A stretch of 64,000 bases of DNA from an uncultured Thermodesulfobacteriota bacterium (lineage in GTDB: Bacteria > Desulfobacterota > Anaeroferrophillalia > Anaeroferrophillales > Tharpellaceae): positions 8,320 to 72,319 of the forward strand of contig CAYWGC010000011.1 of NCBI GenBank assembly GCA_964457755.1, read 5' to 3'. The translations under genes and the position numbers were made by a program. Below the pieces are notes generated by a model that worked only from the letters and a program-made list of their open reading frames with translations, had not been told where the DNA came from and did not search any database. Positions 1 through 64,000 of this stretch are shown here, piece after piece. Position 1 is the first letter of the stretch. Each line of letters begins with the position of its first letter.

Positions 1-1498
1 AGAAAAAGAGGATATCAAAACCAGTCACCAAAACCGAGGTCGGATAGTATTTTTTCAAGGTCTCGGTTGACTCGGGCCAGCCCATCGTCGAAAAGGGCCA
101 GAGCCCCGACGAGAACCAGGTATCGAGAACATCAGTCTCCTGCCGCAAATTGGTGCTGGCACAATCCGGGCAGCAGTCAGGATCAACCCGGGCCACAATC
201 ATCTTGCCACAGGCTTCACAATACCAGGCCGGAATTCGGTGGCCCCACCAGATCTGGCGCGAGATACACCAATCCCGGATATTCTCCATCCAGTTAAAGT
301 AGGTCTTCTCCCAGTTTTTCGGGATAATCCGGGTCTCTCCCTCTCTAACCGCATCGAGGGCTCGATCAGCCAGAGGTTTGATTTTAACAAACCACTGATT
401 TGAGAGATAGGGTTCGATAATTGTTTGACAACGGTAACAGTGGCCGACATTATGCTCATAATCTTTGGTTGCCGGCAACAGACCGAGTTCATTAAGATCG
501 GCGATTACCTGTTCACGACACGCCTCCCGGGTCAACCCAGCATAAACCCCGGCATTCTCATTCATGGACCCTTTTTCATCCATAATCTTGATTATCTCAA
601 GTTTATGACGCAAACCGACCTCAAAGTCATTGGCGTCATGAGCCGGAGTAATCTTAACCGCTCCGGAGCCAAACTCACGATCAACATAATCGTCGGCAAT
701 GATCGGTATACGTCGATTCATCAGCGGCAACATAACCTCTTTGCCGATCAACTGAGAATAACGTTCATCCTCACCATTGACCGCAACCGCAGTATCGCCA
801 AGCATGGTTTCCGGACGGGTCGTCGAAACGATGATTGAGCCGCCACCATCGGCCAGAGGATATTCAAGATCCCAAAGTTTACCGTTGTTATGTTCCTCAA
901 ATTCGACTTCCAAATCGGAAAGTGCCGTGTGACATCGCGGACACCAGTTGATAATATAGTCACCCTGGTAGATAAGCCCATCTTCATAGAGAGTGACAAA
1001 AACTTCACGCACCGCTTTGGAGAGGCCCTCATCCATCGTGAAACGTTCCCGACTCCAGTCACAGGAAGAGCCCAAACGTTTAAGCTGGTTGATAATTGTA
1101 CCACCCGACTCTTCACGCCACTGCCAGACCCTTTCAATAAATTTTTCGCGACCGATATCGTGACGCTCAAGTCCTTCGGCCGCAAGCTGGCGTTCAACCA
1201 CATTCTGAGTCGCAATCCCGGCATGGTCAGTACCCGGCATCCACAACACATTGCGACCCTGCTGGCGATGATAACGAGCCAGAATATCTTGCAACAAATT
1301 ATTGAGCGCATGGCCCATGTGCAATGAACCGGTCACATTAGGAGGCGGGATGACCATCGAAAAAGAGTCGCCAGGGGCCGCAGGGTCGGCCGCAAAACAT
1401 TTGTTTTCTTCCCAAAATTTATACCATTTATCCTCAATCTTCAGAGGGTCGTAATTTTTGTCAAGTTGTCGCGGTTGATTGTCGGTGTTTTCGGTCAT
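1..1498 (-). CDS. valS: Valyl-tRNA synthetase, N-terminal part (runs off the left edge)
   Basis: Not in the ORF track. Read manually from ATG at 1498: [18 protein letters not shown]...[15 protein letters not shown] (class I HIGH motif of ValRS). Confidence 0.97.
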
Positions 1499-1633
1499 GC
1501 TTAAAGTTTCCTTAATCAAATAGTTACAATTTATCTTGGCCAAAACATTTTCAGCCATTAAAACACACAAAAGTACACACAAAAATTTCGTGCTTTTTTA
1601 GTGTTCTTTTGTGGCTAAAGAATTAGAGCAGAA

Positions 1634-3292
1634 TCAGGTGTTAGTTTCCTCTTCCTGCTCCTCCTCAATCTCCAAGGTCTTCTCTAAACGGGCGATCTCG
1701 GCTTTGATTACTTTTTCAGCCAACGGTGGAATGACCTCACGAGCCACCTGGTCGACAATCGTCGGAGCCAGATCTCCAATTGCCTTTATCATCTTGTCCA
1801 TGCTGGCATAGGTGCTCTGCAGAAGTTGCTTACTCCACTCCTGGGTCATGCTCTCGATCTGTCGGGAAAAATCCTGAGAGATCGGTTCGGCACAAATTTC
1901 CGGTTCCTCTGACTCCAGCTCCAACGAAGATGATGTCGTCAGTTGAGTCCCAGACGCTGGTTCAGGTTCAGGCTCTGGCTCACCTGTAAAATCTGGCATC
2001 TCCTCTTCAAGCAGGTAGTCTTCTGGCAACTCAATATCATTTTCCAGAGGAGCCATCACATCATTCGAAAACTCTTTTTGCTGACCCTCAGAAACCCCGG
2101 ACAACAAATCTTCGGCATCCACCCTGGGAACAACTAACTCAGAGAACTCAACCTCTGTGTCTTTAACAACATCATCTTTCTCAGAATCCTTAAATTCAGG
2201 TTCTGGTAGACTCTCTGCGACTGCATCTTCACCTTTTGAGATTTCGTCCAAAAGATCGTCAATATCACTTAAATCATCTTCGCAGAAATCAATCTCCCCA
2301 TCAAGTTCCTCCGTTGGCAAAGAAGCCGCTTCACTCTTCACTTCCACCATTTCATTTTCAGCAGTCAAGCCAGCACTTTTCAGTTCGGCCAAAACAGGAT
2401 CGTCATTTTCAGGACGCTCGGGGATTTCGACCTCCGTAAATTCATCGTCAGCAAGCAAAGCATCGACATCTCCGGCAACAAATTCTGATGAATCTTCTTC
2501 AGACGAACTTTCAATTATGTTTTCAGCCTCAGTAGCTACCTCCAAACTCTCTTCGACTACCGTGTCATCATCCACGTTCGGCCCGACATCGCTGACCTTA
2601 TCAGCATCGGTTTCGACCTCAGCAGATTCTGCAGAACCGGACTCAAGATCATCCAAAGTATCATTGAAATCGTCAAGATCGAGATCATCTGACAGTTCAC
2701 CTTCGGGCTCCGCTTGCATAATCTCAACGCTAGCAGAATCAACCTCCAAAAAAGACTCTGACATCTTACCATCTTCAAGCCCGGGAATCTCATCAAGGGG
2801 CAACCCTTCTTCGACAATTTCAGTAAGCTCAACTATTGTGACAGGAATATCTTGCGGCTCAGACATCTTTTCGCCCTCTTCTATTTCTTGCACGACTCTC
2901 TTTTTTATTAGATCCCGACCAGTAGCCTGGATCAAGCATTCATGTAAATCATCTCTGCCAAAAGGTAATGTCAAAGTATTTTCAGAGGAAAGAATCTGCC
3001 TGATTTCATCCAGGTTTTCCCCGAATGGTTCAAAGATTCCGACAATCGGCAGGGCTGGATTGTTGTGACGCAGATCTTCCAATAACTCTAAACTCTCGCT
3101 TGAAGAGGAAAATGCCGAATCAAAAAGCAAAACATCAGGCTTTGATTCGGCAAGCAACTCCTGCAAATGAACTGCGTCCACAGCGATCCGGCACTCGCTA
3201 TCGAAATCCGCCAATGCGGTCTCAATAAAAGCTGCGAGAGGCTTCTTACTGCAAGCTATAATAATTTTCGCCATCACTTCACTCATCTTCAC
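1634..3292 (-). CDS. romR: RomR-like protein: atypical receiver domain, long Glu/Asp-rich linker, conserved C-terminal helical region
   Basis: N-terminal receiver-like fold (PDVLLFD...LPIV...LTLPF). Acidic low-complexity middle. C-terminal VDQVAREVIPPLAEKVIKAEIARL resembles the RomR-C motif (IAWEVVPQLAETIIREEL). Directly upstream of valS. Confidence 0.7.
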   Translation of the reverse strand: MKMSEVMAKIIIACSKKPLAAFIETALADFDSECRIAVDAVHLQELLAESKPDVLLFDSAFSSSSESLELLEDLRHNNPALPIVGIFEPFGENLDEIRQILSSENTLTLPFGRDDLHECLIQATGRDLIKKRVVQEIEEGEKMSEPQDIPVTIVELTEIVEEGLPLDEIPGLEDGKMSESFLEVDSASVEIMQAEPEGELSDDLDLDDFNDTLDDLESGSAESAEVETDADKVSDVGPNVDDDTVVEESLEVATEAENIIESSSEEDSSEFVAGDVDALLADDEFTEVEIPERPENDDPVLAELKSAGLTAENEMVEVKSEAASLPTEELDGEIDFCEDDLSDIDDLLDEISKGEDAVAESLPEPEFKDSEKDDVVKDTEVEFSELVVPRVDAEDLLSGVSEGQQKEFSNDVMAPLENDIELPEDYLLEEEMPDFTGEPEPEPEPASGTQLTTSSSLELESEEPEICAEPISQDFSRQIESMTQEWSKQLLQSTYASMDKMIKAIGDLAPTIVDQVAREVIPPLAEKVIKAEIARLEKTLEIEEEQEEETNT

Positions 3293-3402
3293 AAACTAAT
3301 TTGACATATTATTTTCCGTTCAAAAACCCTTTACCCCAAGGACTCTTTTTTTGCAACCGCTGCAGAGCCATAAAACCGGACAATACAACAATATCCAAAA
3401 CC

Positions 3403-5310
3403 TTAATCTAAAGGTACAGCACTCAAACCAGCTTTCCAGGTAGTCGATTTATTATCGTAAAGAAGAAAGGCCGTAACCGGCTGATCGGTTTCAACAACCA
3501 TAGTGCCACCAGTCAAAGTCTGTTGAAAAAGCGTCCAAACTGGATAGTTTATGCTACCGTTGGCCGGGATTGGCGGAGTCGTCATCTGGTATGCTGAAGT
3601 GCCGGCCCCGTCATAATAGCTAAAACTGATACGCGCATCCACGTCATTAGGGTTGCAGATCAAGACAAATGAACGCCAATCTTGGTCCACCGCAAGGTGA
3701 GGAAAGAGAAATTTTCGATGGAGTGAATCTTTCAGATCAATATCATACATGGTAGCAGAATCGCTATCGCCTATCAGCGCCAGACCTTTCAAGGAGTCTG
3801 TCGAAGAGACCTTAATCCAACCCTCAGTACCACTGGCAGTTGCGGTGGCAAAAACTTCCTGTCCATAAGCAGCAATCAGTTTTGACTCACTGCCTAAATG
3901 GTCGCCATTGGCCGCGTAGTAATCGATCCTGGCCTGATTATTTTTGACATGGTAATTGGCCAGGGCTAGACCGGTCCAGCGGCTACTGGTGGTAGAGAAA
4001 TAGGGAATATAGCTGAAGTGGGTATAATTAACTGAGTCCTCCGGTTCATAAGCCATCCACTCCGATATAAACGGTTCTATCGTGGAGACCAAACGACAGG
4101 CCCCGTTGCCGGCTAGCGCCCCATAAACATGGATAGCCACAAGACGATATGTCTGGGTCGTTTTATCGAACCGCCAGACGGGAGCACCACTCTGACCTGC
4201 TGAAGTATCGGCCTTATGCAGAAGCACGCGATCGGCAACCCCCTCATAACCAAGCACTTCATCATAATCATACCACATATCATAACTGTTAGTCTCATTC
4301 TGAACCGCCCCCGGATAACCGGCAAGGTTGATCACCGACGGCGTACTGTCATACTCAACCGGAATAAAGGTTGAGATCCCGGCAAAGCTCTGCGGCAGCT
4401 TAACAACTCCGTAATCGTATTCGAAACCGCCCGAATGATCAATGTAAACAGAATTGCTCTCAAGCTTTTGAGCTGAAACAGTTCCGAAGGGTTCGTAAAT
4501 AGTCCCTCCTTGATTGTCCTGAGATTGAGCCGGGGTCACCTTCATGGATTGAGACCACACTTTAAGCTCCTGATCCCATAAGTTGTGGCCACAGGTCAAG
4601 ACACAGTTAGAGGCAATCAAAGCCCCTGAGCCTCTATAGCTATCACCTGCGACCATAAAATCAAGATAACAGATGGTATTCCAGGGATAACTTGTAATAT
4701 CGTCATTAACTGCGACCCTGACCCGGTCATCGTTACCTTGAATCGATTCCCTCAACAAAGGCAGGTTTTCTTCAGTTAGAACTCCAGCATTTAGATCAGT
4801 CCTGAAGGTGTCGCTACCAACAACTCTCTCAAGAGGAGGATCAACAGCTCCCCGAGCAGCCTTTTTAAAAAATGGTTGTTTGACGCGGCGTGGGGTTAGC
4901 GGCGGTTGGCGAGTTATCATTCCTGCCGAACCCGGGGTTGCGAGTTCGCACAACTTCGAACCATTCAATAAAATCCTGGCCTCTGCTGCCCGCAACAGGC
5001 GCGCTTCAGGCTTTAGCATTTCAAGTGCCAGACAGGTTTTGCCGGCAGCATCAAAAAACTCGTACTCCTTCCATTTATAAAAGGTATTCTCAATCACCTG
5101 ACAAACCAGATGATCAGCCGATTCAGATTCGATACCTATCGGACAATCAATAACCGGCAGAGCCTCAATAACAACTGATTTTTCAGCCAGATGTGCACCT
5201 AGGTCAGACCATTTAACAACCTCTCCAGGCCCAGCCAGAACCGATGACTGCAGAGCAACTATTACAATCAGACTTAAAACTGCGCGAAAACAATTTTTGA
5301 AATTCGGCAA
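3403..5310 (-). CDS. Secreted trypsin-like (V8/glutamyl endopeptidase family) serine protease with two C-terminal ~105-aa repeat modules
   Basis: TTG start with GGAGGT RBS and signal peptide. Catalytic His in VLTCGHN, Asp in YDYG, Ser in DTSAGQSGAP; IH motif. C-terminal YIPYF..WTGLALAN and FPHLAVD..W..LICNP units. Confidence 0.85.
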   Translation of the reverse strand: MPNFKNCFRAVLSLIVIVALQSSVLAGPGEVVKWSDLGAHLAEKSVVIEALPVIDCPIGIESESADHLVCQVIENTFYKWKEYEFFDAAGKTCLALEMLKPEARLLRAAEARILLNGSKLCELATPGSAGMITRQPPLTPRRVKQPFFKKAARGAVDPPLERVVGSDTFRTDLNAGVLTEENLPLLRESIQGNDDRVRVAVNDDITSYPWNTICYLDFMVAGDSYRGSGALIASNCVLTCGHNLWDQELKVWSQSMKVTPAQSQDNQGGTIYEPFGTVSAQKLESNSVYIDHSGGFEYDYGVVKLPQSFAGISTFIPVEYDSTPSVINLAGYPGAVQNETNSYDMWYDYDEVLGYEGVADRVLLHKADTSAGQSGAPVWRFDKTTQTYRLVAIHVYGALAGNGACRLVSTIEPFISEWMAYEPEDSVNYTHFSYIPYFSTTSSRWTGLALANYHVKNNQARIDYYAANGDHLGSESKLIAAYGQEVFATATASGTEGWIKVSSTDSLKGLALIGDSDSATMYDIDLKDSLHRKFLFPHLAVDQDWRSFVLICNPNDVDARISFSYYDGAGTSAYQMTTPPIPANGSINYPVWTLFQQTLTGGTMVVETDQPVTAFLLYDNKSTTWKAGLSAVPLD

Positions 5311-5355
5311 CGTTACCTACCTCCCCAACTATCCACCATTAAATCACAACCCATC

Positions 5356-7974
5356 CTACTCAACAGCCTCGGCGTTGATCCCAGCAAAATAGGCACCCCC
5401 ACTTTTTCTATTACTATAGAGAGCAAATCCGGCGAGGCCGGTTGATGAAGTAATTTCGATTTTGCCGCCAATCTCAGAATGACCCGCGAAAAGGGTAGAC
5501 AATTCATAACGGGCACTGCCTTGGGCCGCAATTATCCGGTCAACCGTAGCGCCGACCTCTCCCAACTGATTGAGATTGACGATTCGCACAGAAGCCACTT
5601 GGGCCGCAGGGTTACAGAGTAATAGAGTAGTATCCCAGGTCGTATCTTGAGCGACATGAGGAACTATCAGGTTACGGCTCAAGTTCTCAACAAAGGGAAT
5701 ATCTGCCATCAACGATGGAGCCCCGCCCGTCCCGATAAAGGCCAGGCCGTTTAAAGGCCCATCTGAATCGACCTGGATCCAGCCCCGGCTGACCGTCGGT
5801 GGAGCCAGGGCAAGGGAGTACTGCCCCCAAATATCTATTGGAACCGTTATCCCGACCTGAACCGTACCGGCTTCGTTATAAATCGTAACTCGAGGCTCAA
5901 GCGCGCCAAAAATATCCGGGTTGGCCAGGGCCAGGCCAGTCCAATCTCCATTTTCAGACGAGAAATAGGGCAGGTAGTAGGAGAAAGTCAAAGCTGAAAA
6001 GCGAAAGCCGGAATCTTCAGCTACGGCATTGATACCAGCATAATATGAACCGCCACTTTTAAGATTGCTGTAAAGGGCAAAGGCAGCCACCCCGCTATCA
6101 TATGAGGTTATCAGGATTTTCCCGTTTTTCAGGTTAGCGCCTGAAAATAGCGATGCCAAAGGATACTCCCCGCTCCCCATAGCGGGCAACTCAAAACTTT
6201 CAATCCCCTGGGAAAAACCGCTCTGGTCAACCAACTCGAAATAGACGTCATTCGTAAAATTATGCGGATTACAGAGCAATATTGAAGTATCCCAAGTCGT
6301 GTCTTGGGCGACATGCGGGATCACCAGATTAGTCGCTAACTCCGAGACAAAAGGAATATCCGCCATCAAGTCTTGCGCCCCATTTAAACCGATGAAGGCC
6401 AGCCCGGAAAGAGGCTGGTGCGAGTTAACCAACATCCACCCGGCAGCATTCTGTCCGCCGGCTACGGGCAGAGACTCCTGGCCCCCGACCGCAATAAGTT
6501 TTTTCTCAGTACCGAGTAGGTTTCCGGCCCTATCATAGACCGAGACCTGAACTAAAGCATTAGCTGCGGGGTTGTCGTTGGCCAAGCCAAGCCCGGTCCA
6601 GTTGCCATTACTGGAAGAGTAATAGGGTACATAATAGTTGTAGGCACCATTAACATAGCCGCCCGTGTCAGTTGCAGTCAGAGTACCTCCCGCCCCGACT
6701 TGGGTGACCACACCAGTATCGAGATTAGTTACCTCAACCACACCCTCCTGCACAGATACGGTACTGACATCATTGATCTGCGAGACAGCAAAAGTGGTAC
6801 CCTTGATGCTGGTGTGAACGCGGTTGGTTTCAACCTGAAACTTTTCGGCTCCGGCATAGCCTTTCGGAAAATAAAACTCACACACCCCGTCTATCAATCT
6901 ACCATACACATCAATCATTGGTGTTGTCGCAAATTTACGAATCTTAACCTCATAAGTACTATTTTCATTGACCCGGGTCACAGCTCCAGCTCTATGACGC
7001 AAAAGAATCTCCACGCCGGGCCCGGTTTTTACCCGCGAACCGTTATAGAGAAGAGTCTGCGCAATACCGGTTACCTTCTGACCATTAATAATTACCTCTT
7101 CAACATAGGCCCAGGCTTCACCTTCTCCTTCCTGATAACCAGGGGCAATAACATAGGGCTCGGCAGCCGGGTTGGTTACCGTGAAACTGGCAGTAGTTTC
7201 GGCCTCACCCCCCTTACCATCGCTGACCACGACCTTAAGTGAATGAGCACCGATTGTGGGTCCCGACCAATTGACAGTTGTCGTGGTGACCCCGCTCTGT
7301 AAAGCCCCGTCCAGATACCAAGCATAACTTAGAGTATCCCCATCCACATCGGCAGCTGTAGCCGTAAAATTTATCGGACTGCCAACTATCGGCTGTGCCG
7401 GAGTGTAGTTTAAAGATACGGTTGGCACATGGTTGCCGGGTGCGGTTGAGGATGCGTCGAGCATTGCTGAAACCGTAAGATACCCAGAATCAGGACCGTA
7501 CTCACCAAGATATTCGTCAACTCTAACGCAGATGCAAACGTTAGCCCCATAAGTCTTTATAGCAGCGGTCAACACAGCCGGAATCGCGACTGACACATCA
7601 AAATTTTTCTGCTCACTGGCCCCTAAGTCAACCCGATATTCTGATTCTAAGTCGCTGTCGACCCCTCCACCCAATTGAATCTCAACAATAATAAGGGCCG
7701 AGCGTAGATATTCGTTCGCAGTTACAGTCCCCTGAGCCCGCAAAGTCCCAGTGCCCAAGGTTCCTTGATATAAACGGCCGATACCCATTATTCCCGTATC
7801 TTTATATGCACCCAAATTTGCTCCAGAAATCGTATAGGAAATCGACTGGATGCCATCCTTTGGCTCAACCGGATAAACCCCGGAAACCGCCAGAGCCTGG
7901 GAACCGGCAAAGCAAAACAGTAATAAGAAAGCGGTCAAAAAGGTTATTATTACACAAAATATTGATTTTTTCAT
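5356..7974 (-). CDS. Secreted modular protein: PKD/Ig-like domain, FecR-like domain, four C-terminal ~105-aa repeat modules
   Basis: Probable start ATG 7974 (MKKSIFCVIITFL..., signal peptide; track start 8004). NHVPTVSL..DVDGDTLSYAW..HSLKVVVSDGKGG is PKD/Ig-like. RVKTGPG..VNENS..TSIKGTTFAV..VSVQEGVVEV is FecR-like. Confidence 0.75.
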   Translation of the reverse strand: MKKSIFCVIITFLTAFLLLFCFAGSQALAVSGVYPVEPKDGIQSISYTISGANLGAYKDTGIMGIGRLYQGTLGTGTLRAQGTVTANEYLRSALIIVEIQLGGGVDSDLESEYRVDLGASEQKNFDVSVAIPAVLTAAIKTYGANVCICVRVDEYLGEYGPDSGYLTVSAMLDASSTAPGNHVPTVSLNYTPAQPIVGSPINFTATAADVDGDTLSYAWYLDGALQSGVTTTTVNWSGPTIGAHSLKVVVSDGKGGEAETTASFTVTNPAAEPYVIAPGYQEGEGEAWAYVEEVIINGQKVTGIAQTLLYNGSRVKTGPGVEILLRHRAGAVTRVNENSTYEVKIRKFATTPMIDVYGRLIDGVCEFYFPKGYAGAEKFQVETNRVHTSIKGTTFAVSQINDVSTVSVQEGVVEVTNLDTGVVTQVGAGGTLTATDTGGYVNGAYNYYVPYYSSSNGNWTGLGLANDNPAANALVQVSVYDRAGNLLGTEKKLIAVGGQESLPVAGGQNAAGWMLVNSHQPLSGLAFIGLNGAQDLMADIPFVSELATNLVIPHVAQDTTWDTSILLCNPHNFTNDVYFELVDQSGFSQGIESFELPAMGSGEYPLASLFSGANLKNGKILITSYDSGVAAFALYSNLKSGGSYYAGINAVAEDSGFRFSALTFSYYLPYFSSENGDWTGLALANPDIFGALEPRVTIYNEAGTVQVGITVPIDIWGQYSLALAPPTVSRGWIQVDSDGPLNGLAFIGTGGAPSLMADIPFVENLSRNLIVPHVAQDTTWDTTLLLCNPAAQVASVRIVNLNQLGEVGATVDRIIAAQGSARYELSTLFAGHSEIGGKIEITSSTGLAGFALYSNRKSGGAYFAGINAEAVE

Positions 7975-8092
7975 GATACCTCTAATAAAACAGTTCAGAC
8001 ACATCGGATAAAAAAATTAGTATCTATTCAACAACCTCATAAAGTTACTAAAGAAAGCATCGAACATCGCTTCGCCCACTCCGAAGATGGAT

Positions 8093-8185
8093 ACCCCAAG
8101 GGCACTTCCTCACTTCGTTCAGGCGCAAGCTCAGCCCGCTTCGGGCTAAAAACCCTCGCCGGAGGTCTGTCCCCACATCGAGACA
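8093..8185. repeat. Composite REP-like intergenic element
   Basis: 8166-8185 TCTGTCCCCACATCGAGACA matches 18379-18398 at 19/20. 8093-8110 ACCCCAAGGGCACTTCCT is the exact reverse complement of 50740-50757. Small hairpin AGCCCG-CTT-CGGGCT at 8133-8147. Confidence 0.65.
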
Positions 8186-8233
8186 GCTTGAAACCAGAAT
8201 ACGCTGAATAGATACAAAAATTGTTTCAATAAT

Positions 8234-9670
8234 TTACTGATTCTCGGCCAAATCGCCATATTTTTCCCGGTATTCTTTTAACTTGTTTCGCAAAGTTCTG
8301 ATACTGATACCAAGTTGAGCAGCGGCATGGGTGCGGTTTGAATCAACTTCATGCAGGGTTTTGTAGATCATATAACGTTCAACTTCGGCCAAAGTAGTTC
8401 CTGCAGGTAAGGGCAGATCGGTCATAGAATCGGGGCTTGAAGTAACAGCCTGAGCTGTATCCAGAGATGTTTTTTCAGGTAATGGTGGCAACAGCTCCAA
8501 GTCCGGCATGACTTCGGGATCAATAAAAAAATCTTCAAGTTCCAGATATGGGCCATCGGCCAAAACCACAGCCCGTTCCACCATATTCTCCAATTCGCGA
8601 ACGTTACCGGGATAGTTATGGTTTAGGAGAAAACGTCGAGCCCCATCTGCCAAACCTTGAAAACTACGTTTATTAAGTTGGCTGTATTGCTTGATAAAAC
8701 GCTCCAAAAGAAGCTCTACATCCTGAAGGCGATCACGCAATGGGGGAATGGTTAAAGGAATTACGTTAAGCCGGAAAAAGAGATCCTGACGAAAATTTCC
8801 GGCTGCGACCTCCTGCTGCAGATCCCGGTTGGTGGTCGCAATTATCCTGACATCAACCGAAATCGGCTGGCGCCCGCCGAGACGATCAACCTCACCCTCC
8901 TGAATAACCCGCAAGAGTTTACTCTGTAGAGGAAACGCCATCTCGCCGATCTCATCGAGTAAGAGGGTGCCACCGTCAGCCTGTTCAAATTTGCCGATTT
9001 TTCTCTGCAGGGCACCGGTAAAGGCCCCTTTTTCAAAACCAAAAAGCTCGCTTTCCAGAAGATTTTCGGGCAGGGCCGCACAATTTATCGCAACCAACAG
9101 TTTGTCGGCCCGAGGGCTCTGCTTCTGGATAAAGCGGGCCAGAAGCTCTTTGCCAGTACCGCTCTCACCCTGAATCAGAACTGTCGCCCGAGACGCTGCC
9201 GCCTTTTGCGCCAGGCGCATCATTCTGACCATGCGCGGATCGCCAAAGAGCAACTCACCCTTGCGATCATGTTCCGGGATAGAAGATCTAAGTTTTACAA
9301 CCTCGACAACTTTTTCAGCGAGATCCGCCAAAGAAAAACTTTTCTTTAATAGATAGTCAACCGCACCGGCCCGAATCGCCGTCACCGCCCCATCGACCGT
9401 GGGCCGGGCAACAACCGGCAAAACTGCAAGATCGGGATAGGTGCGACGCAAATAGAGTATCAGGTTCTCACCCTTAAAATCGCAATCAAGCTCTCCTACA
9501 AGGAGAGCTACGGGAGCCTCTGCCGCCAGAACCCGGTCGACATCAAGCAACGGTAGCGTTGTTGCCGTCACCTCGAAACCCGCCTTTACAAGAATTTGCG
9601 AAAGCGCCTCGGTAAACTGTACATCACTATCGCAGAGAACTACTTTAATGAGCGACTCTCCTGTTGCCAT
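8234..9670 (-). CDS. Sigma54-dependent transcriptional activator (FleR/FlbD/AtoC-like) with atypical receiver
   Basis: GESGTGKE Walker A, GAFTGA, LLLDEIGEM Walker B, C-terminal Fis-type HTH (NRTHAAAQLGISIRTL). Confidence 0.93.
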   Translation of the reverse strand: MATGESLIKVVLCDSDVQFTEALSQILVKAGFEVTATTLPLLDVDRVLAAEAPVALLVGELDCDFKGENLILYLRRTYPDLAVLPVVARPTVDGAVTAIRAGAVDYLLKKSFSLADLAEKVVEVVKLRSSIPEHDRKGELLFGDPRMVRMMRLAQKAAASRATVLIQGESGTGKELLARFIQKQSPRADKLLVAINCAALPENLLESELFGFEKGAFTGALQRKIGKFEQADGGTLLLDEIGEMAFPLQSKLLRVIQEGEVDRLGGRQPISVDVRIIATTNRDLQQEVAAGNFRQDLFFRLNVIPLTIPPLRDRLQDVELLLERFIKQYSQLNKRSFQGLADGARRFLLNHNYPGNVRELENMVERAVVLADGPYLELEDFFIDPEVMPDLELLPPLPEKTSLDTAQAVTSSPDSMTDLPLPAGTTLAEVERYMIYKTLHEVDSNRTHAAAQLGISIRTLRNKLKEYREKYGDLAENQ

Positions 9671-12552
9671 CTGAAATCTTTAACTGCAGTTGCCGCGGAA
9701 GCGGTCCAGGAACTCTCGGGATACTCCTTCTGTAAGCGAAGTAAAAATTCATCTATAGAATCACCTTTGGAAAGGCCAATCTGACAACGCAATTGCCAAT
9801 AAAGCAACTCTGCCACCTCCGTAACCGGAGCTAAAAGTGTGAGTTTAGCAAACCAGGCAGCCGCCGCAGCATAATTTTTCTCTTCGTATAACATACGGCC
9901 CAGCCGATAACCCAGAAGTAGACGCTGATCAACCTTGACTTTTTGCGGATACATAAAGGACAAGGTGACAGCTCGACGCAAGGCTTCTAAAGCTTCTCCT
10001 TGAGCATCGCTAAGGATTAGAAGGTCAGCCTCTAAAACCGCCATCTCAACCCGCTCTGCAATAGCTGCTTCAGGAATTTCTTCTTTAACGTTATCGAGCA
10101 ACTCAAGAGCCTCACGCACCAGCCCCCGATGCTGCAGCAATCGCACTTTCAACAGCAACATCCGCGCCCGCCACTTTGGCGGCATTTTTTTTAGATTAAG
10201 AGCTCCAATAAAACTCTCGGCCTCGTCAAACCTCTCAAGCCCGAGCAAGAGATCGCCAATCCCCCAATTGATGATCAACTTCTGCTCAGGTGTAGGTTTA
10301 AGCTTTGTGACTTCCCGAAAGACCTCCAGAGCCCCATTCTCCAAGCCCTCTTTATGCAAAGCCTCACCAACCCACAAAAATGGATAGACGGCTCCCGGAC
10401 GCGAGAGAAAATCGTCGCTATATTCATGTTGCAACGCCACAATAGAGCCGTACTCCCCTTTTTTATAGAGCTCTTCGATCTCGGCAAAAATGGTTTTGCG
10501 CAAGGTTGTAAAGGTGACCTCTCTTAAACCCGGCTCAAGCCGCCGGGTCAACATATGACCCAATACCTGTCGCGCTTTTTCATATTGATTTTGGCGAAAA
10601 TAGAGTTGACCGAGGTTGAGTCTGACGATATCGGTAAATGGACTTTCAGGATGGCGGTCAATCAAATAACTGTAAGCCACCTCGCTGGCGAGTAAATCCG
10701 CATAAGCCTGATTGATCGGCACCAGCTTCTGGCGCACTTTGGGATCTTCTCCGAGGATAGCCATCTTCAGACGCGAGACGATATCACCCTCACTGCCGGG
10801 ATACTCTTTGACAACCGTCGAAAACATCAACATCGCTTCCGGCAGTTTCTTTTCTAAAACCAGAATTTCACCAATCTTGGCCAGGGCCTGGGGGGTGTTT
10901 TCATTCTCTGGAAAAAGATTGCGCATCGTTAAAAAATACTCTTTCGCCTCTGGATAACGCAACAACCTGTGATAAGCACTACCCAGAAGGTAAAGCGAAA
11001 GCGGGTCACGCTGAAGAAAGTCGGGATCTTTTTCGAGTCCGACCCGATACTCATCCAGAGCCTGACGCGCATCCCCTAAATAGGTTAGAGCGTTGGCTCG
11101 ATAGTAGTGAGCATAAACTGAAAAACCGCCTTCAGGCTGACGTTTGAGTAAGTTTGAAAAATCATCGTAGGCATTCTGGTAGCGTTTTAAAGAAAAATTG
11201 AGGCGGGCTAAAGCAAAGTTGGCCGCCGCCGCAAAAGAGCTCTCCGGATAACGCTTTAATAGAGCCTTATAGACGCCGGCAGCCTCATAAAAAAACTCCA
11301 TCTTCTCATAAAGCCTGGCAACCTGCAGGTAAGCCCAAGGGGCTTCTTGGTGATCTTCGTGTAACCGCACGGCACTCAGAAACTCATCAATCACTTGAGC
11401 CAGACGATCACGATTACCGCCGCTGGCAATCGCTGCCTGTGCCCGAGCATCAAAACGTCGAAATTGGGCTGGGATATTGAGTAAGGTATCAGGAAAAGAG
11501 TCTACCAGTTGGCTGAAAAACTCTTCGGCGGCAACATAATCTTCCTCTTGGTAGGCTTTTAACCCCTGATCGAACAACTCCTGCCCTGGCGGGGGCTCAA
11601 TGATTGTTGCCACTGACTCTGATTCAGCTTCGGAAACAGAACTTTCAGTCGGCAATAACAGCGCTGCTTCTTCTGCCCGATCAACAACCGGTTGCGCTTC
11701 TTTTGGCGCAGCCACCGGCTCACTAGCTGAACTGCCGGCCGCCTCTGCGGCCGGCAGTTCAGCAATCGCTTCTGGAATGGGCGTTTCAGGTTTAGATTCA
11801 GGATCTACTTGCAATGAGGGCTCCGCAGGCTCAGAGCGAGAGTCAGAAGCAGATTTGAGGAGAGGAAGCGGCTGAGGCTTTTCTTGAACCGGAACAACCG
11901 TCGGCGGTAAAACCGAAACTGATTCCGGAGTAGTTTCGGTTTTACCGGGCTCACCTTCAGACCCGACCCTATCTGGTAATTCATTTTTTATTGTCGACTT
12001 AGACTCAGGATCAGATTCAGATTGGCCCTCAACTTCAGGCTCTGAAATACCAGGAGAGACAACTGCTACAGGCTTTTTGGGGAGAGAAGAAATTTTGGCT
12101 ACGGACTCTGTCGCTTTGATATCAACCACACACATCGGCGGAGATTCAAAGAGTGACACTTTAAGGGTGTAACTATCGATTCTTAGATAGATTGCAATTT
12201 CAAGATATTGTTCCTTCTTACTGACATTGACCCCTTTAACCAGAGGATCATCTAACACTTTGACCGGTTGAGCTCCAAAATTATTAAATTCAAAAAGTTT
12301 TATTATCAATTTACGATTTTCATGATCCTCTTCAGTCTCATAATAGCCGCCTTGGTTTAGCCGCATGACAACCCGACTGGAGTGCTTTTTTTTATCACTT
12401 CTCAGCTGGATTTTAAGCAGGTTCTTACGGTTACGCTCAACCGCCAAAGCCGCGTCGGCAACGACCATCGAAAAGAGAACGACAACCAACAAAAAAAACC
12501 AGACGGCCCGGGAAATATCCGGTTGCAAGCCGATTTTCCCCAAATCCTTCAC
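9640..12552 (-). CDS. Exported tetratricopeptide-repeat protein with AMIN-like N-terminal domain and Pro/Glu-rich linker
   Basis: Hydrophobic N-terminal segment, P/E/S-rich linker, many TPR-like helical pairs (LFDQGLKAYQEEDY, AWLQVARLYEKM, ALAKIGEIL). Overlaps the neighbouring activator genes. Confidence 0.8.
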   Translation of the reverse strand: MKDLGKIGLQPDISRAVWFFLLVVVLFSMVVADAALAVERNRKNLLKIQLRSDKKKHSSRVVMRLNQGGYYETEEDHENRKLIIKLFEFNNFGAQPVKVLDDPLVKGVNVSKKEQYLEIAIYLRIDSYTLKVSLFESPPMCVVDIKATESVAKISSLPKKPVAVVSPGISEPEVEGQSESDPESKSTIKNELPDRVGSEGEPGKTETTPESVSVLPPTVVPVQEKPQPLPLLKSASDSRSEPAEPSLQVDPESKPETPIPEAIAELPAAEAAGSSASEPVAAPKEAQPVVDRAEEAALLLPTESSVSEAESESVATIIEPPPGQELFDQGLKAYQEEDYVAAEEFFSQLVDSFPDTLLNIPAQFRRFDARAQAAIASGGNRDRLAQVIDEFLSAVRLHEDHQEAPWAYLQVARLYEKMEFFYEAAGVYKALLKRYPESSFAAAANFALARLNFSLKRYQNAYDDFSNLLKRQPEGGFSVYAHYYRANALTYLGDARQALDEYRVGLEKDPDFLQRDPLSLYLLGSAYHRLLRYPEAKEYFLTMRNLFPENENTPQALAKIGEILVLEKKLPEAMLMFSTVVKEYPGSEGDIVSRLKMAILGEDPKVRQKLVPINQAYADLLASEVAYSYLIDRHPESPFTDIVRLNLGQLYFRQNQYEKARQVLGHMLTRRLEPGLREVTFTTLRKTIFAEIEELYKKGEYGSIVALQHEYSDDFLSRPGAVYPFLWVGEALHKEGLENGALEVFREVTKLKPTPEQKLIINWGIGDLLLGLERFDEAESFIGALNLKKMPPKWRARMLLLKVRLLQHRGLVREALELLDNVKEEIPEAAIAERVEMAVLEADLLILSDAQGEALEALRRAVTLSFMYPQKVKVDQRLLLGYRLGRMLYEEKNYAAAAAWFAKLTLLAPVTEVAELLYWQLRCQIGLSKGDSIDEFLLRLQKEYPESSWTASAATAVKDFRWQQESRSLK

Positions 12553-13967
12553 GAAGCATCCTCCTCTAGTTGATTGCGGCGAATCTTCTCAATCAAAGTT
12601 GTTCGATTTATCTGCAACAATCGGGCGGCCTGCTCTTTAACCCCGTGCGTACGCTTTAAGGCTTCAGCGATCAACTCTTTTTCGAGTCGCGTTACTTCGG
12701 ATTTTAAGGAGATGCCTGCCGCTGGCAGTGCGACGGAGGCTGGCGTTTGCGAAAGTTCACCCACCCCTGAAACAGCACTTTCGGTCTGGAAAAGTTTCTC
12801 CGGCAGATCAAGCGGCATGATCCAGCCTCCCGGATTCATCACCGCGGCTCGTTCAATCACATTTTCAAGCTCTCTGACATTTCCCGGCCAGCTATAATTT
12901 TCCAGCAACCAGGAAGCTTCCGGCGTGATTCCCAAAACCTGTTCGGCGCCCTCAAAACCAGCATTGAAACGGCCCAGAAAAAACTCGGCCAAGCCAATAA
13001 TATCATCTGGCCGATCCCGCAAAGAAGGCAGTGTCAGGGGCACCACATTAAGACGGTAATAGAGATCTTCACGAAATTTTTCACTGACAATATCTTTTTC
13101 AAGGTCGCGATTGGTTGCTGAAACAATACGTACATCAACCCGTTTAGGTTCTTTACGCCAGCCTAAAGGCTCAATCGTTTTTTCCTGTAACAGGCGCAGG
13201 ATCTTAACCTGTAAAAGAGGCTCCATATCACCAATTTCATCGAGAAAAACAGTGCCGCCTTCCGCCATTTCAATCCGCCCGATACGGTCACTATGAGCCC
13301 CGGTAAAAGCCCCTTTGACATAACCAAAAAGTTCCGATTCGAGAAGATCTCGCGGGATCGCGCCACAATTAACCGGCACAAAAGGTTTCTGGCTACGCCG
13401 CCCCAGACTATGCAGAGCCCTGGCAGCCAACTCTTTACCGGTTCCACTTTCACCGCGAATCAGCACACTGCTGTCGGCTGGAGCCACTTTAAGAAGTTGG
13501 CGATAGACCTCCTTCATGGGCCCAGAAGCCCCTATAAATCCGCAAAACCCCTCGGTAAACAAAATTTCATCTGTCGGCAAGGTGCTGCCAAATTCACTTG
13601 AGTAGCGATTCCCACCTAAACATTGCTCAATTACCCGACTGGTTGCAGATTTTCTTAAGGGCGTAAAAAGATAGCTGTCGGCCCCGCTCTGGAGGGCCCG
13701 ACGCACTGCTGCCAAGGCCTCAGGACGACAGATTGCAATCACCGGAAAGCTCTCTAAAGCGGCTTCCTTCAAATTGACAAGGGAGTGACACCAGGAGGCA
13801 TCACCGTCCTCGCGACAATCAACTAAGGCAAAGGCAATATTATTCGAAAAAGATTCTGCTCTTTCAAACTGCGGCAGGATCTGCAGACAGACCTCAGCCG
13901 GAAGTGCTTTGGCAAGGTCTGCAGACAACTTTTCGCTTTCAGTTAAAAGTAAACAGGAAGATGGCAT
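12549..13967 (-). CDS. Sigma54-dependent transcriptional activator (FleQ/FlrA-like) with degenerate receiver
   Basis: GESGTGKE, GAFTGA, VFLDEIGDM, C-terminal HTH (VKEQAARLLQINRTTLIEK). Confidence 0.92.
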   Translation of the reverse strand: MPSSCLLLTESEKLSADLAKALPAEVCLQILPQFERAESFSNNIAFALVDCREDGDASWCHSLVNLKEAALESFPVIAICRPEALAAVRRALQSGADSYLFTPLRKSATSRVIEQCLGGNRYSSEFGSTLPTDEILFTEGFCGFIGASGPMKEVYRQLLKVAPADSSVLIRGESGTGKELAARALHSLGRRSQKPFVPVNCGAIPRDLLESELFGYVKGAFTGAHSDRIGRIEMAEGGTVFLDEIGDMEPLLQVKILRLLQEKTIEPLGWRKEPKRVDVRIVSATNRDLEKDIVSEKFREDLYYRLNVVPLTLPSLRDRPDDIIGLAEFFLGRFNAGFEGAEQVLGITPEASWLLENYSWPGNVRELENVIERAAVMNPGGWIMPLDLPEKLFQTESAVSGVGELSQTPASVALPAAGISLKSEVTRLEKELIAEALKRTHGVKEQAARLLQINRTTLIEKIRRNQLEEDAS

Positions 13968-14055
13968 AAAAACCTAAACAGAGCTAAGCGATCATCTAGA
14001 AAAAAATACGCCTATCAATAACCCAGAAAGAGAAAAAAACAAGTAGATGAAGCAA

Positions 14056-15069
14056 TCAAAAAATCCCGGCAACTGGAGTTCGACAAACCGGGCAGGACTT
14101 ATCTGAAATTTTATTTTCAACAACCTTAAAGCCATAGCGCTCAATCAAGACTTCACCGCAGTGATGACAATTGGTATTCTCCCCACCAATCCCGGGACGA
14201 TTACCTTCAAAAACGTAGCGCAAACCCGCCTCAAGACCGATATCGCGAGCTTTTTTGAGGGTCTCTGGTGAAGTCGGCGGTACTCCAGTTAAACGGTAGG
14301 TAGGAAAAAAACCGGTAACATGCCAGGGGATAGAGGGGGATATGGAGACCAGAAAACGGGCCAACTCTTTAAGTTCCGATTGATTGTCATTATAACCGGG
14401 AATCAACAGAGTGGTCACCTCAACCCAGATCCCATGCTCGATAAAGTCACTGATGGTCTCAAGGACCGGAGTCATACTGGCGGCCCCGCAAATCCGACGA
14501 TAAAAACTGTCCGACCAGGCTTTAAGATCAATATTGGCTCCCTGGATAAGGGGGTACAAACGACACCGTCCCGCCGCCGTCAAATAGCCATTACTGACCA
14601 TTAAGTTAAGCAACCCCTGCTCTTTTGCCAAAGCCGCGGTAGCGCACATCAATTCGAAATAGATCGTCGGTTCAGTGTAAGTATAAGCAATCGATCGACA
14701 ACCCGTGGCCAGAGCTTCTCGCACCAACTCCGAGGCTTTAACACGATGCCCGGACAAGCCTTTTCCATTTTGCGGCATTTGTGAAATCTCATGATTCTGG
14801 CAATGACGACAGCGAAAGTTGCAACCGGGGGCCGCCAGAGAATAGCTTTTAGAGCCCGGCAAAACATGGTACAAAGGCTTTTTCTCGATCGGATCAACAT
14901 GCGTGGCAACCACGAGATCAGCAACCAGCGTATAGAGGGTGCCCTCCCGATTCCGACGAACGCCGCAAATGCCAGTCTGCCCCGAACGCAAACGACAGAG
15001 ATGGGCACAGAGATCACAACGCACCCGATTTTCCGGTAATCTGGTATAAAGTTCCGCTTCACGCATCAT
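14056..15069 (-). CDS. amrS: AmmeMemoRadiSam system radical SAM enzyme
   Basis: N-terminal CDLCAHLC..G.CGVR, DPIEKKPLYH, radical SAM CNFRCRHC, YTYTEPTI, C-terminal CxxC motifs. Confidence 0.92.
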   Translation of the reverse strand: MMREAELYTRLPENRVRCDLCAHLCRLRSGQTGICGVRRNREGTLYTLVADLVVATHVDPIEKKPLYHVLPGSKSYSLAAPGCNFRCRHCQNHEISQMPQNGKGLSGHRVKASELVREALATGCRSIAYTYTEPTIYFELMCATAALAKEQGLLNLMVSNGYLTAAGRCRLYPLIQGANIDLKAWSDSFYRRICGAASMTPVLETISDFIEHGIWVEVTTLLIPGYNDNQSELKELARFLVSISPSIPWHVTGFFPTYRLTGVPPTSPETLKKARDIGLEAGLRYVFEGNRPGIGGENTNCHHCGEVLIERYGFKVVENKISDKSCPVCRTPVAGIF

Positions 15070-15160
15070 TTACCTCCTGTTAAAAACAACTTTTAAATAC
15101 ACTACTAAATTGATTTCGCATAGACCCAAATTTTTATCCCTTATGGAAGTTGACACTAAA

Positions 15161-15187
15161 AGGGCAGAACCTTAATGGTTCTGCCCT
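15161..15187. repeat. Perfect 11-bp inverted repeat between divergent amrS and purH
   Basis: AGGGCAGAACC-TTAAT-GGTTCTGCCCT. The core resembles the hairpin at 18363-18387. Confidence 0.6.
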
Positions 15188-15343
15188 AAGAGACCCGACT
15201 TTACAAAAAGGTATCATTTTCAACAAACAGACAACTAAATCTAACCTGTAATCAAATTTTCATTGCATTTTTGGCGTTGGTTGGGTATTTCATCTTTTTC
15301 GCTTTTTTTTCACGAATCCTCAACTGCATCTTAAGGAAAATTT

Positions 15344-16921
15344 ATGGCTACTATCAAACAAGCTCTGATCAGCGTCTCCGACAAAGCCGGCATCGTCGAA
15401 TTCTCACAGCAATTGATCGCTTTAGGGGTGCGTATTCTTTCGACCGGCGGCACGGCTAAACTTTTGCGCGAAAACGGCCTGAAAGTCGTTGAAGTTTCTG
15501 ACTACACCGGTTTTCCCGAGATGCTGGACGGGCGCGTCAAAACCCTGCATCCCAAAATTCATGGCGGTCTCTTAGGACGCCGTGACCTGCCCGAGCATGT
15601 CGCAAAAATGGCTGAGCACAACATCGAAGCGATCGACCTGGTGGTCGTCAACCTCTACCCCTTTGCTGAGACCATCGCCAAACCTGATTGTGAGTTTGCC
15701 GACGCCATTGAGAATATTGATATCGGGGGGCCGACGATGCTGCGCTCCGCCGCAAAAAACTATGGCGCGGTTACGGTAATCATTGAGCCTGGTGACTACG
15801 CCCCGATCATCGCTGAAATGCAAGCTCACAATGGTGCCGTCGGCCCGGAAACCAATTTCACTCTGGCTAAAAAAGTTTTCCAGTCAACGGCGGCCTACGA
15901 TGCTGCTATTGCCAACTACCTGGGCCGTTTTCCGCGCCCAGATGCCCACCAATTAGAGCAATATTTTCTACCTGAGACCTTCACCTGGCAGGGAACCAAG
16001 GCGCAGGATCTGCGCTACGGCGAAAACCCTAACCAGCGCGCGGCTTTCTATAAAGATCCAGAGATCAATGAACCCTGTATCAGTAATGCTGTCCAACTCC
16101 AGGGCAAAGAGCTCTCCTTTAATAATATTTTAGACAGCAATGCCGCCTTTGAATTGGTCAAAGAGTTTACGGAACCGGCGGCCGTCTTCATCAAGCACAC
16201 CAACCCTTGCGGGGCTGCCACCTCAACCTCGAAAACTATGGCAGAAATCATAAAAAGGGCCCGGGCCTGCGACCCAATTTCCGCTTTTGGCGGCATCGTC
16301 GCCTTAAACCAGGAGGTCGACAAGGAGAGTGCCGAGATTCTGAGCGAAACTTTCCTGGAAGCGATCATTGCTCCGGGATTCTCGGCGGAAGCCCGTGATA
16401 CTCTGGCCGGTAAAACTGCATTACGTCTGCTCGAAGCCCCCCTTCTGGATGATTTTCAGGCAAGTGGCCTTGAGCTTAAAAAAGTTGTCGGTGGTTTCCT
16501 CCTGCAAGAACGCGATCTCAAGGAGGCCTCAAGCGACAGCTGGCTAACTGTCAGCGAGCGTGAACCTACAGAAAAAGAGTTTGCAACCCTGCAGTTCGCC
16601 TGGAAAATCTGTAAACATGTCAAATCCAACGCCATTGTTCTGGCTGACGATAACCGTCTGGTCGGGGTTGGAGCCGGCCAGATGAGCCGCATTGATTCAG
16701 TCAATATTTCGGTCATGAAAGCACAGGTACCAACCGCTGGTTCAGTCCTGGCGTCCGATGCCTTCTTCCCCTTTCGTGACGGCATCGATGCGGCTGCCAA
16801 AGCTGGCGTGACCGCAATCATTCAACCCGGCGGCTCCAATCGCGATGACGAAGCCATCGCCGCCGCCAACGAACATAATATGGTTATGATATTCACCGGC
16901 AACCGCCATTTCAAGCATTAA
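15344..16921 (+). CDS. purH: Bifunctional AICAR transformylase/IMP cyclohydrolase
   Basis: ALISVSDK, STGGTA, GRVKTLHP, IDIGGPTM, LRYGENP, KHVKSNAI, SDAFFPF, RHFKH. Confidence 0.99.
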   Translation: MATIKQALISVSDKAGIVEFSQQLIALGVRILSTGGTAKLLRENGLKVVEVSDYTGFPEMLDGRVKTLHPKIHGGLLGRRDLPEHVAKMAEHNIEAIDLVVVNLYPFAETIAKPDCEFADAIENIDIGGPTMLRSAAKNYGAVTVIIEPGDYAPIIAEMQAHNGAVGPETNFTLAKKVFQSTAAYDAAIANYLGRFPRPDAHQLEQYFLPETFTWQGTKAQDLRYGENPNQRAAFYKDPEINEPCISNAVQLQGKELSFNNILDSNAAFELVKEFTEPAAVFIKHTNPCGAATSTSKTMAEIIKRARACDPISAFGGIVALNQEVDKESAEILSETFLEAIIAPGFSAEARDTLAGKTALRLLEAPLLDDFQASGLELKKVVGGFLLQERDLKEASSDSWLTVSEREPTEKEFATLQFAWKICKHVKSNAIVLADDNRLVGVGAGQMSRIDSVNISVMKAQVPTAGSVLASDAFFPFRDGIDAAAKAGVTAIIQPGGSNRDDEAIAAANEHNMVMIFTGNRHFKH

Positions 16922-16955
16922 ACATTTAAGAAATATTTCCACTCCTCCGCAATGC

Positions 16956-17005
16956 GGGGACAGATCTTTAGCTCTGTCCCCCACGCGAAGCAGGGCGAAG
17001 CAAAG
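16956..17005 (-). repeat. REP-like element in purH-purD gap
   Basis: Hairpin GGGGACAGA...TCTGTCCCC plus AGGGCGAAGCAAAG, the reverse complement of CTTTGCTTCGCCCT also found at 18340 and 31208. Confidence 0.7.
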
Positions 17006-17040
17006 CAACAAATTGCCATCATTGGCTTAGGAGAGAGTAA

Positions 17041-18318
17041 ATGAAAATTTTAGTGGTCGGCGGCGGTGGCCGTGAACATGCTTTGATCTGGAAACTTTCG
17101 CAAAGCAACAAAATTGAACAGATCTTCTGCGCCCCGGGTAATGCCGGGATTGCCTCTTTAGCAACCTGTGTACCGATCGAGTCCAATGACATTGAACGTC
17201 TGGTCGAGTTTGCTCGCAATGAAAACATTGAGCTGACAATTGTCGGTCCTGAAGATCCTCTGGTCGCCGGAATCGTCGATGCTTTTGAAGCCGCCGAATT
17301 AAGAATTTTCGGGCCCAACCGGGCGGCAGCCGAGATCGAAGGCAGCAAGACCTTCTGCAAAAATCTCCTGAAAAAATACGAGATCCCAACTGGAAACTCA
17401 GCTTCGTTTGACAACCTTGATGATGCCATTGAATACGTCTACAAAAAAGGTGCACCGATTGTTGTTAAAGCTGATGGTTTGGCCGCTGGAAAAGGGGTTG
17501 TGGTCGCCCAGACCGTCGAAGAAGCCGAAGATGCGATCAACAAAATCATGCGGCGAAGAGCCTTCGGTGATGCCGGCAAAGAGGTTATTATCGAGGAATT
17601 TCTCGAAGGAGAAGAGGCCTCTTTCCTGGTCTTTACGGATGGCGATATTGTCGTTCCGATGGTCACCTCGCAAGATCATAAACCAGTTTTTGACGACGAT
17701 AAGGGCCCCAACACCGGCGGCATGGGAGCCTACTCGCCAGCCCCGGTGATCTCGGAAGGACTGTTCCGCCGGATCATGAATGACATCATGATCCCCACCG
17801 TCAAAGCGATGGCTGCTGAAGGCTGCAAATATCGCGGCATTCTCTACGCCGGACTGATGATCAAAGATGGTATTCCCAAGGTCCTTGAATTTAACGCCCG
17901 CTTTGGTGACCCGGAAACGCAACCCATTCTCATGCGTTTAAAAAGTGATCTCCTGCCTATCCTTGAAGCCTGCATCTCCGGCCATCTCGCCAAAACGATT
18001 GTCGAATGGGATGAACGACCGACTGTCTGCGTAGCTATGGCCTCTGGAGGGTACCCTGGAAAATATGAAAATGGCCAATTGATCTCCGGCCTCAATCTTG
18101 CCGGCCGCCTTAAAGAGGTAATGGTCTTTCATGCCGGTACGGCCAAAAATGAGAACGACAAAATCGTTACCAACGGCGGCCGGGTTTTAGGAGTTACGGC
18201 AATCGGTGACGACATTCCTCACGCTATTGAAAAAGCCTACCACGCAGTCTCAAAAATAGACTGGGAAGGGGCCCATTTCCGCAAGGATATCGGCCGCAAA
18301 GCTTTAAAAAGGATCTAA
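17041..18318 (+). CDS. purD: Phosphoribosylamine-glycine ligase
   Basis: GGGGREHAL, APGNAG, KADGLAAGKGV, DKGPNTGGMGAY, EFNARFGDPE, VFHAGT. Confidence 0.99.
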   Translation: MKILVVGGGGREHALIWKLSQSNKIEQIFCAPGNAGIASLATCVPIESNDIERLVEFARNENIELTIVGPEDPLVAGIVDAFEAAELRIFGPNRAAAEIEGSKTFCKNLLKKYEIPTGNSASFDNLDDAIEYVYKKGAPIVVKADGLAAGKGVVVAQTVEEAEDAINKIMRRRAFGDAGKEVIIEEFLEGEEASFLVFTDGDIVVPMVTSQDHKPVFDDDKGPNTGGMGAYSPAPVISEGLFRRIMNDIMIPTVKAMAAEGCKYRGILYAGLMIKDGIPKVLEFNARFGDPETQPILMRLKSDLLPILEACISGHLAKTIVEWDERPTVCVAMASGGYPGKYENGQLISGLNLAGRLKEVMVFHAGTAKNENDKIVTNGGRVLGVTAIGDDIPHAIEKAYHAVSKIDWEGAHFRKDIGRKALKRI

Positions 18319-18339
18319 TTGCCAGAGAGCAGTCCAGAA

Positions 18340-18398
18340 CTTTGCTTCGCCCTCTGTAACCAGGACCAGAACTAATGGTCTGGCCCCACATCGAGACA
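18340..18398 (+). repeat. REP-like element in purD-purE gap
   Basis: CTTTGCTTCGCCCT followed by hairpin GGACCAGA..TCTGGCCCC and ACATCGAGACA. Confidence 0.7.
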
Positions 18399-18422
18399 AT
18401 TCGAACACGGGAGTTTTACAAA

Positions 18423-18938
18423 ATGCCGAAACAAATCGACATCCTCATTCTCATGGGCAGTGACTCCGACTGGAAGGTTATGAGCGAAACTGCAACGGTT
18501 CTTGAATTTTTTGGAGTTCCCCATGAAGCTCGGGTGTCTTCGGCCCACCGAACTCCAGAGCGCACCTTGCAGATCGTTAGAGAAGCTGAAAAAAAAGGCT
18601 GCAAAGTGATTGTCGCCGGAGCTGGTGCCGCCGCCCATCTGGCTGGTGTCGTTGCCGGCCATACCCTGCTCCCGGTCATCGGCATTCCCTTAAGTTCAAC
18701 CGCCCTGCAGGGTATTGATGCTCTGCTGGCCACAGTCCAGATGCCGGCCGGAATTCCGGTTGCAAGCATGGCTATCGGCAAGGCCGGAGCCACCAATGCA
18801 GCCCTTTTTGCCCTGCAGATATTAGCTTCAGGAAACCCCAGGATAGCAAAACAGCTCTCCGATTACCGCCGGGATATGACCCAAAAAGTCGAAGATAAAG
18901 ATAAACGCCTTCAGGAACGTCGCCAGCAGAAAAGATGA
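18423..18938 (+). CDS. purE: N5-CAIR mutase
   Basis: MGSDSD, SAHRTP, AGAGAAAHLAG, QMPAGIPVA. Start moved to ATG 18423 because the track start at 18375 lies inside the repeat. Confidence 0.97.
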   Translation: MPKQIDILILMGSDSDWKVMSETATVLEFFGVPHEARVSSAHRTPERTLQIVREAEKKGCKVIVAGAGAAAHLAGVVAGHTLLPVIGIPLSSTALQGIDALLATVQMPAGIPVASMAIGKAGATNAALFALQILASGNPRIAKQLSDYRRDMTQKVEDKDKRLQERRQQKR

Positions 18939-19567
18939 TCACCCTCAACTACCCTTTCCCCGGGGATCGGCAGGCTGAAACGCTTAAACAGATTGACTCT
19001 ATAGTTCAATCTGGAGGGATAGTTGTCTACCCAACCGAAACTTTTTATGCGATCGGCGGCAACGCTCTCGATAATGAGCTGGGACAGCGCCTTTCCGAGA
19101 TAAAAAAACGCCCTTTGGATAAACCTTTTCCATGCCTTGCTGGCAGTCTTCAAGTTCTGGACAAACTGGTCTCTAACTGGCCTGAACCCGCCTTGCAACT
19201 CGCCGACAAATACTGGCCGGGAGCCCTGACTATGGTTTTAGAGGGTTTTAAGACGCTCCCTAAAACCATTCTCGGCGAAGATGACAGCGTTGCCGTGCGC
19301 TGGTCTCCCCACCCGCTAATCCGTGATTTAGCAAAGCTCGCACAGCTTCCTCTGATCTCCACCAGTGCCAATTTAAGCGGCCAGACGCCAACCCCTAAAG
19401 CCGACCAGCTTGACCCGCAACTTCTGGCCTTAAGCGACCTCCTAATAATCGCCAACAACCAGAATCCAGCCCCTCAACCTTCGACAATCATTGACGTAAG
19501 AGTTGATCCCCCAATACTTTTACGAAGCGGAGAGCTTGTAATACCAGGGCTTTTGCCTGAAGCATAA
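18935..19567 (+). CDS. tsaC: L-threonylcarbamoyladenylate synthase (Sua5/YrdC)
   Basis: YPTETFYAIG, KKRPLDKP, WPGALT, STSANLSG, PSTII. Confidence 0.95.
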   Translation: MITLNYPFPGDRQAETLKQIDSIVQSGGIVVYPTETFYAIGGNALDNELGQRLSEIKKRPLDKPFPCLAGSLQVLDKLVSNWPEPALQLADKYWPGALTMVLEGFKTLPKTILGEDDSVAVRWSPHPLIRDLAKLAQLPLISTSANLSGQTPTPKADQLDPQLLALSDLLIIANNQNPAPQPSTIIDVRVDPPILLRSGELVIPGLLPEA

Positions 19568-19607
19568 CTGACGGAGCCGAAACTAAACAGGTTTTCTATG
19601 TATATTA

Positions 19608-19672
19608 ACCACGAAGGCATGAAGGTCACGAAGTTGAAAAGCCTTTCTTCGTGACCTTCGTGCCTTCGTGGT
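19608..19672. repeat. Periodic-arm palindrome (26-bp arms, 1 mismatch)
   Basis: ACCACGAAGGCATGAAGGTCACGAAG ... CTTCGTGACCTTCGTGCCTTCGTGGT. Each arm is three copies of an 8-9-nt CACGAAG unit. Confidence 0.9.
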
Positions 19673-19731
19673 GAAAACGATTTTGACCTTTTCGACTTAA
19701 AAGTAACTATTCATAGACAAGAGACTATAAA

Positions 19732-20730
19732 TTGCCAGACAATCCCCTAATGATCCCCAATATCACTGAAAAACCCCAGGTTGTCGCCCTTTTTTCCCAA
19801 GGTTTGGACAGTATTCTAGCAATCAAAATTATCCAGCAACAGGGCCTCAAGGTTAAGGCGATAAAATTTATCAGCCCTTTCTTTGGTTATGAAATCAAAG
19901 ACAATGAGGTTGAATTCTGCGAGCAAGTCAAGACCTCTTATGACATTGATCTTAGCATCATCGATTTAACTGACGAATACCTGCAGATGCTGGCCGCGCC
20001 CCTTTATGGTTACGGTAAAAACTTCAATCCCTGCCTTGACTGTAAAATTATGATGCTCAACCAGGCCCGGATCGTGGCCGAAGCCTGGCAGGCAGATTGT
20101 ATTGTCACCGGTGAAGTCGTAGGCCAACGCCCCTTTTCGCAACGCCGCGACACCATGCGACGCATTGAGAAACTGAGCCTGACTGAAGGCCTCCTCCTGC
20201 GACCTTTAAGCGCTAAACTGCTAACCCCGAGCCAAGCCGAAGAATCGGGCCTGATTAATCGTGACTTGCTCTTCGATTTCAGCGGTCGCGGCCGCAAACC
20301 CCAGATGGCCCTGGCTGAGAAACTCGGTATCAGCAATTACCCGACTCCCGCAGGTGGCTGCCTGCTGACCGATCCGGGTTTTGCCAAACGAGTTAAAACG
20401 CTTTATCAGAAGGTTACGGCTCCCCCATCTGCTGCCGATATCAACCTTTTAAAATTCGGGCGTTTCTATCCTTTAAACGAGAGCTCTGATTTTGTTATTG
20501 TCGGCCGCCATCGTGACGACAACCAGCAACTTTTAAAAACGGCCGATAAGAGCCACTTCATTCTCCAATTGACCGAGATGGCCGGTCCCGTGGCAATTCT
20601 TAAAGGGGATAAAGCTGATCTCCCTTACGCTGCCGAAAAGCTCCGCCTCCACAGTAAAGCCAAAGAGCTGGCTTCAGTCAAAGTAAATTGGCGACGGGGA
20701 AGTGAATCAGGGGAGTTAATTGTCAAATGA
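19732..20730 (+). CDS. ThiI/MnmA-like tRNA sulfurtransferase-family PP-loop ATPase
   Basis: FSQGLDS PP-loop variant, GYGKNFNPCLDCK, TGEVVGQRPFSQ, GRGRKPQ, YPTPAGGCLLTD. Confidence 0.8.
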   Translation: MPDNPLMIPNITEKPQVVALFSQGLDSILAIKIIQQQGLKVKAIKFISPFFGYEIKDNEVEFCEQVKTSYDIDLSIIDLTDEYLQMLAAPLYGYGKNFNPCLDCKIMMLNQARIVAEAWQADCIVTGEVVGQRPFSQRRDTMRRIEKLSLTEGLLLRPLSAKLLTPSQAEESGLINRDLLFDFSGRGRKPQMALAEKLGISNYPTPAGGCLLTDPGFAKRVKTLYQKVTAPPSAADINLLKFGRFYPLNESSDFVIVGRHRDDNQQLLKTADKSHFILQLTEMAGPVAILKGDKADLPYAAEKLRLHSKAKELASVKVNWRRGSESGELIVK

Positions 20731-23435
20731 CAACTGACAACCAGCTACCAAAGATCAAAAAACTGACCCCGATGCTGCGGCAATATATGTCGGTCAAGGA
20801 GAAGCATGCCGACAAGCTGCTCCTTTTTAGGATGGGCGATTTCTATGAGATCTTTTTTGACGATGCCGCAACTGCGGCCCGAACTTTAAAAATCACCCTG
20901 ACCAGCCGCAACAAAAAGGATGAAGATGCGATCCCGATGTGCGGCTTTCCGCACCATGCCGCAACCGGTTATATCACGACCCTGGTCAATGCCGGCTATA
21001 AGGTTGTCGTCTGTGATCAGGTTGAAGATCCAAAACAGGCCAAAGGCCTTGTCCGCCGGGAGGTTACTAAAATTATCACGCCCGGGGTTAACCTGGAGAG
21101 TGACTGTTTAAACCCTGATCAGGACAACTTTCTGGCCGCAATCTCTTATCGGCAACAAAAACCGGAACTCTATGGCCTGGCCCTGCTTGATGCCAGTACC
21201 GGCAAATTCAGGGTCACGGAACTTGCTGACTTGGAGATGCTACTGGACGAACTGGGACGCTGTGAGCCGACTGAGATCCTGCTCCCGCCAGCCCGCTCCG
21301 ACCATGACCGTAATTGGCAGAATGAGATTCGCAACCAGTTTGCTCGAGCCCATTTTACCCTGCGTCCTGAAAACGAATCATTTTCTCCCGAAGCGGGCCG
21401 TAAACTCCTATGCCAACACTTTGGAACCCTCAATCTCGACGGTTTTGGGGGCCAGCATCTGGGCCCTGGTTGCGGTGCTGCCGGGGCCGCTTTAGCCTAC
21501 GCTAAAGAGACCCAGACCAATGCCGCTCTCAACCATATCCAGGGAATAACTATATTTCAACCATGCAGCTTCATGCAGATTGACCGCAATGTCATCTACA
21601 ACCTGGAGCTCTTAAGCACGATTCAAGAAAACCGCAAGCAGGGCAGTCTCTTAGGGGTTCTCGACCATTGTCAAACAAGTATGGGCAGTCGTCAGCTAAA
21701 AGAGTGGCTCCTCTTCCCACTCCTCGACAAAGAACTTATTGAAGAGCGTTTAGATGCCGTCCAGATTCTGCTCGAAGAGAAGCGCTGCCGCCGCCAACTT
21801 AGAGAGCGGCTTAAAAAGCTCTACGATCTTGACCGCCTCTGCGGCCGTCTGGCAGCGGCCAAAGCCACGGGCCGTGATCTCTTGAGTCTTAAAGACTCCT
21901 TGTCATTAATTCCTGAGATTAAACTTCTGCTCAGTGACCTGCCAATCCAACCAACCCTGATCAACCAAGCCTTACAAGGCCTGCATGAACTTAAGGAGTT
22001 GACCGCAAAGATAGAGCAATTTCTCTTACCCGAACAGCCAATCTCCATCAACGAAGGCAAACTGATTTGTGCTGGCATCGATAAGCAACTTGACGAGTTA
22101 CGGCAGATCAGCAAAAACGGCAAACAGTGGCTGATCGAGTATGAACAAGAGGAGAAGGAGAGGAGTGGTATCAACGGCCTTAAGGTCCGTTTCAACCGCG
22201 TTTTCGGCTATTACATAGAGGTCACCAAAAGAAACCTCGAACAGGTTCCCGAAGATTATCAGAGGCGCCAAACCTTAACTAATGCCGACCGCTTTATAAC
22301 CCCTCAGCTAAAAGAGTATGAAGAGAAGATATTAGGTGCGGAAGAGAAGATAAACAGTTTAGAGCATGAAATTTTTCTCTCCCTCCGCCAGGAAGCCGCG
22401 CTGGAAATCGGACGGATTCGCGAGTCGGCTTTGCGCCTGACCCTTTTTGATGTCTTAAGCAGTCTCGCCGAGGTTGCCGACGGACACCACTATTGCCGAC
22501 CTGAAATCACGAACGAGCAGCAGCTATTGGAGATCGAAGATGGCCGTCACCCGGTCATTGAAACATTAAGCGAAAACTTTGTTCCCAACGACACCTCTCT
22601 AAACAGTAAAAAAGAGCAGCTCTGGATTATCACCGGCCCCAATATGGCCGGAAAATCTACCTTCTTAAGACAGAACGGCCTCTTAGTCCTGATGGCGCAA
22701 ATGGGCAGTTTTGTGCCGGCCAAAACCGTCAAATCGAGCATCTTTGACCATATCTTCACACGCGTCGGGGCCTCCGATAACTTAAGTCGAGGACTTTCGA
22801 CATTTATGGTTGAGATGACTGAAACCGCCAGGATTCTGCATCAGGCAACCCCCAAAAGTCTGATTATTCTGGATGAGATCGGCCGCGGCACCAGCACCTT
22901 TGATGGTTTGAGTCTGGCTTGGGCGATCGCCGAAGATATCCATGAAAGGATTGGCGGCCTCACCCTCTTTGCGACCCACTACCATGAACTCGCCGAACTT
23001 GAATTAACCCAACCCAGAATCAAAAATTACAATGTCGCGGTTCAGCAACGAGCCGACGGCATTACCTTTTTGCGACGCATCATTAAAGGAGCAACCAACC
23101 ACAGTTATGGAATTGAGGTTGCCAAACTGGCTGGGATTCCCCAGTCGGTGCTGGAAAAAGCGCAAAAAATTCTGACCAATCTGGAAGCCGCCGAGATTGC
23201 GGCCGGGGGCAATCTGAGAATGACCGGTAAAAGCATTCTCAGCGACCGACCAGCGGCACAGCAAAGCGGTTACCTGCCCTTTTTAGAGCCGCCGCCAGCC
23301 CCTCAGGCTCATAACCCATCCGAGATTAAAGTTATTGAACTCATAAAAAAACAGGACCTTAACCGGACAACTCCGATCAAGGCCCTGACGACACTTGAAA
23401 AACTACAAAAAATATTGAGCGGGGGTTTTTCTTAA
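20727..23435 (+). CDS. mutS: DNA mismatch repair protein MutS
   Basis: TPMLRQY, FRMGDFYE, PMCGFPHH, TGPNMAGKSTF, STFMVEM, DEIGRGTST, FATHYHEL. Confidence 0.99.
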   Translation: MTTDNQLPKIKKLTPMLRQYMSVKEKHADKLLLFRMGDFYEIFFDDAATAARTLKITLTSRNKKDEDAIPMCGFPHHAATGYITTLVNAGYKVVVCDQVEDPKQAKGLVRREVTKIITPGVNLESDCLNPDQDNFLAAISYRQQKPELYGLALLDASTGKFRVTELADLEMLLDELGRCEPTEILLPPARSDHDRNWQNEIRNQFARAHFTLRPENESFSPEAGRKLLCQHFGTLNLDGFGGQHLGPGCGAAGAALAYAKETQTNAALNHIQGITIFQPCSFMQIDRNVIYNLELLSTIQENRKQGSLLGVLDHCQTSMGSRQLKEWLLFPLLDKELIEERLDAVQILLEEKRCRRQLRERLKKLYDLDRLCGRLAAAKATGRDLLSLKDSLSLIPEIKLLLSDLPIQPTLINQALQGLHELKELTAKIEQFLLPEQPISINEGKLICAGIDKQLDELRQISKNGKQWLIEYEQEEKERSGINGLKVRFNRVFGYYIEVTKRNLEQVPEDYQRRQTLTNADRFITPQLKEYEEKILGAEEKINSLEHEIFLSLRQEAALEIGRIRESALRLTLFDVLSSLAEVADGHHYCRPEITNEQQLLEIEDGRHPVIETLSENFVPNDTSLNSKKEQLWIITGPNMAGKSTFLRQNGLLVLMAQMGSFVPAKTVKSSIFDHIFTRVGASDNLSRGLSTFMVEMTETARILHQATPKSLIILDEIGRGTSTFDGLSLAWAIAEDIHERIGGLTLFATHYHELAELELTQPRIKNYNVAVQQRADGITFLRRIIKGATNHSYGIEVAKLAGIPQSVLEKAQKILTNLEAAEIAAGGNLRMTGKSILSDRPAAQQSGYLPFLEPPPAPQAHNPSEIKVIELIKKQDLNRTTPIKALTTLEKLQKILSGGFS

Positions 23436-23438
23436 AAA

Positions 23439-23867
23439 TTATTTGAGACTATCTCGATGCGCCTTCTCTTGGGCTGCGAAATAGGCAAAATTTGTTTTAT
23501 CGAGACTCGTAATAAAATCATTCTGAACCTTGTCCAACTCTTTGCGCACCGAACAAAATTCCATCCGATTACAAACATTGTAGCCGTCCAAACAGATATT
23601 AAGCTTGATATCGCCCTCGACCGCTTCGACCACATCACGAAGGGTCACCTCTTCCGGTTTTCGAGCCATCGAATAACCGCCTTTTTTGCCACGATGCGAT
23701 ATCACAATTCCGGCCCGACTCAAACTCTGAAAAATACGGGCCAGAAAACCAACCGGCACATCCATCTCCCGAGCGACTTCAGGAATTACCACAATTGAAC
23801 CCTGGGACTGCATCGACATATAGACAATTCCACGAATCGCATAATCTGATGCTCTCGTCAACTTCAT
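23439..23867 (-). CDS. Rrf2 family transcriptional regulator (three Cys, likely Fe-S)
   Basis: MKLTRASDYAIR, SHRGKKGGY, VVEAVEG, CLDGYNVCNRMEFC. Confidence 0.92.
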   Translation of the reverse strand: MKLTRASDYAIRGIVYMSMQSQGSIVVIPEVAREMDVPVGFLARIFQSLSRAGIVISHRGKKGGYSMARKPEEVTLRDVVEAVEGDIKLNICLDGYNVCNRMEFCSVRKELDKVQNDFITSLDKTNFAYFAAQEKAHRDSLK

Positions 23868-23937
23868 AATAAATAACCATCCTAAGCTTAGAATTTAAAG
23901 TTGACAATTATTATCGCCTTAAACCGACATTGTCAAG

Positions 23938-24711
23938 CTATTTATTCGGACTATTAAGATTATAAAGGTACTTTAACCCATGCAGAGTAAGAAATTCATC
24001 CACATAATCGATAATCATGGTCTCTCGATCAACGGTTTTAGCAAGACCTCCAGTGGCAACCACCAGAAGATCCAGCTTTAATTCATCCTTGATCCTCTGA
24101 ACCAGACCTTCAACTAGAGCCAGGTAACCATAAACAATGCCCGACTGCATGGCGTGAACCGTATTCTTGCCGACCACCTCCGGGGGCCTGATTAATTCAA
24201 CCCGCGGCAATTTTGAGGCCCTCTGACAAAGCGCCTCCATCGAGATATGCATGCCAGGAGCGATCACCCCACCCAGATACTCACCCTTTAGCGAAACACA
24301 ATCGAAGGTGGTAGCCGTGCCAAAATCTATAATCACCATCGCCTGTTTGTGTTTTTGATAGGCCGCGACCGCATTAACAATACGATCGGCCCCAACTTCA
24401 CGTGGATTATCAAGCAGAATCGGCAGCCCCGTCTTAATTCCAGGACCAACTACCAACGGTCGAAAATGAAAGTATTTACTGGCCAGACCAAGAAGTTCAT
24501 TGAGAACCGGGGGTACGACACAGGAAATCATCATGCCGGAGACCTCTTGGCGATCTGCGTCCAAAGAACGCAAAAAACCCTGCAGCAGGATTATATACTC
24601 ATCCCGGGTCCGGTGGGTAGAGGTTGAAATGCGCCAATTATCGAGAAGATTATCACCCTGGTAGATCCCCAAAACTGTATGTGTATTGCCAACATCAATT
24701 ACTACTATCAT
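23938..24711 (-). CDS. coaX: Type III pantothenate kinase
   Basis: IDVGNT, VGADRI, IDFGTATT, GGVIAPG, ATGG. Confidence 0.97.
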   Translation of the reverse strand: MIVVIDVGNTHTVLGIYQGDNLLDNWRISTSTHRTRDEYIILLQGFLRSLDADRQEVSGMMISCVVPPVLNELLGLASKYFHFRPLVVGPGIKTGLPILLDNPREVGADRIVNAVAAYQKHKQAMVIIDFGTATTFDCVSLKGEYLGGVIAPGMHISMEALCQRASKLPRVELIRPPEVVGKNTVHAMQSGIVYGYLALVEGLVQRIKDELKLDLLVVATGGLAKTVDRETMIIDYVDEFLTLHGLKYLYNLNSPNK

Positions 24712-24722
24712 CTCATGAAATC

Positions 24723-25496
24723 CTAATTTACTCTCTTCTCAAGCCAGGCTTCACCAGCTGAAAATGCCGCTGTCTTGCCATCTCTAGTGGTTGCCACCAG
24801 GCGACCAAAAGCATCTATAGATTGAGCTCGACAGGCCATTTTATGATCCCCGGAGTGGATACTTATATCCTTCCCGGCAAGAAAAAAATTGCGGTTGATC
24901 AGATCCGCTATCGACCCCTGTAAACCCTCCCGGCAAAATTCATCCACAAATAAAGCCATCTCGTGCAAAATTCTACCCAGCAGTTCGGAAAGATCAAAGC
25001 ACCGGCCACTCTCACAATTTAAAGAGGTAACCTGGTTCTGTAATTCAAGAGGGAAATCATTAAGTGAAGCGTTAACGTTGAGACCAACCCCGACAATAAC
25101 AAACTCGGCCTGATCCTGACCAGGCTTCATCTCAGACAAAATCCCTGCCATTTTTCGGCCCTGACAGTAGAGATCATTGGGCCATTTAATTGTTAATCCA
25201 GGACAATCTTCGGCAAGGGCCTGCCAGAGAGCCGCAGCCGTCACCAAAGAGAGTTGCGGGGCCTGATCGATTTTCAGATGAGGACGTAAGAGCACCGAAA
25301 AATAAAGGTTTAAACCTGTCGGCGAATGCCATTGCCGACCCCGCCGTCCCCGTCCTGAAAGCTGTTGTTCGGCAACCACGACGGTTCCCTGCGGCGCCCC
25401 ATCCAGAGCTTGCTGCCAGAGATAAGCACTAGTTGAATCCAGAGTTGCAAAGCTTAAAACGTCACTCCCCCAGGGAGTGCGAAAAGACTTTATCAC
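24723..25496 (-). CDS. birA: Biotin--acetyl-CoA-carboxylase ligase (no N-terminal HTH)
   Basis: DSTS, QLSGRGRRGRQW, KWPNDLY, KMAGILSE, GVGLNVN. Confidence 0.95.
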   Translation of the reverse strand: MIKSFRTPWGSDVLSFATLDSTSAYLWQQALDGAPQGTVVVAEQQLSGRGRRGRQWHSPTGLNLYFSVLLRPHLKIDQAPQLSLVTAAALWQALAEDCPGLTIKWPNDLYCQGRKMAGILSEMKPGQDQAEFVIVGVGLNVNASLNDFPLELQNQVTSLNCESGRCFDLSELLGRILHEMALFVDEFCREGLQGSIADLINRNFFLAGKDISIHSGDHKMACRAQSIDAFGRLVATTRDGKTAAFSAGEAWLEKRVN

Positions 25497-26338
25497 GAAA
25501 CCAGATCGAGAGAGATATCGATGGCCGGGGCCGAGTGCGTCAAAGCTCCAACTGAGATAAAATCAACCCCGCAGGCCGCCACTTGCGCCACATTCTCAAG
25601 CACGATCCCGCCAGAAGCCTCCAGCTTAATGGCCGGATACTGCTCCCGCACAAAAGCCACTGACTCACGCAAAAGAGCCTCATCCATATTGTCCAGCAGA
25701 ATAATATCAGCCCCCGAGCGAGCCGCCTCTTTAACTTCATTGAGATCAGCAGCCTCAACTTCGATTTTCAATCCGTGCGGGGCCAGGCGTTGGGCATGGG
25801 CAATCGCATCGGTAATCGTCCCGGCCGCTCGAATATGGTTATCTTTAATAAGAATTCCATCAAAAAGACCATGCCGATGATTGCGGGCACCACCAACTTG
25901 CACCGCATATTTCTCGAGTGAGCGCCAACCTGGCGTCGTCTTGCGAGTATCGACAATCTCGGCTCGAGAACCTTGGATCTCCGCCACAAACTGAGAGGTC
26001 AAAGTCGCGATCCCACAAAGACGCTGGACAAAATTCAGAGCAACCCTCTCTGCCATCAGAATCGAAATGACATTTCCGGTCACCGCCATAATCGGATCAC
26101 CAACTTTCAGAAAATCTCCATCGGCAACCTGAGTCTCAATTTCAAGGGAAGAGTCAAGAGTACGAAAGACCAATTCTAAAACTTGAAGACCGGCAACGAC
26201 ACACTCCTGCTTGGTTTTGATCAAAGCCCGCGCTTGTGTACCCGGCTGCACGGTCGAAAGAGTTGTCACATCGCCAGATCCTAGATCTTCTTCCAAGGCC
26301 ATCTTGATCAACTTTTCAGTCGCAAACATAATCAGCAC
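25493..26338 (-). CDS. nadC: Quinolinate phosphoribosyltransferase
   Basis: EDLGSGDVTT, ERVALN, DTRKTTPG, NHRHGL, LIKDNH, EASGGI. Confidence 0.98.
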   Translation of the reverse strand: MLIMFATEKLIKMALEEDLGSGDVTTLSTVQPGTQARALIKTKQECVVAGLQVLELVFRTLDSSLEIETQVADGDFLKVGDPIMAVTGNVISILMAERVALNFVQRLCGIATLTSQFVAEIQGSRAEIVDTRKTTPGWRSLEKYAVQVGGARNHRHGLFDGILIKDNHIRAAGTITDAIAHAQRLAPHGLKIEVEAADLNEVKEAARSGADIILLDNMDEALLRESVAFVREQYPAIKLEASGGIVLENVAQVAACGVDFISVGALTHSAPAIDISLDLVS

Positions 26339-26687
26339 TCCTGCTCCGGCATTAATGATAAATCTGAAACCCGCGCCTATAGCACAAAATTGCAGATTAA
26401 AGCAATCGTCTAAATCATAATTCAGCTCGACATAGAGACTTGATTTTTAAACTAAACTATATTAGGTTTTAAGTCTAACTGGTATCCCACAAGTTACAAT
26501 AAAAATAGAGTTTAGATAGTAGCTGTGACTGCCGGGTGCTTTTTTCGACGATCGAAACAGCCAAAGTATCATCAGGGGTCATAGTTTCAATACCTTCATG
26601 GCAATATTGATAGTTTAAATGGAACATGTTTTTAAATAGCTGATCTAAAACACCAATCAAGCTTTTCTCAAGCAAGAGGGGGTAGAA

Positions 26688-29600
26688 ATGAGCTCTGCAC
26701 TGAACTCTCGGTTACGATTCGGCAAACAAATTTTCACAGTTATAGTCATCTTTTTTTTGCTAACCTCTCTTGCCCCGGCCGCCGAGATTGTCGGTCAATG
26801 GGGTACCGGTAAATACAAAGGCATTCATGTGGCTGGCGAGATTGCCTGCTGTGCCGCCAGCGGGGCCGGAATCGATATTTTCAATATTGCCGACCCCGAC
26901 AATCCAATCCTCTTGGCCAATTTTGATACTACGGGTGACAGTGTTGGAGTTTTTATTGCTGACAACCTGGTCTATATTGCCGATAGCGGAAACGGTCTGC
27001 AAATTATTGACATTAGAGAACCTGCCAACCCGGTGCTGTTAGGTAATTTAGAGACTCCAGATACCGCATTAAAGGTGCAAGTTGTTAATGACAAGGCTTA
27101 TATCGCCGATTTTCAGAGTGGATTGCAGATTATTGATGTCAGCAATCCTGAAGCCCCTTTTCTGCTCGGCACCTACAATACCCCTGGATATGCCGTTGAT
27201 GTATTTGTTGACGGCACGATTGCCTACGTGGCCGATGGCGAATTCGGCCTGCAGATCATCAACGTCCTAAATCCCGCAAGTCCGCAATTGCTGGGCAATT
27301 ACGACAGCCCGGGATCGGCATCCGGAATCTGGGTTACGGGAGCTGTTGCCAGTCTCGCCGATGCCTCCAAAGGTCTGCAGCTTATTGATGTCAAAGACCC
27401 GAGCCAGCCTCAACTTTTGGGCAGTGCAGACACTTACATCACAAACATACAAGTGGTCGGCAATACCGCCTACGTGACAAACGGCTCTAAAGGCTTGCAG
27501 GTTTTTGATATTTCTGATCCTGACGTGCCAACCTTGCTGACTAACTACGCCCTGGATTTGCAGGCTACAGATAAGACACTAGGTTATCTTGAAGATGTTT
27601 TCGTTGCCGGCACAATAGCTTATATGGCTTATGGCTCTGCCGGCTTGCGATTGGCCGATATCCTGAACCCGGCCACCCCGGCCGCCCGTGGTTATTATAA
27701 TAGTTATTCAGGCTTAGCCGCCGATGTCTGGGTTGATGGTTCGATCGCTTACCTGGCTGCTGAGGAAGCCGGCTTACAAATTATTGATGTCAGCAATGCA
27801 GCCGAACCAATCCGTCTGGGGAAGTTTAATGAATACGCCAAAGCTGTTCAGGTGATTGGCACATTGGCTTACATCGGCGGCGGCGGTAAGTTTTACATCG
27901 TAGATATCAGCAACCCCGCCATCCCGGTTGAGGTAGGCCGTTGTACAACCTCAGGATATGCCCGTGATGTGCACGTCGTTAACTACCTGGCCTTCATCGC
28001 TGAAGGTCCTCATGATTTACAGATTATCAGTGTCTCCGACCCCACCACACCTGAAATCATAGCCACCTATGAACTGCCTGGATACACCTCCGAAGGAGTC
28101 GATACGGTTAGCTCTCTGGTTTATGTTGCTGACAGCGATAATGGACTTCAAATCATTGATATCCAGAGACTGCGTCCCGACATCCCGCAGATTATCGGCA
28201 ACTACAATACGTCTGGCAATGCTAAAGATGTCATGGTGCTTGGCACCACAGCTTATATTGCCGACAGCTATGATGGTTTACAGATTGTTAATGTCGCAAC
28301 CCCGAGCGCACCGAGCCTAATCAGCAATTACCAGACCCAAGGCTGGAATTTAGGGATACAAGTATCCGGTAACCAGGCCTATCTGATGAACAAAATGAAT
28401 GCTATGGGTACTCTGCAGGTGCTCGATATCAGTGATCCGAGCCAGCCTGAACATCTTCAGGCTTGCGATACTACGGCTGTGCCGCAGGGATTTCATGTCG
28501 TTGGTAATCGGGCCTATATTGCCGATGGCAAATCCGGCCGCCTGCTGATCATGGATCTTGAAGCTGGCAATGCCAATGTCTATTTTCCCCACGCTTCCTG
28601 CACTGACGGCTGGAAAACTGAAGTCGCGTTAATTAATTCCGGCTCAGTCAAAGCCTGGGGCCGCCTGATGGCTTACGATGATCTGGGGCAGCCGGTTGCA
28701 GATCCGGTATCTTTATACCTTAACCCCCGAGAGAGAGCTGAACTGACTGTCAATAGCTCTTTTGCTAATGCCGATGAAATCAGTTACCTGGTTTTTGAAA
28801 CCGGCAGTCACAAGATTGTCGGCTACACTAAGTTTTATCATCAAACGGCCGGTTATCGGGTCGCTTTGCCAGCCACAACCAAAACCGACGACAATACCCT
28901 TTATATATCCCATATCGCTTCAGATGATGACTGGTGGACCGGTATCGCCCTTTTAAACACAACTTCAGCCACCTTGAATCCAACTATCACCTTCTCTGAC
29001 GGCAGCCAGAAAGTGATATCTCTGGATACCGGTGGGCATCGATCTTTCTCTTTAAGAGATCTGTTCAACGACGCCCCGCAACCTCAAATTTCTTCTGCCG
29101 TCATCACTGGTTGCAACGGCATCATTGGCCTTGAACTTTTTGGCAGTATCGGTAGTGGACACCAGCTCAGCGGCATTTCACTTTCTGGCAAACTAACAAA
29201 TACCATCTATTATCCCCATATTGCTTCAGACAACAACTGGTGGACCGGATTCGTAGCCTACGATCCCCAGGCTGCAAATCAGAGCTTTTCGATTACACCA
29301 TACTCTGAAACCGGAATCTCTTTTACACCTGTAAGCATTAACCTTGCAACTGGACAAAATAAATATTTTAACAGCGCGGCCGGTCTCAATCTGCCGGCCA
29401 ATACGGCCTGGCTAAAGGTTGACGCCAGCCATGGAATCACTGGTTTTGAACTTTTTGGCAGCAATGATGGCAACCTGCTGGGCGGCTATACCGGAGTCGG
29501 AATCAAATCATCCAATGGTATTCTGGCCAAGCTTGACCAGGCAGGCTGGTCCGGCATTGCCTTGGTTAACTGTGAAGCCAAAGCTGTAGACGTGACCCTT

Positions 29601-29813
29601 AAAGCACGAAATGACCAAGGCGAACTGGTGGCGAAAAGAACTTTCTTGCTGGAAGCGTTTGCCAAACTTATGGGAGCACCGGAGCATCTATTCCCGGCCG
29701 CTGATGTCAGATCGGCAACCTACATCAGCTACCAGAGTAACAATGAGCTTGTCGGATTCCAGCTCAATGGGGAAAATCTTTTCCTCGATGCCCTACCGGC
29801 TTTGAATCGTTAG
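26688..29813 (+). CDS. Secreted LVIVD-repeat (beta-propeller) protein with four C-terminal ~105-aa repeat modules
   Basis: Signal peptide ending APA-A. Fourteen AY(I/V)AD..GLQI(I)D(V/I)S(N/D)P repeats counted. Then units starting at about 28578, 28899, 29205 and 29520 (FPHA..W.T..ALIN; SHIASD..WWTGIALLN; PHIASD..WWTGF; W.GIALVN). Confidence 0.85.
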   Translation: MSSALNSRLRFGKQIFTVIVIFFLLTSLAPAAEIVGQWGTGKYKGIHVAGEIACCAASGAGIDIFNIADPDNPILLANFDTTGDSVGVFIADNLVYIADSGNGLQIIDIREPANPVLLGNLETPDTALKVQVVNDKAYIADFQSGLQIIDVSNPEAPFLLGTYNTPGYAVDVFVDGTIAYVADGEFGLQIINVLNPASPQLLGNYDSPGSASGIWVTGAVASLADASKGLQLIDVKDPSQPQLLGSADTYITNIQVVGNTAYVTNGSKGLQVFDISDPDVPTLLTNYALDLQATDKTLGYLEDVFVAGTIAYMAYGSAGLRLADILNPATPAARGYYNSYSGLAADVWVDGSIAYLAAEEAGLQIIDVSNAAEPIRLGKFNEYAKAVQVIGTLAYIGGGGKFYIVDISNPAIPVEVGRCTTSGYARDVHVVNYLAFIAEGPHDLQIISVSDPTTPEIIATYELPGYTSEGVDTVSSLVYVADSDNGLQIIDIQRLRPDIPQIIGNYNTSGNAKDVMVLGTTAYIADSYDGLQIVNVATPSAPSLISNYQTQGWNLGIQVSGNQAYLMNKMNAMGTLQVLDISDPSQPEHLQACDTTAVPQGFHVVGNRAYIADGKSGRLLIMDLEAGNANVYFPHASCTDGWKTEVALINSGSVKAWGRLMAYDDLGQPVADPVSLYLNPRERAELTVNSSFANADEISYLVFETGSHKIVGYTKFYHQTAGYRVALPATTKTDDNTLYISHIASDDDWWTGIALLNTTSATLNPTITFSDGSQKVISLDTGGHRSFSLRDLFNDAPQPQISSAVITGCNGIIGLELFGSIGSGHQLSGISLSGKLTNTIYYPHIASDNNWWTGFVAYDPQAANQSFSITPYSETGISFTPVSINLATGQNKYFNSAAGLNLPANTAWLKVDASHGITGFELFGSNDGNLLGGYTGVGIKSSNGILAKLDQAGWSGIALVNCEAKAVDVTLKARNDQGELVAKRTFLLEAFAKLMGAPEHLFPAADVRSATYISYQSNNELVGFQLNGENLFLDALPALNR

Positions 29814-29994
29814 GCAAATATCGGAACTGAACGCAGGGGTAGAGCTTCACTGAAAAATGTGATAAAGTCGAAAAAGGCATGAGGGATATTGCCGTATCCC
29901 GGATTGTCATTCATAGCGGCCACCTATCAGGGTTGAGGTTTTTCCTTGATAGAGGACCGCGCAAAACTCTAGTTATTATATAAAGATATTAGAG

Positions 29995-31161
29995 GTGATT
30001 AATTTGCAGGACGGAAATTTTTCCCATAAAGCAGCAGGTTTGAAATCATTTATGGCGATGGATATTCTTGAACGGGCCCAGGAACTTGAACGCAAAGGGC
30101 GTTCAATTATCCATCTGGCGGTCGGCGAACCAGACTTTCCAACCCCGCAAGCTATTAAAGATACAGCTATAAAAGCTCTTAAAGCTGACAAAACCCACTA
30201 CACTCACAGCCTCGGGACCTTTGAGTTGCGCCAGACCATTGCTGATTACTATCTGAAACGCTATAAAGTCAAGATCCAAGCAGAGCAAATCCTTGTCACC
30301 TCCGGCACCTCTCCGGCATTGATGCTGGCCTGTGCCGCGCTACTTAATCCCGGCGACAAGGTCATCGTCAGCGACCCCGGTTACGCCTGTTACAGCAACT
30401 TTGTCACCTACTGTGACGGCACCCCGCAACTCGTTAACGTCTACGAAGATAACGGTTTCCAATTCGACCCGCAAACCTTGAAAAAAAGAATCTCGCCGCA
30501 AACCAAGGCGATCTTGATTAATTCACCGGCCAACCCGACCGGCAACCTGCTGGAAGCTGACCGCATGCGAGAACTGGCCGCTCTTGATCTGCCGATTCTC
30601 TCGGATGAGATCTACCACGGCCTGGTCTATGAAGGCGAGGAGCACTCAATCCTTGAGTACACCGATAACGCTTTTGTTTTTAATGGTTTTTCAAAACTCT
30701 ACGCCATGACCGGCTGGCGCTTAGGTTACCTGATCGCCCCACCCCGTTACATGCGCACACTCCAAACCCTGCAGCAGAACTTCATGATCTCAGCCAGCCA
30801 TTTTGGCCAGGAAGCTGCAATTACCGCTCTGACCTCTCCAGAGGTTCCCAAAGATCTGGAGAAGATGCTGAAAATTTACGATGAACGGCGCCGCTTTATG
30901 CTGAAACGGGTGCGCGAAATTGGTTTACAGGTGGAGGTGGAGCCGACAGGGGCATTTTACATTTTTGCCAATGCCAAAAAGTTTACCTCAGACTCCTACA
31001 ATTTCGCTTTTGAGATTCTTGAAAAAGCCGGCGTCGGGGTCACTCCAGGCATCGATTTCGGCAAAAACGGCGAAGGTTTCCTGCGTTTTTCTTATGCCAA
31101 CTCACTGGAAAATATCGCTGAAGGGATGAATCGCCTGGAAGACTTCTTTGACCTTAAGTGA
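29995..31161 (+). CDS. Class I/II PLP-dependent aminotransferase (aspartate aminotransferase-like)
   Basis: GEPDFPTP, YTHSLG, NSPANPTG, SDEIYHGL, GFSKLYAMTGWRLG, PGIDFG, RFSYA. Confidence 0.93.
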   Translation: MINLQDGNFSHKAAGLKSFMAMDILERAQELERKGRSIIHLAVGEPDFPTPQAIKDTAIKALKADKTHYTHSLGTFELRQTIADYYLKRYKVKIQAEQILVTSGTSPALMLACAALLNPGDKVIVSDPGYACYSNFVTYCDGTPQLVNVYEDNGFQFDPQTLKKRISPQTKAILINSPANPTGNLLEADRMRELAALDLPILSDEIYHGLVYEGEEHSILEYTDNAFVFNGFSKLYAMTGWRLGYLIAPPRYMRTLQTLQQNFMISASHFGQEAAITALTSPEVPKDLEKMLKIYDERRRFMLKRVREIGLQVEVEPTGAFYIFANAKKFTSDSYNFAFEILEKAGVGVTPGIDFGKNGEGFLRFSYANSLENIAEGMNRLEDFFDLK

Positions 31162-31207
31162 AAACCAGGTTTACCCTTTTCTTAAAATCCCAAAAAGTAG
31201 TGGTGAA

Positions 31208-31275
31208 CTTTGCTTCGCCCTCATAAACGGGGTCAAAGCTGGGGTGCTAACGCACCTTTTACCAGCAATGACCCC
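31208..31275 (+). repeat. REP-like element between convergent genes
   Basis: CTTTGCTTCGCCCT followed by GGGGTCA...TGACCCC stem. Confidence 0.7.
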
Positions 31276-31316
31276 AATCCCGGCAGTTCGAAGAAAGCCA
31301 AAGCTTAATATTCACA

Positions 31317-31375
31317 ACCACAGAGAGTTAAATAAGGCTTGCTTTTCTCTGTGAACTCTGTGCCCTCTGTGGTGA
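31317..31375. repeat. Periodic-arm palindrome with truncated left arm
   Basis: ACCACAGAG(AG) ... CTCTGTG-AA-CTCTGTG-CC-CTCTGTG-GTGA (period 9). Confidence 0.8.
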
Positions 31376-31389
31376 TATCTAATCCTATC

Positions 31390-33174
31390 TTATCTTTTTC
31401 CAGGTAACGGAAAAGCCAGCAAAAAGGTATTACCGGAAAGCTGCAAAAGATCATCGCCGCGCTTGACCATGGCGCAGACCAGCTCATCTTTAACAATCTG
31501 CATGCCCTGCACCGGCCCGCCAATGACTCCGGTCAACTTCTGGACGACAAAACCAGTGTTGCTCTTTTTGATCATTTTAACATGACCCTTATTAAGAAAA
31601 CCATATTCACCTAAAGCGGTCGACATACCGGATTCATTGTCGATTAAAATAATCTCTTTTACCCCGTCACCATCAAAATCATAAACTCTCAAAGGGGAAC
31701 TGATCTCCCTCTTTTCTACATAGCTGACTTTCGGTGTACCAACCTCATACTGAACATCATGCAGAGAACCAGCAAGACGCTCATCACTGACCCAAAGACG
31801 TTTACTGCCCTGATAGATTTCCAGAAAGTTCTGTTTATTGATAAAACAGAGCTCTTTGATTTGGTCATTATTGATATCCTCATAGACGGCACCCGGCAAG
31901 GCAAAACCCATAGGCACAGAAAATTGTCCTACTGAAGAAACCTTACTGCCCTTAAATTTTAAAATAAAAACTGAACTATCGAAAAGTACTTCTTCAGCGA
32001 ATCCCTGCCCGACGAAATAGACCCCCTTATCGGCCACAGATCTACCCCCTAAAAGGCTCATAACAAAAGGAATGTTATCGGCTACAATTCGATACTTACC
32101 TTTTTCTTTAGCGATCACAAAAGATGAGAAACCATCTTCGGTCTCTTTGAAGGTATTAACCATGATCTCATCTTTGCGATCACCAGTGATATCGCCAACC
32201 TGAATATTAACTATATCACCCCATTTATCAAAATGATAACGGTAGCTGTATTTCAATCCCCGCTCAGTAATCTCATAAACATAAATTTTTTCGCCATCAG
32301 TAAAGACCATCTCGGCAATCCCGTCATTATCAAGGTCACCGACATCCATACCCTTAACCACCAGACTGACTTCAGCCATCTGACGGTATCTGGTCAAAAT
32401 CGCCTTACCTGCTTCACTCGTCGAAAGGCCATACTTACCCTTAGCGCTGCTACCTTTAAAAGTCCCGGTAAAAGCGCCAGAAACTTCATTTTGACCTGAA
32501 AATTGCGCCGCCGGCCAAGCTGCAACCAACTCCTGGTCACCATTATAGAAAGCCAGATTAGGGCCTTCATTAACGACATAGAGATCATAGCCCAAAGCTC
32601 CGGGGCCTCCCGGCCGACGCAGAGCCTGGCGGTGTTGCAAACCAACCCCATAGTCAGCCCAGTTAAGCTGCGGCAGAGACTCACGGATGCGCGAAAAGAT
32701 TTCTATGCCATTGCCATTAAGATCAATAAACAATGCCGCCATTGAGGCAAAACGTTTAACCAAAGCCCCTCTATTTAGTGGAACCCTAAGATAGCGGTTA
32801 AGAGGCCGACAAATGGCATAATCAGCTTCAACTCGCATCACCCTAAGAGTTGCGACAAGCCTCTCCTGGGCCCCCAGGGAACGCCCCGTGACCGGGTGAA
32901 TCATAGGCACTCCCGGTTGCAGAACTGCAAAAAGGTCACCAACCCCAACCCCCTTCTTGCGGCCGCAATCAACTACAACTCCCTGGGGCCCAACTTGCAC
33001 CAAGTAACCGGATAAAGCCTGAAAACGAGTCATTGGATCAGCGGCAGAAACTGGCAATGAGGCCGCCAGAAAGGCTACAGACAAAAAGCCGAGGATAACC
33101 CGAACTCTCAATTTATATGAATAATATTTGCTCTTCAACACATCCCCCACAACTCTAACCCCAAACCCGGACAA
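31390..33174 (-). CDS. Exported FG-GAP/VCBS-repeat protein with N-terminal FlgT-C-like domain
   Basis: Signal-like segment (AASLPVSAA). VVVDCGRKKGVGVGDLF..IHPVTG.LG is FlgT-C-like. Repeats GDLDNDGIAE, GDITGDRKDE, EDINNDQIKE, YDFDGDGVKE. Confidence 0.8.
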   Translation of the reverse strand: MSGFGVRVVGDVLKSKYYSYKLRVRVILGFLSVAFLAASLPVSAADPMTRFQALSGYLVQVGPQGVVVDCGRKKGVGVGDLFAVLQPGVPMIHPVTGRSLGAQERLVATLRVMRVEADYAICRPLNRYLRVPLNRGALVKRFASMAALFIDLNGNGIEIFSRIRESLPQLNWADYGVGLQHRQALRRPGGPGALGYDLYVVNEGPNLAFYNGDQELVAAWPAAQFSGQNEVSGAFTGTFKGSSAKGKYGLSTSEAGKAILTRYRQMAEVSLVVKGMDVGDLDNDGIAEMVFTDGEKIYVYEITERGLKYSYRYHFDKWGDIVNIQVGDITGDRKDEIMVNTFKETEDGFSSFVIAKEKGKYRIVADNIPFVMSLLGGRSVADKGVYFVGQGFAEEVLFDSSVFILKFKGSKVSSVGQFSVPMGFALPGAVYEDINNDQIKELCFINKQNFLEIYQGSKRLWVSDERLAGSLHDVQYEVGTPKVSYVEKREISSPLRVYDFDGDGVKEIILIDNESGMSTALGEYGFLNKGHVKMIKKSNTGFVVQKLTGVIGGPVQGMQIVKDELVCAMVKRGDDLLQLSGNTFLLAFPLPGKR

Positions 33175-33185
33175 GCCGAAACTGG

Positions 33186-33256
33186 ATTTGTGTTAATTTG
33201 TGTCCATTTGTGGTTAAAAATGCGTAAACCACAAATGGACACAAATTAACACAGAT
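33186..33256. repeat. Periodic-arm palindrome (30-bp arms, 1 mismatch)
   Basis: ATTTGTGTTAATTTGTGTCCATTTGTGGTT ... AACCACAAATGGACACAAATTAACACAGAT; ATTTGTG unit at period 10. Confidence 0.9.
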
Positions 33257-33330
33257 AAAAAACCAAAACATCGCTAATTGCACGGTTACCATATAGCCTT
33301 TTTACTATAAGACCTCAAGCAAAAAGCACG

Positions 33331-33359
33331 AAAAAGGGGAAGCGGTAAACCGCTTCCCC
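33331..33359 (-). terminator. Rho-independent terminator of the porin gene
   Basis: GGGGAAGCGG-TAAA-CCGCTTCCCC 10-bp stem, followed on the minus strand by a T tract. Confidence 0.85.
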
Positions 33360-33387
33360 CTTAGAATTCATTTAGAAAGTAAATCCT

Positions 33388-34824
33388 TTAGAATTTGTAA
33401 CGAACCCGCATGGTGCTGATGAAAACGTCTTCGTCGCTACTGCCATCACGTTCAACTTCGAATGCGTCCAAAGCATCACCCGAAAAAAGGTAACCGGCAT
33501 TAACGGCAAATTCGACGTTATCGTAAAGTTTGTATTTCAGATAAGCATCAACTTCAAAACCAACTTCATCTTCTTTTTCAAGAGTCCCATCAAGAGCATA
33601 GTACTCAACATCTTCGGCAGTCATCATGTACATAACTGAAGAACCCAAAGACAGCTTCTTACTAGCCTTATAGTCGACAGCCAATTTATTCATGATAAAC
33701 CCTTTATCGAGAATATAGGGTTTTTCTGTAAAGTAGTTATCGTCGGTAAAACCACCCTCGAAAATACAGATATTGTCGGCCCGATCCAGATCAACCGCCA
33801 TAAAACCATCAAAATCACTATCGTAAGGATCATCATCACCAGATGAATACCAGAAAGTATAGGTAAATTTCAGGGCATCAAGTTTCATACCAATATCGAA
33901 ATGAGCAAAGTATGCACTTAAATCAAAATCATCATTAAGCGCTCCGGCAGGATCAGACAGATCCTGAAACTGAGAGCCAAGTTTAGAATCGAATTTATAG
34001 ACCTGTACAAACTGAGCTTCATCAATACTACCAGTCTGATACATCAAATCCCAGTTGACAAAGAAATTGCCAAAATTAGCTTTACCATCAGTACCAAATG
34101 TAACAATTGAGGTGTCAAATTTATTTTCCAATTTCTTCAATTCATAATGCTGTGAAGTGATCGTACCACCAGCACCATTATCCAAATCTGAATCTCCAGT
34201 ATGCCAGACACCAAAGATACCAGCCTTAATTCCATCTGCAGGCTTGAAGTTCACACGTGCATAAAAGGCATCCATATCGGATTCATCTTCATCTTCACCA
34301 TAAGAAGCATCTTCCCAAGGACGTAACCAACCGACTTTAATATCAACAGGCCCGGCAGCAAAGTCAGCCGTCACACCCATAACAGTTTCCTGCCAATAAT
34401 ATCCGTTTACTGTAAACGGCTGTAAACCCATACGGACGCGGGCTTTATTACAGGCCCAAGGCAGCTGAAAGTCAGTATAGAGCCAACGAGTTTCGAACAC
34501 CATTCCATCGCCAGAGTAACCACCGGCACCTTTACTTTCATCACCATAATGGAGTGCGCCAACTTCAAAAGCCCAAAGACCTTTAACCTTACCGTCGTTG
34601 GTTGTCGCATCGAACCAGAGACGATACTTGGCTTCCCCCCAAGTCTCATTCACATCACCATCATCTAGACCTGCGTCTTCCATTGCAAGCCAGTCATTAT
34701 GATTCGTGTAAACCATAAAACGATTGTTAAAATCACCTTTGATTTTGACGTCAGCAGCCAGTGCCGGAAGAGCGATCGCCAGCATCATCAAAACTGCCAG
34801 AACTAATCCTAGTCTTCTAACCAT
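33388..34824 (-). CDS. Outer-membrane beta-barrel porin (deltaproteobacterial type)
   Basis: Signal peptide (ALPALA-A), alternating aromatic/hydrophobic strands, acidic loops, C-terminal VRYKF beta-signal, own terminator. Confidence 0.8.
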   Translation of the reverse strand: MVRRLGLVLAVLMMLAIALPALAADVKIKGDFNNRFMVYTNHNDWLAMEDAGLDDGDVNETWGEAKYRLWFDATTNDGKVKGLWAFEVGALHYGDESKGAGGYSGDGMVFETRWLYTDFQLPWACNKARVRMGLQPFTVNGYYWQETVMGVTADFAAGPVDIKVGWLRPWEDASYGEDEDESDMDAFYARVNFKPADGIKAGIFGVWHTGDSDLDNGAGGTITSQHYELKKLENKFDTSIVTFGTDGKANFGNFFVNWDLMYQTGSIDEAQFVQVYKFDSKLGSQFQDLSDPAGALNDDFDLSAYFAHFDIGMKLDALKFTYTFWYSSGDDDPYDSDFDGFMAVDLDRADNICIFEGGFTDDNYFTEKPYILDKGFIMNKLAVDYKASKKLSLGSSVMYMMTAEDVEYYALDGTLEKEDEVGFEVDAYLKYKLYDNVEFAVNAGYLFSGDALDAFEVERDGSSDEDVFISTMRVRYKF

Positions 34825-35032
34825 TTTTTCCTCCTTTTAAAAATTAACCTTCAGAAAGTTAAAAATAAACCAATTAAAACAAATTAACAAATCAATATTA
34901 AGAGAAAATAAAGCTCCCTTAATTGTCAACTGTAAAGTTGTAAAACCACGCCTAGTAATACATATATTAAGCTATTAACAAATTCTAATTTAGATTGCAA
35001 GAAAAAACTTTATACCTATAAAAAGATATGGA

Positions 35033-37570
35033 TTAAACTATTCTCAGTATCCCCTCATATAGATAGTCACGCGTATTATTGTAGACATCACGGGGGTCAA
35101 GTTTGCGCCGCGCCAACTTTTGTGTCATCGCCGCAGCCGCCACGGCGGCCGCAACCTGTGGCGGCACCCGCAGGTCCATGGCTGCCGGAATGATCGTACC
35201 TTGGGCCAGATCTTCAGGACTGACCAGAGAGGCGATCGCATTGGCGGCCGCAATCTTCATGGCATCGTCGATCTGACGGCTGCGGACATCGAGCGCCCCC
35301 CTGAAAATGCCGGGAAAAGCCAGGGAGTTATTAACCTGGTTGGGAAAATCAGAACGACCGGTAGCTATCACCTTAGCTCCCGCCGCAGACGCCGCTTCCG
35401 GCATAATTTCCGGTATCGGATTTGAGAGTGCAAAAACTATCGGATCTCTGCCCATACTCTTGACCATCTCTTCAGAGATGGTTTTGGGTTGTGACAACCC
35501 AACTACGGCATCGGCCCCACTTAAGACCGAGGCCAGATCTCCTTTTAATTTTTCCGGATTAGTCAGCTGCGCCATCTCCTCCTTATAACGATTCATCCGT
35601 TTTTTGCGGCCGCCATAAATAGCACCGACCGTATCACACATAATGATATTTTTAATTCCGCCACTGAGCAGAAGTTTGGTCACAGCAGTAGCTGCAGCTC
35701 CAGCGCCATTAACAACAACCTTAACCTCTTCAAGTTTCTTATCTACTATCTTGAGAGCATTGAGCATCCCAGCCAGCACAATCACCGCTGTACCATGCTG
35801 ATCATCATGGAAAACCGGAATATCTAGTTTTTCGCGTAGAATACGCTCTATCTCAAAGCAGCGAGGGGCGGAGATATCCTCAAGATTAATGCCGCCGAAA
35901 ACCGGGGAGATGGCCTCAACCACGCGAACAATCTCGTCAACATCTTGAGTATCGATACAGATCGGCAGAGCCTCAACCCCGCCAAAAGTTTTAAAGAGAA
36001 TTGCTTTACCTTCCATTACCGGAAGGGCTGCCCGAGGACCAATATTACCATAACCAAGCACCGCAGAACCATCAGAGACAACCGCCACTAGATTACTTTT
36101 CACGGTCAGATCGTAAAGCTTATCGGGGTCAGCCATAATCAACTTAGTTGATTCCGAAACCCCGGCCGCCGAGTAGAGGATCGAGGCCAGATGCTTATCC
36201 TTAACCGGGATCTTGGCTTCGATCTCAATAACGCCCATATAACGCTTATGAAGTTCCAAGGATTGTTCATCAAGGCTGACGGCGGTCTCTTTCCGACTCC
36301 CCTTACGCTCTAAAGGCGGCAAAATCGCGAGCTCTCCCTCATAAACATAACGCAATAATTTTGCCTTGATCTTCTCAGGATCAACCGCTTTCCGGTTTAC
36401 CCCGTCAGCAACGGCGGCCGCCGCCACCTGGCGGGCAATCTCCGGGGCCAGACTGAAATCAAAGAGCCGGGGTACAATATTTACTTCACTCAACAAATCT
36501 TCCGGAACATTCTCCTGCAAGGCCTTAACCGCCGCCATCTCCATCCCCCAGGTCACCTTCCAGGCGGCGGCATCAAGAGCCCCTCTGAAAAAACCAGGAA
36601 AAACCAAAGAAGAAGTAAGGTAATTAGGATAATCGATACTGCCGGTTGCAACAATAAAAGCCCCCGCCTTGCGGGCACTCAGGTAATCAATTTCTGGTTG
36701 CGGCAGGGCCAAAGCAAAAACGATCGGTTTAACAGCCATGGTTTTAATTATTTCCGGCTTTAATTGGCCACCACCTGAAAGACCGATGAAAACGTCGGCC
36801 CCAGGCAAAACTTCTTCGAGCGAGCCCTTAAGGCAATCGCAATTTGTAATAAATGAGAGCTCTGCTTTAGCCCAGTTCATATTGGAAGTCCGATGCCGGT
36901 AGATAGCCCCGGCCCGATCGCAAACCACGACCTCACCAGTTCCGAGACGGGCCAGACTACGGGCCAAGGCAATACCGGCGGCCCCGGCGCCGTTAATAAC
37001 AACTTTAGAGGATGCAAGTTTTTTTCCAGCCACTTTGAGAGCGTTATTCAAGGCGGCTAAAATGACGATTGCCGAACCATGTTGATCGTTATGAAAAACC
37101 GGCAGGCGCACCGCTCGCCGCAGACGTTCGACAATCGCAAAACAATCAGGGGAGGCGATATCCTCAAGACAAATGCCACCCATGGTCGGCGCCATGACGC
37201 GAACGATCTCAACAAACTCATCTGAAGTCTGGGCATCGATCGCCAACGGCAAGGCATCGATACCGGCAAAGCTTTTAAAAAAGACCGAGACCCCTTCTAG
37301 CATGGGGATCGATGCCGCAGCCCCCACCTTTCCAAGACCAAAAACTGCGGAGCCGTTGGAAAAGAGACCAACCGTGTTGGCTCGCATTGTATAGAGAAAT
37401 GAGTCGGAAGGATTATCAGCAATCGCCTGACAACTACTGCCAACCCCTGGGGTATAGACCAGACTTAAAATCGAGGTATCCTTAATCGGGACCTTACTGC
37501 ACACCCCGATCAAACCACGATATTTCTTTCTTAAAGCGAGAGATTTTTCTGCTACAGCCATTTTTTTCAA
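35033..37570 (-). CDS. Malic enzyme made of two tandem malic-enzyme domains
   Basis: Two complete copies of YxPGV / GSAVxG / LED / FHxDQHG / GAGAA / FPGxFRGALD. No phosphotransacetylase domain. Confidence 0.92.
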
Positions 37571-37718
37571 CCTGATTTAAAAATAAAGATAAAAATAGAC
37601 AAAACCAAGCCGCATCATAACAAAAAGATACGGCCTGGTTCCACCGGAAGTGGTGAAAATTATCAAACTTAGTAATTACTTAACAACTAATCGATTATTT
37701 TATACTGATTATTTTATA

Positions 37719-39116
37719 CTAATAACCCTTGAGGTGATCAATATACTCCGGCAAAAAGAGTGAAATCTGTGGAAAATAAGTTATTAATATCAGGAATATG
37801 ACGAGAATCGAAAGCCACGGTAGAGCTGCCTTTAAGACCCATGCAAGATTATGACCAGTGATGCCGGACATAACAAAGAGATTGAGACCTACCGGTGGCG
37901 TCACCATCCCGATCTCCATATTAACCACCATAATTACCCCCAAATGGATTGGATCAATCCCCAGTTTACGAGCAATCGGAAGAAGAATCGGGGCCATAAT
38001 CAGGATAATTGCCGAAGGCTCCATAAAGTCTCCGGCAAGGATCAGGAAAACATTGACAACAATCAAAAATCCCCAAGCCGGAAGACCCCAGCCAACTATC
38101 ATCTCGGCAAACATGTGGGGGATACGCTCCGTCGTCAAGACATGGGCAAAGAGCATTGCGTTGCCGATAATAAAGAGCAGCATAATGGAGACCTTGGAGG
38201 AGTCCAGCAGCACCTTGCGCACATCGGGATGCGTAATAGAGCGCGGCATCGCCGCAACTGTAAGACGGAGATTACGAGTTATCGCATTGCCCAACGACTC
38301 GTCCTTTTCGACCCAGACCACACCCTTCAAGGGCCCCATATCACGATAGACAAAAATCGCGATAAAAAAAGCATAAACAGCCGAAACCGCAGCCGCTTCG
38401 GTGGGGCTGGCAATACCACCATAGATCGAACCTAAGACGATGACAATCAGCATCAAACCCCAACCAGCGCTGAATCCGGAACGTAAAAGGTTTCCGAACC
38501 CCACCCAGGGCTGAGCTGGAAGCTTCTTGAACCGAGCCACAACATAGATTACCACCATCAGGATTGAACCCATCATGAGACCTGGCAGAAAACCGGCCAT
38601 AAAAAGGCGGGCCGCTGACTCTTCGGTGGCAGCCGCATAAACCAGCATCACAATCGAAGGCGGAATCAAAATACCCAGGGTCCCGGCATTGGTAATGACG
38701 CCGGCCGCCATCGTCTCCGGGTAACCGGCCTTGACCATCCCGATAATAACAATCGAACCGATCGCCGCAACCGTAGCCGGTGAAGAGCCCGAAACTGCGG
38801 CAAAAATCATACAGGCAAGGACTGATGCCATAGCCAATCCGCCGCGAATCCAACCAACGCAATCGATGGCAAAATTAATGATACGGGTGGCAACCCCGCC
38901 GGTCGAGAGAAAGGTTGAAGAAAGAATAAAGAAGGGGATCGCCAGCAAAGTATAGTGTTCCGACTGGGACTCAAAAAACTTCAAGGCAATTGATGCCAGT
39001 GAATCACTGGAAAAAAAGAGAATCGTCGTGATACTGGAGAGACCGAGTGCAAAAGCGATCGGCATTCCGGCAAACAAACAGAGAAAAAGAATAAAGAAAA
39101 GGGCTGCAGTGGTCAT
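37719..39116 (-). CDS. dctM: TRAP transporter large permease
   Basis: GMPIAFALG, LLAIPFFIL, SGSSPATVAAIG, GILIPPSI, GMVTPPVG. Confidence 0.96.
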   Translation of the reverse strand: MTTAALFFILFLCLFAGMPIAFALGLSSITTILFFSSDSLASIALKFFESQSEHYTLLAIPFFILSSTFLSTGGVATRIINFAIDCVGWIRGGLAMASVLACMIFAAVSGSSPATVAAIGSIVIIGMVKAGYPETMAAGVITNAGTLGILIPPSIVMLVYAAATEESAARLFMAGFLPGLMMGSILMVVIYVVARFKKLPAQPWVGFGNLLRSGFSAGWGLMLIVIVLGSIYGGIASPTEAAAVSAVYAFFIAIFVYRDMGPLKGVVWVEKDESLGNAITRNLRLTVAAMPRSITHPDVRKVLLDSSKVSIMLLFIIGNAMLFAHVLTTERIPHMFAEMIVGWGLPAWGFLIVVNVFLILAGDFMEPSAIILIMAPILLPIARKLGIDPIHLGVIMVVNMEIGMVTPPVGLNLFVMSGITGHNLAWVLKAALPWLSILVIFLILITYFPQISLFLPEYIDHLKGY

Positions 39117-39694
39117 ACCGTATCACCCCCTTTAACAACAGTCTGGCCCGATATCTCCTGAGCTAGATGCAGACTCTCTTTAGCCTCATCTGCAAGTCTA
39201 AAACCGTCTACCTTACCCGTATAAACTTCCCACAAAAGCTGTAACAAACGCCAAGCCAGCATGACCATCCCGAGCAATAGAATACTGTGCGCCAGCCATT
39301 TCGGAACCGGCAGGTCCTCCATTTCGATACCAATCATATGGATCTTTTCAAGATAGACCCAAGAACCTTTGATAAAAAGACCACAGTAGACCAGACAACT
39401 AATTACCGCACAAAGGCTGACCAGGCGATGCAACTTGTCGGGCAGCATCTTGACAAAGGTATCGACCCCAATATGGGAACCAACCTTGATTCCGTAGGAA
39501 GCCCCAAAGAGGACCATCCAGGCAGAAAGATGCAAAGTCAGCTCCTCAATCCACATGAACCCAATGCCGAAACCAAAACGCAAAACCACCTCAACAAAAA
39601 CAAGGAGGGTCGCGGCTGCCAAGAGCAAACAGATTACCGTCTCTTCCAGGCTGCTGACAATACGGCTAAACATAGAAAACCCCAACTCCGGCAA
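39113..39694 (-). CDS. dctQ: TRAP transporter small permease
   Basis: Four TM segments, WIEELT, SHIGVD. Lies between dctP and dctM. Confidence 0.93.
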   Translation of the reverse strand: MPELGFSMFSRIVSSLEETVICLLLAAATLLVFVEVVLRFGFGIGFMWIEELTLHLSAWMVLFGASYGIKVGSHIGVDTFVKMLPDKLHRLVSLCAVISCLVYCGLFIKGSWVYLEKIHMIGIEMEDLPVPKWLAHSILLLGMVMLAWRLLQLLWEVYTGKVDGFRLADEAKESLHLAQEISGQTVVKGGDTV

Positions 39695-39718
39695 AACCCG
39701 GCTTAAAAAACAAAAAAA

Positions 39719-39746
39719 TCACGGGCCCCAATTTAGAAGCCCGTGA
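39719..39746 (-). terminator. Stem-loop after dctP (partial terminator or stability element)
   Basis: TCACGGGC...GCCCGTGA preceded on the plus strand by an A tract. Confidence 0.6.
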
Positions 39747-39770
39747 AATCAATCAAAGCAATCTATCTAT

Positions 39771-40766
39771 CTACTTGTTAGCAGCTATCGCAGCATCAAT
39801 ATAATCTTTACCAATCTGACCTTCAAATTTCTTCCAGACCGGTTTCATCTTCTCAACCCACATCTGGCGCTCAGCGTCAGTAAGCTCGATAACTTCGGAA
39901 CGTTTGGAATCAATAATTTTTTGACGATCTTCAATAGATTTCTTAGCTGCAACCGTATTACCGAAAGCGATCGCTTCATCCAAAGAACTTTTGATCCCTT
40001 TCCGCAGCTCATCCGACAGACCCATCCAAAACTCAACCGGAGTAATAACCATATAATCAAGCAGACCATGGTTTGATTCCGTAATATAGGGCTGAACTTC
40101 AAAAAATTTCTTGGAGTAGATATTGGACCAAGTGTTCTCCTGCCCATCAATGGCTTTGGTCTGTAAAAGGGTAAAAACTTCGGAAAAAGGCTTTTTCAAC
40201 GGCATCGCATCGACTGCTTTAAACTGGGCCGCCAGAACATCAGAACTCATGATCCGGAATTTTTTCTTACTCGCATCAGCCGGAACCCTAAGTGGTGAAC
40301 TGGCTGACAACTGCTTAAGACCATTATGCAGATAACCAAGACCAATGAGTCCTTTACTTTTCAAAGACATCAACATCTTCTGTCCGTAAGGGCCATCCTG
40401 GAAGGTACTAACCGCAGCCATATCTTTAAAGAGAAAAGGCAGGTCGTAGAGTTGCAGGACCTTGGTATATTTTTTAAATTTTGAGAGCGCCGGACACGCC
40501 AATTGAACATCTCCCAAGAGCATTGCTTCAAGAACTTTGTTGTCACCAAAAAGTTGAGAATTAGGGAAAACCTCAACTTCAACTTTGCCAGGCAGACGTT
40601 TTTCAACAAGCTCTTTAAACTTGTTTGCCATCTGACCCTTCGGAGTGTTTTCGGCAACCACGTGCGAAAATTTAATGACAACAGGATCCGCGACCGAGAC
40701 TGTCGCGAATGCCATCAAAGCCACGGCCACCACCAGACTGAACACTAAAAGTCTACTTTTTTTCAT
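39771..40766 (-). CDS. dctP: TRAP C4-dicarboxylate-binding protein
   Basis: Signal peptide, KFSHVVAENTPKGQ, FPNSQLFGD, LYDLPFLF, KKFRIMSS, DGQENTWSN. Confidence 0.95.
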   Translation of the reverse strand: MKKSRLLVFSLVVAVALMAFATVSVADPVVIKFSHVVAENTPKGQMANKFKELVEKRLPGKVEVEVFPNSQLFGDNKVLEAMLLGDVQLACPALSKFKKYTKVLQLYDLPFLFKDMAAVSTFQDGPYGQKMLMSLKSKGLIGLGYLHNGLKQLSASSPLRVPADASKKKFRIMSSDVLAAQFKAVDAMPLKKPFSEVFTLLQTKAIDGQENTWSNIYSKKFFEVQPYITESNHGLLDYMVITPVEFWMGLSDELRKGIKSSLDEAIAFGNTVAAKKSIEDRQKIIDSKRSEVIELTDAERQMWVEKMKPVWKKFEGQIGKDYIDAAIAANK

Positions 40767-40938
40767 CTTTCTGCTCCCATCAACTTAAAGAAGGTTTACT
40801 TCACAATGCCGCCACCATAAACGAGCATCAATAAAACCTAGTTTCATTAAGTCAGTCTAATAACAAATATCAACCCTGCTAAACAAGTCGACAATTTCTG
40901 AAAGTCTTGTAAGAATTTTTTTTACAAAAAGGGTGAGT

Positions 40939-41577
40939 TCAGGGTTCGATAAGGTGATTTTGCATGGCAAAACGAGATAGTTCGGCGTTATTGCGCAGAT
41001 TCAGTTTTTTCAACAGACGAGAACGGTAGGTGTCGACGGTTTTAACGCTGATATGGTAGGCATCGGCAATTTCATGATTGGTCTGTCCCAGAGCCAGCTG
41101 CCGAAGAACCTGCAACTCCCGGGTTGACAGTGAATCGAGGGGAGATCTTCCACTGACTCCTTTAGCCAGCCTTAAAGCCAGCATCTCCACCGCTTCTTCT
41201 GTCAAATAACGAGCCCCACCATAGACTTTACGAATCGCCGAAACCAGCTGTTCCGGGGCTGAACGCTTCGTCACATAACCCATAACCCCGACCTCGACGG
41301 CCCGAATTACATACTGCTCCTCTTCATGCATGGTCAGGATAATAATCGGCAATGCCGGATAAGTTGCCAACAATTGCGCCGCCACCTCAAGCCCATCGAG
41401 ACCCGGCATCGAGATATCGATAACTGCCACATCTGGCGGCGACTTTAAAGCCAGACGCACAGCTTCGCGCCCATCACAGGCCTCGGCCACGACCTCGATA
41501 TCACCGCTTTCTTCAACAATCCGGGCCAAACCGGCCCGGACAATCGCATGATCATCAGCCAGGAGTACTTTTATCAT
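40939..41577 (-). CDS. NarL/UvrY-family response regulator
   Basis: LADDH..AVIDISMPG..YVTK receiver; LSTRELQVL..ISVKTVDTYRSR LuxR-type HTH. Confidence 0.95.
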   Translation of the reverse strand: MIKVLLADDHAIVRAGLARIVEESGDIEVVAEACDGREAVRLALKSPPDVAVIDISMPGLDGLEVAAQLLATYPALPIIILTMHEEEQYVIRAVEVGVMGYVTKRSAPEQLVSAIRKVYGGARYLTEEAVEMLALRLAKGVSGRSPLDSLSTRELQVLRQLALGQTNHEIADAYHISVKTVDTYRSRLLKKLNLRNNAELSRFAMQNHLIEP

Positions 41578-43685
41578 GAGTTATCATCCCAATTTAAAGG
41601 AGTAGTAAAGACAACCTTGGATCCCTGACCAGACTCTGAAAAAACCTCAAGGGAACCACCGACCAGAGCAGCCCTTTCGCGCATCCCCGCGACTCCAAGC
41701 CCGGCTGTTTCCGGCAATTGTTCCAGGGTAAAACCGCAGCCATCGTCCTCGATAACAACGCTGAGTAAAGATTTTTCGACTGCCAGAGAGATGGTCACCT
41801 GATCAGCCTTTGCATGGCGGGCAATATTGGTCAAGGCTTCCTGCGCTATACGATATGCCGCAGTCGCCAGAACCTCACTTAAATGAGGTATCGCGCCATC
41901 TGATTTGAAGGCACAAGTAATCCCGAGCCGCCGTTCAAAATCGGCCGCATACCACTCTAAGGCTTCAACCAGACCCAGATCATCAAGAATACCGGGCCGC
42001 AAGCGCAGAGCAATACTCCTGACCTCGTCAATCGTATCGTCAATCAAAAAACCCATCATCGAGGCCCGATCAGCGGCTTTTGCATCATGCGGACGTAATC
42101 TTTCCGCCAACCAGACCGTCTCTATCCGCAAAGCGGTGAGAACCTGACCGAGCTCATCATGCAGCCCTCGGGCGATGGCAGCCCGCTCCTTCTCTTGGCC
42201 CGCCATAATGCTGCCTGAAAGACGCTGTAATTCAGCCGTTCTTTTTTGCACCTGACACTCCAGATCTCGGGTATAAAGACTAAGTTTTTCCTGGGCCTGT
42301 TTAAGAGCCTCCTCAGCTTTTTTATGGTCACTTATATCGATCGAAACCGCTAACGAACGAACAATCACCCCATCTTGATCGCGATCACCAATCGCCGAAA
42401 GCAGAACATCCATCAAAGTCCCATCTTTACAAAGATATTGATAAGCGATATCTTTACAGAATCCAATACGAAAAAACTCCGGTAAAACCTCTTCCTGAGC
42501 ATAACGTCCTGAGTCAGGTGTCAGAAAATCGAGCAACGGCTTACCAACCACCTCATCCCGCCCATACCCCAAGACCTCAAGCCAGTGATCACTGACGCTA
42601 ACCAGACATCCAGAGAGGTTGATTGAGTGGAGCATGGCCGGCGTATTATGATAGATCGAACGGTAGCGCTCTTCACTCTCCCGCAAAGCCTGTTCGATAT
42701 TCTTGCGCTGAAAAATCTCAACACTGGCTTTACGATAGAGGAAAAAGACGGCAAAAGCAACAAGGATGCAAAGGGTTATCACCGTCGGTACGGTAACTCG
42801 AACCAGAGGGTCAATAACGACCTTGTAAATCGCCTTAAGACTGCGCAGATGAACGACATGCCAACCCGGAAAACCATCGATCTCTAAACGGTTAACAAAA
42901 TATCTATTACCATCTTTATCGATCGCATAGTGTTCACCATCCTGCTGCAAACCAGTCCAGGTCCAGGGCCCGCGACCAAACTGACGGGATTCGACGAGCC
43001 CACGCTGTTCCCGCTCAGAACATTGCCAGAGCAGTTGAAAGAGCCAGGCTTTACGATTAGCAATAAAAATCAAACCGTGAGGATCGGTGACCACGACGAT
43101 CTCATCCCGACTCTGACCCAGTTTTTTCTCAATCTGCTCAAGTGATGCCTTGATAACCGCAACGCCCGACGGCAACTCCCCCGAGTTCGTAAACACCGGA
43201 TAACTGCAATAGACCCCCCGTTTACCAGAAGTCGTGCCCAGCGCTAGGTAGGATGCCGCAACCCCATCTACAGCCCCCTGAAAATAGGGACGGAAAGCAA
43301 AATTTTTACCTACAAAACTATCACTTTCATGACGATTACTGGAAGCAATCGTAACCCCGTCATAATTCATCAGATAGCAGACATCAGCCCTTAAAGTACT
43401 CTTGAAATGATCCAGCAAAGTATTGGTTTGAAACTCTGCCTCAGCTCCACCATCATGCAAAAATTCAACTAACTGCGGCATACCGGCCAGGGTCCGAACC
43501 GGTTTGATATTTTCCGAAAGAAAAGTGGAAAGATTTTTCTGGGTAATTTCAACCCGGGTAACGGCTTGGTGCTCAGCTTCTTTAAAAGCCGCTTTTTTCA
43601 AAGAGGTGTAATAAAGATAGCCTCCGGTTGCCGCCGACAGGAAAGCGAGCAGAGATAAAACAAGAAAGATTAGACGCAGTTTCAT
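41574..43685 (-). CDS. Sensor histidine kinase: DctB-like dCache, PAS, HisKA_3 (NarX-type) kinase
   Basis: Two TM helices. Periplasmic SFVGKNFAFRPYF (DctB-like). PAS domain. ERAAIARGLHDELGQ H-box, EALTNIARH, DDGCGF, GLGVAGMRER. Confidence 0.92.
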   Translation of the reverse strand: MKLRLIFLVLSLLAFLSAATGGYLYYTSLKKAAFKEAEHQAVTRVEITQKNLSTFLSENIKPVRTLAGMPQLVEFLHDGGAEAEFQTNTLLDHFKSTLRADVCYLMNYDGVTIASSNRHESDSFVGKNFAFRPYFQGAVDGVAASYLALGTTSGKRGVYCSYPVFTNSGELPSGVAVIKASLEQIEKKLGQSRDEIVVVTDPHGLIFIANRKAWLFQLLWQCSEREQRGLVESRQFGRGPWTWTGLQQDGEHYAIDKDGNRYFVNRLEIDGFPGWHVVHLRSLKAIYKVVIDPLVRVTVPTVITLCILVAFAVFFLYRKASVEIFQRKNIEQALRESEERYRSIYHNTPAMLHSINLSGCLVSVSDHWLEVLGYGRDEVVGKPLLDFLTPDSGRYAQEEVLPEFFRIGFCKDIAYQYLCKDGTLMDVLLSAIGDRDQDGVIVRSLAVSIDISDHKKAEEALKQAQEKLSLYTRDLECQVQKRTAELQRLSGSIMAGQEKERAAIARGLHDELGQVLTALRIETVWLAERLRPHDAKAADRASMMGFLIDDTIDEVRSIALRLRPGILDDLGLVEALEWYAADFERRLGITCAFKSDGAIPHLSEVLATAAYRIAQEALTNIARHAKADQVTISLAVEKSLLSVVIEDDGCGFTLEQLPETAGLGVAGMRERAALVGGSLEVFSESGQGSKVVFTTPLNWDDNS

Positions 43686-43804
43686 TTAAGAGAAGATCTC
43701 AGATGACAATTGATTTTTTCTATAAACTAGACTAGAAAGCTGTGCCGACAAGAAGTAACATGGGCAAACATGCCTGTCAACTACAACACTGTGAAACATA
43801 TCTT

Positions 43805-44329
43805 ATGAAAAAAGTTCCTCTCTTAGGTTTTATCGGGCACAGCAACAGCGGAAAAACAACCATACTGACAGCTCTGATTGCTGCCCTGAACGCTCAGGGC
43901 CTGAAGGTCGGCGCTGTCAAACACCATCACCGTTCATTTAACATTGATCACGAGGGCAAGGACAGTCACCGCTTCACCTTGGCCGGAGCCCAAAAAACCA
44001 TTATCACCGGACCTCAACAAACTGCTCTGGTTGAGAAAACCCGTGAGCAATCATCCCTTGATGAGTTGGCCGTAAACTACCTTCAGGATCTTGACCTGAT
44101 CCTGGTTGAAGGCTTTAAAAAAAGCTCGATCCCCAAAATCGAAGTCCAGCGCCAGGCCCTCGACCTGCCCCTGCTGAGCCGGGGAGAGCATCACGATTCT
44201 AATCTGATTGCGGTAATCAGCGACGACCCGCAATCCCTCGATGTCCCACTCTTTGAACCTCAGGATATTGCCGCTATAAACATTTTTATCTGCAAATATT
44301 TTACCCTGAGCCCAACCCCGCAACCATGA
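43805..44329 (+). CDS. mobB: Molybdopterin-guanine dinucleotide biosynthesis protein B
   Basis: GHSNSGKTT, VKHHH, GKDSHRF, LVEGFK. Probable start ATG 43805. Confidence 0.95.
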   Translation: MKKVPLLGFIGHSNSGKTTILTALIAALNAQGLKVGAVKHHHRSFNIDHEGKDSHRFTLAGAQKTIITGPQQTALVEKTREQSSLDELAVNYLQDLDLILVEGFKKSSIPKIEVQRQALDLPLLSRGEHHDSNLIAVISDDPQSLDVPLFEPQDIAAINIFICKYFTLSPTPQP

Positions 44330-44937
44330 CCCGAGAACTGTCAGCCAAATTTCCTTTAAGTGGTGCGATACTGGCGGGAGGCCGGGCCCAGCGCTTTGGT
44401 GGAGAAGATAAAACCCAGCTCAAACTGGGCCGGGAAAGCCTTTTCCAACGAACTCTTAACATTCTTAACTCTTTTTGCTCTGAAACCCTGATCAGCAGCA
44501 ACACCCTCGCCCAACATCCCGAAGGCCGCATCGTTCCCGACCAAAAAGATGGACAAGGACCTCTGGGAGCAATCTACAGTTGTCTTCTGGCAGCCCGCAA
44601 CCCCTATCTGATGATCGTTGCCGGTGACATGCCTTTTATTACCCTTTCAGCTCTGACTAAACTATGGCTTGAAAGAGAGGACTTCGATGTCATTATTCCA
44701 AGATCACCGGACGGCATGCAACCTTTAGCGGCCATCTACAAACAGAGCTGCATTCCTTTCATCGCGGCACAATTAAACAAGAACAACTTTAAAATCAGAG
44801 GTTTTTTTGAAAATGTCCAAGTCAAAATTATAACCTGCTCAGCTTTTCCTGACATTTACCCGGATAATACCTTTCTCAATATCAATTCACCCGACGACCT
44901 GCAAAGAGCCCGCGCCCTCTACCAGAAAACAAATTAA
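44326..44937 (+). CDS. mobA: Molybdenum cofactor guanylyltransferase
   Basis: ILAGGRAQRFGGEDK, GPLGAI, GDMPF, QPLAAIY, NINSPDD. Confidence 0.95.
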   Translation: MTRELSAKFPLSGAILAGGRAQRFGGEDKTQLKLGRESLFQRTLNILNSFCSETLISSNTLAQHPEGRIVPDQKDGQGPLGAIYSCLLAARNPYLMIVAGDMPFITLSALTKLWLEREDFDVIIPRSPDGMQPLAAIYKQSCIPFIAAQLNKNNFKIRGFFENVQVKIITCSAFPDIYPDNTFLNINSPDDLQRARALYQKTN

Positions 44938-44984
44938 AAGTTTGAATTTTCTACCGTTATCTGCTATGAGACGCGCGCCGTAAG

Positions 44985-45013
44985 GCCTTAATCGGGCGTT
45001 GCCCGATTAAGGC
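44985..45013. repeat. Perfect 13-bp hairpin
   Basis: GCCTTAATCGGGC-GTT-GCCCGATTAAGGC. Confidence 0.8.
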
Positions 45014-45071
45014 AGTTCCCAGTCGCCAGTCATCAGTATTTTTGTTACAAACGACTGACCACTGGCGACTG
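45013..45071. repeat. Heptamer-periodic palindrome
   Basis: CAGTTCC-CAGTCGC-CAGTCAT-CAGT ... ACTGACCACTGGCGACTG; arms pair at 16/18. Confidence 0.75.
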
Positions 45072-45162
45072 TGAAAATAATTTCATAACCTTCTCTAAAT
45101 TTGACTTTTAACCTCTCTTTATTAAAATCAAACAACAGCTAAACAAAAGGACAACCAAACAC

Positions 45163-46845
45163 GTGCAACAAGTCTTCAGCGACACCCAATTTACCCAACT
45201 TGACATTCCGAAAGAGGTTCTTGCAGGAATCACCGCTGCCGGTTACAAATTCTGTACCCCGGTCCAGGAGGAGGTCCTCCCGCAAACCTTAAAAGGTGAC
45301 AATATTGCCGCCCAATCGCAAACCGGTACCGGCAAAACGGCAACGTTCCTCATCACCCTTCTAACCCGCCTGCTTCGAAGCCAGACAAACGGCAACAAAA
45401 ACCGGTCCAATGAAAACACCTCGCGACCGCGCGCCCTGATCCTGGCACCTACCCGTGAGCTGGCAGTCCAGATCGGCGTCGAAGCTGAAACCCTGGCTCA
45501 AGCTTCCGGAATCAATTTTCAGACAATCTACGGCGGAGTTGACTATGAAAAACAACGCCTGGCCTTGCAATACGATCAAATTGATGTTGTGGTCGCAACC
45601 CCGGGCCGCCTGATCGACTACATGAAGCAGAAAGTTATCTTCTTAGATGACATCGAAGTATTGGTTATTGACGAGGCCGACCGGATGTTTGACATGGGTT
45701 TCATCCCTGATGTCCGCTGGTTGCTGAAACGCTGTCCGACGACCGAAAAGCGCCAGTCCCTGCTTTTTTCCGCGACCCTCTCCGAAAAGGTCATGGAACT
45801 TGCCTATGAACATCTCAATATCAGCGAAGCCACCAATATCAATCCGGGACAGGTTACAGTTGATAAGATCGAACAGAGCCTCTACCACGTTGGTAAACAT
45901 GAAAAGATGGCTCTACTCTTTGGCCTTATGCAAGTGCAAAAACCTGAGCGCAGCCTGATTTTCACCAACACCAAAAGAATGGCTGAGATCCTTGAAGATT
46001 ACCTTAAAGCTAACGGCTATGCTGCAGCCTGTTTGACCGGTGACGTTCCGCAAAAAAAACGCCAGGCCACCCTGGAACGTTTTAAAAATAAGAAGCTCAA
46101 CATCCTGATTGCCACCGATGTCGCCTCCAGAGGGCTGCATATCGAAGCCGTCTCCCATGTTTTCAACTATGACATGCCCCAAGATGCCGAAGACTATGTC
46201 CATCGTATCGGACGCACAGCGCGCATCGGAGCCACTGGTATTGCTATCGCATTAGCCGGCGAAGAGGATGCCTTCTATATTGAAGCGATCGAAAAACTAG
46301 CCGGTAAAATCCCGGTCATCTGGGCCGAAGATGAAGATTTTGTCCGTGATTTTAAACGCCCAAGCCGACGCTCTCCCAGTTCTTCAAACCCCCGTTCGCG
46401 CACACCTGAACGGGGCAAGCCAGGAGATTCAAGAAGGCGTAGCAGCAGCTCAAGTTCACCGCAAAGAAAACCAGCCCGCTCGAATGACCCCAAAAAAGAG
46501 AGCAAGAGTGAAACAACGAGCCGAGGCCCTGGTTCAGATACACGTCCAGACAAAAGCCGTCCCCAGACGACTCGACGAAGCGGTAGTGCGACCAGCAAGA
46601 AAGAATCTTCAAAGTCACCAGAAAACCGATCCAGCCGGCGGCCGCCGCGTCCGACATCGGCCCCTGAGAAAAGCAGCCGCCCTGCGGACAGCAAGCACAC
46701 AGAGCCGAAAAAAGCGACCTCAGGTGAGCAAAAAGTTAATCCACCTAAACCACCAGTAAAAAGCCAAACACCCCAAAAACAACCAGAAAATAAGAAAGGG
46801 CTTTTAGGTAAAATTGTCGGTCTCTTTCAGGGAAATAAAAAATAG
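45163..46845 (+). CDS. DEAD-box RNA helicase (RhlB-like) with long basic Ser/Arg/Pro-rich C-terminal tail
   Basis: Q motif TPVQ, QTGTGKT, PTRELA, DEAD, SAT, HRIGRTAR. Confidence 0.95.
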   Translation: MQQVFSDTQFTQLDIPKEVLAGITAAGYKFCTPVQEEVLPQTLKGDNIAAQSQTGTGKTATFLITLLTRLLRSQTNGNKNRSNENTSRPRALILAPTRELAVQIGVEAETLAQASGINFQTIYGGVDYEKQRLALQYDQIDVVVATPGRLIDYMKQKVIFLDDIEVLVIDEADRMFDMGFIPDVRWLLKRCPTTEKRQSLLFSATLSEKVMELAYEHLNISEATNINPGQVTVDKIEQSLYHVGKHEKMALLFGLMQVQKPERSLIFTNTKRMAEILEDYLKANGYAAACLTGDVPQKKRQATLERFKNKKLNILIATDVASRGLHIEAVSHVFNYDMPQDAEDYVHRIGRTARIGATGIAIALAGEEDAFYIEAIEKLAGKIPVIWAEDEDFVRDFKRPSRRSPSSSNPRSRTPERGKPGDSRRRSSSSSSPQRKPARSNDPKKESKSETTSRGPGSDTRPDKSRPQTTRRSGSATSKKESSKSPENRSSRRPPRPTSAPEKSSRPADSKHTEPKKATSGEQKVNPPKPPVKSQTPQKQPENKKGLLGKIVGLFQGNKK

Positions 46846-46848
46846 ATT

Positions 46849-47157
46849 ATGAGCTCGGCCAAAAAACCCATCTATCGAGTCCATTTCAAGACCGAAGATC
46901 GAAGTTACTCACTCTTAGCCCACTCGGTCAAAGAGTCTCATTTTTTTGGTTTTATTGAAGTTTCTGAAATCATCTTTGAAGATGTTAATCGCTTGATTAT
47001 ATCTCCAGAAGATGAGGCCCTGCGCAAGGAGTTTGCCAAAACTGAGAGCATCTCGATCCCCCACCAGTACCTGCGGCGCATCGACCGGCTCTCTGACAGT
47101 GAAGATATCGGGGTCTCATATCTCAAAATCGCTGAAAGTAAAAAGAAAACTGCATAA
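46849..47157 (+). CDS. DUF1820-like small protein
   Basis: IYRVHF..FFGFIEVSEIIF..ISPEDEALRKEF..SIPHQYLRRID pattern; directly follows the helicase. Confidence 0.7.
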   Translation: MSSAKKPIYRVHFKTEDRSYSLLAHSVKESHFFGFIEVSEIIFEDVNRLIISPEDEALRKEFAKTESISIPHQYLRRIDRLSDSEDIGVSYLKIAESKKKTA

Positions 47158-47256
47158 CCTGACCGAACTGATTTTAAATTAACTCAATTTTCTGACTTGA
47201 GTTAACGCCTTCATATTTAAAACAAAAGAAACTGGAAGAATGTTTGAATTGCGGTT

Positions 47257-47328
47257 TTTCTCTGCGTCTTTGCGTCTCTGCGGGAAAATGCTTTTTATCT
47301 CCCGCAGAGACGCAAAGACGCAGAGAAA
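47257..47328. repeat. Periodic-arm palindrome (perfect 29-bp arms, 14-nt loop)
   Basis: TTTCTCTGCGTCTTTGCGTCTCTGCGGGA ... TCCCGCAGAGACGCAAAGACGCAGAGAAA; period 8. Confidence 0.92.
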
Positions 47329-47498
47329 GGCAAAATAAAATCAAACCCCTAAGTGATACAATTAAAACTGTAAATCAAACTGTTACAACAAATCAGAAAA
47401 TTGTGAAATTAATAAAGAGTGCCTCAAATTCAATCTAAATTTTGACAATTTTTCACAAAAGTTAATTGGTAATAACCTACATAATTAGGGAGAAAAAC

Positions 47499-47786
47499 AT
47501 GCATGAACATCACGATCACGGCCCTTGCGAAAGTAATGACCAATGCCAAGGCTGCGGCAACCATCAAGAAAAGATGAGTTTTGAAGAGAAGTTAGGAATG
47601 CTTTTAAACCATTGGATCGACCATAACGATAGCCATCAAGTCGATTATAAAAAATGGGCTGCCCAAGCCAAAAAAGAGGGCCATGAAGAAGTTGTCGCCA
47701 AGATCCTTGAAGCGATGCAGCTTTTCCAGGAAGGCAACCAGCGCCTGCGTCAGGCCCAGCAGATCATGGTTATGGATCAGGAGTAG
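47499..47786 (+). CDS. Small His/Cys-rich putative metal-binding protein
   Basis: AGGGAG RBS before ATG 47499. MHEHHDHGPCESNDQCQGCGNH followed by helical KLGMLLNHWIDHNDSH. Confidence 0.7.
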   Translation: MHEHHDHGPCESNDQCQGCGNHQEKMSFEEKLGMLLNHWIDHNDSHQVDYKKWAAQAKKEGHEEVVAKILEAMQLFQEGNQRLRQAQQIMVMDQE

Positions 47787-47795
47787 AGTTTAAAG

Positions 47796-49076
47796 ATGAG
47801 TTGCCAGGTTTACCAAGAGCTTGAAGAGCGAGGTCTGATCTATCAGAGTACTGACGCTGCAAGCTTACAAGAACTACTGCAAAAGTCTTCACAGGCTTTT
47901 TATATCGGCTTCGACCCGACGGCGGACAGTCTTCATGTCGGTTCTCTGATTCCGATTATCGTCATGATGCACCTGCAGAGAGCCGGCCATCGCCCGATCG
48001 CAATCTTAGGCGGCGGTACCGCTATGGTGGGTGATCCCAGCGGCAAAACTGAACTGCGGCAGATGCTGACGCCCGAGAAAATCGTCGAGAACGGTCAGGG
48101 AATCGCAGCCCAGCTGGCTCGCTTTCTCGATTTTAACGATAATCGCTGCCAGCTGATTAATAATGCTGACTGGCTCTCATCGCTTAAATATGTTGATTTT
48201 TTGCGGGATATCGGACGCCATTTCAGTGTCAACCGAATGTTGACAGCGGAATCCTATAAACAACGCCTTGAGACCGGGCTCTCGTTCATCGAATTCAACT
48301 ACATGATTCTGCAAGCCTACGATTTTCATGTTTTATGTAAAGAGCAGGAGTGCCGCATCCAAATGGGTGGCCAGGATCAGTGGGGCAATATCGTCGCCGG
48401 GATCGACCTTATTCGCCGCACACAAGGGGTAGAGGCGTACGGTGTCACTTTCCCGCTGCTGACCACCAGCAACGGCGAAAAATTTGGTAAAACTGCGGCC
48501 GGAGCGGTTTGGCTTTCAACTGAGAGAACTTCAGTTCTCGATTTTTATCAGTTCTGGCGTAATTGCGAAGACTCTGAACTTGAGCGCCTCCTGAATTTCT
48601 TCACATTTTTGCCGGTCACCGAAATAAGGTTTTTAAGCGCCCTTAGAGATCAGTGGATCAACCGCGCCAAAGAGATTCTCGCATACGAAGTTACAGCCCT
48701 GGTCCACGGCCACAAAGCCGCAGTCACAGCCTACCAGACTGCAGTCAGTCGTTTTAGTTGCGCTGACCCTGAGCTTAAGATTGCGACGTCATCTGACATC
48801 CGTAATATCACTCTCACAAAAAAGGAAGAGGAGCTGCCCACTCTCGAACTCAACCACGATCAATTAAGCGCTGGCATGACTCTGGTTGATCTCTTTATCA
48901 TGGCCGGTCTGAGTAAATCAAAAGGCCAAACCCGGCGTCTGATTGAACAGGGCGGGGCTTATTTAAATGAGCAAAGGATCAAGGAAGACCGCCCCTTAAT
49001 AGAAGCTGATTTCAGTCAGAAGAAAATTATTATCCGGGCCGGTAAAAAGAGATTTCACCAGATTTTATTAAAATAG
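47796..49076 (+). CDS. tyrS: Tyrosyl-tRNA synthetase
   Basis: GFDPTADSLHVGS, QAYDF, GGQDQWGN, KFGKT, C-terminal S4 domain. Confidence 0.99.
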   Translation: MSCQVYQELEERGLIYQSTDAASLQELLQKSSQAFYIGFDPTADSLHVGSLIPIIVMMHLQRAGHRPIAILGGGTAMVGDPSGKTELRQMLTPEKIVENGQGIAAQLARFLDFNDNRCQLINNADWLSSLKYVDFLRDIGRHFSVNRMLTAESYKQRLETGLSFIEFNYMILQAYDFHVLCKEQECRIQMGGQDQWGNIVAGIDLIRRTQGVEAYGVTFPLLTTSNGEKFGKTAAGAVWLSTERTSVLDFYQFWRNCEDSELERLLNFFTFLPVTEIRFLSALRDQWINRAKEILAYEVTALVHGHKAAVTAYQTAVSRFSCADPELKIATSSDIRNITLTKKEEELPTLELNHDQLSAGMTLVDLFIMAGLSKSKGQTRRLIEQGGAYLNEQRIKEDRPLIEADFSQKKIIIRAGKKRFHQILLK

Positions 49077-49120
49077 AACTTTGCCTATCATTAATAGCCC
49101 TAACGCGGTAAAGCAAAACC

Positions 49121-49159
49121 AAAAAAAGCATCATCCCGGTAACCGGAGTGATGCTTTTT
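49121..49159. terminator. Bidirectional terminator between tyrS and rpsT
   Basis: AAAAAAAGCATCA-TCCCGGTAACCGGAG-TGATGCTTTTT, with A/T tracts on both sides. Confidence 0.85.
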
Positions 49160-49211
49160 AGTTTATTAAACTCGGGCAGATCCTGCCAGGACAAATCTAA
49201 CTATTCGAGAG

Positions 49212-49502
49212 CTAACCCGCCATAGTTGCAACCGGGGCCTGAGCTTTCTGCATAAAAGCGGTAATCCGAGAAATTTTGCGGGATGCGGTTCTCTTAGGAA
49301 GAACCCCTTTGCTTGAGGCGCGGCCGATCGCAGAGACTGTTTCACGATGCATTTCAACCAGATCTGCACCCTCAACCTTCTCTTCAACTGCACTATAGAA
49401 TGATTTAAGTACCGTCTTCAACTGCGAATTTACCTGACGATTACGTAAGCGTCGTTTTTCACTCTGTTTGATTCTCTTGAGGGCTGATTTATGATTAGCC
49501 AA
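49212..49502 (-). CDS. rpsT: 30S ribosomal protein S20
   Basis: MANHKSALKRIKQSEKRRLRN, KRTASRKISR. Confidence 0.98.
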   Translation of the reverse strand: MANHKSALKRIKQSEKRRLRNRQVNSQLKTVLKSFYSAVEEKVEGADLVEMHRETVSAIGRASSKGVLPKRTASRKISRITAFMQKAQAPVATMAG

Positions 49503-49735
49503 GGTCTATCCTCCAATATTAATGACTTGCTATGTACAAACCTGCGTAGCCGAGCAGATATGCTAATACATTGCCATTCAATTTATAATTTATAATAAAA
49601 ACTCAACAAGCTGCTAATTTAATTATCTCTCTAAAAGGCTCTCTATTTAGTCGCTTTAAAAGTGAGGAGTGCAGGTAACAGAAAAGCTTATTACTGTCAA
49701 GTTCTTTATCTGCAAAAAACCTAAAAGGTCCAGAT

Positions 49736-50605
49736 CTATTCGATGAATTTACTCAAAGGAAACTCAACAATACTCTGGGCTCCAAGCTCTTTAAGAGCCG
49801 GAATAATCTCACGAACTACCGACTTCCGCAAGACCACAAAAACGTCAGCCCAATCGCTATCCATCAGGTTAGAGACGGTAGGAACTTTGGCCGGGGGTAA
49901 GATTTTGATGGCTTGATCAAGTTTATCCCGTTTAATATTGAACATCACCCCGACCCGGTTACGGGATTCAAGGGCGCTCTGTAAAAGCATGATAAGACGC
50001 TCAACCTTCTCGATCTTCCAGCTATCGGCCTGCATCTTTTTATTGGCAACCAAAACGGTTGTAGTTTCAAGAACCGTGTCGAGAATTTCAAGATTATTGG
50101 CCCGCAAAGATGAGCCCGTCTCAGTAATTTCAATTATGGCATCGGCAAGATGGGGAACCTTAACCTCAGTGGCCCCATAGGAGTATTCAACTTTGGCGGA
50201 GACCCCATGCTCGGCGAGATATTTTTTCGAGAGATTCACGACCTCGGTGGCAATCGTTTTGCCCTCGAGATCTTGCACTGATTTAATCGGCCCACCCTCT
50301 TTGGCAGCCAAAACCCAGCGCACCTTATTAAAGGTCGCCTTGGCATATTGGAGCTCTGCCATCTCAACAACATCAGCTCCATTTTCGACAACCCAATCAT
50401 GGCCGGTAATCCCGATATCGAGAATACCGCTCTCAACATAACGCGCCATCTCTTGCGCGCGAATCAACATACATTCAATTTCCGGGTCATCAATCGTCGG
50501 GAAATATGAGCGCGAACTTGTGGTTATTTTATAACCCGCATTTTTAAAGAGATCGATGGTTGCATCCTGCAACGACCCCTTGGGAATTCCAATTCTTAAT
50601 TTCAT
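49736..50605 (-). CDS. hisG: ATP phosphoribosyltransferase (long form)
   Basis: [36 protein letters not shown]-terminal regulatory domain. Confidence 0.98.
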
Positions 50606-50635
50606 TATTTTGCTATCCTCTATTAATTAACACCT

Positions 50636-50789
50636 GATGGCTAAGGAAAAATTTCGATATGCAAGGAGTCATTATTTTTCAGGCGCGAGACCATACAAGC
50701 AGTATGTCGAGTATCTGAAAAATAATGACGACGCCCCTAAGGAAGTGCCCTTGGGGTGCGCTGAAGATCGGACTTTTTACAACGCCATC
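50636..50789. mobile_element. 154-bp MITE-like element in the hisI-hisG gap
   Basis: Ends GATGGC...GCCATC; terminal 20 nt match 14/20 as inverted repeats. Internal perfect 15-bp inverted repeat at 50668-50682/50715-50729. No transposase encoded and no clear target-site duplication. Confidence 0.65.
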
Positions 50790-50790
50790 T

Positions 50791-51177
50791 CTATTTTTTT
50801 CCGTAGACCTTCTCTGGGTCGAAAACTTTTTCCGCTTTAATTATTTTTTCACTACCGTCGGACTCAATCTTAGTATAGAAGCAACTGTTATAACCAACAT
50901 GACAGGCAGCCCCACCAATCTGGTCAACTTTAATGACCACGGCATCACGATCGCAGTCGATAAAGATCTCTTTAACAATCTGGACGTTACCTGACTCTTC
51001 ACCTTTACGCCAAAGCCTTTGGCGACTGCGACTGAAATAACAGACCTGACCAGTTTTAACAGTCTCTTCCCAGGCTTCGGGATTCATAAAAGCGAGCATT
51101 AAGACCTCGTTAGTCTGATAGTCTTGGGCGACAGCCGTTATCAAGCCGTCTAATTTTGTAAAGTCTAAAGGGTTCAT
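50791..51177 (-). CDS. hisI: Phosphoribosyl-AMP cyclohydrolase
   Basis: [39 protein letters not shown]. Confidence 0.98.
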
Positions 51178-52487
51178 TTAATGACCTCATTTATTGTTTC
51201 TTCTTTAGGGTGCAGATAGGCATCTACTTTTTTTATGGCACAGAATTCACCACACATTGTACAGACTTCTTCATCGGCCGGTTTACTCTCTTCGCGCCGA
51301 GCCCGGGCTCGGATCGGATCAATAGCAAGATCAATCTGGCCCTGCCAATCAAGGGTTTTACGTTTTTCCGCCATCTGTCGATCCCAATCCAAGGCCCCGG
51401 GAAGCCCGCGCGCAATATCACCGGCATGAGCCGCTATCCGGGTGGCAATAACGCCCTCTTTAACATCGTCGATGGTAGGCAGACAGAGATGCTCAGACGG
51501 GGTTACATAACAGAGAAAATCTGCTCCGGCAGCAGCGGCCACAGCCCCGCCAATGGCCGCCGTAATATGATCATAGCCCGGTGCAATATCGGTTACCAGG
51601 GGACCTAGAACATAAAAAGGAGCACCTTTACAGAGAGTTTTCTGAAGCTGCATATTGGTTGCAACTTGATTGATTGGCACATGACCAGGCCCTTCGATCA
51701 TCACCTGCACTCCGGCCTTCCAGGCCCGGTCAGTCAACTCACCCAGATAGATAAGTTCCTGGAGCTGCGGGCGGTCGGTGGCGTCGGCCAGACAACCAGG
51801 CCGTAAACCATCACCCAGGCTCATGGTAACATCATATTTTAGAGCGATCTCTAAAAGGCGGTCGTAATGCTCAAAGAAAGGATTTTCCTGTTCATTATAA
51901 ACCATCCATTCAACCATAAAAGCGCCACCCCGGCTCACTACATCGGTAACCCGGCCGCACTCTCTAAGACTCTCAAGGGTACGTAAATTCACACCACAAT
52001 GAATCGTCATAAAATCAACCCCGAGCTGGGCCTGACGTTCAATTACCGAAAACATTTCATCCACTGTCACATCGCCAAAAAAGCCATGTTTGGCGACACC
52101 TTCCTGAGCCACACGATAGACTGGCACCGTGCCCAAAGGTACTGAACATTGGGCAAATATGGTTCTCATAACCATATCAAGATCACCACCGGTACTTAAA
52201 TCCATCACGGCGTGAGCTCCATAAGCGATCGCCGCCTTTAACTTGAGCAGCTCATTATCGAGATTGGAAGCATCAGATGAAGTACCAATATTGGCATTAA
52301 CCTTAACTTTTAGACCCTTGCCGATACCGTAGGCGGTCAGGTTTTTATGGTTGCAGTTGGCAGGTATAGCAATAGTTCCATTCGCGACACCTGCCAGGAG
52401 TTCAGACGTAGAAATTGTTTCAGTTGCAAGAACCTGCTCCATGACAGGAGTAACCTCACCTCGACGAGCCGCTAGCATCTGAGTCAT
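51174..52487 (-). CDS. thiC: Phosphomethylpyrimidine synthase
   Basis: [48 protein letters not shown]. Confidence 0.98.
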
Positions 52488-52501
52488 AGATCTAATTTCC
52501 T

Positions 52502-53572
52502 CTATTTAAAAACTGTCAAATTGCGCATCTGACTGACGGTTTCAGCCGGGCGTTCAGACTGGAGAAGCGCTCTAATTACGGCAACGGCTGCAACTTTAGT
52601 TTGGGCAACCTCGCTAAGATTGTGTTCATCAAGACCACCGATAGCAACAACCGGTATAGAGATCTGAGTTAACATTTCAACCAGACCAGTAATCCCGACT
52701 TCGGGGTCGGGCTTGACCTTACTCGGGGTCTTAAAAATCGGGCCAAAACCAAGATAATCAGCCCCCTCGGACACTGCCGCCAGGGCCTGTTTTAAAGAGT
52801 GGGTCGAGCGGCCTATCGGTATCTGCGGGCCGACTAAACGACGAGCTTCAGCAATCGGCAGATCATCCTGGCCCAAATGTAAAGCGTCAGCGTCAACCAA
52901 AAGTGCAATATCTGGCCGGTCATTAACCACAAAAGGGGTTTTAAATTCACGGCAAAGCGCCCTGACCTCATATGCTCTTTCGAGAAAAGAGCTGTCACTG
53001 CCCCGCTTTTGACGCCATTGCAGAAGATCAATACCAGCGCCCAGAACACGCTTAAGGTCGGCAATCAGATCAGAACCGGTGTAGAAATTTTCATCGACCA
53101 CCAGATAGAGAGCTGCCGCCTTTTTATGGGACAAGCCAAACCACTCTCTAACCTTATTAAATCTTGAGCCGACAACACACTTTTCTAAATCGTAGAGTTC
53201 AAAACGTAACTCTTTAATACCTTGAGAGAGTTCCGGGTGATCTATAAGTTTCGCACACTCCTCTATAACCCGGGCCGCCTCTTGCGCCCTTTTTATATTG
53301 GCTTGAATAATTGCCTGCCAATCGCTGCGAGCCGCTTCACTGACAGTAAACGTCTGACGTCCAATATCTGTTGCGACTTGCCGCTCACGCAGACCATTCA
53401 GTATCAATCTGTCATCCTGCAACTTACGCAAACGATGCCGTAAATCCTTGATCCGCAGGGCCTGTTCATCATCACAAACCAGACGACAATAATCTTCAAC
53501 CACGCGCAAACCTTCACGTAAGCGGTTAAAATTCACATCCAGAACGCGATATACTCGATTATCTTCGATCAC
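52502..53572 (-). CDS. thiE: Thiamine-phosphate synthase with N-terminal ThiD2-like extension
   Basis: N-terminal RVLDVNFNRLREGLRVVED. C-terminal QWRQK, VNDRPD, HLGQDD, STHS, FKTPSK, AIGG. Confidence 0.95.
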   Translation of the reverse strand: MIEDNRVYRVLDVNFNRLREGLRVVEDYCRLVCDDEQALRIKDLRHRLRKLQDDRLILNGLRERQVATDIGRQTFTVSEAARSDWQAIIQANIKRAQEAARVIEECAKLIDHPELSQGIKELRFELYDLEKCVVGSRFNKVREWFGLSHKKAAALYLVVDENFYTGSDLIADLKRVLGAGIDLLQWRQKRGSDSSFLERAYEVRALCREFKTPFVVNDRPDIALLVDADALHLGQDDLPIAEARRLVGPQIPIGRSTHSLKQALAAVSEGADYLGFGPIFKTPSKVKPDPEVGITGLVEMLTQISIPVVAIGGLDEHNLSEVAQTKVAAVAVIRALLQSERPAETVSQMRNLTVFK

Positions 53573-53617
53573 AAACCCTGCTTAAATTCTTCTAAGAGAA
53601 GCATTAAGTAAGCTATT

Positions 53618-56600
53618 TTACAACTCCGCGTTGACATCGGCGGCGCTCATTTGGGCCCCTTCATTAAGCAAGAGGGCGGCGGCAGAAGCCTCTTCATTTT
53701 CGGCATCTGCGGCTACAGCTTCCTTGATAAGGAGCTGATCCTCTTCACTCATTCCGACCTTCAGATCACGATAACAGCGCTGTCCCGAACCGGCCGGGAT
53801 CAAGCGGCCCATAATCACATTCTCTTTGAGCCCGACAAGATTATCAACCTTGCCCGCGACACTGGCCTGGGTCAATACTTTGGTGGTTTCCTGGAATGAT
53901 GCTGCCGAAATAAAACTATCGGTACTCAAGGATGCCTTGGTAATCCCCAAAAAGAGCGGCTCTCCAACAGCCGGTTGCAGACCTTCGGCCATAGCTTTGC
54001 GGTTGCCCGCTTCAAAAGCATGTTTTTCGACCGTCTCATCAACCACAAATACGGTTTCACCGGCGTCTACAACCTTGATACGCCGCAGCATCTGACGCAC
54101 TATAACCTCGATATGCTTATCATTGATACCGACCCCCTGGAGTCGATAGACCTCCTGGACTTCGTTGACAATATATTTTGCCAGCTCTTTAACACCTAAA
54201 ACCCGCAAGATATCATGCGGATCAATCGAACCATCGACCAGAGGTTCACCAGTGGCCACCATATCACCTTCATGAACGATCAGATATTTACCTTTAGGTA
54301 TCAGATGTTCAATCGGATCGCCAATTTCCGGCGTCACAATAACCCTCTGCTTACCTTTAACCATCTTACCTAAGGAAACAATCCCTTCGATCTCGGCAAT
54401 AACCGCAATCTCTTTCGGCTTACGGGCCTCAAAGAGCTCGGCAACTCGCGGCAAACCACCAGTAATATCCTTGGTTTTGGTTGTATCTCGAGGTTTGGTT
54501 GCGACAATATCACCAGCCAAAACCTCTTCGCCATCGGCCACCATAATGTGAATACCGGGGGAGAAGTTATAGCGAGCCTCACCCCGGCCGTCAATTTTAA
54601 TGGTGCGATTTTTTTCATCTTTAATTGAAAGCCGCGGCCTGAGGTCGGCATTTCGAGATTCGGTTACAACCCGTCTCGACATCCGGGTCTGAGCATCAAC
54701 CTGCTCGGTGAAGGTTAAACCTTCGATCAGGTCCCCATATTTAACTTTACCGCTAACCCCTGTCAGGGTCGGAATGGAGAAAGGATCCCACTCAGTAAGC
54801 AGTTGTCCGGGCTTGATCTCCTCGCCCTCTTCAACATGCAGGATGGCTCCGAATACAACTTTATTACGCTCTTTAATCTTGCCGTCAGAATCGACCACGG
54901 CGATCTCACCATTACGGTTCATCGCGACTAATTTTCCATTACGATTACGCACCGTATCCAACTTGATAAACTTGATAAGGCCGCTCAGTTTCGAAGACAA
55001 TGACGACTGTTCAACCGCACTGCTGGCAGTACCACCGATATGAAAGGTCCGCATGGTCAACTGGGTGCCCGGCTCACCAATCGACTGCGCCGCAATAACC
55101 CCAACCGACTCACCAATATTGACCAGACGACCCCGGGCCAGATCACGACCATAACAATATGCGCAAGTCCCCTGCTTAGACTGGCAGGTCAGGACCGAAC
55201 GAATCCGAACCCGGTCAAGACCGGAACTATCTATCTGTTCAGCTAACTCCTCTGTAATCTCCTGATCAGCTTCGACAATTATCTCGCCGGTAATGGGCGA
55301 AAAAATATCATCCTGGGCCACCCGGCCCAGTACCCGATCAGATACTTTTTCTATAATTTCGCCGCCTTCTGTAAGCGGGGTCACGTAGATTCCATCAAGG
55401 GTTCCACAATCGATTTCGGAAACCACTGCATCTTGAGCGACATCAACCAAACGCCTGGTCAGATAACCTGAGTTTGCGGTTTTCAAGGCGGTATCGGCCA
55501 AACCTTTACGAGCCCCATGCGTCGAAACAAAGTATTGGAGTACATTGAGGCCTTCCCGGAAATTAGCGATAATCGGATTTTCAATAATCTCGCCGGATGG
55601 TTTCGCCATCAAACCCCGCATACCGGCCAGCTGCCGAATCTGCTGCTGACTACCACGAGCTCCGGAATCGGCCATCATATAGACCGAATTAAATGATTTC
55701 ACCTCATGCGATTGCCCAGAATTATCTTCAACAACCTCTTTACTGATCGTCGCCATCATCTCATTGGCAACCAGATCAGTTGTTTTGGACCAGATATCAA
55801 CCAACTTATTGTAGCGTTCACCAGAGGTGATCAAACCATTATTAATCTGGCGCTCAATCTCGAGGACCTTTTCATTGGCATCCTCGATTAAGCCAGTTTT
55901 AGACTTCGGTATCTCAAGATCATCAATACCGATAGAGATCCCGGACTGAGTCGCAAACTTATAGCCTAAATCTTTTATCTGGTCGGCGAAAATTACCGAT
56001 TTTTTGTCGCCGGCTTTCAAATATATTTTCTCGAAAAGCTTCGAAATACTCTTTTTCGTCAAAGTTTCATTGTATGATTTAAATGGCATTTCAGGCGGCA
56101 CAATCTCACTTAAAATAACTCGGCCAACAGTAGTTTCGGACAACTCTCCTTCAATCATCACTTTGATAACCGCCTGCAGATGCACCGAACCGGCATCATA
56201 GGCCATCCGCACCTCTTGGGGCGTGCTGTAGATGGTCCCTGTACCCAAGGCAAAAGGTCGATCCCGGGTCATCCAATAGATACCGAGGACAATATCCTGA
56301 GTCGGAATAATCACGGGCCGGCCATTGGCTGGTGAAAGGATATTATTAGTCGACATCATCAAGACCCGGGCTTCGGTCTGGGCCTCAATCGTTAGCGGCA
56401 CATGAACCGCCATCTGATCACCGTCAAAATCAGCATTATACGCGCTGCAAACCAAGGGATGCAGACGGATCGCTTTACCTTCGGTCAAGACCGGCTCAAA
56501 AGCCTGAATCCCTAAGCGATGCAGAGTCGGAGCCCGGTTAAGGAGTACCGGATGTTCGGTAATAACCTCTTCCAAAAGATCCCAGACCTCTGATTTCTCC

Positions 56601-57811
56601 TGTTCAACCATCTTTTTGGCGCTTTTGATAGTTGTAACATGACCCCGCTCAAGCAACTTATTGTAGATAAACGGTTTAAAAAGTTCGAGTGCCATTTTTT
56701 TGGGCAAGCCGCACTGATGCAGACGCAACTCCGGCCCCACAACAATAACTGAACGACCTGAATAGTCGACCCGTTTCCCGAGCAAGTTCTGACGAAAACG
56801 ACCCTGCTTGCCTTTTAACATATCACTTAAAGACTTTAAGGGACGTTTGTTGGCACCGCTGATCGCGCGCCCCCGACGTCCATTATCAAAGAGAGCATCA
56901 ACTGATTCCTGCAACATCCTCTTCTCATTACATATAATAATCCAAGGGGCTTTAAGCTCAATCAGTCGCTTAAGACGATTATTTCGGTTAATAACTCGTC
57001 GATAGAGATCATTAAGATCGGATGTCGCAAAACGACCACCGTCAAGAGGGACCAGAGGGCGCAGATCGGGCGGTAGAATCGGAATAACATCCATGATCAT
57101 CCACTCCGGCAAATTTCCGGATTTACGAAAATCATCGATAATTTTGAGACGCTTGGCGATCTTCTTCTTTTTGGCTTCAGATCCGGTCTCCGCCATATTC
57201 TGGCGCAATGTCACCCGCTCACTCTCAAGGTCGATCTTCTGCAACATCTCCTTGACCGCTTCGGCACCAATACCGCAACGGATTGTATCTCCATACTTCT
57301 CTTCAAGGAGCAGGTACTCATCCTCAGAGGTCAGTTGCCCCAAGACTATTTCATCGGCCTCACCGGGATCAAGAACAACATAGTTCTCAAAGTAGAGAAT
57401 GCGCTCTACATCTTTTAAGGTTTTATCCAGCAACAGGGCAATGCGGCTCGGCAAACTTTTCAAAAACCAGATATGGGCTACCGGTGAGGCCAGTTCAATA
57501 TGCCCCATACGCACCCGTCTGACTTTCGACTGAATTACCTCAACCCCACATTTTTCACAGACAATCCCCCTGTGCTTCATGCGTTTATACTTACCACAGT
57601 TGCACTCAAAATCTTTTACCGGGCCAAATATTTTAGCACAGAAGAGACCATCCCGTTCCGGTTTGAAGGTTCGGTAATTAACCGTCTCCGGTTTTTTAAC
57701 CTCACCAAAAGACCAACTGCGAATTTTCTCCGGCGAAGCCAGTTTAATCTGCAGCGAACTGAACTTTAAGGCATCTTTGGGTTTCTGAAAAAAACTTAAG
57801 ACATCTCTCAT
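53618..57811 (-). CDS. rpoC: RNA polymerase beta' subunit
   Basis: [38 protein letters not shown]. Confidence 0.99.
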
Positions 57812-60800
57812 GATTTCTCCTCAGCTAACTCGACATCCAGACAGAGACTCTGGAGTTCCTTGATCAAGACATTAAAGGACTCAGGCAAGCCCGATTCCAT
57901 GGTCTGCTTTCCTTTAACGATTGCTTCATACATTCTGGTCCGGCCGGCGACATCATCAGATTTAACCGTCAGAAACTCCTGCAAGGTATAAGCAGCCCCG
58001 TAAGCTTCAAGGGCCCAAACCTCCATCTCCCCGAGCCGCTGGCCCCCAAACTGAGCTTTACCACCCAGAGGTTGCTGGGTTACTAAAGAGTAAGGTCCAA
58101 TGGAACGGGCATGCATTTTATCGTCAACCAGGTGATGCAGTTTAAGAATATACATATAACCGACGGTCACCGGGCGTTCGAAAGGCTCCCCAGTACGACC
58201 ATCATGCAGAATAACCTGGCCGCTCCGCGGCAGGCCGGCACTTTCAAGACATTCTTTGATACGCTCTTCGCCAACCCCATCAAAAACTGGGGTCGCCATC
58301 GGCACATAAGATGATAGTTTGCCCGCCTGTTCGCGAACTTCATCATCAGTTGCGGCCGCTAACCAATCCAGAGAGCTTTGGTCATGCGTAAAAACCTGGT
58401 TAAGTTTATCCCGTAAAACTTGAGGCCCATACTCTTTTTCGATCATCTCTTCAATCTGTCGGCCTAAGCTCTGGGCGGCCCAACCAAGATGGGTCTCCAG
58501 CACCTGCCCCACATTCATGCGCGAGGGAACCCCCAACGGATTAAGCACGATATCGACGGTCGAGCCATCCGCAAGATAGGGCATATCCTCTTCCGGAACA
58601 ATGCGCGAAAGCACCCCTTTGTTACCATGGCGACCTGACATCTTATCGCCAACTGATAATTTGCGTTTGATCGCGATATAGATTTTCACCATCTGATTAA
58701 CGCCGGGTTGCAACTCATCACCACGGCGCAGGGTTTCAATCTTTTCATCAATTGAGGCTTCAACCCGCAGAACTTCACGTTCCATATAGGCAACCAAAGC
58801 GCCAATCTGCTCCTCAATCTCAGCAGCGTCCTTTAAAACCAGGTTACTGCACATCTTCAAGGTTATTTTAGCAACATCATCAGCCGTCAACGGATTTCCC
58901 GATTCGAGAGCAACTAACCCTTTGCCACCCTTTAAATCAGTCTCTAAAATCTGGCCAAACAACAACTCGCGAGCCTTGGCGTTGACACTGCGTCTAATAA
59001 AATAGAGCTCTTCTTCGGCATCACGTTTAACCTGTTTAATATCCTGTTCCCGTTCATCGGCGCCGCCTTCTCCACCATAGCCTTTGCGGGCAAAAGTTTT
59101 GGTGTTGATAACAACCCCTTTAACTCCAGGAGAGACCCTGAGGGAAGTATCTCTAACTTCACCCGCTTTTTCGCCAAAAATGGCGCGCAAAAGTTTCTCT
59201 TCCGGAGAAAGCTGGGTCTCACCTTTGGGGGTGATTTTACCAACCAGAATATCTCCAGGGCTGACATGAGCCCCAATATGAACGATACCATTCTGATCAA
59301 GGTGAGCCAGGCCCTCATCCCCAACGTTGGGAATATCGCGGGTAATCTCTTCCGGCCCTAATTTAGTATCCCGGGCAACCACATCACATACTTCAATGTG
59401 GATAGAGGTAAACTTGTCATTTTTAATCAGTCGTTCATTAATCAAGATCGAATCTTCGAAATTATAACCACCCCAAGGCATAAAGGCGATTTTGACATTG
59501 TGCCCTAAGGCGAGTTCCCCATGATCCATCGAGGGACCATCAGCCAGAATCTCTCCAGCTTCAACAAAAGTCCCACTTTTAATCAATGGAATATGATTAA
59601 AACAGGTATTCTGATTAGAACGCATGAATTTAGCCAGCGGATAACTGTCAATCCCAAATTCATCATCATCATTTTCCGCTTCATGGCGAATAATAATCTT
59701 ACCCGAATCAACATATTCGACATAACCGCTTCTTTTAGCAACCACAGCGATACCTGAATCGAGTGCCACCCGCCGTTCCATACCGGTTCCGACCATCGGT
59801 GCTTCAGTCCGCAACAAAGGCACAGCCTGACGCTGCATATTCGAACCCATCAAAGCACGGTTAGCATCATCATGCTCAAGAAAGGGAATCAGCGAGGCCG
59901 CAACACTAACCAACTGCCGCGGCGAGACATCCATATACTCAATAATATCACGTCGTTCAATACTGAATTCACCTGCTTTACGACAGGTAACCATTTCGTT
60001 GGTGAAACTCCCGTCGGGATTGAGCGGCGCGCTGGCCTGAGCGATAATCTTATCATCCTCATCCATAGCGTAAAGATAGCGCACCTCATCACTAACCACA
60101 CCCTCGCTAACAATCCGATATGGGGTTTCGATGAAACCAAATTCATTGACCTTGGCATAACTGGCCAGCGAAGCAATCAAGCCGATGTTAGGTCCTTCCG
60201 GGGTTTCGATCGGACAGAGACGACCATAATGGGTCAAGTGAACATCTCGAACCTCAAAACCGGCTCTCTCACGAGTCAAACCTCCTGGTCCCAGCGCACT
60301 CAAGCGTCGTTTATGAGTGATCTCAGAAAGCGGATTGGTTTGATCCATAAATTGGGAGAGCTGACTACTCCCAAAAAACTCCTTGATCGCGGCACTAACC
60401 GGTTTAGAGTTGATCAGATCATGCGGCATCGCCGTGTCAATTTCCTGCAAGCTCATGCGCTCACGAATCGATTTCTCCATCCGCACCAAACCGATGCGAT
60501 ACTGGTTTTCAATAAGTTCGCCCACGGTCCGTACCCGACGATTACCGAGATGATCGATATCATCAATCACGCCCTTGTCGGTTCTTAATGCGATCAGATA
60601 GCGAACAATCGCCAGGATATCTTCAGCCGTCAAAGTTTTACAATCCAACGGTTGATCCGTTCCGAGTTTGTGATTTATCTTGAGGCGACCAACCCGCGAG
60701 AGATCGTAACGTTCCGGATTAAAGAAGATATTCTGAAAAAGAGCATCTGCAATCTCAATCGTTGGAGGTTCTCCAGGACGCAGGCGCCGATAGATCTCAA

Positions 60801-61986
60801 GTTTAGCTTTATCAACCTCCAGTTCTTTTTCAGTTCTCTCTCCCTGAGCCACGATCTCGCGTTCTTCATCGCTCAAAACAATCTTGTCGACAAGCAGTGT
60901 ATCACGCAGATAAGAGCCGACATTGACATTATCGATGAAGAGAATTTCAAACTTTTCGACACCGCTCGCCTGTAAAGCTTCGAGCTTATCGGCAGTGATC
61001 TCTTCATTACATTCGAGTAAAACTTCACCGGTTTGGGGGTCGACCACATCATGAGAAACATATGAGTTGACTAACTCATCGTCAATAAGCGGCAAGATTT
61101 CAAGTCCGGCAGCCTTCATGCGGCGCAGGGCTGTCTTAGTTATCTTCCGACCCTTGACCAGCAGAACTTCACCGCTTGCAGGATCAATAATATCTTCTCG
61201 CGCTTTAAAGCTGGCTACCAAATCAGTATTCTCATAATCGATCACACGAGAAAATTTGCCATCGGCAAGCGAGTTAACCGTTACACTATCGTAAAAGAGG
61301 TTTAACAACTCTTCTGTCGAATAGCCAAGTGCCCGCAACAAAACCGTTGCCGGCAATTTCCGGCGCCGATCAATACGAACATGGATGAGATCTTTATTGT
61401 CGAATTCGAAATCGATCCAGGAACCCCGGTAAGGTATCACCCGAGCACTGTAAAGTGACATCCCGCTGACCGTACTTTTCGATTTCTCCTGAGCAAAAAA
61501 GACTCCAGGAGAACGATGCAGCTGACTGACAATGACCCTTTCAGTGCCATTAATAATGAAAGTACCCCTTTCACTCATCAATGGTATTTCACCGAAATAG
61601 ACCTCCTGCTCCTTAATATCGCGAATTGAACGCTGCTCACTGCCCTCTTCGATATCCCAGATAATCAGACGAATGCGTACACGTATAGGCACCGAATAAG
61701 TAATACCTTTCAACATGCACTCACGATCGTCATATCGGGGGGTGCCAAAATTATAACTTACATATTCGATTGAAGAGGTTCCGTAGAAATCTTTAATCGG
61801 AAAGACACTTTTAAAAACCCCATGCAGTCCGATATCTTCACGATCTTCATGGAGGATATCTTCTTGCAAAAAACGCTTAAAAGAGTCTAGTTGCAGGTCC
61901 AGGAGAAAAGGAACGTCTACGACCTCTTTGATAGTCGCAAAATTACAGCGCAGACGAGGCAGGTTACGGTTATTCCGGGCTACCAT
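57808..61986 (-). CDS. rpoB: RNA polymerase beta subunit
   Basis: [44 protein letters not shown]. Confidence 0.99.
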
Positions 61987-62112
61987 AGAACTTTATCCTC
62001 AATTTTTCAGAGTTAGCTTATGATGAACAAATAGCAAGAGGGGGGATAGGTTGGCGAATTCACATTGTTAATGGTGCCGATTCTCTCCAAAAAGATGAGA
62101 GAAAGGAAAAAC

Positions 62113-62153
62113 AACGTAAGGGATAGGGTCTTATCAACCCTATCCCTTACGTT
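62113..62153 (-). terminator. Attenuator-like hairpin between rplL and rpoB
   Basis: Perfect 17-bp stem AACGTAAGGGATAGGGT/ACCCTATCCCTTACGTT followed on the minus strand by GTTTTT. Same position as the known rplL-rpoB attenuator. Confidence 0.75.
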
Positions 62154-62195
62154 TAAAACGGCAGTCACAAACAATTAACAACTGTCATTATGCGT

Positions 62196-62576
62196 TTACT
62201 TAATCTCGGCAGTAGCTCCGACTTCTTCAAGTTTTTTGACCAGCACTTCAGCTTCGTCCTTACTCAAACCTTCCTTGATAGCTTTAGGCGCGGCTTCAAC
62301 TTCAGCCTTAGCTTCTTTCAAGCCAAGTCCGGTAATTTCGCGAACGGCTTTAATAACCTGGATTTTCTTTTCGCCAAAAGAGACCAGAACAACATCAAAT
62401 TCAGTCTGTTCGGCGACGGCTTCAGCTTCACCGCCGGCGGCAGGCATGGCAGCCATCGCCATAGGGGCGGCAGCGGATACGCCAAATTTTTCTTCAAGTT
62501 CTTTGACCATCTCAGAAAGTTCCAAGACTGACATATTTTCAATAAACTGGATTACATCTTCTTTAGTAATTGACAT
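62196..62576 (-). CDS. rplL: 50S ribosomal protein L7/L12
   Basis: [36 protein letters not shown]. Confidence 0.99.
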
Positions 62577-62658
62577 TTTTAAAGCTCCTTACGATATGAT
62601 TCAGACTTTTACAATCTAATCGATTATTAGTTTTCTGCCGATAAACAGTTAAGCTCTA

Positions 62659-63195
62659 TTAAGCTTCCGGCTCCTGAACTTGTTCTTTCTGTTCTTTTAT
62701 CGCGTTTAAAACCTGGACTGCAGAACGGACTACACCGCTCAAGACATTTACAAAACCACCAGGGACAGCATTCATTGTCCCGAGCAGGGTTGCTTGCATA
62801 ACCTCTTTGCTGGGCAATTTTGCCAACCGGCCAAGAGCTTCGCTATCAAGATATGCACCACCAAGAACTCCACCCATAACTTCAAGGGCATCTTCAGTCT
62901 TGGCGAAATCGACCAGCGCTTTAGCTGCGGCCGCAGGATCTCCATAGACCAAAGCCAAGGCACTAGGTCCTATTAGATGGTCAACGAGAGCCTCATTACC
63001 AGTTGCTTTCGCTGCAATACGAGCCAGAGTATTCTTAACAACTTTGAACTCAGTATTATTTTCTCGTAAACGATTTCTTAAAGCGGTAATCTTTTCGACA
63101 TCCAATCCGCGATAATCGGTCAGAAAAGCAGCTTCTGCGTCATTGAATTTCGCTGTCAATCCATCGATCTGGATCTGCTTCTCTGCTCTATTCAC
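62659..63195 (-). CDS. rplJ: 50S ribosomal protein L10
   Basis: DYRGL, KVVKNTL, GPSAL, LAKLPSKE. Confidence 0.98.
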   Translation of the reverse strand: MNRAEKQIQIDGLTAKFNDAEAAFLTDYRGLDVEKITALRNRLRENNTEFKVVKNTLARIAAKATGNEALVDHLIGPSALALVYGDPAAAAKALVDFAKTEDALEVMGGVLGGAYLDSEALGRLAKLPSKEVMQATLLGTMNAVPGGFVNVLSGVVRSAVQVLNAIKEQKEQVQEPEA

Positions 63196-63249
63196 CTTCG
63201 GTCACCTCCTTGTTATAATGTTGATCAAAAGGCAAATGAGCTCAATCTG

Positions 63250-63310
63250 ATAGCCTCGGTGGGATGTTACGTCTAAAACTTAATTTAAACGACCCACGGT
63301 CTACAGCTCA
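63250..63310 (-). promoter_or_regulatory. Ribosomal protein L10 leader (autoregulatory RNA)
   Basis: Minus strand AGACCGTGGGT..TTAA..CCCACCGAGG upstream of rplJ resembles the L10-leader pattern (AGAC.GTAGG...CCTAC.GAGG). Confidence 0.7.
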
Positions 63311-63452
63311 TATATCCTAATGAATGACAGCTTCGTAAAAAACAGAAAATAGATAATTGCAATAATTATAAACTAAAATCAGTCAATTAACAGTTAACTA
63401 TTTTTCTAATCTGTCAAAATTATATAAAACTACTAAGTACATCTTTCAGCAA

Positions 63453-64000
63453 TTAAATGCTATTAAGATCAACTCTAATCCCAGGCCCCATTGTTGAGGA
63501 GATCGAAAATCCTCGCATATAGTTACCTTTACTCGAAGCTGGTTTCAACCGGTTCAAAGTTTCAATCAGACTAGTGATATTCTCAAGCAGATTTTCAGCC
63601 GAAAAAGAGATTCGGCCTACTGGAGCATGTACGATCCCTGCCTTCTCAACCCTGAAATCGACCTTTCCCGCTTTAATATCTTTAACCGCACGGGCGAGAT
63701 CGAAGGTTACAGTTCCGACTTTAGGATTAGGCATCAAACCTCGGGGACCAAGAACGCGCCCGAGTTTGCCGACGACACCCATCATGTCGGGGGTGGCTAC
63801 CGCCTTGTCAAAATCGAGCCAACCATCCGTAATTTTCTTGGCAAGATCATCCCCACCAACAAAATCAGCTCCTGCATCACGCGCTTCAATCTCTTTTTCA
63901 CCCTTGGCGAAAACGACTACACGAGCACTTTTACCGGTACCATGAGGTAGAACAACCGCGCCACGAACCATCTGATCAGCATGTCGAGGATCAACTCCAA
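63453..64000 (-). CDS. rplA: 50S ribosomal protein L1, C-terminal part (runs off the right edge)
   Basis: [36 protein letters not shown]. Confidence 0.99.

What the first reader, a model, noticed from the sequence alone, without database searches (positions are those of the whole stretch)
19608..47328. Family of palindromes whose arms are three tandem 8-10-nt units: possible empty cassettes of a mobile system
Seen: four intergenic elements (19608-19672, 31317-31375, 33186-33256, 47257-47328) differ in sequence but share one grammar. Each arm is (A/C)CC + three copies of a CACGAAG / CACAGAG / CACAAAT / CGCAGAG unit, and arms pair almost perfectly over 26-30 bp. Two have the CC end outward and two have it facing the loop. 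Different units with near-perfect pairing imply selection on the structure or concerted copying of both arms. They lack terminator U-tracts and are not CRISPR. From recollection (unverified), similar arms flank GxxExxY-family genes in other anaerobe genomes. Inference: outward copies are cassettes that lost their gene, inward copies are junctions of adjacent cassettes, and together they are footprints of a poorly described mobile or recombination system.
Basis: partly seen in the sequence, partly recalled or inferred. Interest (0 to 1): 0.68.

Follow-up and report, generated by a model that had tools for sequence, protein, structure and literature searches.

The report
Gene-less copies of nuclease-cassette hairpins
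The hairpins are real, recently gained, multi-copy selfish repeats: gene-less relatives of small cassettes found across many bacterial phyla, in which the same tandem-unit arms enclose a GxxExxY nuclease gene, built like the protein-coding intervening sequences of 23S rRNA.

Summary
Three of the four elements are as described: 26-32 bp near-perfect stems whose arms are three tandem 8-10 nt units (fold z-scores -11 to -12; no shuffle gave a stem over 18 bp). The fourth (31317-31375) has lost two units of its left arm. Two more members were missed (45016-45075; weak 1566-1613).

Of 77 GxxExxY loci from many phyla, 48 have a forward CRCRRAG array upstream and a reverse array downstream, against 0 of 136 control windows. 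Termini follow one consensus (TTNAC|CAC) with no target duplication. Four-helix-bundle (23S rRNA IVS protein) genes carry analogous arms. The published Coxiella IVS has a 28-bp stem, three tandem heptamers and RNase III cleavage.

The window's copies are not static. E1-E4 are absent from orthologous spacers in relatives (70-87% protein identity), and E5 is decaying there. Other contigs of the same depth in the source metagenome carry further E1-, E3- and E4-like copies.

For the inward forms the loop is conserved between copies, and no outer arms exist in the window. They therefore look like repeat units in their own right, possibly circular permutations, rather than junctions of adjacent cassettes.

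How they move, and whether RNase III cuts them, is inferred and not shown.

The parts
19605..19675 (.). E1. Outward-type hairpin with arms ACC+CACGAAGG/CATGAAGGT/CACGAAG and a 13-nt loop. It lies between TsaC and a ThiI-like gene, which run in the same direction.
   Evidence: RNA fold -50 kcal/mol, z -11. Its arms are almost identical to those flanking GxxExxY genes in L197 and L159. It is absent from the same spacer in L226, L227 and L228. At least two further copies lie on contigs of 44-48x depth in run X1.
31317..31375 (.). E2. Outward-type element with CACAGAG units. The right arm has three units and the left arm is truncated to one. It lies between the convergent aminotransferase gene and the 594-aa FG-GAP gene.
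   Evidence: The fold is weak (-18.6 kcal/mol, z -1.9). It is absent from the 25-40 nt spacer in L209-L211.
33186..33256 (.). E3. Inward-type hairpin with CACAAAT units. Two complete termini (GTGGTTAA / TAAACCAC) face a 7-11 nt loop. It lies in the leader of the 594-aa gene, downstream of the porin gene's own canonical terminator (33333-33362).
   Evidence: Fold -41.5 kcal/mol, z -10.8. It is absent in L209 and L210. A full copy including the loop lies on a 19.6-kb contig of 44x depth, and there are partial copies.
47254..47331 (.). E4. Inward-type hairpin with CGCAGAG/CGCAAAG units, a 29-32 bp perfect stem and a 10-14 nt loop. It lies between the DUF1820 and DUF8180 genes, upstream of tyrS.
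   Evidence: Fold -61.8 kcal/mol, z -12. It is absent in L212, L213 and L215. At least six other contigs at 40-53x carry copies, several with the same loop.
45016..45075 (.). E5 (not in the finding). Outward-type hairpin with period-7 CAGTCNN units, 81% complementary. It lies between mobA and the RhlB-like helicase gene.
   Evidence: Fold -27.9 kcal/mol, z -5.4. It is present but decayed in L212 and L213, and absent in L215.
1566..1613 (.). E6 (not in the finding). A weak candidate with CACAAAA-type units and a 17/20 bp stem.
   Evidence: Fold -18.3 kcal/mol, z -4.2. Membership is uncertain.

Best explanation
The elements are gene-less, non-autonomous copies of a widespread family of small selfish palindromic elements. 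Full-length members carry one small gene between two inverted arms. The gene is most often a GxxExxY protein, a minimal Cas4/RecB-like PD-(D/E)xK nuclease. Each arm is 2-4 tandem CRCRRAG units ending in TTNAC|CAC.

This is the architecture of the ORF-bearing 23S rRNA intervening sequences, here sitting in ordinary intergenic spacers.

Shown: the shared grammar and termini, the link to the GxxExxY gene, multiple copies in the source genome, absence from orthologous sites in relatives, decay of an older copy, and nesting in other genomes.

Inferred:
1. Copies spread at the DNA level without target duplication. This would go through a hairpin or cruciform, and possibly a circular intermediate. 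The inward forms E3 and E4 would then be circular permutations, with right end, junction and left end now forming the hairpin.
2. A family nuclease encoded elsewhere in the genome supplies the activity in trans.
3. When transcribed, the 26-32 bp perfect stems are cut by RNase III, as in the Coxiella IVS. That would cut the insert out of host transcripts and make insertion between co-transcribed genes tolerable.
For: Link between arms and gene:
- 48 of 77 GxxExxY loci from Bacteroidota, Chloroflexota, Planctomycetota, Desulfobacterota, Cyanobacteria, Verrucomicrobiota and Proteobacteria have a forward array upstream and a reverse array downstream. None of 136 displaced control windows do. 71 of 77 have an array in at least one flank.
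- The arms of L197 and L159 match E1's unit, and those of L196 and L206 match E4's.
- The terminal consensus TTNAC|CACRRAG holds at both ends of 160 pairs, and the flanks show no direct-repeat signal.
- Gene-less copies with the same termini and inserts of 2-500 nt are common. 69 outward pairs were found in 120 contigs, and some elements sit inside others (L068, L119, L017, L078).

Analogous cassettes and the published relative:
- Four-helix-bundle (S23p) genes have analogous inverted tandem-unit arms.
- The Coxiella IVS has a 28-bp stem, three tandem heptamers and RNase III cleavage within the stem (PMC4990558).

The window's own copies:
- E1-E4 are missing from orthologous spacers.
- E5 is decaying in relatives.
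- About 55 kb of relatives' DNA holds no periodic hairpin.
- Contigs of matching depth in run X1 hold further E1-, E3- and E4-like copies, and the loop is conserved for E3 and E4.
- A second inward pair with a shared loop occurs in L081.

The cargo protein and its setting:
- D...ExK...QxxxY is invariant. The AF2 model has pLDDT 95.8, and its best fold matches are Cas4 SSO0001 and lambda exonuclease.
- GxxExxY genes point the same way as the upstream neighbour in 47 of 56 loci, which fits read-through transcription.
Against: - No GxxExxY or four-helix-bundle gene lies in the 64-kb window or in the 120 contigs that carry CACAGAG elements. Action in trans is therefore unproven.
- The Bacteroides cassette P0123 sits at one fixed site (radA | FAD protein) in all 24 contigs read, so filled cassettes can be long-term residents.
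- No RNA data exist for the window, so transcription and RNase III cutting are untested.
- No precise filled-versus-empty boundary could be defined, because the relatives available are only 70-87% identical in protein.
- That the extra copies belong to the same genome rests on matching depth alone.
- Unit type tracks protein similarity only weakly (58.4% against 56.4%).
Confidence: 0.6

Rival explanations
1. One reading: an integron-like cassette system. Outward hairpins would be cassettes that lost their gene, and inward hairpins would be junctions between neighbouring cassettes, shuffled by a site-specific recombinase.
For: Some GxxExxY genes lie between hairpins rather than inside one. The layout is R-arm, gene, then L-arm, insert, R-arm in L138, L139, L145 and L148. 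Tandem and adjacent elements exist in L028 and L075. E3 and E4 contain two complete termini facing each other.
Against: No partner arrays for E3 or E4 exist anywhere in the window. Their loops are conserved between dispersed copies. The elements are scattered singly among housekeeping genes, with no integrase or recombinase among the ORFs scanned. There are no gene remnants inside the gene-less copies. The stems are perfect, without the extrahelical bases typical of attC sites.
Confidence: 0.17
2. They are host-selected RNA structures with no mobility: mRNA stabilisers, processing sites, or terminators that do not need a U-tract.
For: All lie in intergenic spacers that are probably transcribed, and they form very stable stems. 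REP-like hairpins are known to stabilise upstream mRNA (established knowledge).
Against: They are absent from the same spacers in every relative examined. E5 is decaying rather than being maintained by compensatory changes. There is no U-tract, whereas this organism uses canonical terminators, for example 33333-33362, which is conserved in L209 and L210. The same arms flank a selfish-looking gene across phyla.
Confidence: 0.1
3. They are palindromes formed locally by replication slippage plus template switching, or operator-like arrays of protein-binding sites, with no relation to a mobile family.
For: Units within one element are homogenised, and both arms carry the same variants. In E4, for example, the middle unit is CGCAAAG in both arms. 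Slippage and fold-back copying can produce that pattern.
Against: One terminal consensus is shared across phyla. There are near-identical arms around homologous genes in unrelated bacteria. Dispersed copies in one genome share their loops. No regulator gene lies alongside.
Confidence: 0.08

Closest known systems
ORF-containing intervening sequences (IVS) of 23S rRNA (Coxiella, Leptospira, Brucella, Xanthomonas; S23p / four-helix-bundle ORF)
   Same: Both have a stem of about 28 bp formed by terminal inverted repeats, and tandem 7-nt units in the arm (three GACAGAT units in Coxiella). Both come with a small ORF or nothing in the loop and behave as selfish elements of unknown mobility. The Coxiella stem is cut by RNase III (PMC4990558). 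Four-helix-bundle genes outside rRNA carry the same kind of arms.
   Different: The window's elements lie in spacers between protein-coding genes, not in helix 25 or 45 of 23S rRNA. Their units are of the CRCRRAG class that goes with GxxExxY nuclease genes rather than with S23p. No RNase III data exist for them. Two of them are inside-out (inward).
REP / REPIN elements with RAYT transposases
   Same: Both are short intergenic palindromes present in many copies per genome, with sequence families that differ between genomes but share one grammar. In both, a small gene is flanked by the same hairpins, and there is no target duplication.
   Different: There is no GTAG head, and the arms are tandem arrays. 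The associated gene is a PD-(D/E)xK nuclease or a four-helix-bundle protein, not an HUH/Y1 transposase. No RAYT gene was seen among the ORFs scanned.
Cyanobacterial STRR (short tandemly repeated repetitive) heptamer arrays
   Same: Both are tandem 7-nt units in intergenic DNA. On Nostoc and Chloroflexota DNA such arrays flank four-helix-bundle genes in inverted orientation (L216, L134). E5 has period 7.
   Different: STRR arrays were described as direct tandem arrays, usually longer, and only in cyanobacteria. That description rests on my own knowledge, because the literature search returned only passing mentions.
Integron attC sites and gene cassettes
   Same: In both, hairpins of variable sequence but conserved structure bound small promoter-less genes. 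Some GxxExxY genes lie between two hairpins.
   Different: There is no integrase, attI site or array in the window. The stems are perfect, without extrahelical bases, and are built of tandem units. The elements are dispersed singly.

Membership tests
Tandem-unit palindromic elements associated with GxxExxY genes (defined here) | Arms of 2-4 tandem CRCRRAG units with a period of 8-10 nt, in inverted orientation | tested here: met
   E1 (CACGAAG), E2 (CACAGAG, right arm only) and E4 (CGCAGAG/CGCAAAG) fit. E3 (CACAAAT) fits except for its last base. E5 has a different unit class.
Tandem-unit palindromic elements associated with GxxExxY genes (defined here) | Terminal consensus TTNAC|CAC at the outer end of each arm | tested here: met
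   E1 has TTAAC|CAC and GTG|GTGAA. E3 has GTG|GTTAA and TAAAC|CAC, facing the loop. E2 and E4 match only in part.
Tandem-unit palindromic elements associated with GxxExxY genes (defined here) | A GxxExxY gene between the arms, or elsewhere in the same genome | tested here: inconclusive
   None lies in the 64-kb window. The rest of the genome could not be searched.
23S rRNA intervening sequence | Inserted in helix 25 or 45 of a 23S rRNA gene | tested here: not met
   The window has no rRNA and no Rfam hit. All the elements lie between protein-coding genes.
23S rRNA intervening sequence | A long terminal stem that RNase III cleaves out of the transcript | not testable with these tools
   Stems of 26-32 bp are predicted, but no RNA runs are available for the window.
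REP/REPIN-RAYT | Multi-copy intergenic palindromes | tested here: met
   Extra copies lie on contigs of matching depth in run X1.
REP/REPIN-RAYT | A GTAG-type conserved head and an associated Y1/HUH transposase | tested here: not met
   The head is TTNAC|CAC. The associated genes are PF13366 or four-helix-bundle genes, and no transposase was found in the window.
Integron attC / cassette array | An integron integrase and a contiguous array of cassettes, each ending in an attC with extrahelical bases | tested here: not met
   The neighbours are housekeeping genes and no integrase was found. The stems are perfect.
CRISPR array | Direct repeats regularly spaced by unique spacers | tested here: not met
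   These are single inverted pairs with no direct-repeat array.
Intrinsic terminator | A GC-rich stem followed by a U-tract | tested here: not met
   The stems are followed by GAAAA (E1) or AAAGG (E4). A canonical terminator lies separately at 33333-33362.
MITE | Terminal inverted repeats plus a target-site duplication | tested here: not met
   Inverted termini are present, but direct identity of the flanks is 0.25-0.30, which is random.

The most novel reading that the evidence does not exclude
These hairpins, the GxxExxY and four-helix-bundle cassettes, cyanobacterial STRR arrays and 23S rRNA intervening sequences would all be one undescribed class of bacterial mobile element. Its members would be bounded by inverted tandem-unit arms and mobilised by a minimal Cas4/RecB-like nuclease through a hairpin or circular intermediate. 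The inward hairpins E3 and E4 would be integrated circle junctions. RNase III would excise the elements from host transcripts, making them harmless.
Probability: 0.3. Interest if true: 0.85.

Novelty: new variant of a known kind. Interest (0 to 1): 0.68.

Why it matters
The origin and mobility of 23S rRNA intervening sequences have been open questions since about 1990. So has the function of two very large families of small proteins (GxxExxY/PF13366 and the four-helix-bundle S23p/Avd-like family).

The window's hairpins lead to one simple rule that ties these together: inverted arms built of tandem units, with a shared terminus, around one small gene or around nothing. That rule gives concrete substrates for biochemistry, namely the arms as DNA hairpin, cruciform or dsRNA. 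It also gives culturable carriers, such as the Bacteroides radA-linked cassette.

In practical terms, these elements break short-read assemblies at every copy. They also give rise to spurious ORF extensions such as the 'SSRLRV' tail in L128.

None of the full-text searches run here turned up a paper describing the arms around GxxExxY genes.

Tried and rejected
- Rfam at gathering threshold on the whole window, Rfam at E-value threshold on 31100-31420, and a tRNA scan: nothing.
- Exact-protein look-up of the window's TyrS: not on record.
- RNA runs for the window: none.
- A first attempt at search for related loci with a 9-sequence GxxExxY alignment failed for lack of a conserved stretch. It was repeated with 3 close sequences.
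- Sequence search of GxxExxY against the PDB: no hit. The fold search gave only generic Cas4/lambda-exonuclease similarity (TM about 0.5), so no specific activity such as junction resolvase can be claimed.
- tblastn for GxxExxY and four-helix-bundle genes in the window and in the 120 contigs with CACAGAG elements: none, apart from a four-helix-bundle gene in L134.
- Search for distant partner arms of E3 and E4 in the window: none.
- Target-site duplication: none.
- Co-variation of unit type with protein sequence: statistically detectable but tiny, and explainable by co-inheritance.
- Test for different contexts of one identical Bacteroides cassette protein: always the same site.
- Literature searches for GxxExxY, PF13366, STRR, IVS-like terms and arm sequences: no description of the family.
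- The terminator, CRISPR, attC and plain MITE readings were rejected on the features listed in the membership test.


Full report
**1. The observation**

Reading the four sites and scanning for inverted repeats shows that three of them are the three longest inverted repeats in the window.
- E1, 19605-19675: 27 of 29 bp paired, units CACGAAGG/CATGAAGGT/CACGAAG.
- E3, 33186-33256: 29 of 30 bp paired, CACAAAT units with a period of 10.
- E4, 47257-47328: 29 of 29 bp paired, extendable to 47254-47331, units CGCAGAG-A-CGCAAAG-A-CGCAGAG.

Folded as RNA they give -50, -41.5 and -61.8 kcal/mol, with z-scores of -11.0, -10.8 and -12.0. In 20 dinucleotide-preserving shuffles of the window no stem exceeded 18 pairs. 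Tandem-unit arrays number 16, against 0-7 in shuffles.

E2 (31317-31375) is only half of what was described. Its right arm has three CTCTGTG units, but its left arm keeps a single unit, and the fold is weak (z -1.9).

Two members were missed. E5 at 45016-45075 has period-7 CAGTCNN units (z -5.4). A weak E6 lies at 1566-1613.

The outward/inward distinction is real and cannot be removed by choosing the other strand. E1, E2 and E5 read 5'-ACCAC...GTGGT-3'. In E3 and E4 those ends face the loop.

All the elements are intergenic, between housekeeping genes:
- E1: TsaC | ThiI-like gene
- E2: aminotransferase | a 594-aa FG-GAP protein gene
- E3: that same gene | a porin gene
- E5: MobA | RhlB-like helicase
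- E4: DUF1820 | DUF8180-TyrS

None has a U-tract. The porin gene has its own canonical terminator at 33333-33362, conserved in relatives. There are no Rfam or tRNA hits.

The window comes from a marine metagenome. Its nearest named relatives are deltaproteobacterial and Geobacter-like MAGs.

**2. The family**

In these contigs, 69 pairs of a forward array followed by a reverse array lie 2-500 nt apart, with strikingly constant ends (tcacCACAGAG...CTCTGTGgtga) and unrelated inserts. Only four short pairs are in the inward order. Elements of one unit type sit inside elements of another (L068, L119, L017, L078).

Over 160 pairs the terminal consensus is TTNAC|CACRRAG at both ends. The flanks show no direct-repeat signal, with identity of 0.25-0.30.

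**3. The gene link**

I wrote a consensus-like GxxExxY sequence from memory. It scored 147 bits against TIGR04256 and found real genes on plasmids.
- In Bacteroides finegoldii the gene lies between tCACCACAGAGGACGCAGAGGACACGGAG and CTCTGTGACCTCTGTGTCCTCTGTGGTGa (L126).
- Bernardetia (L004) and Sphingomonas (L128, inserted between fabD and fabG) are similar.
- Gemmatirosa has a periodic hairpin next to the gene.

A scan of one genome per species returned 581 relatives, of which the best 80 were kept. They come from Bacteroidota, Chloroflexota, Planctomycetota, Desulfobacterota, Cyanobacteria, Ignavibacteria, Verrucomicrobiota and Proteobacteria, at 50-73% identity to the query.
- 48 of the 77 loci with usable flanks have a forward CRCRRAG array upstream and a reverse array downstream.
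- 71 of 77 have an array in at least one flank.
- None of 136 displaced control windows has the pair.
- The arms of L197 and L159 are almost those of E1, and the arms of L196 and L206 resemble E4's.

The protein keeps D...ExK...QxxxY invariant. It folds with pLDDT 95.8 and most resembles Cas4 SSO0001 and lambda exonuclease. The family is very large: 7978 of the 8000 scored candidates had E <= 1e-10, and all listed hits carry PF13366.

The genes point the same way as the upstream neighbour in 47 of 56 loci.

In a minority of loci the gene lies between hairpins rather than inside one (L138, L139, L145, L148).

**4. A second cargo and the published relative**

Four-helix-bundle (S23p, '23S rRNA IVS protein') genes on plasmids and in L134 are flanked by tandem 7-10 nt arrays of other unit types. 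The arrays are inverted in Nostoc, Azospirillum, Riemerella and a Chloroflexota MAG, and direct in two other cases.

The Coxiella burnetii IVS is described as follows (PMC4990558):
- a 428-nt selfish element with a 28-bp terminal stem;
- three tandem GACAGAT heptamers ahead of the S23p ORF;
- RNase III cleavage within the stem;
- origin and mobility stated to be unknown.

This is the closest described relative. Full-text searches for GxxExxY, PF13366, IVS-like terms and the arm sequences themselves found no description of the family.

**5. Are the window's copies static?**

No. Orthologous loci were fetched for every site.
- **E2 and E3.** Three relatives whose 594-aa protein is about 70% identical keep the porin terminator and a conserved stretch after it. 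They lack E3, and they have a 25-40 nt spacer where the window has E2.
- **E4 and E5.** Relatives whose helicase is 87%, 82% and 77% identical keep the gene order MobB-MobA-RhlB-DUF1820-DUF8180-TyrS. None has E4, and two have spacers of only 25 and 63 nt. E5 is present but degraded in the two closer relatives and absent in the third.
- **E1.** Relatives at 83%, 80% and 75% lack it. One has a 14-nt spacer, and in others the two genes are fused.

About 55 kb of DNA from these relatives holds no periodic hairpin.

**6. Copy number in the source genome**

Laying the Logan contigs of the metagenome run on the window shows that the assembly breaks at E1, E2 and E4. Other contigs of the same depth (40-53x, against 45-50x for the window) carry similar sequences.
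- **E4-like:** a 12.9-kb contig matches 47248-47335, loop included, with 7 differences. At least five further contigs carry copies.
- **E3-like:** a 19.6-kb contig matches 33186-33253, loop included, and there are partial copies.
- **E1-like:** a 7.7-kb contig and a 0.8-kb contig.

One loose end reads GGAAAAATGCTTTTAATCTCCCGCAAAGAC. That is an E4 variant with one unit fewer and nearly the same loop.

So each element belongs to its own small dispersed family. For the inward forms the loop travels with the arms. That these copies lie in the same genome is inferred from depth alone.

**7. What the inward forms are**

In E3 and E4 two complete termini face each other across 7-14 nt. This is what a junction of a right end with a left end looks like. 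However, there are no cognate outer arms anywhere in the window, and the loops are shared between copies. L081 elsewhere holds two inward copies with one loop.

The outer edges of E3 and E4 (TTTTT / AAA) resemble the inner, loop-side edges of outward elements.

The simplest reading is that they are circular permutations of a mini-element. An excised circle would carry a right-end/left-end junction, and that circle would have reopened in its former loop. This is inference.

**8. Mechanism**

Shown: family membership, the gene link, recent gain, decay of an older copy, multiple copies, and the absence of target duplication.

Inferred, with my estimates:
- Mobilisation in trans by a family nuclease acting on DNA hairpins or cruciforms: about 0.35.
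- RNase III cleavage of the transcribed 26-32 bp stems, which would make insertion between co-transcribed genes harmless: about 0.5. This is by analogy with the Coxiella IVS and with the known length requirement of RNase III.

Against rapid mobility, one Bacteroides cassette sits at a single site in all 24 contigs read. No nuclease, transposase or integrase gene is in the window.

**9. Verdict**

The recollection about GxxExxY genes is right and now has numbers behind it. 'Footprints of a poorly described mobile system' is the best reading. 'Lost their gene' and 'junctions of adjacent cassettes' are not supported for these copies.

The elements are a new variant of a known kind: IVS-like and REP-like selfish hairpins. 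They point to a larger family that none of the literature searches here found described.

Noticed in passing
window 31203-31290: A different repeat of about 90 nt (TTGCTTCGCCCTCATAAACGGGG...CCAGCAATGACCCCAATCCCGGCAGTTCG) lies next to E2. Its depth in the metagenome run is about 1200, against 45 for its surroundings, and there is a 'goes back 90' joint. The same repeat occupies the TsaC|ThiI-like spacer of relative L226, and a fragment lies after its ThiI-like gene. It has no Rfam hit.
   Followed up: partly
window 18935-20730; P0277, P0278: TsaC and the ThiI-like protein are fused into one 561-566 aa protein in some relatives. They are separated by only 14 nt in L227, against 164 nt (with E1) in the window.
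   Followed up: partly
L212 8599-8656: The 87% relative has a 25-bp perfect, non-periodic hairpin in the spacer where the window has E4. The same spacer has therefore been hit by a different palindrome.
   Followed up: no
L134 1440-2960: In one Chloroflexota MAG a GxxExxY cassette (CRCRRAG arms) and a four-helix-bundle cassette (GTGGGTA x8 / TACCCAC x3 arms) lie 700 nt apart. Each is wedged between host genes. Unit class goes with cargo class.
   Followed up: partly
L138, L139, L145, L148 (around the gene at 1501 or 147 or 959): The GxxExxY gene lies between hairpins (R-arm, gene, then L-arm, insert, R-arm). In L145 the insert plus R-arm is repeated directly on both sides, as in a cassette array or after recombination between two hairpins.
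   Followed up: partly
L028 5767-6094: Three gene-less elements stand in tandem with a 120-nt period.
   Followed up: no
L128 580-1008: The annotated Sphingomonas GxxExxY CDS reads through the right arm, giving a spurious C-terminal tail (...SSRLRVNQRIGG). Tandem-unit arms probably inflate many ORF calls.
   Followed up: no
window 33333-33362: A canonical intrinsic terminator (GGGGAAGCGGT..ACCGCTTCCCC followed by a T-run) follows the porin gene and is conserved in L209 and L210. This organism therefore uses ordinary terminators.
   Followed up: yes
L125, L127, L217, L219: Some GxxExxY and four-helix-bundle genes are flanked by direct rather than inverted repeats or arrays. In Pseudanabaena the gene sits between cas6 and cas4.
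   Followed up: no

Follow-up and report, generated by a model that had tools for sequence, protein, structure and literature searches.

A tandem malic enzyme from an uncultured Thermodesulfobacteriota bacterium, a probable single-chain pseudo-heterodimer with one composite active site

The tandem gene and its neighbourhood

The DNA analysed here, referred to as the window, is a stretch of 64,000 nucleotides from an uncultured Thermodesulfobacteriota bacterium (GCA_964457755.1, contig CAYWGC010000011.1, positions 8,320-72,319 of the forward strand). It contains a reading frame of 845 amino acids, counted from a TTG codon at 37570, in whose product the Pfam families malic (PF00390) and Malic_M (PF03949) were each matched twice, scoring 149.8 and 137 bits with cut-offs near 23. 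An ATG at 37561, giving a protein of 842 residues, is the more likely start, because the N-termini of the orthologues coincide with Met4 of the window protein and the TTG has zero spacing to the sole upstream AGG. When the halves of the protein, residues 1-424 and 425-845, were aligned with one another, they matched from end to end with 43% identity and an E value of 9e-111, far beyond chance. As evidenced by the translation, the Pfam matches and this alignment, the reading frame and tandem two-module architecture proposed in an earlier sequence-only reading of the window are correct, and the translation likewise confirmed its residue-by-residue description of the motifs in both modules (Table 1).

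The genes for a TRAP transporter, dctPQM, lie directly upstream, preceded by a sensor kinase and a response regulator, and a porin-like protein and an FG-GAP repeat protein follow downstream. This cluster of sensor kinase and regulator, TRAP transporter, enzyme and porin suggests an induced uptake and decarboxylation of C4-dicarboxylates. The linkage to dctPQM that had been pointed out before does exist at this locus but is limited to the subclade of the window: in one close relative a Liv-type ABC transporter takes the place of dctPQM, and distant family members have no transporter nearby. In a promoter and terminator scan of the operon region, sites were no more numerous than in shuffled sequence, so the scan lends no support to a co-transcription with dctPQM.

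Table 1. Features of the locus, with positions in the window
Feature	Position	Strand	Remarks
dCache/PAS HisKA_3 sensor kinase	41574-43685	-	syntenic in L001, L009
LuxR-type response regulator	40939-41577	-	syntenic in L001, L009
dctP	39771-40766	-	TRAP transporter, upstream; Pfam and NCBIfam
dctQ	39113-39694	-	TRAP transporter, upstream; Pfam and NCBIfam
dctM	37719-39116	-	TRAP transporter, directly upstream; Pfam and NCBIfam
Tandem malic enzyme gene	35033..37570	-	reading frame and translation; 2x PF00390 + 2x PF03949
Module 1, residues 1-411	36338..37570	-	complete small-ME fold; 354 bits to 5cee over residues 2-394
Arm 1 (crossover segment), residues 20-64	37379..37513	-	carries YTPGV
YTPGV, residues 39-43	37442-37456	-	translation; Tyr39 codon 37454-37456
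Val94 codon GTC (LEGV)	37289..37291	-	translation; position of the module 1 catalytic Lys
Module 1 FHNDQHG	37076..37096	-	Asn161 replaces triad Asp (human ME2 D278 equivalent)
Module 1 GAGAAG, residues 194-199	36974..36991	-	dinucleotide-binding motif, retained; G194, G196, G199 118/118
Module 1 ALP	36701..36709	-	Leu289 replaces Asn of canonical ANP/SNP
Module 1 11-residue motif (T319, S320)	36611..36643	-	replaces the canonical 11-residue motif
Inter-module linker, residues ~412-432	36275..36337	-	sole low-confidence AF2 stretch, pLDDT 54-62
Module 2, residues 433-845	35036..36274	-	catalytic module; E ~1e-115 to solved small MEs
Arm 2, residues 447-492	36095..36232	-	carries degenerate Tyr loop
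Module 2 YSAAGV, residues 466-471	36158-36175	-	degenerate Tyr loop
Module 2 MEGK	36005..36016	-	catalytic Lys522, 118/118
Module 2 NLEDI	35873..35887	-	metal ligands Glu564 + Asp565, 118/118
Module 2 FHDDQHG	35792..35812	-	triad Asp589, metal ligand Asp590, 118/118
Module 2 GAGAAA	35690..35707	-	NAD(P) motif GxGxxA, like NADP-dependent MaeB structure 6zn4
Module 2 SNP	35417-35425	-	substrate/cofactor residue N717, 118/118
Module 2 11-residue motif	35327-35359	-	substrate/cofactor residues R739, N747, N748, 118/118
Desulfovibrio-type porin-like protein	33388-34824	-	downstream; synteny in L001, L005, L006, L009
FG-GAP repeat protein	31390-33174	-	downstream; synteny in L001, L005, L006, L009

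Class and conservation of the two modules

Small prokaryotic malic enzymes (MEs) are obligate, entangled homodimers with composite active sites. One subunit provides the Lys, the Asp, the metal ligands, the substrate Asn residues and the NAD(P), and the crossover arm of its partner provides the Tyr of the YTPGV motif. The origin of the catalytic Tyr of prokaryotic MEs in the partner subunit is documented (PMC7902834, PMC11944484), with Tyr65' placed 2.8 Å from Lys120 of the partner (PMC11944484). These structures bear out a premise of the sequence-only reading, a Tyr that reaches into the other subunit. Its term 'hook' for the Tyr-bearing element holds with regard to donation in trans, but the carrier is the 'crossover' arm, and the 'hook' of MaeB is a separate, hybrid-specific element.

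The domain pair that defines the ME superfamily, malic and Malic_M, is present twice over in the tandem protein. In Foldseek superpositions on the AF2 model, the whole 5cee chain including its swapped arm fits one module (TM 0.97, 1.3 Å, 388 columns) and 1vl6 gives a TM of 0.95 at 1.5 Å, so that each half is predicted to be a small-type module of about 380-440 residues with its crossover arm in the swapped conformation. Assignment to the other classes was rejected. For a MaeB-type hybrid ME no PTA family was among the Pfam results, and NCBIfam PRK12861 scored 672 against a cut-off of 1178, with only its ME part matched, twice. For a large-type ME (SfcA/MaeA and eukaryotic) NF010052 reached 197.8 against a cut-off of 326, and large MEs in the PDB matched only at E = 1e-27 or weaker, with a Foldseek TM of 0.55. 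The malolactic enzyme model, NCBIfam NF041582, has a cut-off of 850 and gave 113 bits. Nor is the protein a homodimer with two equivalent sites, as its modules are fused, share 43% of their residues, and leave one site without catalytic residues.

The full-length homologues, at least 118 in number and about 840 residues long, come from independent assemblies, are 52-90% identical and have the same length and layout. The tandem layout occurs in metagenome-assembled genomes of Thermodesulfobacteriota, NC10 and Chloroflexota, and complete genomes carry it as well, such as the NC10 chromosome OY970067.1. A GTDB genome scan with poorly conserved peptide patterns, a taxonomic sample and no census, returned 11 loci. 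Both modules are under strong purifying selection, with a dN/dS of about 0.05 in each (window versus L005, L006, L008 and L009), an approximate value at a dS above 1, that is, in saturation; the short arms alone gave noisy and inconsistent ratios. The gene is no assembly artefact. An artefact, or a recent fusion of adjacent genes by loss of a stop codon, had been named as an outcome that would refute the earlier proposal; this reading had no finding in its favour and was rejected on the homologue count and the genome scan, and with full-length homologues in several phyla and selection acting on both modules we regard it as virtually impossible. In a neighbour-joining tree based on Kimura distances all modules 1 form one clade and all modules 2 another, and we thus infer a single duplication.

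Conservation among the 118 homologues is crossed between the modules: the YTPGV motif of module 1 (Y39, P41, G42 and V43 each in 118/118) and all catalytic motifs of module 2 are invariant. Arm 1 varies less than arm 2 (entropy 1.01 versus 1.57, p = 0.003), while between the bodies it is that of module 2 that varies less (p = 1e-6). Residues S36, T40, P41, G42 and V43 are conserved in module 1 only. Even in the NC10 member P0025, whose modules are 63% identical, the same asymmetry is retained.

Module 1 alone lacks the catalytic residue set, with V94, N161, L289, T319 and S320 at the respective positions, and its version of the 11-residue motif has lost the Arg and both Asn of the canonical form. 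What the whole family has in common is that the first Asp in FHDD is gone, as none of the 118 homologues retains an Asp at position 161. Position 94, in contrast, is a valine in 16/118, all within the window subclade, and a lysine in 89/118, and position 289 is a leucine in 88/118 and an asparagine in 16/118. With regard to the search for orthologues of the same substitution pattern that the sequence-only reading had proposed, the loss of the Asp at position 161 is shared throughout the family, but not the exchange of Lys for Val. In module 2, Y466 is invariant (118/118), followed by four to five variable positions and a one-residue insertion. The 'complementary defects' that were proposed for the two modules are hence found in the degenerate loop of module 2 and the losses of module 1, but they are asymmetric, as module 2 keeps its Tyr and the Lys is lost in one subclade only.

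A more drastic form of the same division of labour is seen in about 20 divergent clusters, defined at 50% identity, in which the catalytic module is without the Tyr and a partner, often of only 110-160 residues, keeps VYTPGV. These reduced-form genes are real, as they are present on many contigs; in one lineage the order of the modules is reversed, and in others the Rossmann domain of module 1 is deleted while the proteins stay under selection. An intact Y-x-P-G is found in 83 of 85 single-module catalytic MEs and in 29 of 35 non-catalytic partners, but in only 2 of 19 catalytic modules of two-module proteins (Fisher p = 2e-15, for cluster representatives that are not phylogenetically independent). 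In the neighbour-joining trees a type of 725 residues (P0142), whose catalytic module is Tyr-less, appears to be of separate origin, possibly by a long-branch effect. The combination of a donor with an acceptor module may have evolved on more than one occasion, in the full tandem clade, the 725-residue type and the type with reversed order.

The invariant Y466 of full tandems could also be read such that module 2 is self-sufficient and homodimerises across chains with its own Tyr466, leaving module 1 as a regulatory or scaffolding pseudoenzyme comparable to the PTA domain of MaeB. The dinucleotide motif that module 1 retains and the purifying selection on it would be in line with such a role. 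However, an invariant YTPGV in a dead module and a degenerate loop after Y466 would then remain unexplained, of the two arms arm 1 is the more conserved, and the related catalytic modules are Tyr-less, with the sole YTPGV in the partner fragment. We consider a self-sufficient module 2 very unlikely. That module 1 gives its intact Tyr arm to a single site in module 2, the core of the sequence-only reading, is on the other hand well supported by the crossed conservation and by the Tyr-less catalytic modules with their YTPGV partners.

A composite site and the role of module 1

A complete catalytic set is present in the tandem protein only as a composite, formed by Lys522, Asp589, Glu564/Asp565/Asp590 and Asn717/747/748 of module 2 together with the YTPGV of module 1. 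The gene product is thus probably a single-chain, pseudo-heterodimeric ME with one such site. An ancient tandem duplication would have fused two small-ME subunits that now pair within one chain, where arm 1 would set Tyr39 into module 2, beside Lys522, Asp589, the metal site of Glu564, Asp565 and Asp590, and the NAD(P)-binding GAGAAA motif. At this sole working site malate would be turned into pyruvate, with release of CO2 and formation of NAD(P)H. The opposite site, made up of arm 2 and body 1, should be catalytically dead, because the triad Asp, the substrate Asn and, in the lineage of the window, the Lys are lost. Module 1 would be kept as a Tyr donor and as a partner in folding and packing.

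The single-site pseudo-dimer as a whole is well supported, with the pairing of the modules and the contact of Tyr39 with Lys522 predicted from the pTM, the Foldseek superposition and comparative logic. In a monomer-only AF2 run the whole chain was modelled as one compact unit (pLDDT 93.2, pTM 0.92), and a model of one of the reduced forms reached a pTM of 0.89. Domain-swapped proteins can close the swap within or between chains, and the composite site might instead form between chains, with arm 1 of chain A entering module 2 of chain B in a head-to-tail manner to yield dimers or higher oligomers. The linker of 20 residues is modelled at low confidence, and a prediction restricted to the monomer is blind to such an arrangement. 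The high pTM was nevertheless obtained for the intramolecular arrangement, and reduced forms whose linkers are quite unlike this one keep the layout, which makes a site between chains improbable.

The second site may keep some role, because Y466 is invariant and most of the 118 homologues retain Lys94, Glu136 and Asp/Glu162 in module 1. Given its dinucleotide signature, in which D218 is invariant and G263 and A286 are conserved, module 1 may also bind a nucleotide, and the difference between GxGxxG in module 1 and GxGxxA in module 2 is no more than a hint at cofactor specificity. It is conceivable, if doubtful, that module 1 is not dead but has acquired a new catalytic or ligand-binding function, for another 2-hydroxyacid or a nucleotide effector, and that the protein is bifunctional or allosteric via its second pocket. 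Besides the invariant Y466 and the low dN/dS, the conservation of GxGxxG, D218, E92, E136, H160 and N316 speaks for this view, as does the fixation of pocket residues within subclades; in the clade of the window V94, N161, L289, Y317, T319 and S320 are each fixed in 15-16 of 16 members. Across the family, however, the substrate and metal subsite of module 1 varies and has not settled on new residues, there is a single pocket position at which both modules conserve a residue but not the same one (S320 versus N748), and other lineages dispense with the Rossmann domain. The hypothetical 'regulatory ligand pocket' proposed earlier is in part contradicted by these findings.

A new function of module 1 is compatible with the single composite site as the best explanation, and our estimates for the two are not mutually exclusive. 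In its allosteric form, the dead site of module 1 would be a sensor into which arm 2 places the invariant Tyr466 and whose ligand could be NAD(P)H, an adenine nucleotide or a dicarboxylate; via the two crossed arms it could act across the pseudo-dimer interface to control the single active site. The joint reading, such a sensor together with a repeated origin of the donor-acceptor design, is tentative; if true, repeated origin would mean that entangled homodimers have taken this path repeatedly in evolution.

Comparison with known malic enzymes

Active and dead paralogues that form heteromers are known from the trypanosomatid 'prozyme' systems, deoxyhypusine synthase and AdoMetDC, and from the alpha and beta subunits of plant mitochondrial NAD-ME. 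By analogy the tandem ME would follow the same logic, in which an oligomer with interface sites is duplicated, the copies suffer losses that complement each other, and full function is left to the pair of unlike copies alone. Those systems consist of separate polypeptides, whereas here the paralogues are covalently joined in one chain, the donor part of which has been trimmed to a fragment in related lineages.

Three types of prokaryotic ME are currently distinguished, small, large and hybrid (ME-PTA), with the hybrids described as the most complicated of them in a structural paper of 2025. A full-text search of a limited literature collection returned no description of tandem, fused, duplicated or pseudo-dimeric MEs, and the databases annotate the tandem family generically as 'NADP-dependent malic enzyme'. 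With its single composite site, the ME-ME tandem would add another architecture to those of prokaryotic MEs. It is widespread among uncultured Thermodesulfobacteriota, NC10 and Chloroflexota and seems to serve them as the housekeeping enzyme. For these organisms annotation-based stoichiometry (one site per ~93 kDa), cofactor assignment and flux models would be wrong. The family would also offer a natural experiment on the trans-Tyr mechanism, with all but the Tyr arm of one subunit repeatedly deleted in evolution, a testable case of an obligate domain-swapped homodimer that degenerates to an asymmetric single chain after duplication, and a scaffold for engineered single-chain MEs.

With the hybrid MEs (MaeB, DME/TME; ~760 residues) the tandem protein shares a multidomain organisation, a similar length, an inactive enzyme-derived domain beside the ME and a Tyr acting in trans. 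It differs in that the additional domain is N-terminal and an ME paralogue, without PTA and with no acetyl-CoA site or 'hook' insert implied, and in that this additional module is proposed to supply a catalytic residue and not regulation alone. The closest resemblance in fold is to the small-type MEs from Ca. Phytoplasma (5cee), T. maritima (TM0542, 1vl6/2hae), P. horikoshii (PH1275, 1ww8/2dvm) and Entamoeba (EhME, 3nv9), with which each module shares its structure (Foldseek TM 0.87-0.97) at 43-50% identity, module 2 its catalytic residue set, and the protein as a whole the design of an entangled dimer whose Tyr acts in trans. Those enzymes are homodimers of ~380-440 residues per chain with two equivalent sites. 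In the tandem protein both subunits have become part of one chain and have diverged to 43% identity, and one full composite site would be left.

Two modules in one chain and their family

Pfam detects the malic N-terminal domain and the Malic_M NAD-binding domain twice each in the tandem malic enzyme (tandem ME), whose halves (residues 1-424 and 425-845) can be aligned along their entire length with 43% identity (E = 9e-111). Module 2 matches the solved small-type malic enzymes 2a9f and 5cee with E ~1e-115, and module 1 (residues 2-394) matches 5cee with 354 bits. Residues are counted here from a TTG at 37570. As this codon lacks ribosome-binding spacing in the upstream sequence and the N-termini of orthologues coincide with Met4, the ATG at 37561, yielding 842 residues, appears to be the likelier start.

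A search space of 5.8 billion proteins yielded at least 118 full-length homologues of about 840 residues and 52-90% identity that share this double architecture, which rules out the assembly artefact that the sequence-only reading had considered. Carriers of the gene among GTDB species genomes are MAGs of Thermodesulfobacteriota, NC10 and Chloroflexota/Thermomicrobiales, with a homologue at 84% in Ca. Tharpella aukensis (Thermodesulfobacteriota). All modules 1 group together in a neighbour-joining tree, as do all modules 2, and the stand-alone PDB enzymes lie outside both clades, which points to a single old duplication. In comparisons with close relatives both modules have a dN/dS of ~0.05, with dS saturated.

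Features of the tandem ME locus and of related loci
Feature	Location	Coordinates	Strand	Remark
Tandem ME gene	window	35033..37570	-	single uninterrupted ORF, 845 codons
Sensor kinase (dCache/PAS), LuxR-type regulator	window			precede tandem ME gene
dctPQM	window	37719-40766		precedes tandem ME gene
Hairpin (11 bp, GC-rich), then T-run	window	39719-39746	-	directly after dctP, before dctQ
Desulfovibrio-type porin-like protein	window	33388-34824	-	after tandem ME gene
FG-GAP repeat protein	window	31390-33174	-	next after porin-like gene
Liv-type ABC transporter	L001	3238-7840		in place of dctPQM
Iso_dh-family dehydrogenase	L002	5707-6963		divergently adjacent to tandem ME
Nucleoside diphosphate kinase	L002	3594-4076		nearby
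Iso_dh-family dehydrogenase	L004	5703-6818		divergently adjacent to tandem ME
Nucleoside diphosphate kinase	L004	3223-3714		nearby
Reversed two-module gene	L016, L017	5001-7547		P0137/P0292 lineage

Crossed conservation and a probable donated tyrosine

Translation and alignment bear out the motif states previously assigned to both modules, including the Val codon 37289-37291. In all 118 homologues module 1 retains Y39, P41, G42 and V43 as well as the GxGxxG motif, while the first Asp of FHDD, the triad Asp, is present in none; 88 have Leu for the Asn of ANP, the Asn pair is substituted, and the second metal Asp is missing in 40%. The reported loss of the catalytic Lys holds for the window gene but is not a family trait, as 89 of the 118 keep Lys at this position; Val is confined to 16 sequences, all from the window's own subclade. 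In module 2, [23 protein letters not shown] and NQVNN are invariant, as is Tyr466, the residues following it being variable with a one-residue insertion.

Per-column entropy is 1.01 in arm 1 versus 1.57 in arm 2 (p = 0.003), but 1.03 in the N-domain body of module 1 versus 0.56 in that of module 2, and 1.21 versus 1.01 in the Rossmann domains; the body of module 1 is the less conserved (p = 1e-6). Conservation is therefore crossed, with the arm better kept in module 1 and the body in module 2. The positions conserved in module 1 only (S36, T40, P41, G42, V43) are exactly the canonical Tyr-motif residues, and the 32 conserved in module 2 only are canonical active-site residues. In P0025, an NC10 MAG member of 840 residues, the modules are 63% identical (41-54% in other members), with windows of up to 85%, which suggests gene conversion between them; the complementary motif asymmetry is preserved nevertheless.

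Entry of the Tyr into the neighbouring subunit, the premise of the sequence-only reading, is documented for solved malic enzymes (PMC7902834, PMC11944484): in the Entamoeba enzyme Tyr65' of YTPGV and Lys120 of the other protomer are 2.8 A apart, and the same paper calls the entangled dimer typical of prokaryotic malic enzymes (PMC11944484). The term 'hook' used for the Tyr carrier, however, denotes in this literature a different insert, specific to hybrid enzymes. An AlphaFold2 model of the 845 residues, run with 55 family sequences, has a mean pLDDT of 93.2 and a pTM of 0.92, with low confidence only in the linker (~411-430). Whole chains of stand-alone enzymes, swapped arms included, can be superposed on one module (5cee, TM 0.97, 1.3 A; 1vl6, TM 0.95, 1.5 A), so that the modelled module would hold its arm off its own body, like the crystal dimers. 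Since the model is compact and of high pTM, only the other module is left to receive the arm, and we infer that Tyr39 of arm 1 would enter the active site of module 2 beside Lys522. A reduced relative of 725 residues is likewise predicted with good scores (pLDDT 86.7, pTM 0.89).

Searching 1.84 billion cluster representatives, followed by domain parsing, revealed two-module layouts in about 20 further clusters. Most of these have an N-terminal module reduced to 110-160 recognisable residues that keep VYTPGV, and a complete C-terminal catalytic module that lacks the Tyr at the corresponding position (VLSENIA, LFSDNMD, ILTENLL, others). In the P0137/P0292 lineage (848 aa) the order is reversed: an extra N-terminal domain of ~85 residues is followed by a catalytic module without Tyr motif and a dead module with AYTPGVG. 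This type occurs on more than 35 contigs, where its neighbours are genes for MerR, PIG-L and inositol phosphatase. The divergent proteins are products of real genes, as these keep a constant length across many contigs and lie inside long ones. Among representatives, which are not phylogenetically independent, 83 of 85 single-module catalytic enzymes have an intact Y-x-P-G, as do 29 of 35 non-catalytic partners but only 2 of 19 catalytic modules from two-module proteins (Fisher p = 2e-15). Of the two single-module enzymes that lack it, one groups with the reduced type and resembles an N-terminally truncated fragment. As the Tyr is required for catalysis, Tyr-less two-module proteins can take it from their partner module only, and they would represent a further evolutionary step of the donor mechanism in the sequence-only reading. 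In a rough tree some reduced forms fall within the module-2 clade of the window family, suggesting erosion of module 1, and the 725-residue type falls elsewhere, possibly of separate origin. Taken together, tandem ME is probably a single-site pseudo-dimer whose Tyr is donated by module 1.

Two outliers were also observed. P0122 (860 aa, 6 cluster members) is a full tandem with Tyr in neither arm (VSAPGI and IATPGV); its module 2 keeps MEGK, NLEDI and FHDDQHG, the substrate/cofactor residues of this module are gone (SAP, SRPH, NPFQN), and the protein has probably ceased to be a malic enzyme. P0200 (1136 aa, one known sequence) begins with an N-terminal extension of ~200 residues, followed by a fragment bearing YTPGV (198-352), ~390 unassigned residues and a Tyr-less module (739-1127) with LEGL instead of MEGK.

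The second site and the genomic setting

Whether the second site, in module 1, became a regulatory pocket is a separate matter. Module 1 retains G194, G196, G199, D218, G263 and A286 and is, by dN/dS with saturated dS, as constrained as module 2 in the window's lineage; its pocket residues are fixed inside subclades in combinations that differ between them. Together with invariant Tyr466 this is compatible with nucleotide or effector binding. Nevertheless, the substrate/metal subsite varies across the family without being re-fixed and other lineages discarded the module-1 Rossmann domain, so that a structural role as Tyr donor and folding partner explains the data without regulation, and we regard a regulatory pocket as rather unlikely.

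Synteny of the gene cluster extends to relatives with at least 79% identity (L005, L009), and the porin-like and FG-GAP genes accompany tandem ME in L001, L005, L006 and L009. The porin-like protein (478 aa, signal peptide, C-terminal Phe) scores 96 bits against the Desulfovibrio-type homotrimeric porin model, under the cut-off of 250. In L001, which encodes the 79% identical P0005, the sensor kinase/regulator upstream and the porin-like, FG-GAP and aminotransferase genes downstream are the same, but the transporter cassette has been exchanged for a Liv-type one (Peripla_BP_6, two permeases, two ATPases). No transporter genes were found near members at 52-57% identity, two of which (L002, L004) adjoin ndk and a gene of the isocitrate/isopropylmalate-dehydrogenase family, a setting of central metabolism and not of a transporter operon. 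The proposed coupling of malate uptake to decarboxylation through dctPQM is thus plausible for the window's lineage, where the TRAP system matches the generic DctP family only, but is not a family property. The hairpin behind dctP resembles an attenuator within the operon, which would raise expression of the binding protein over that of the membrane subunits; terminator-like sites in the dctPQM region do not in total exceed those in shuffled sequence.

Relation to known malic enzymes

Each module belongs to the fold of the small-type malic enzymes. Identity as a MaeB hybrid was rejected, as a PTA domain is absent, and Pfam/NCBIfam results dismissed large-type malic and malolactic enzymes. No description of ME-ME tandems was found in the literature searched, and in a paper from 2025 the ME-PTA hybrids still count as the most complicated prokaryotic type. 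The enzyme and the trans-Tyr mechanism are known; what the literature searched does not describe is their probable combination in one chain with a single site, a layout that has reduced and reversed relatives.
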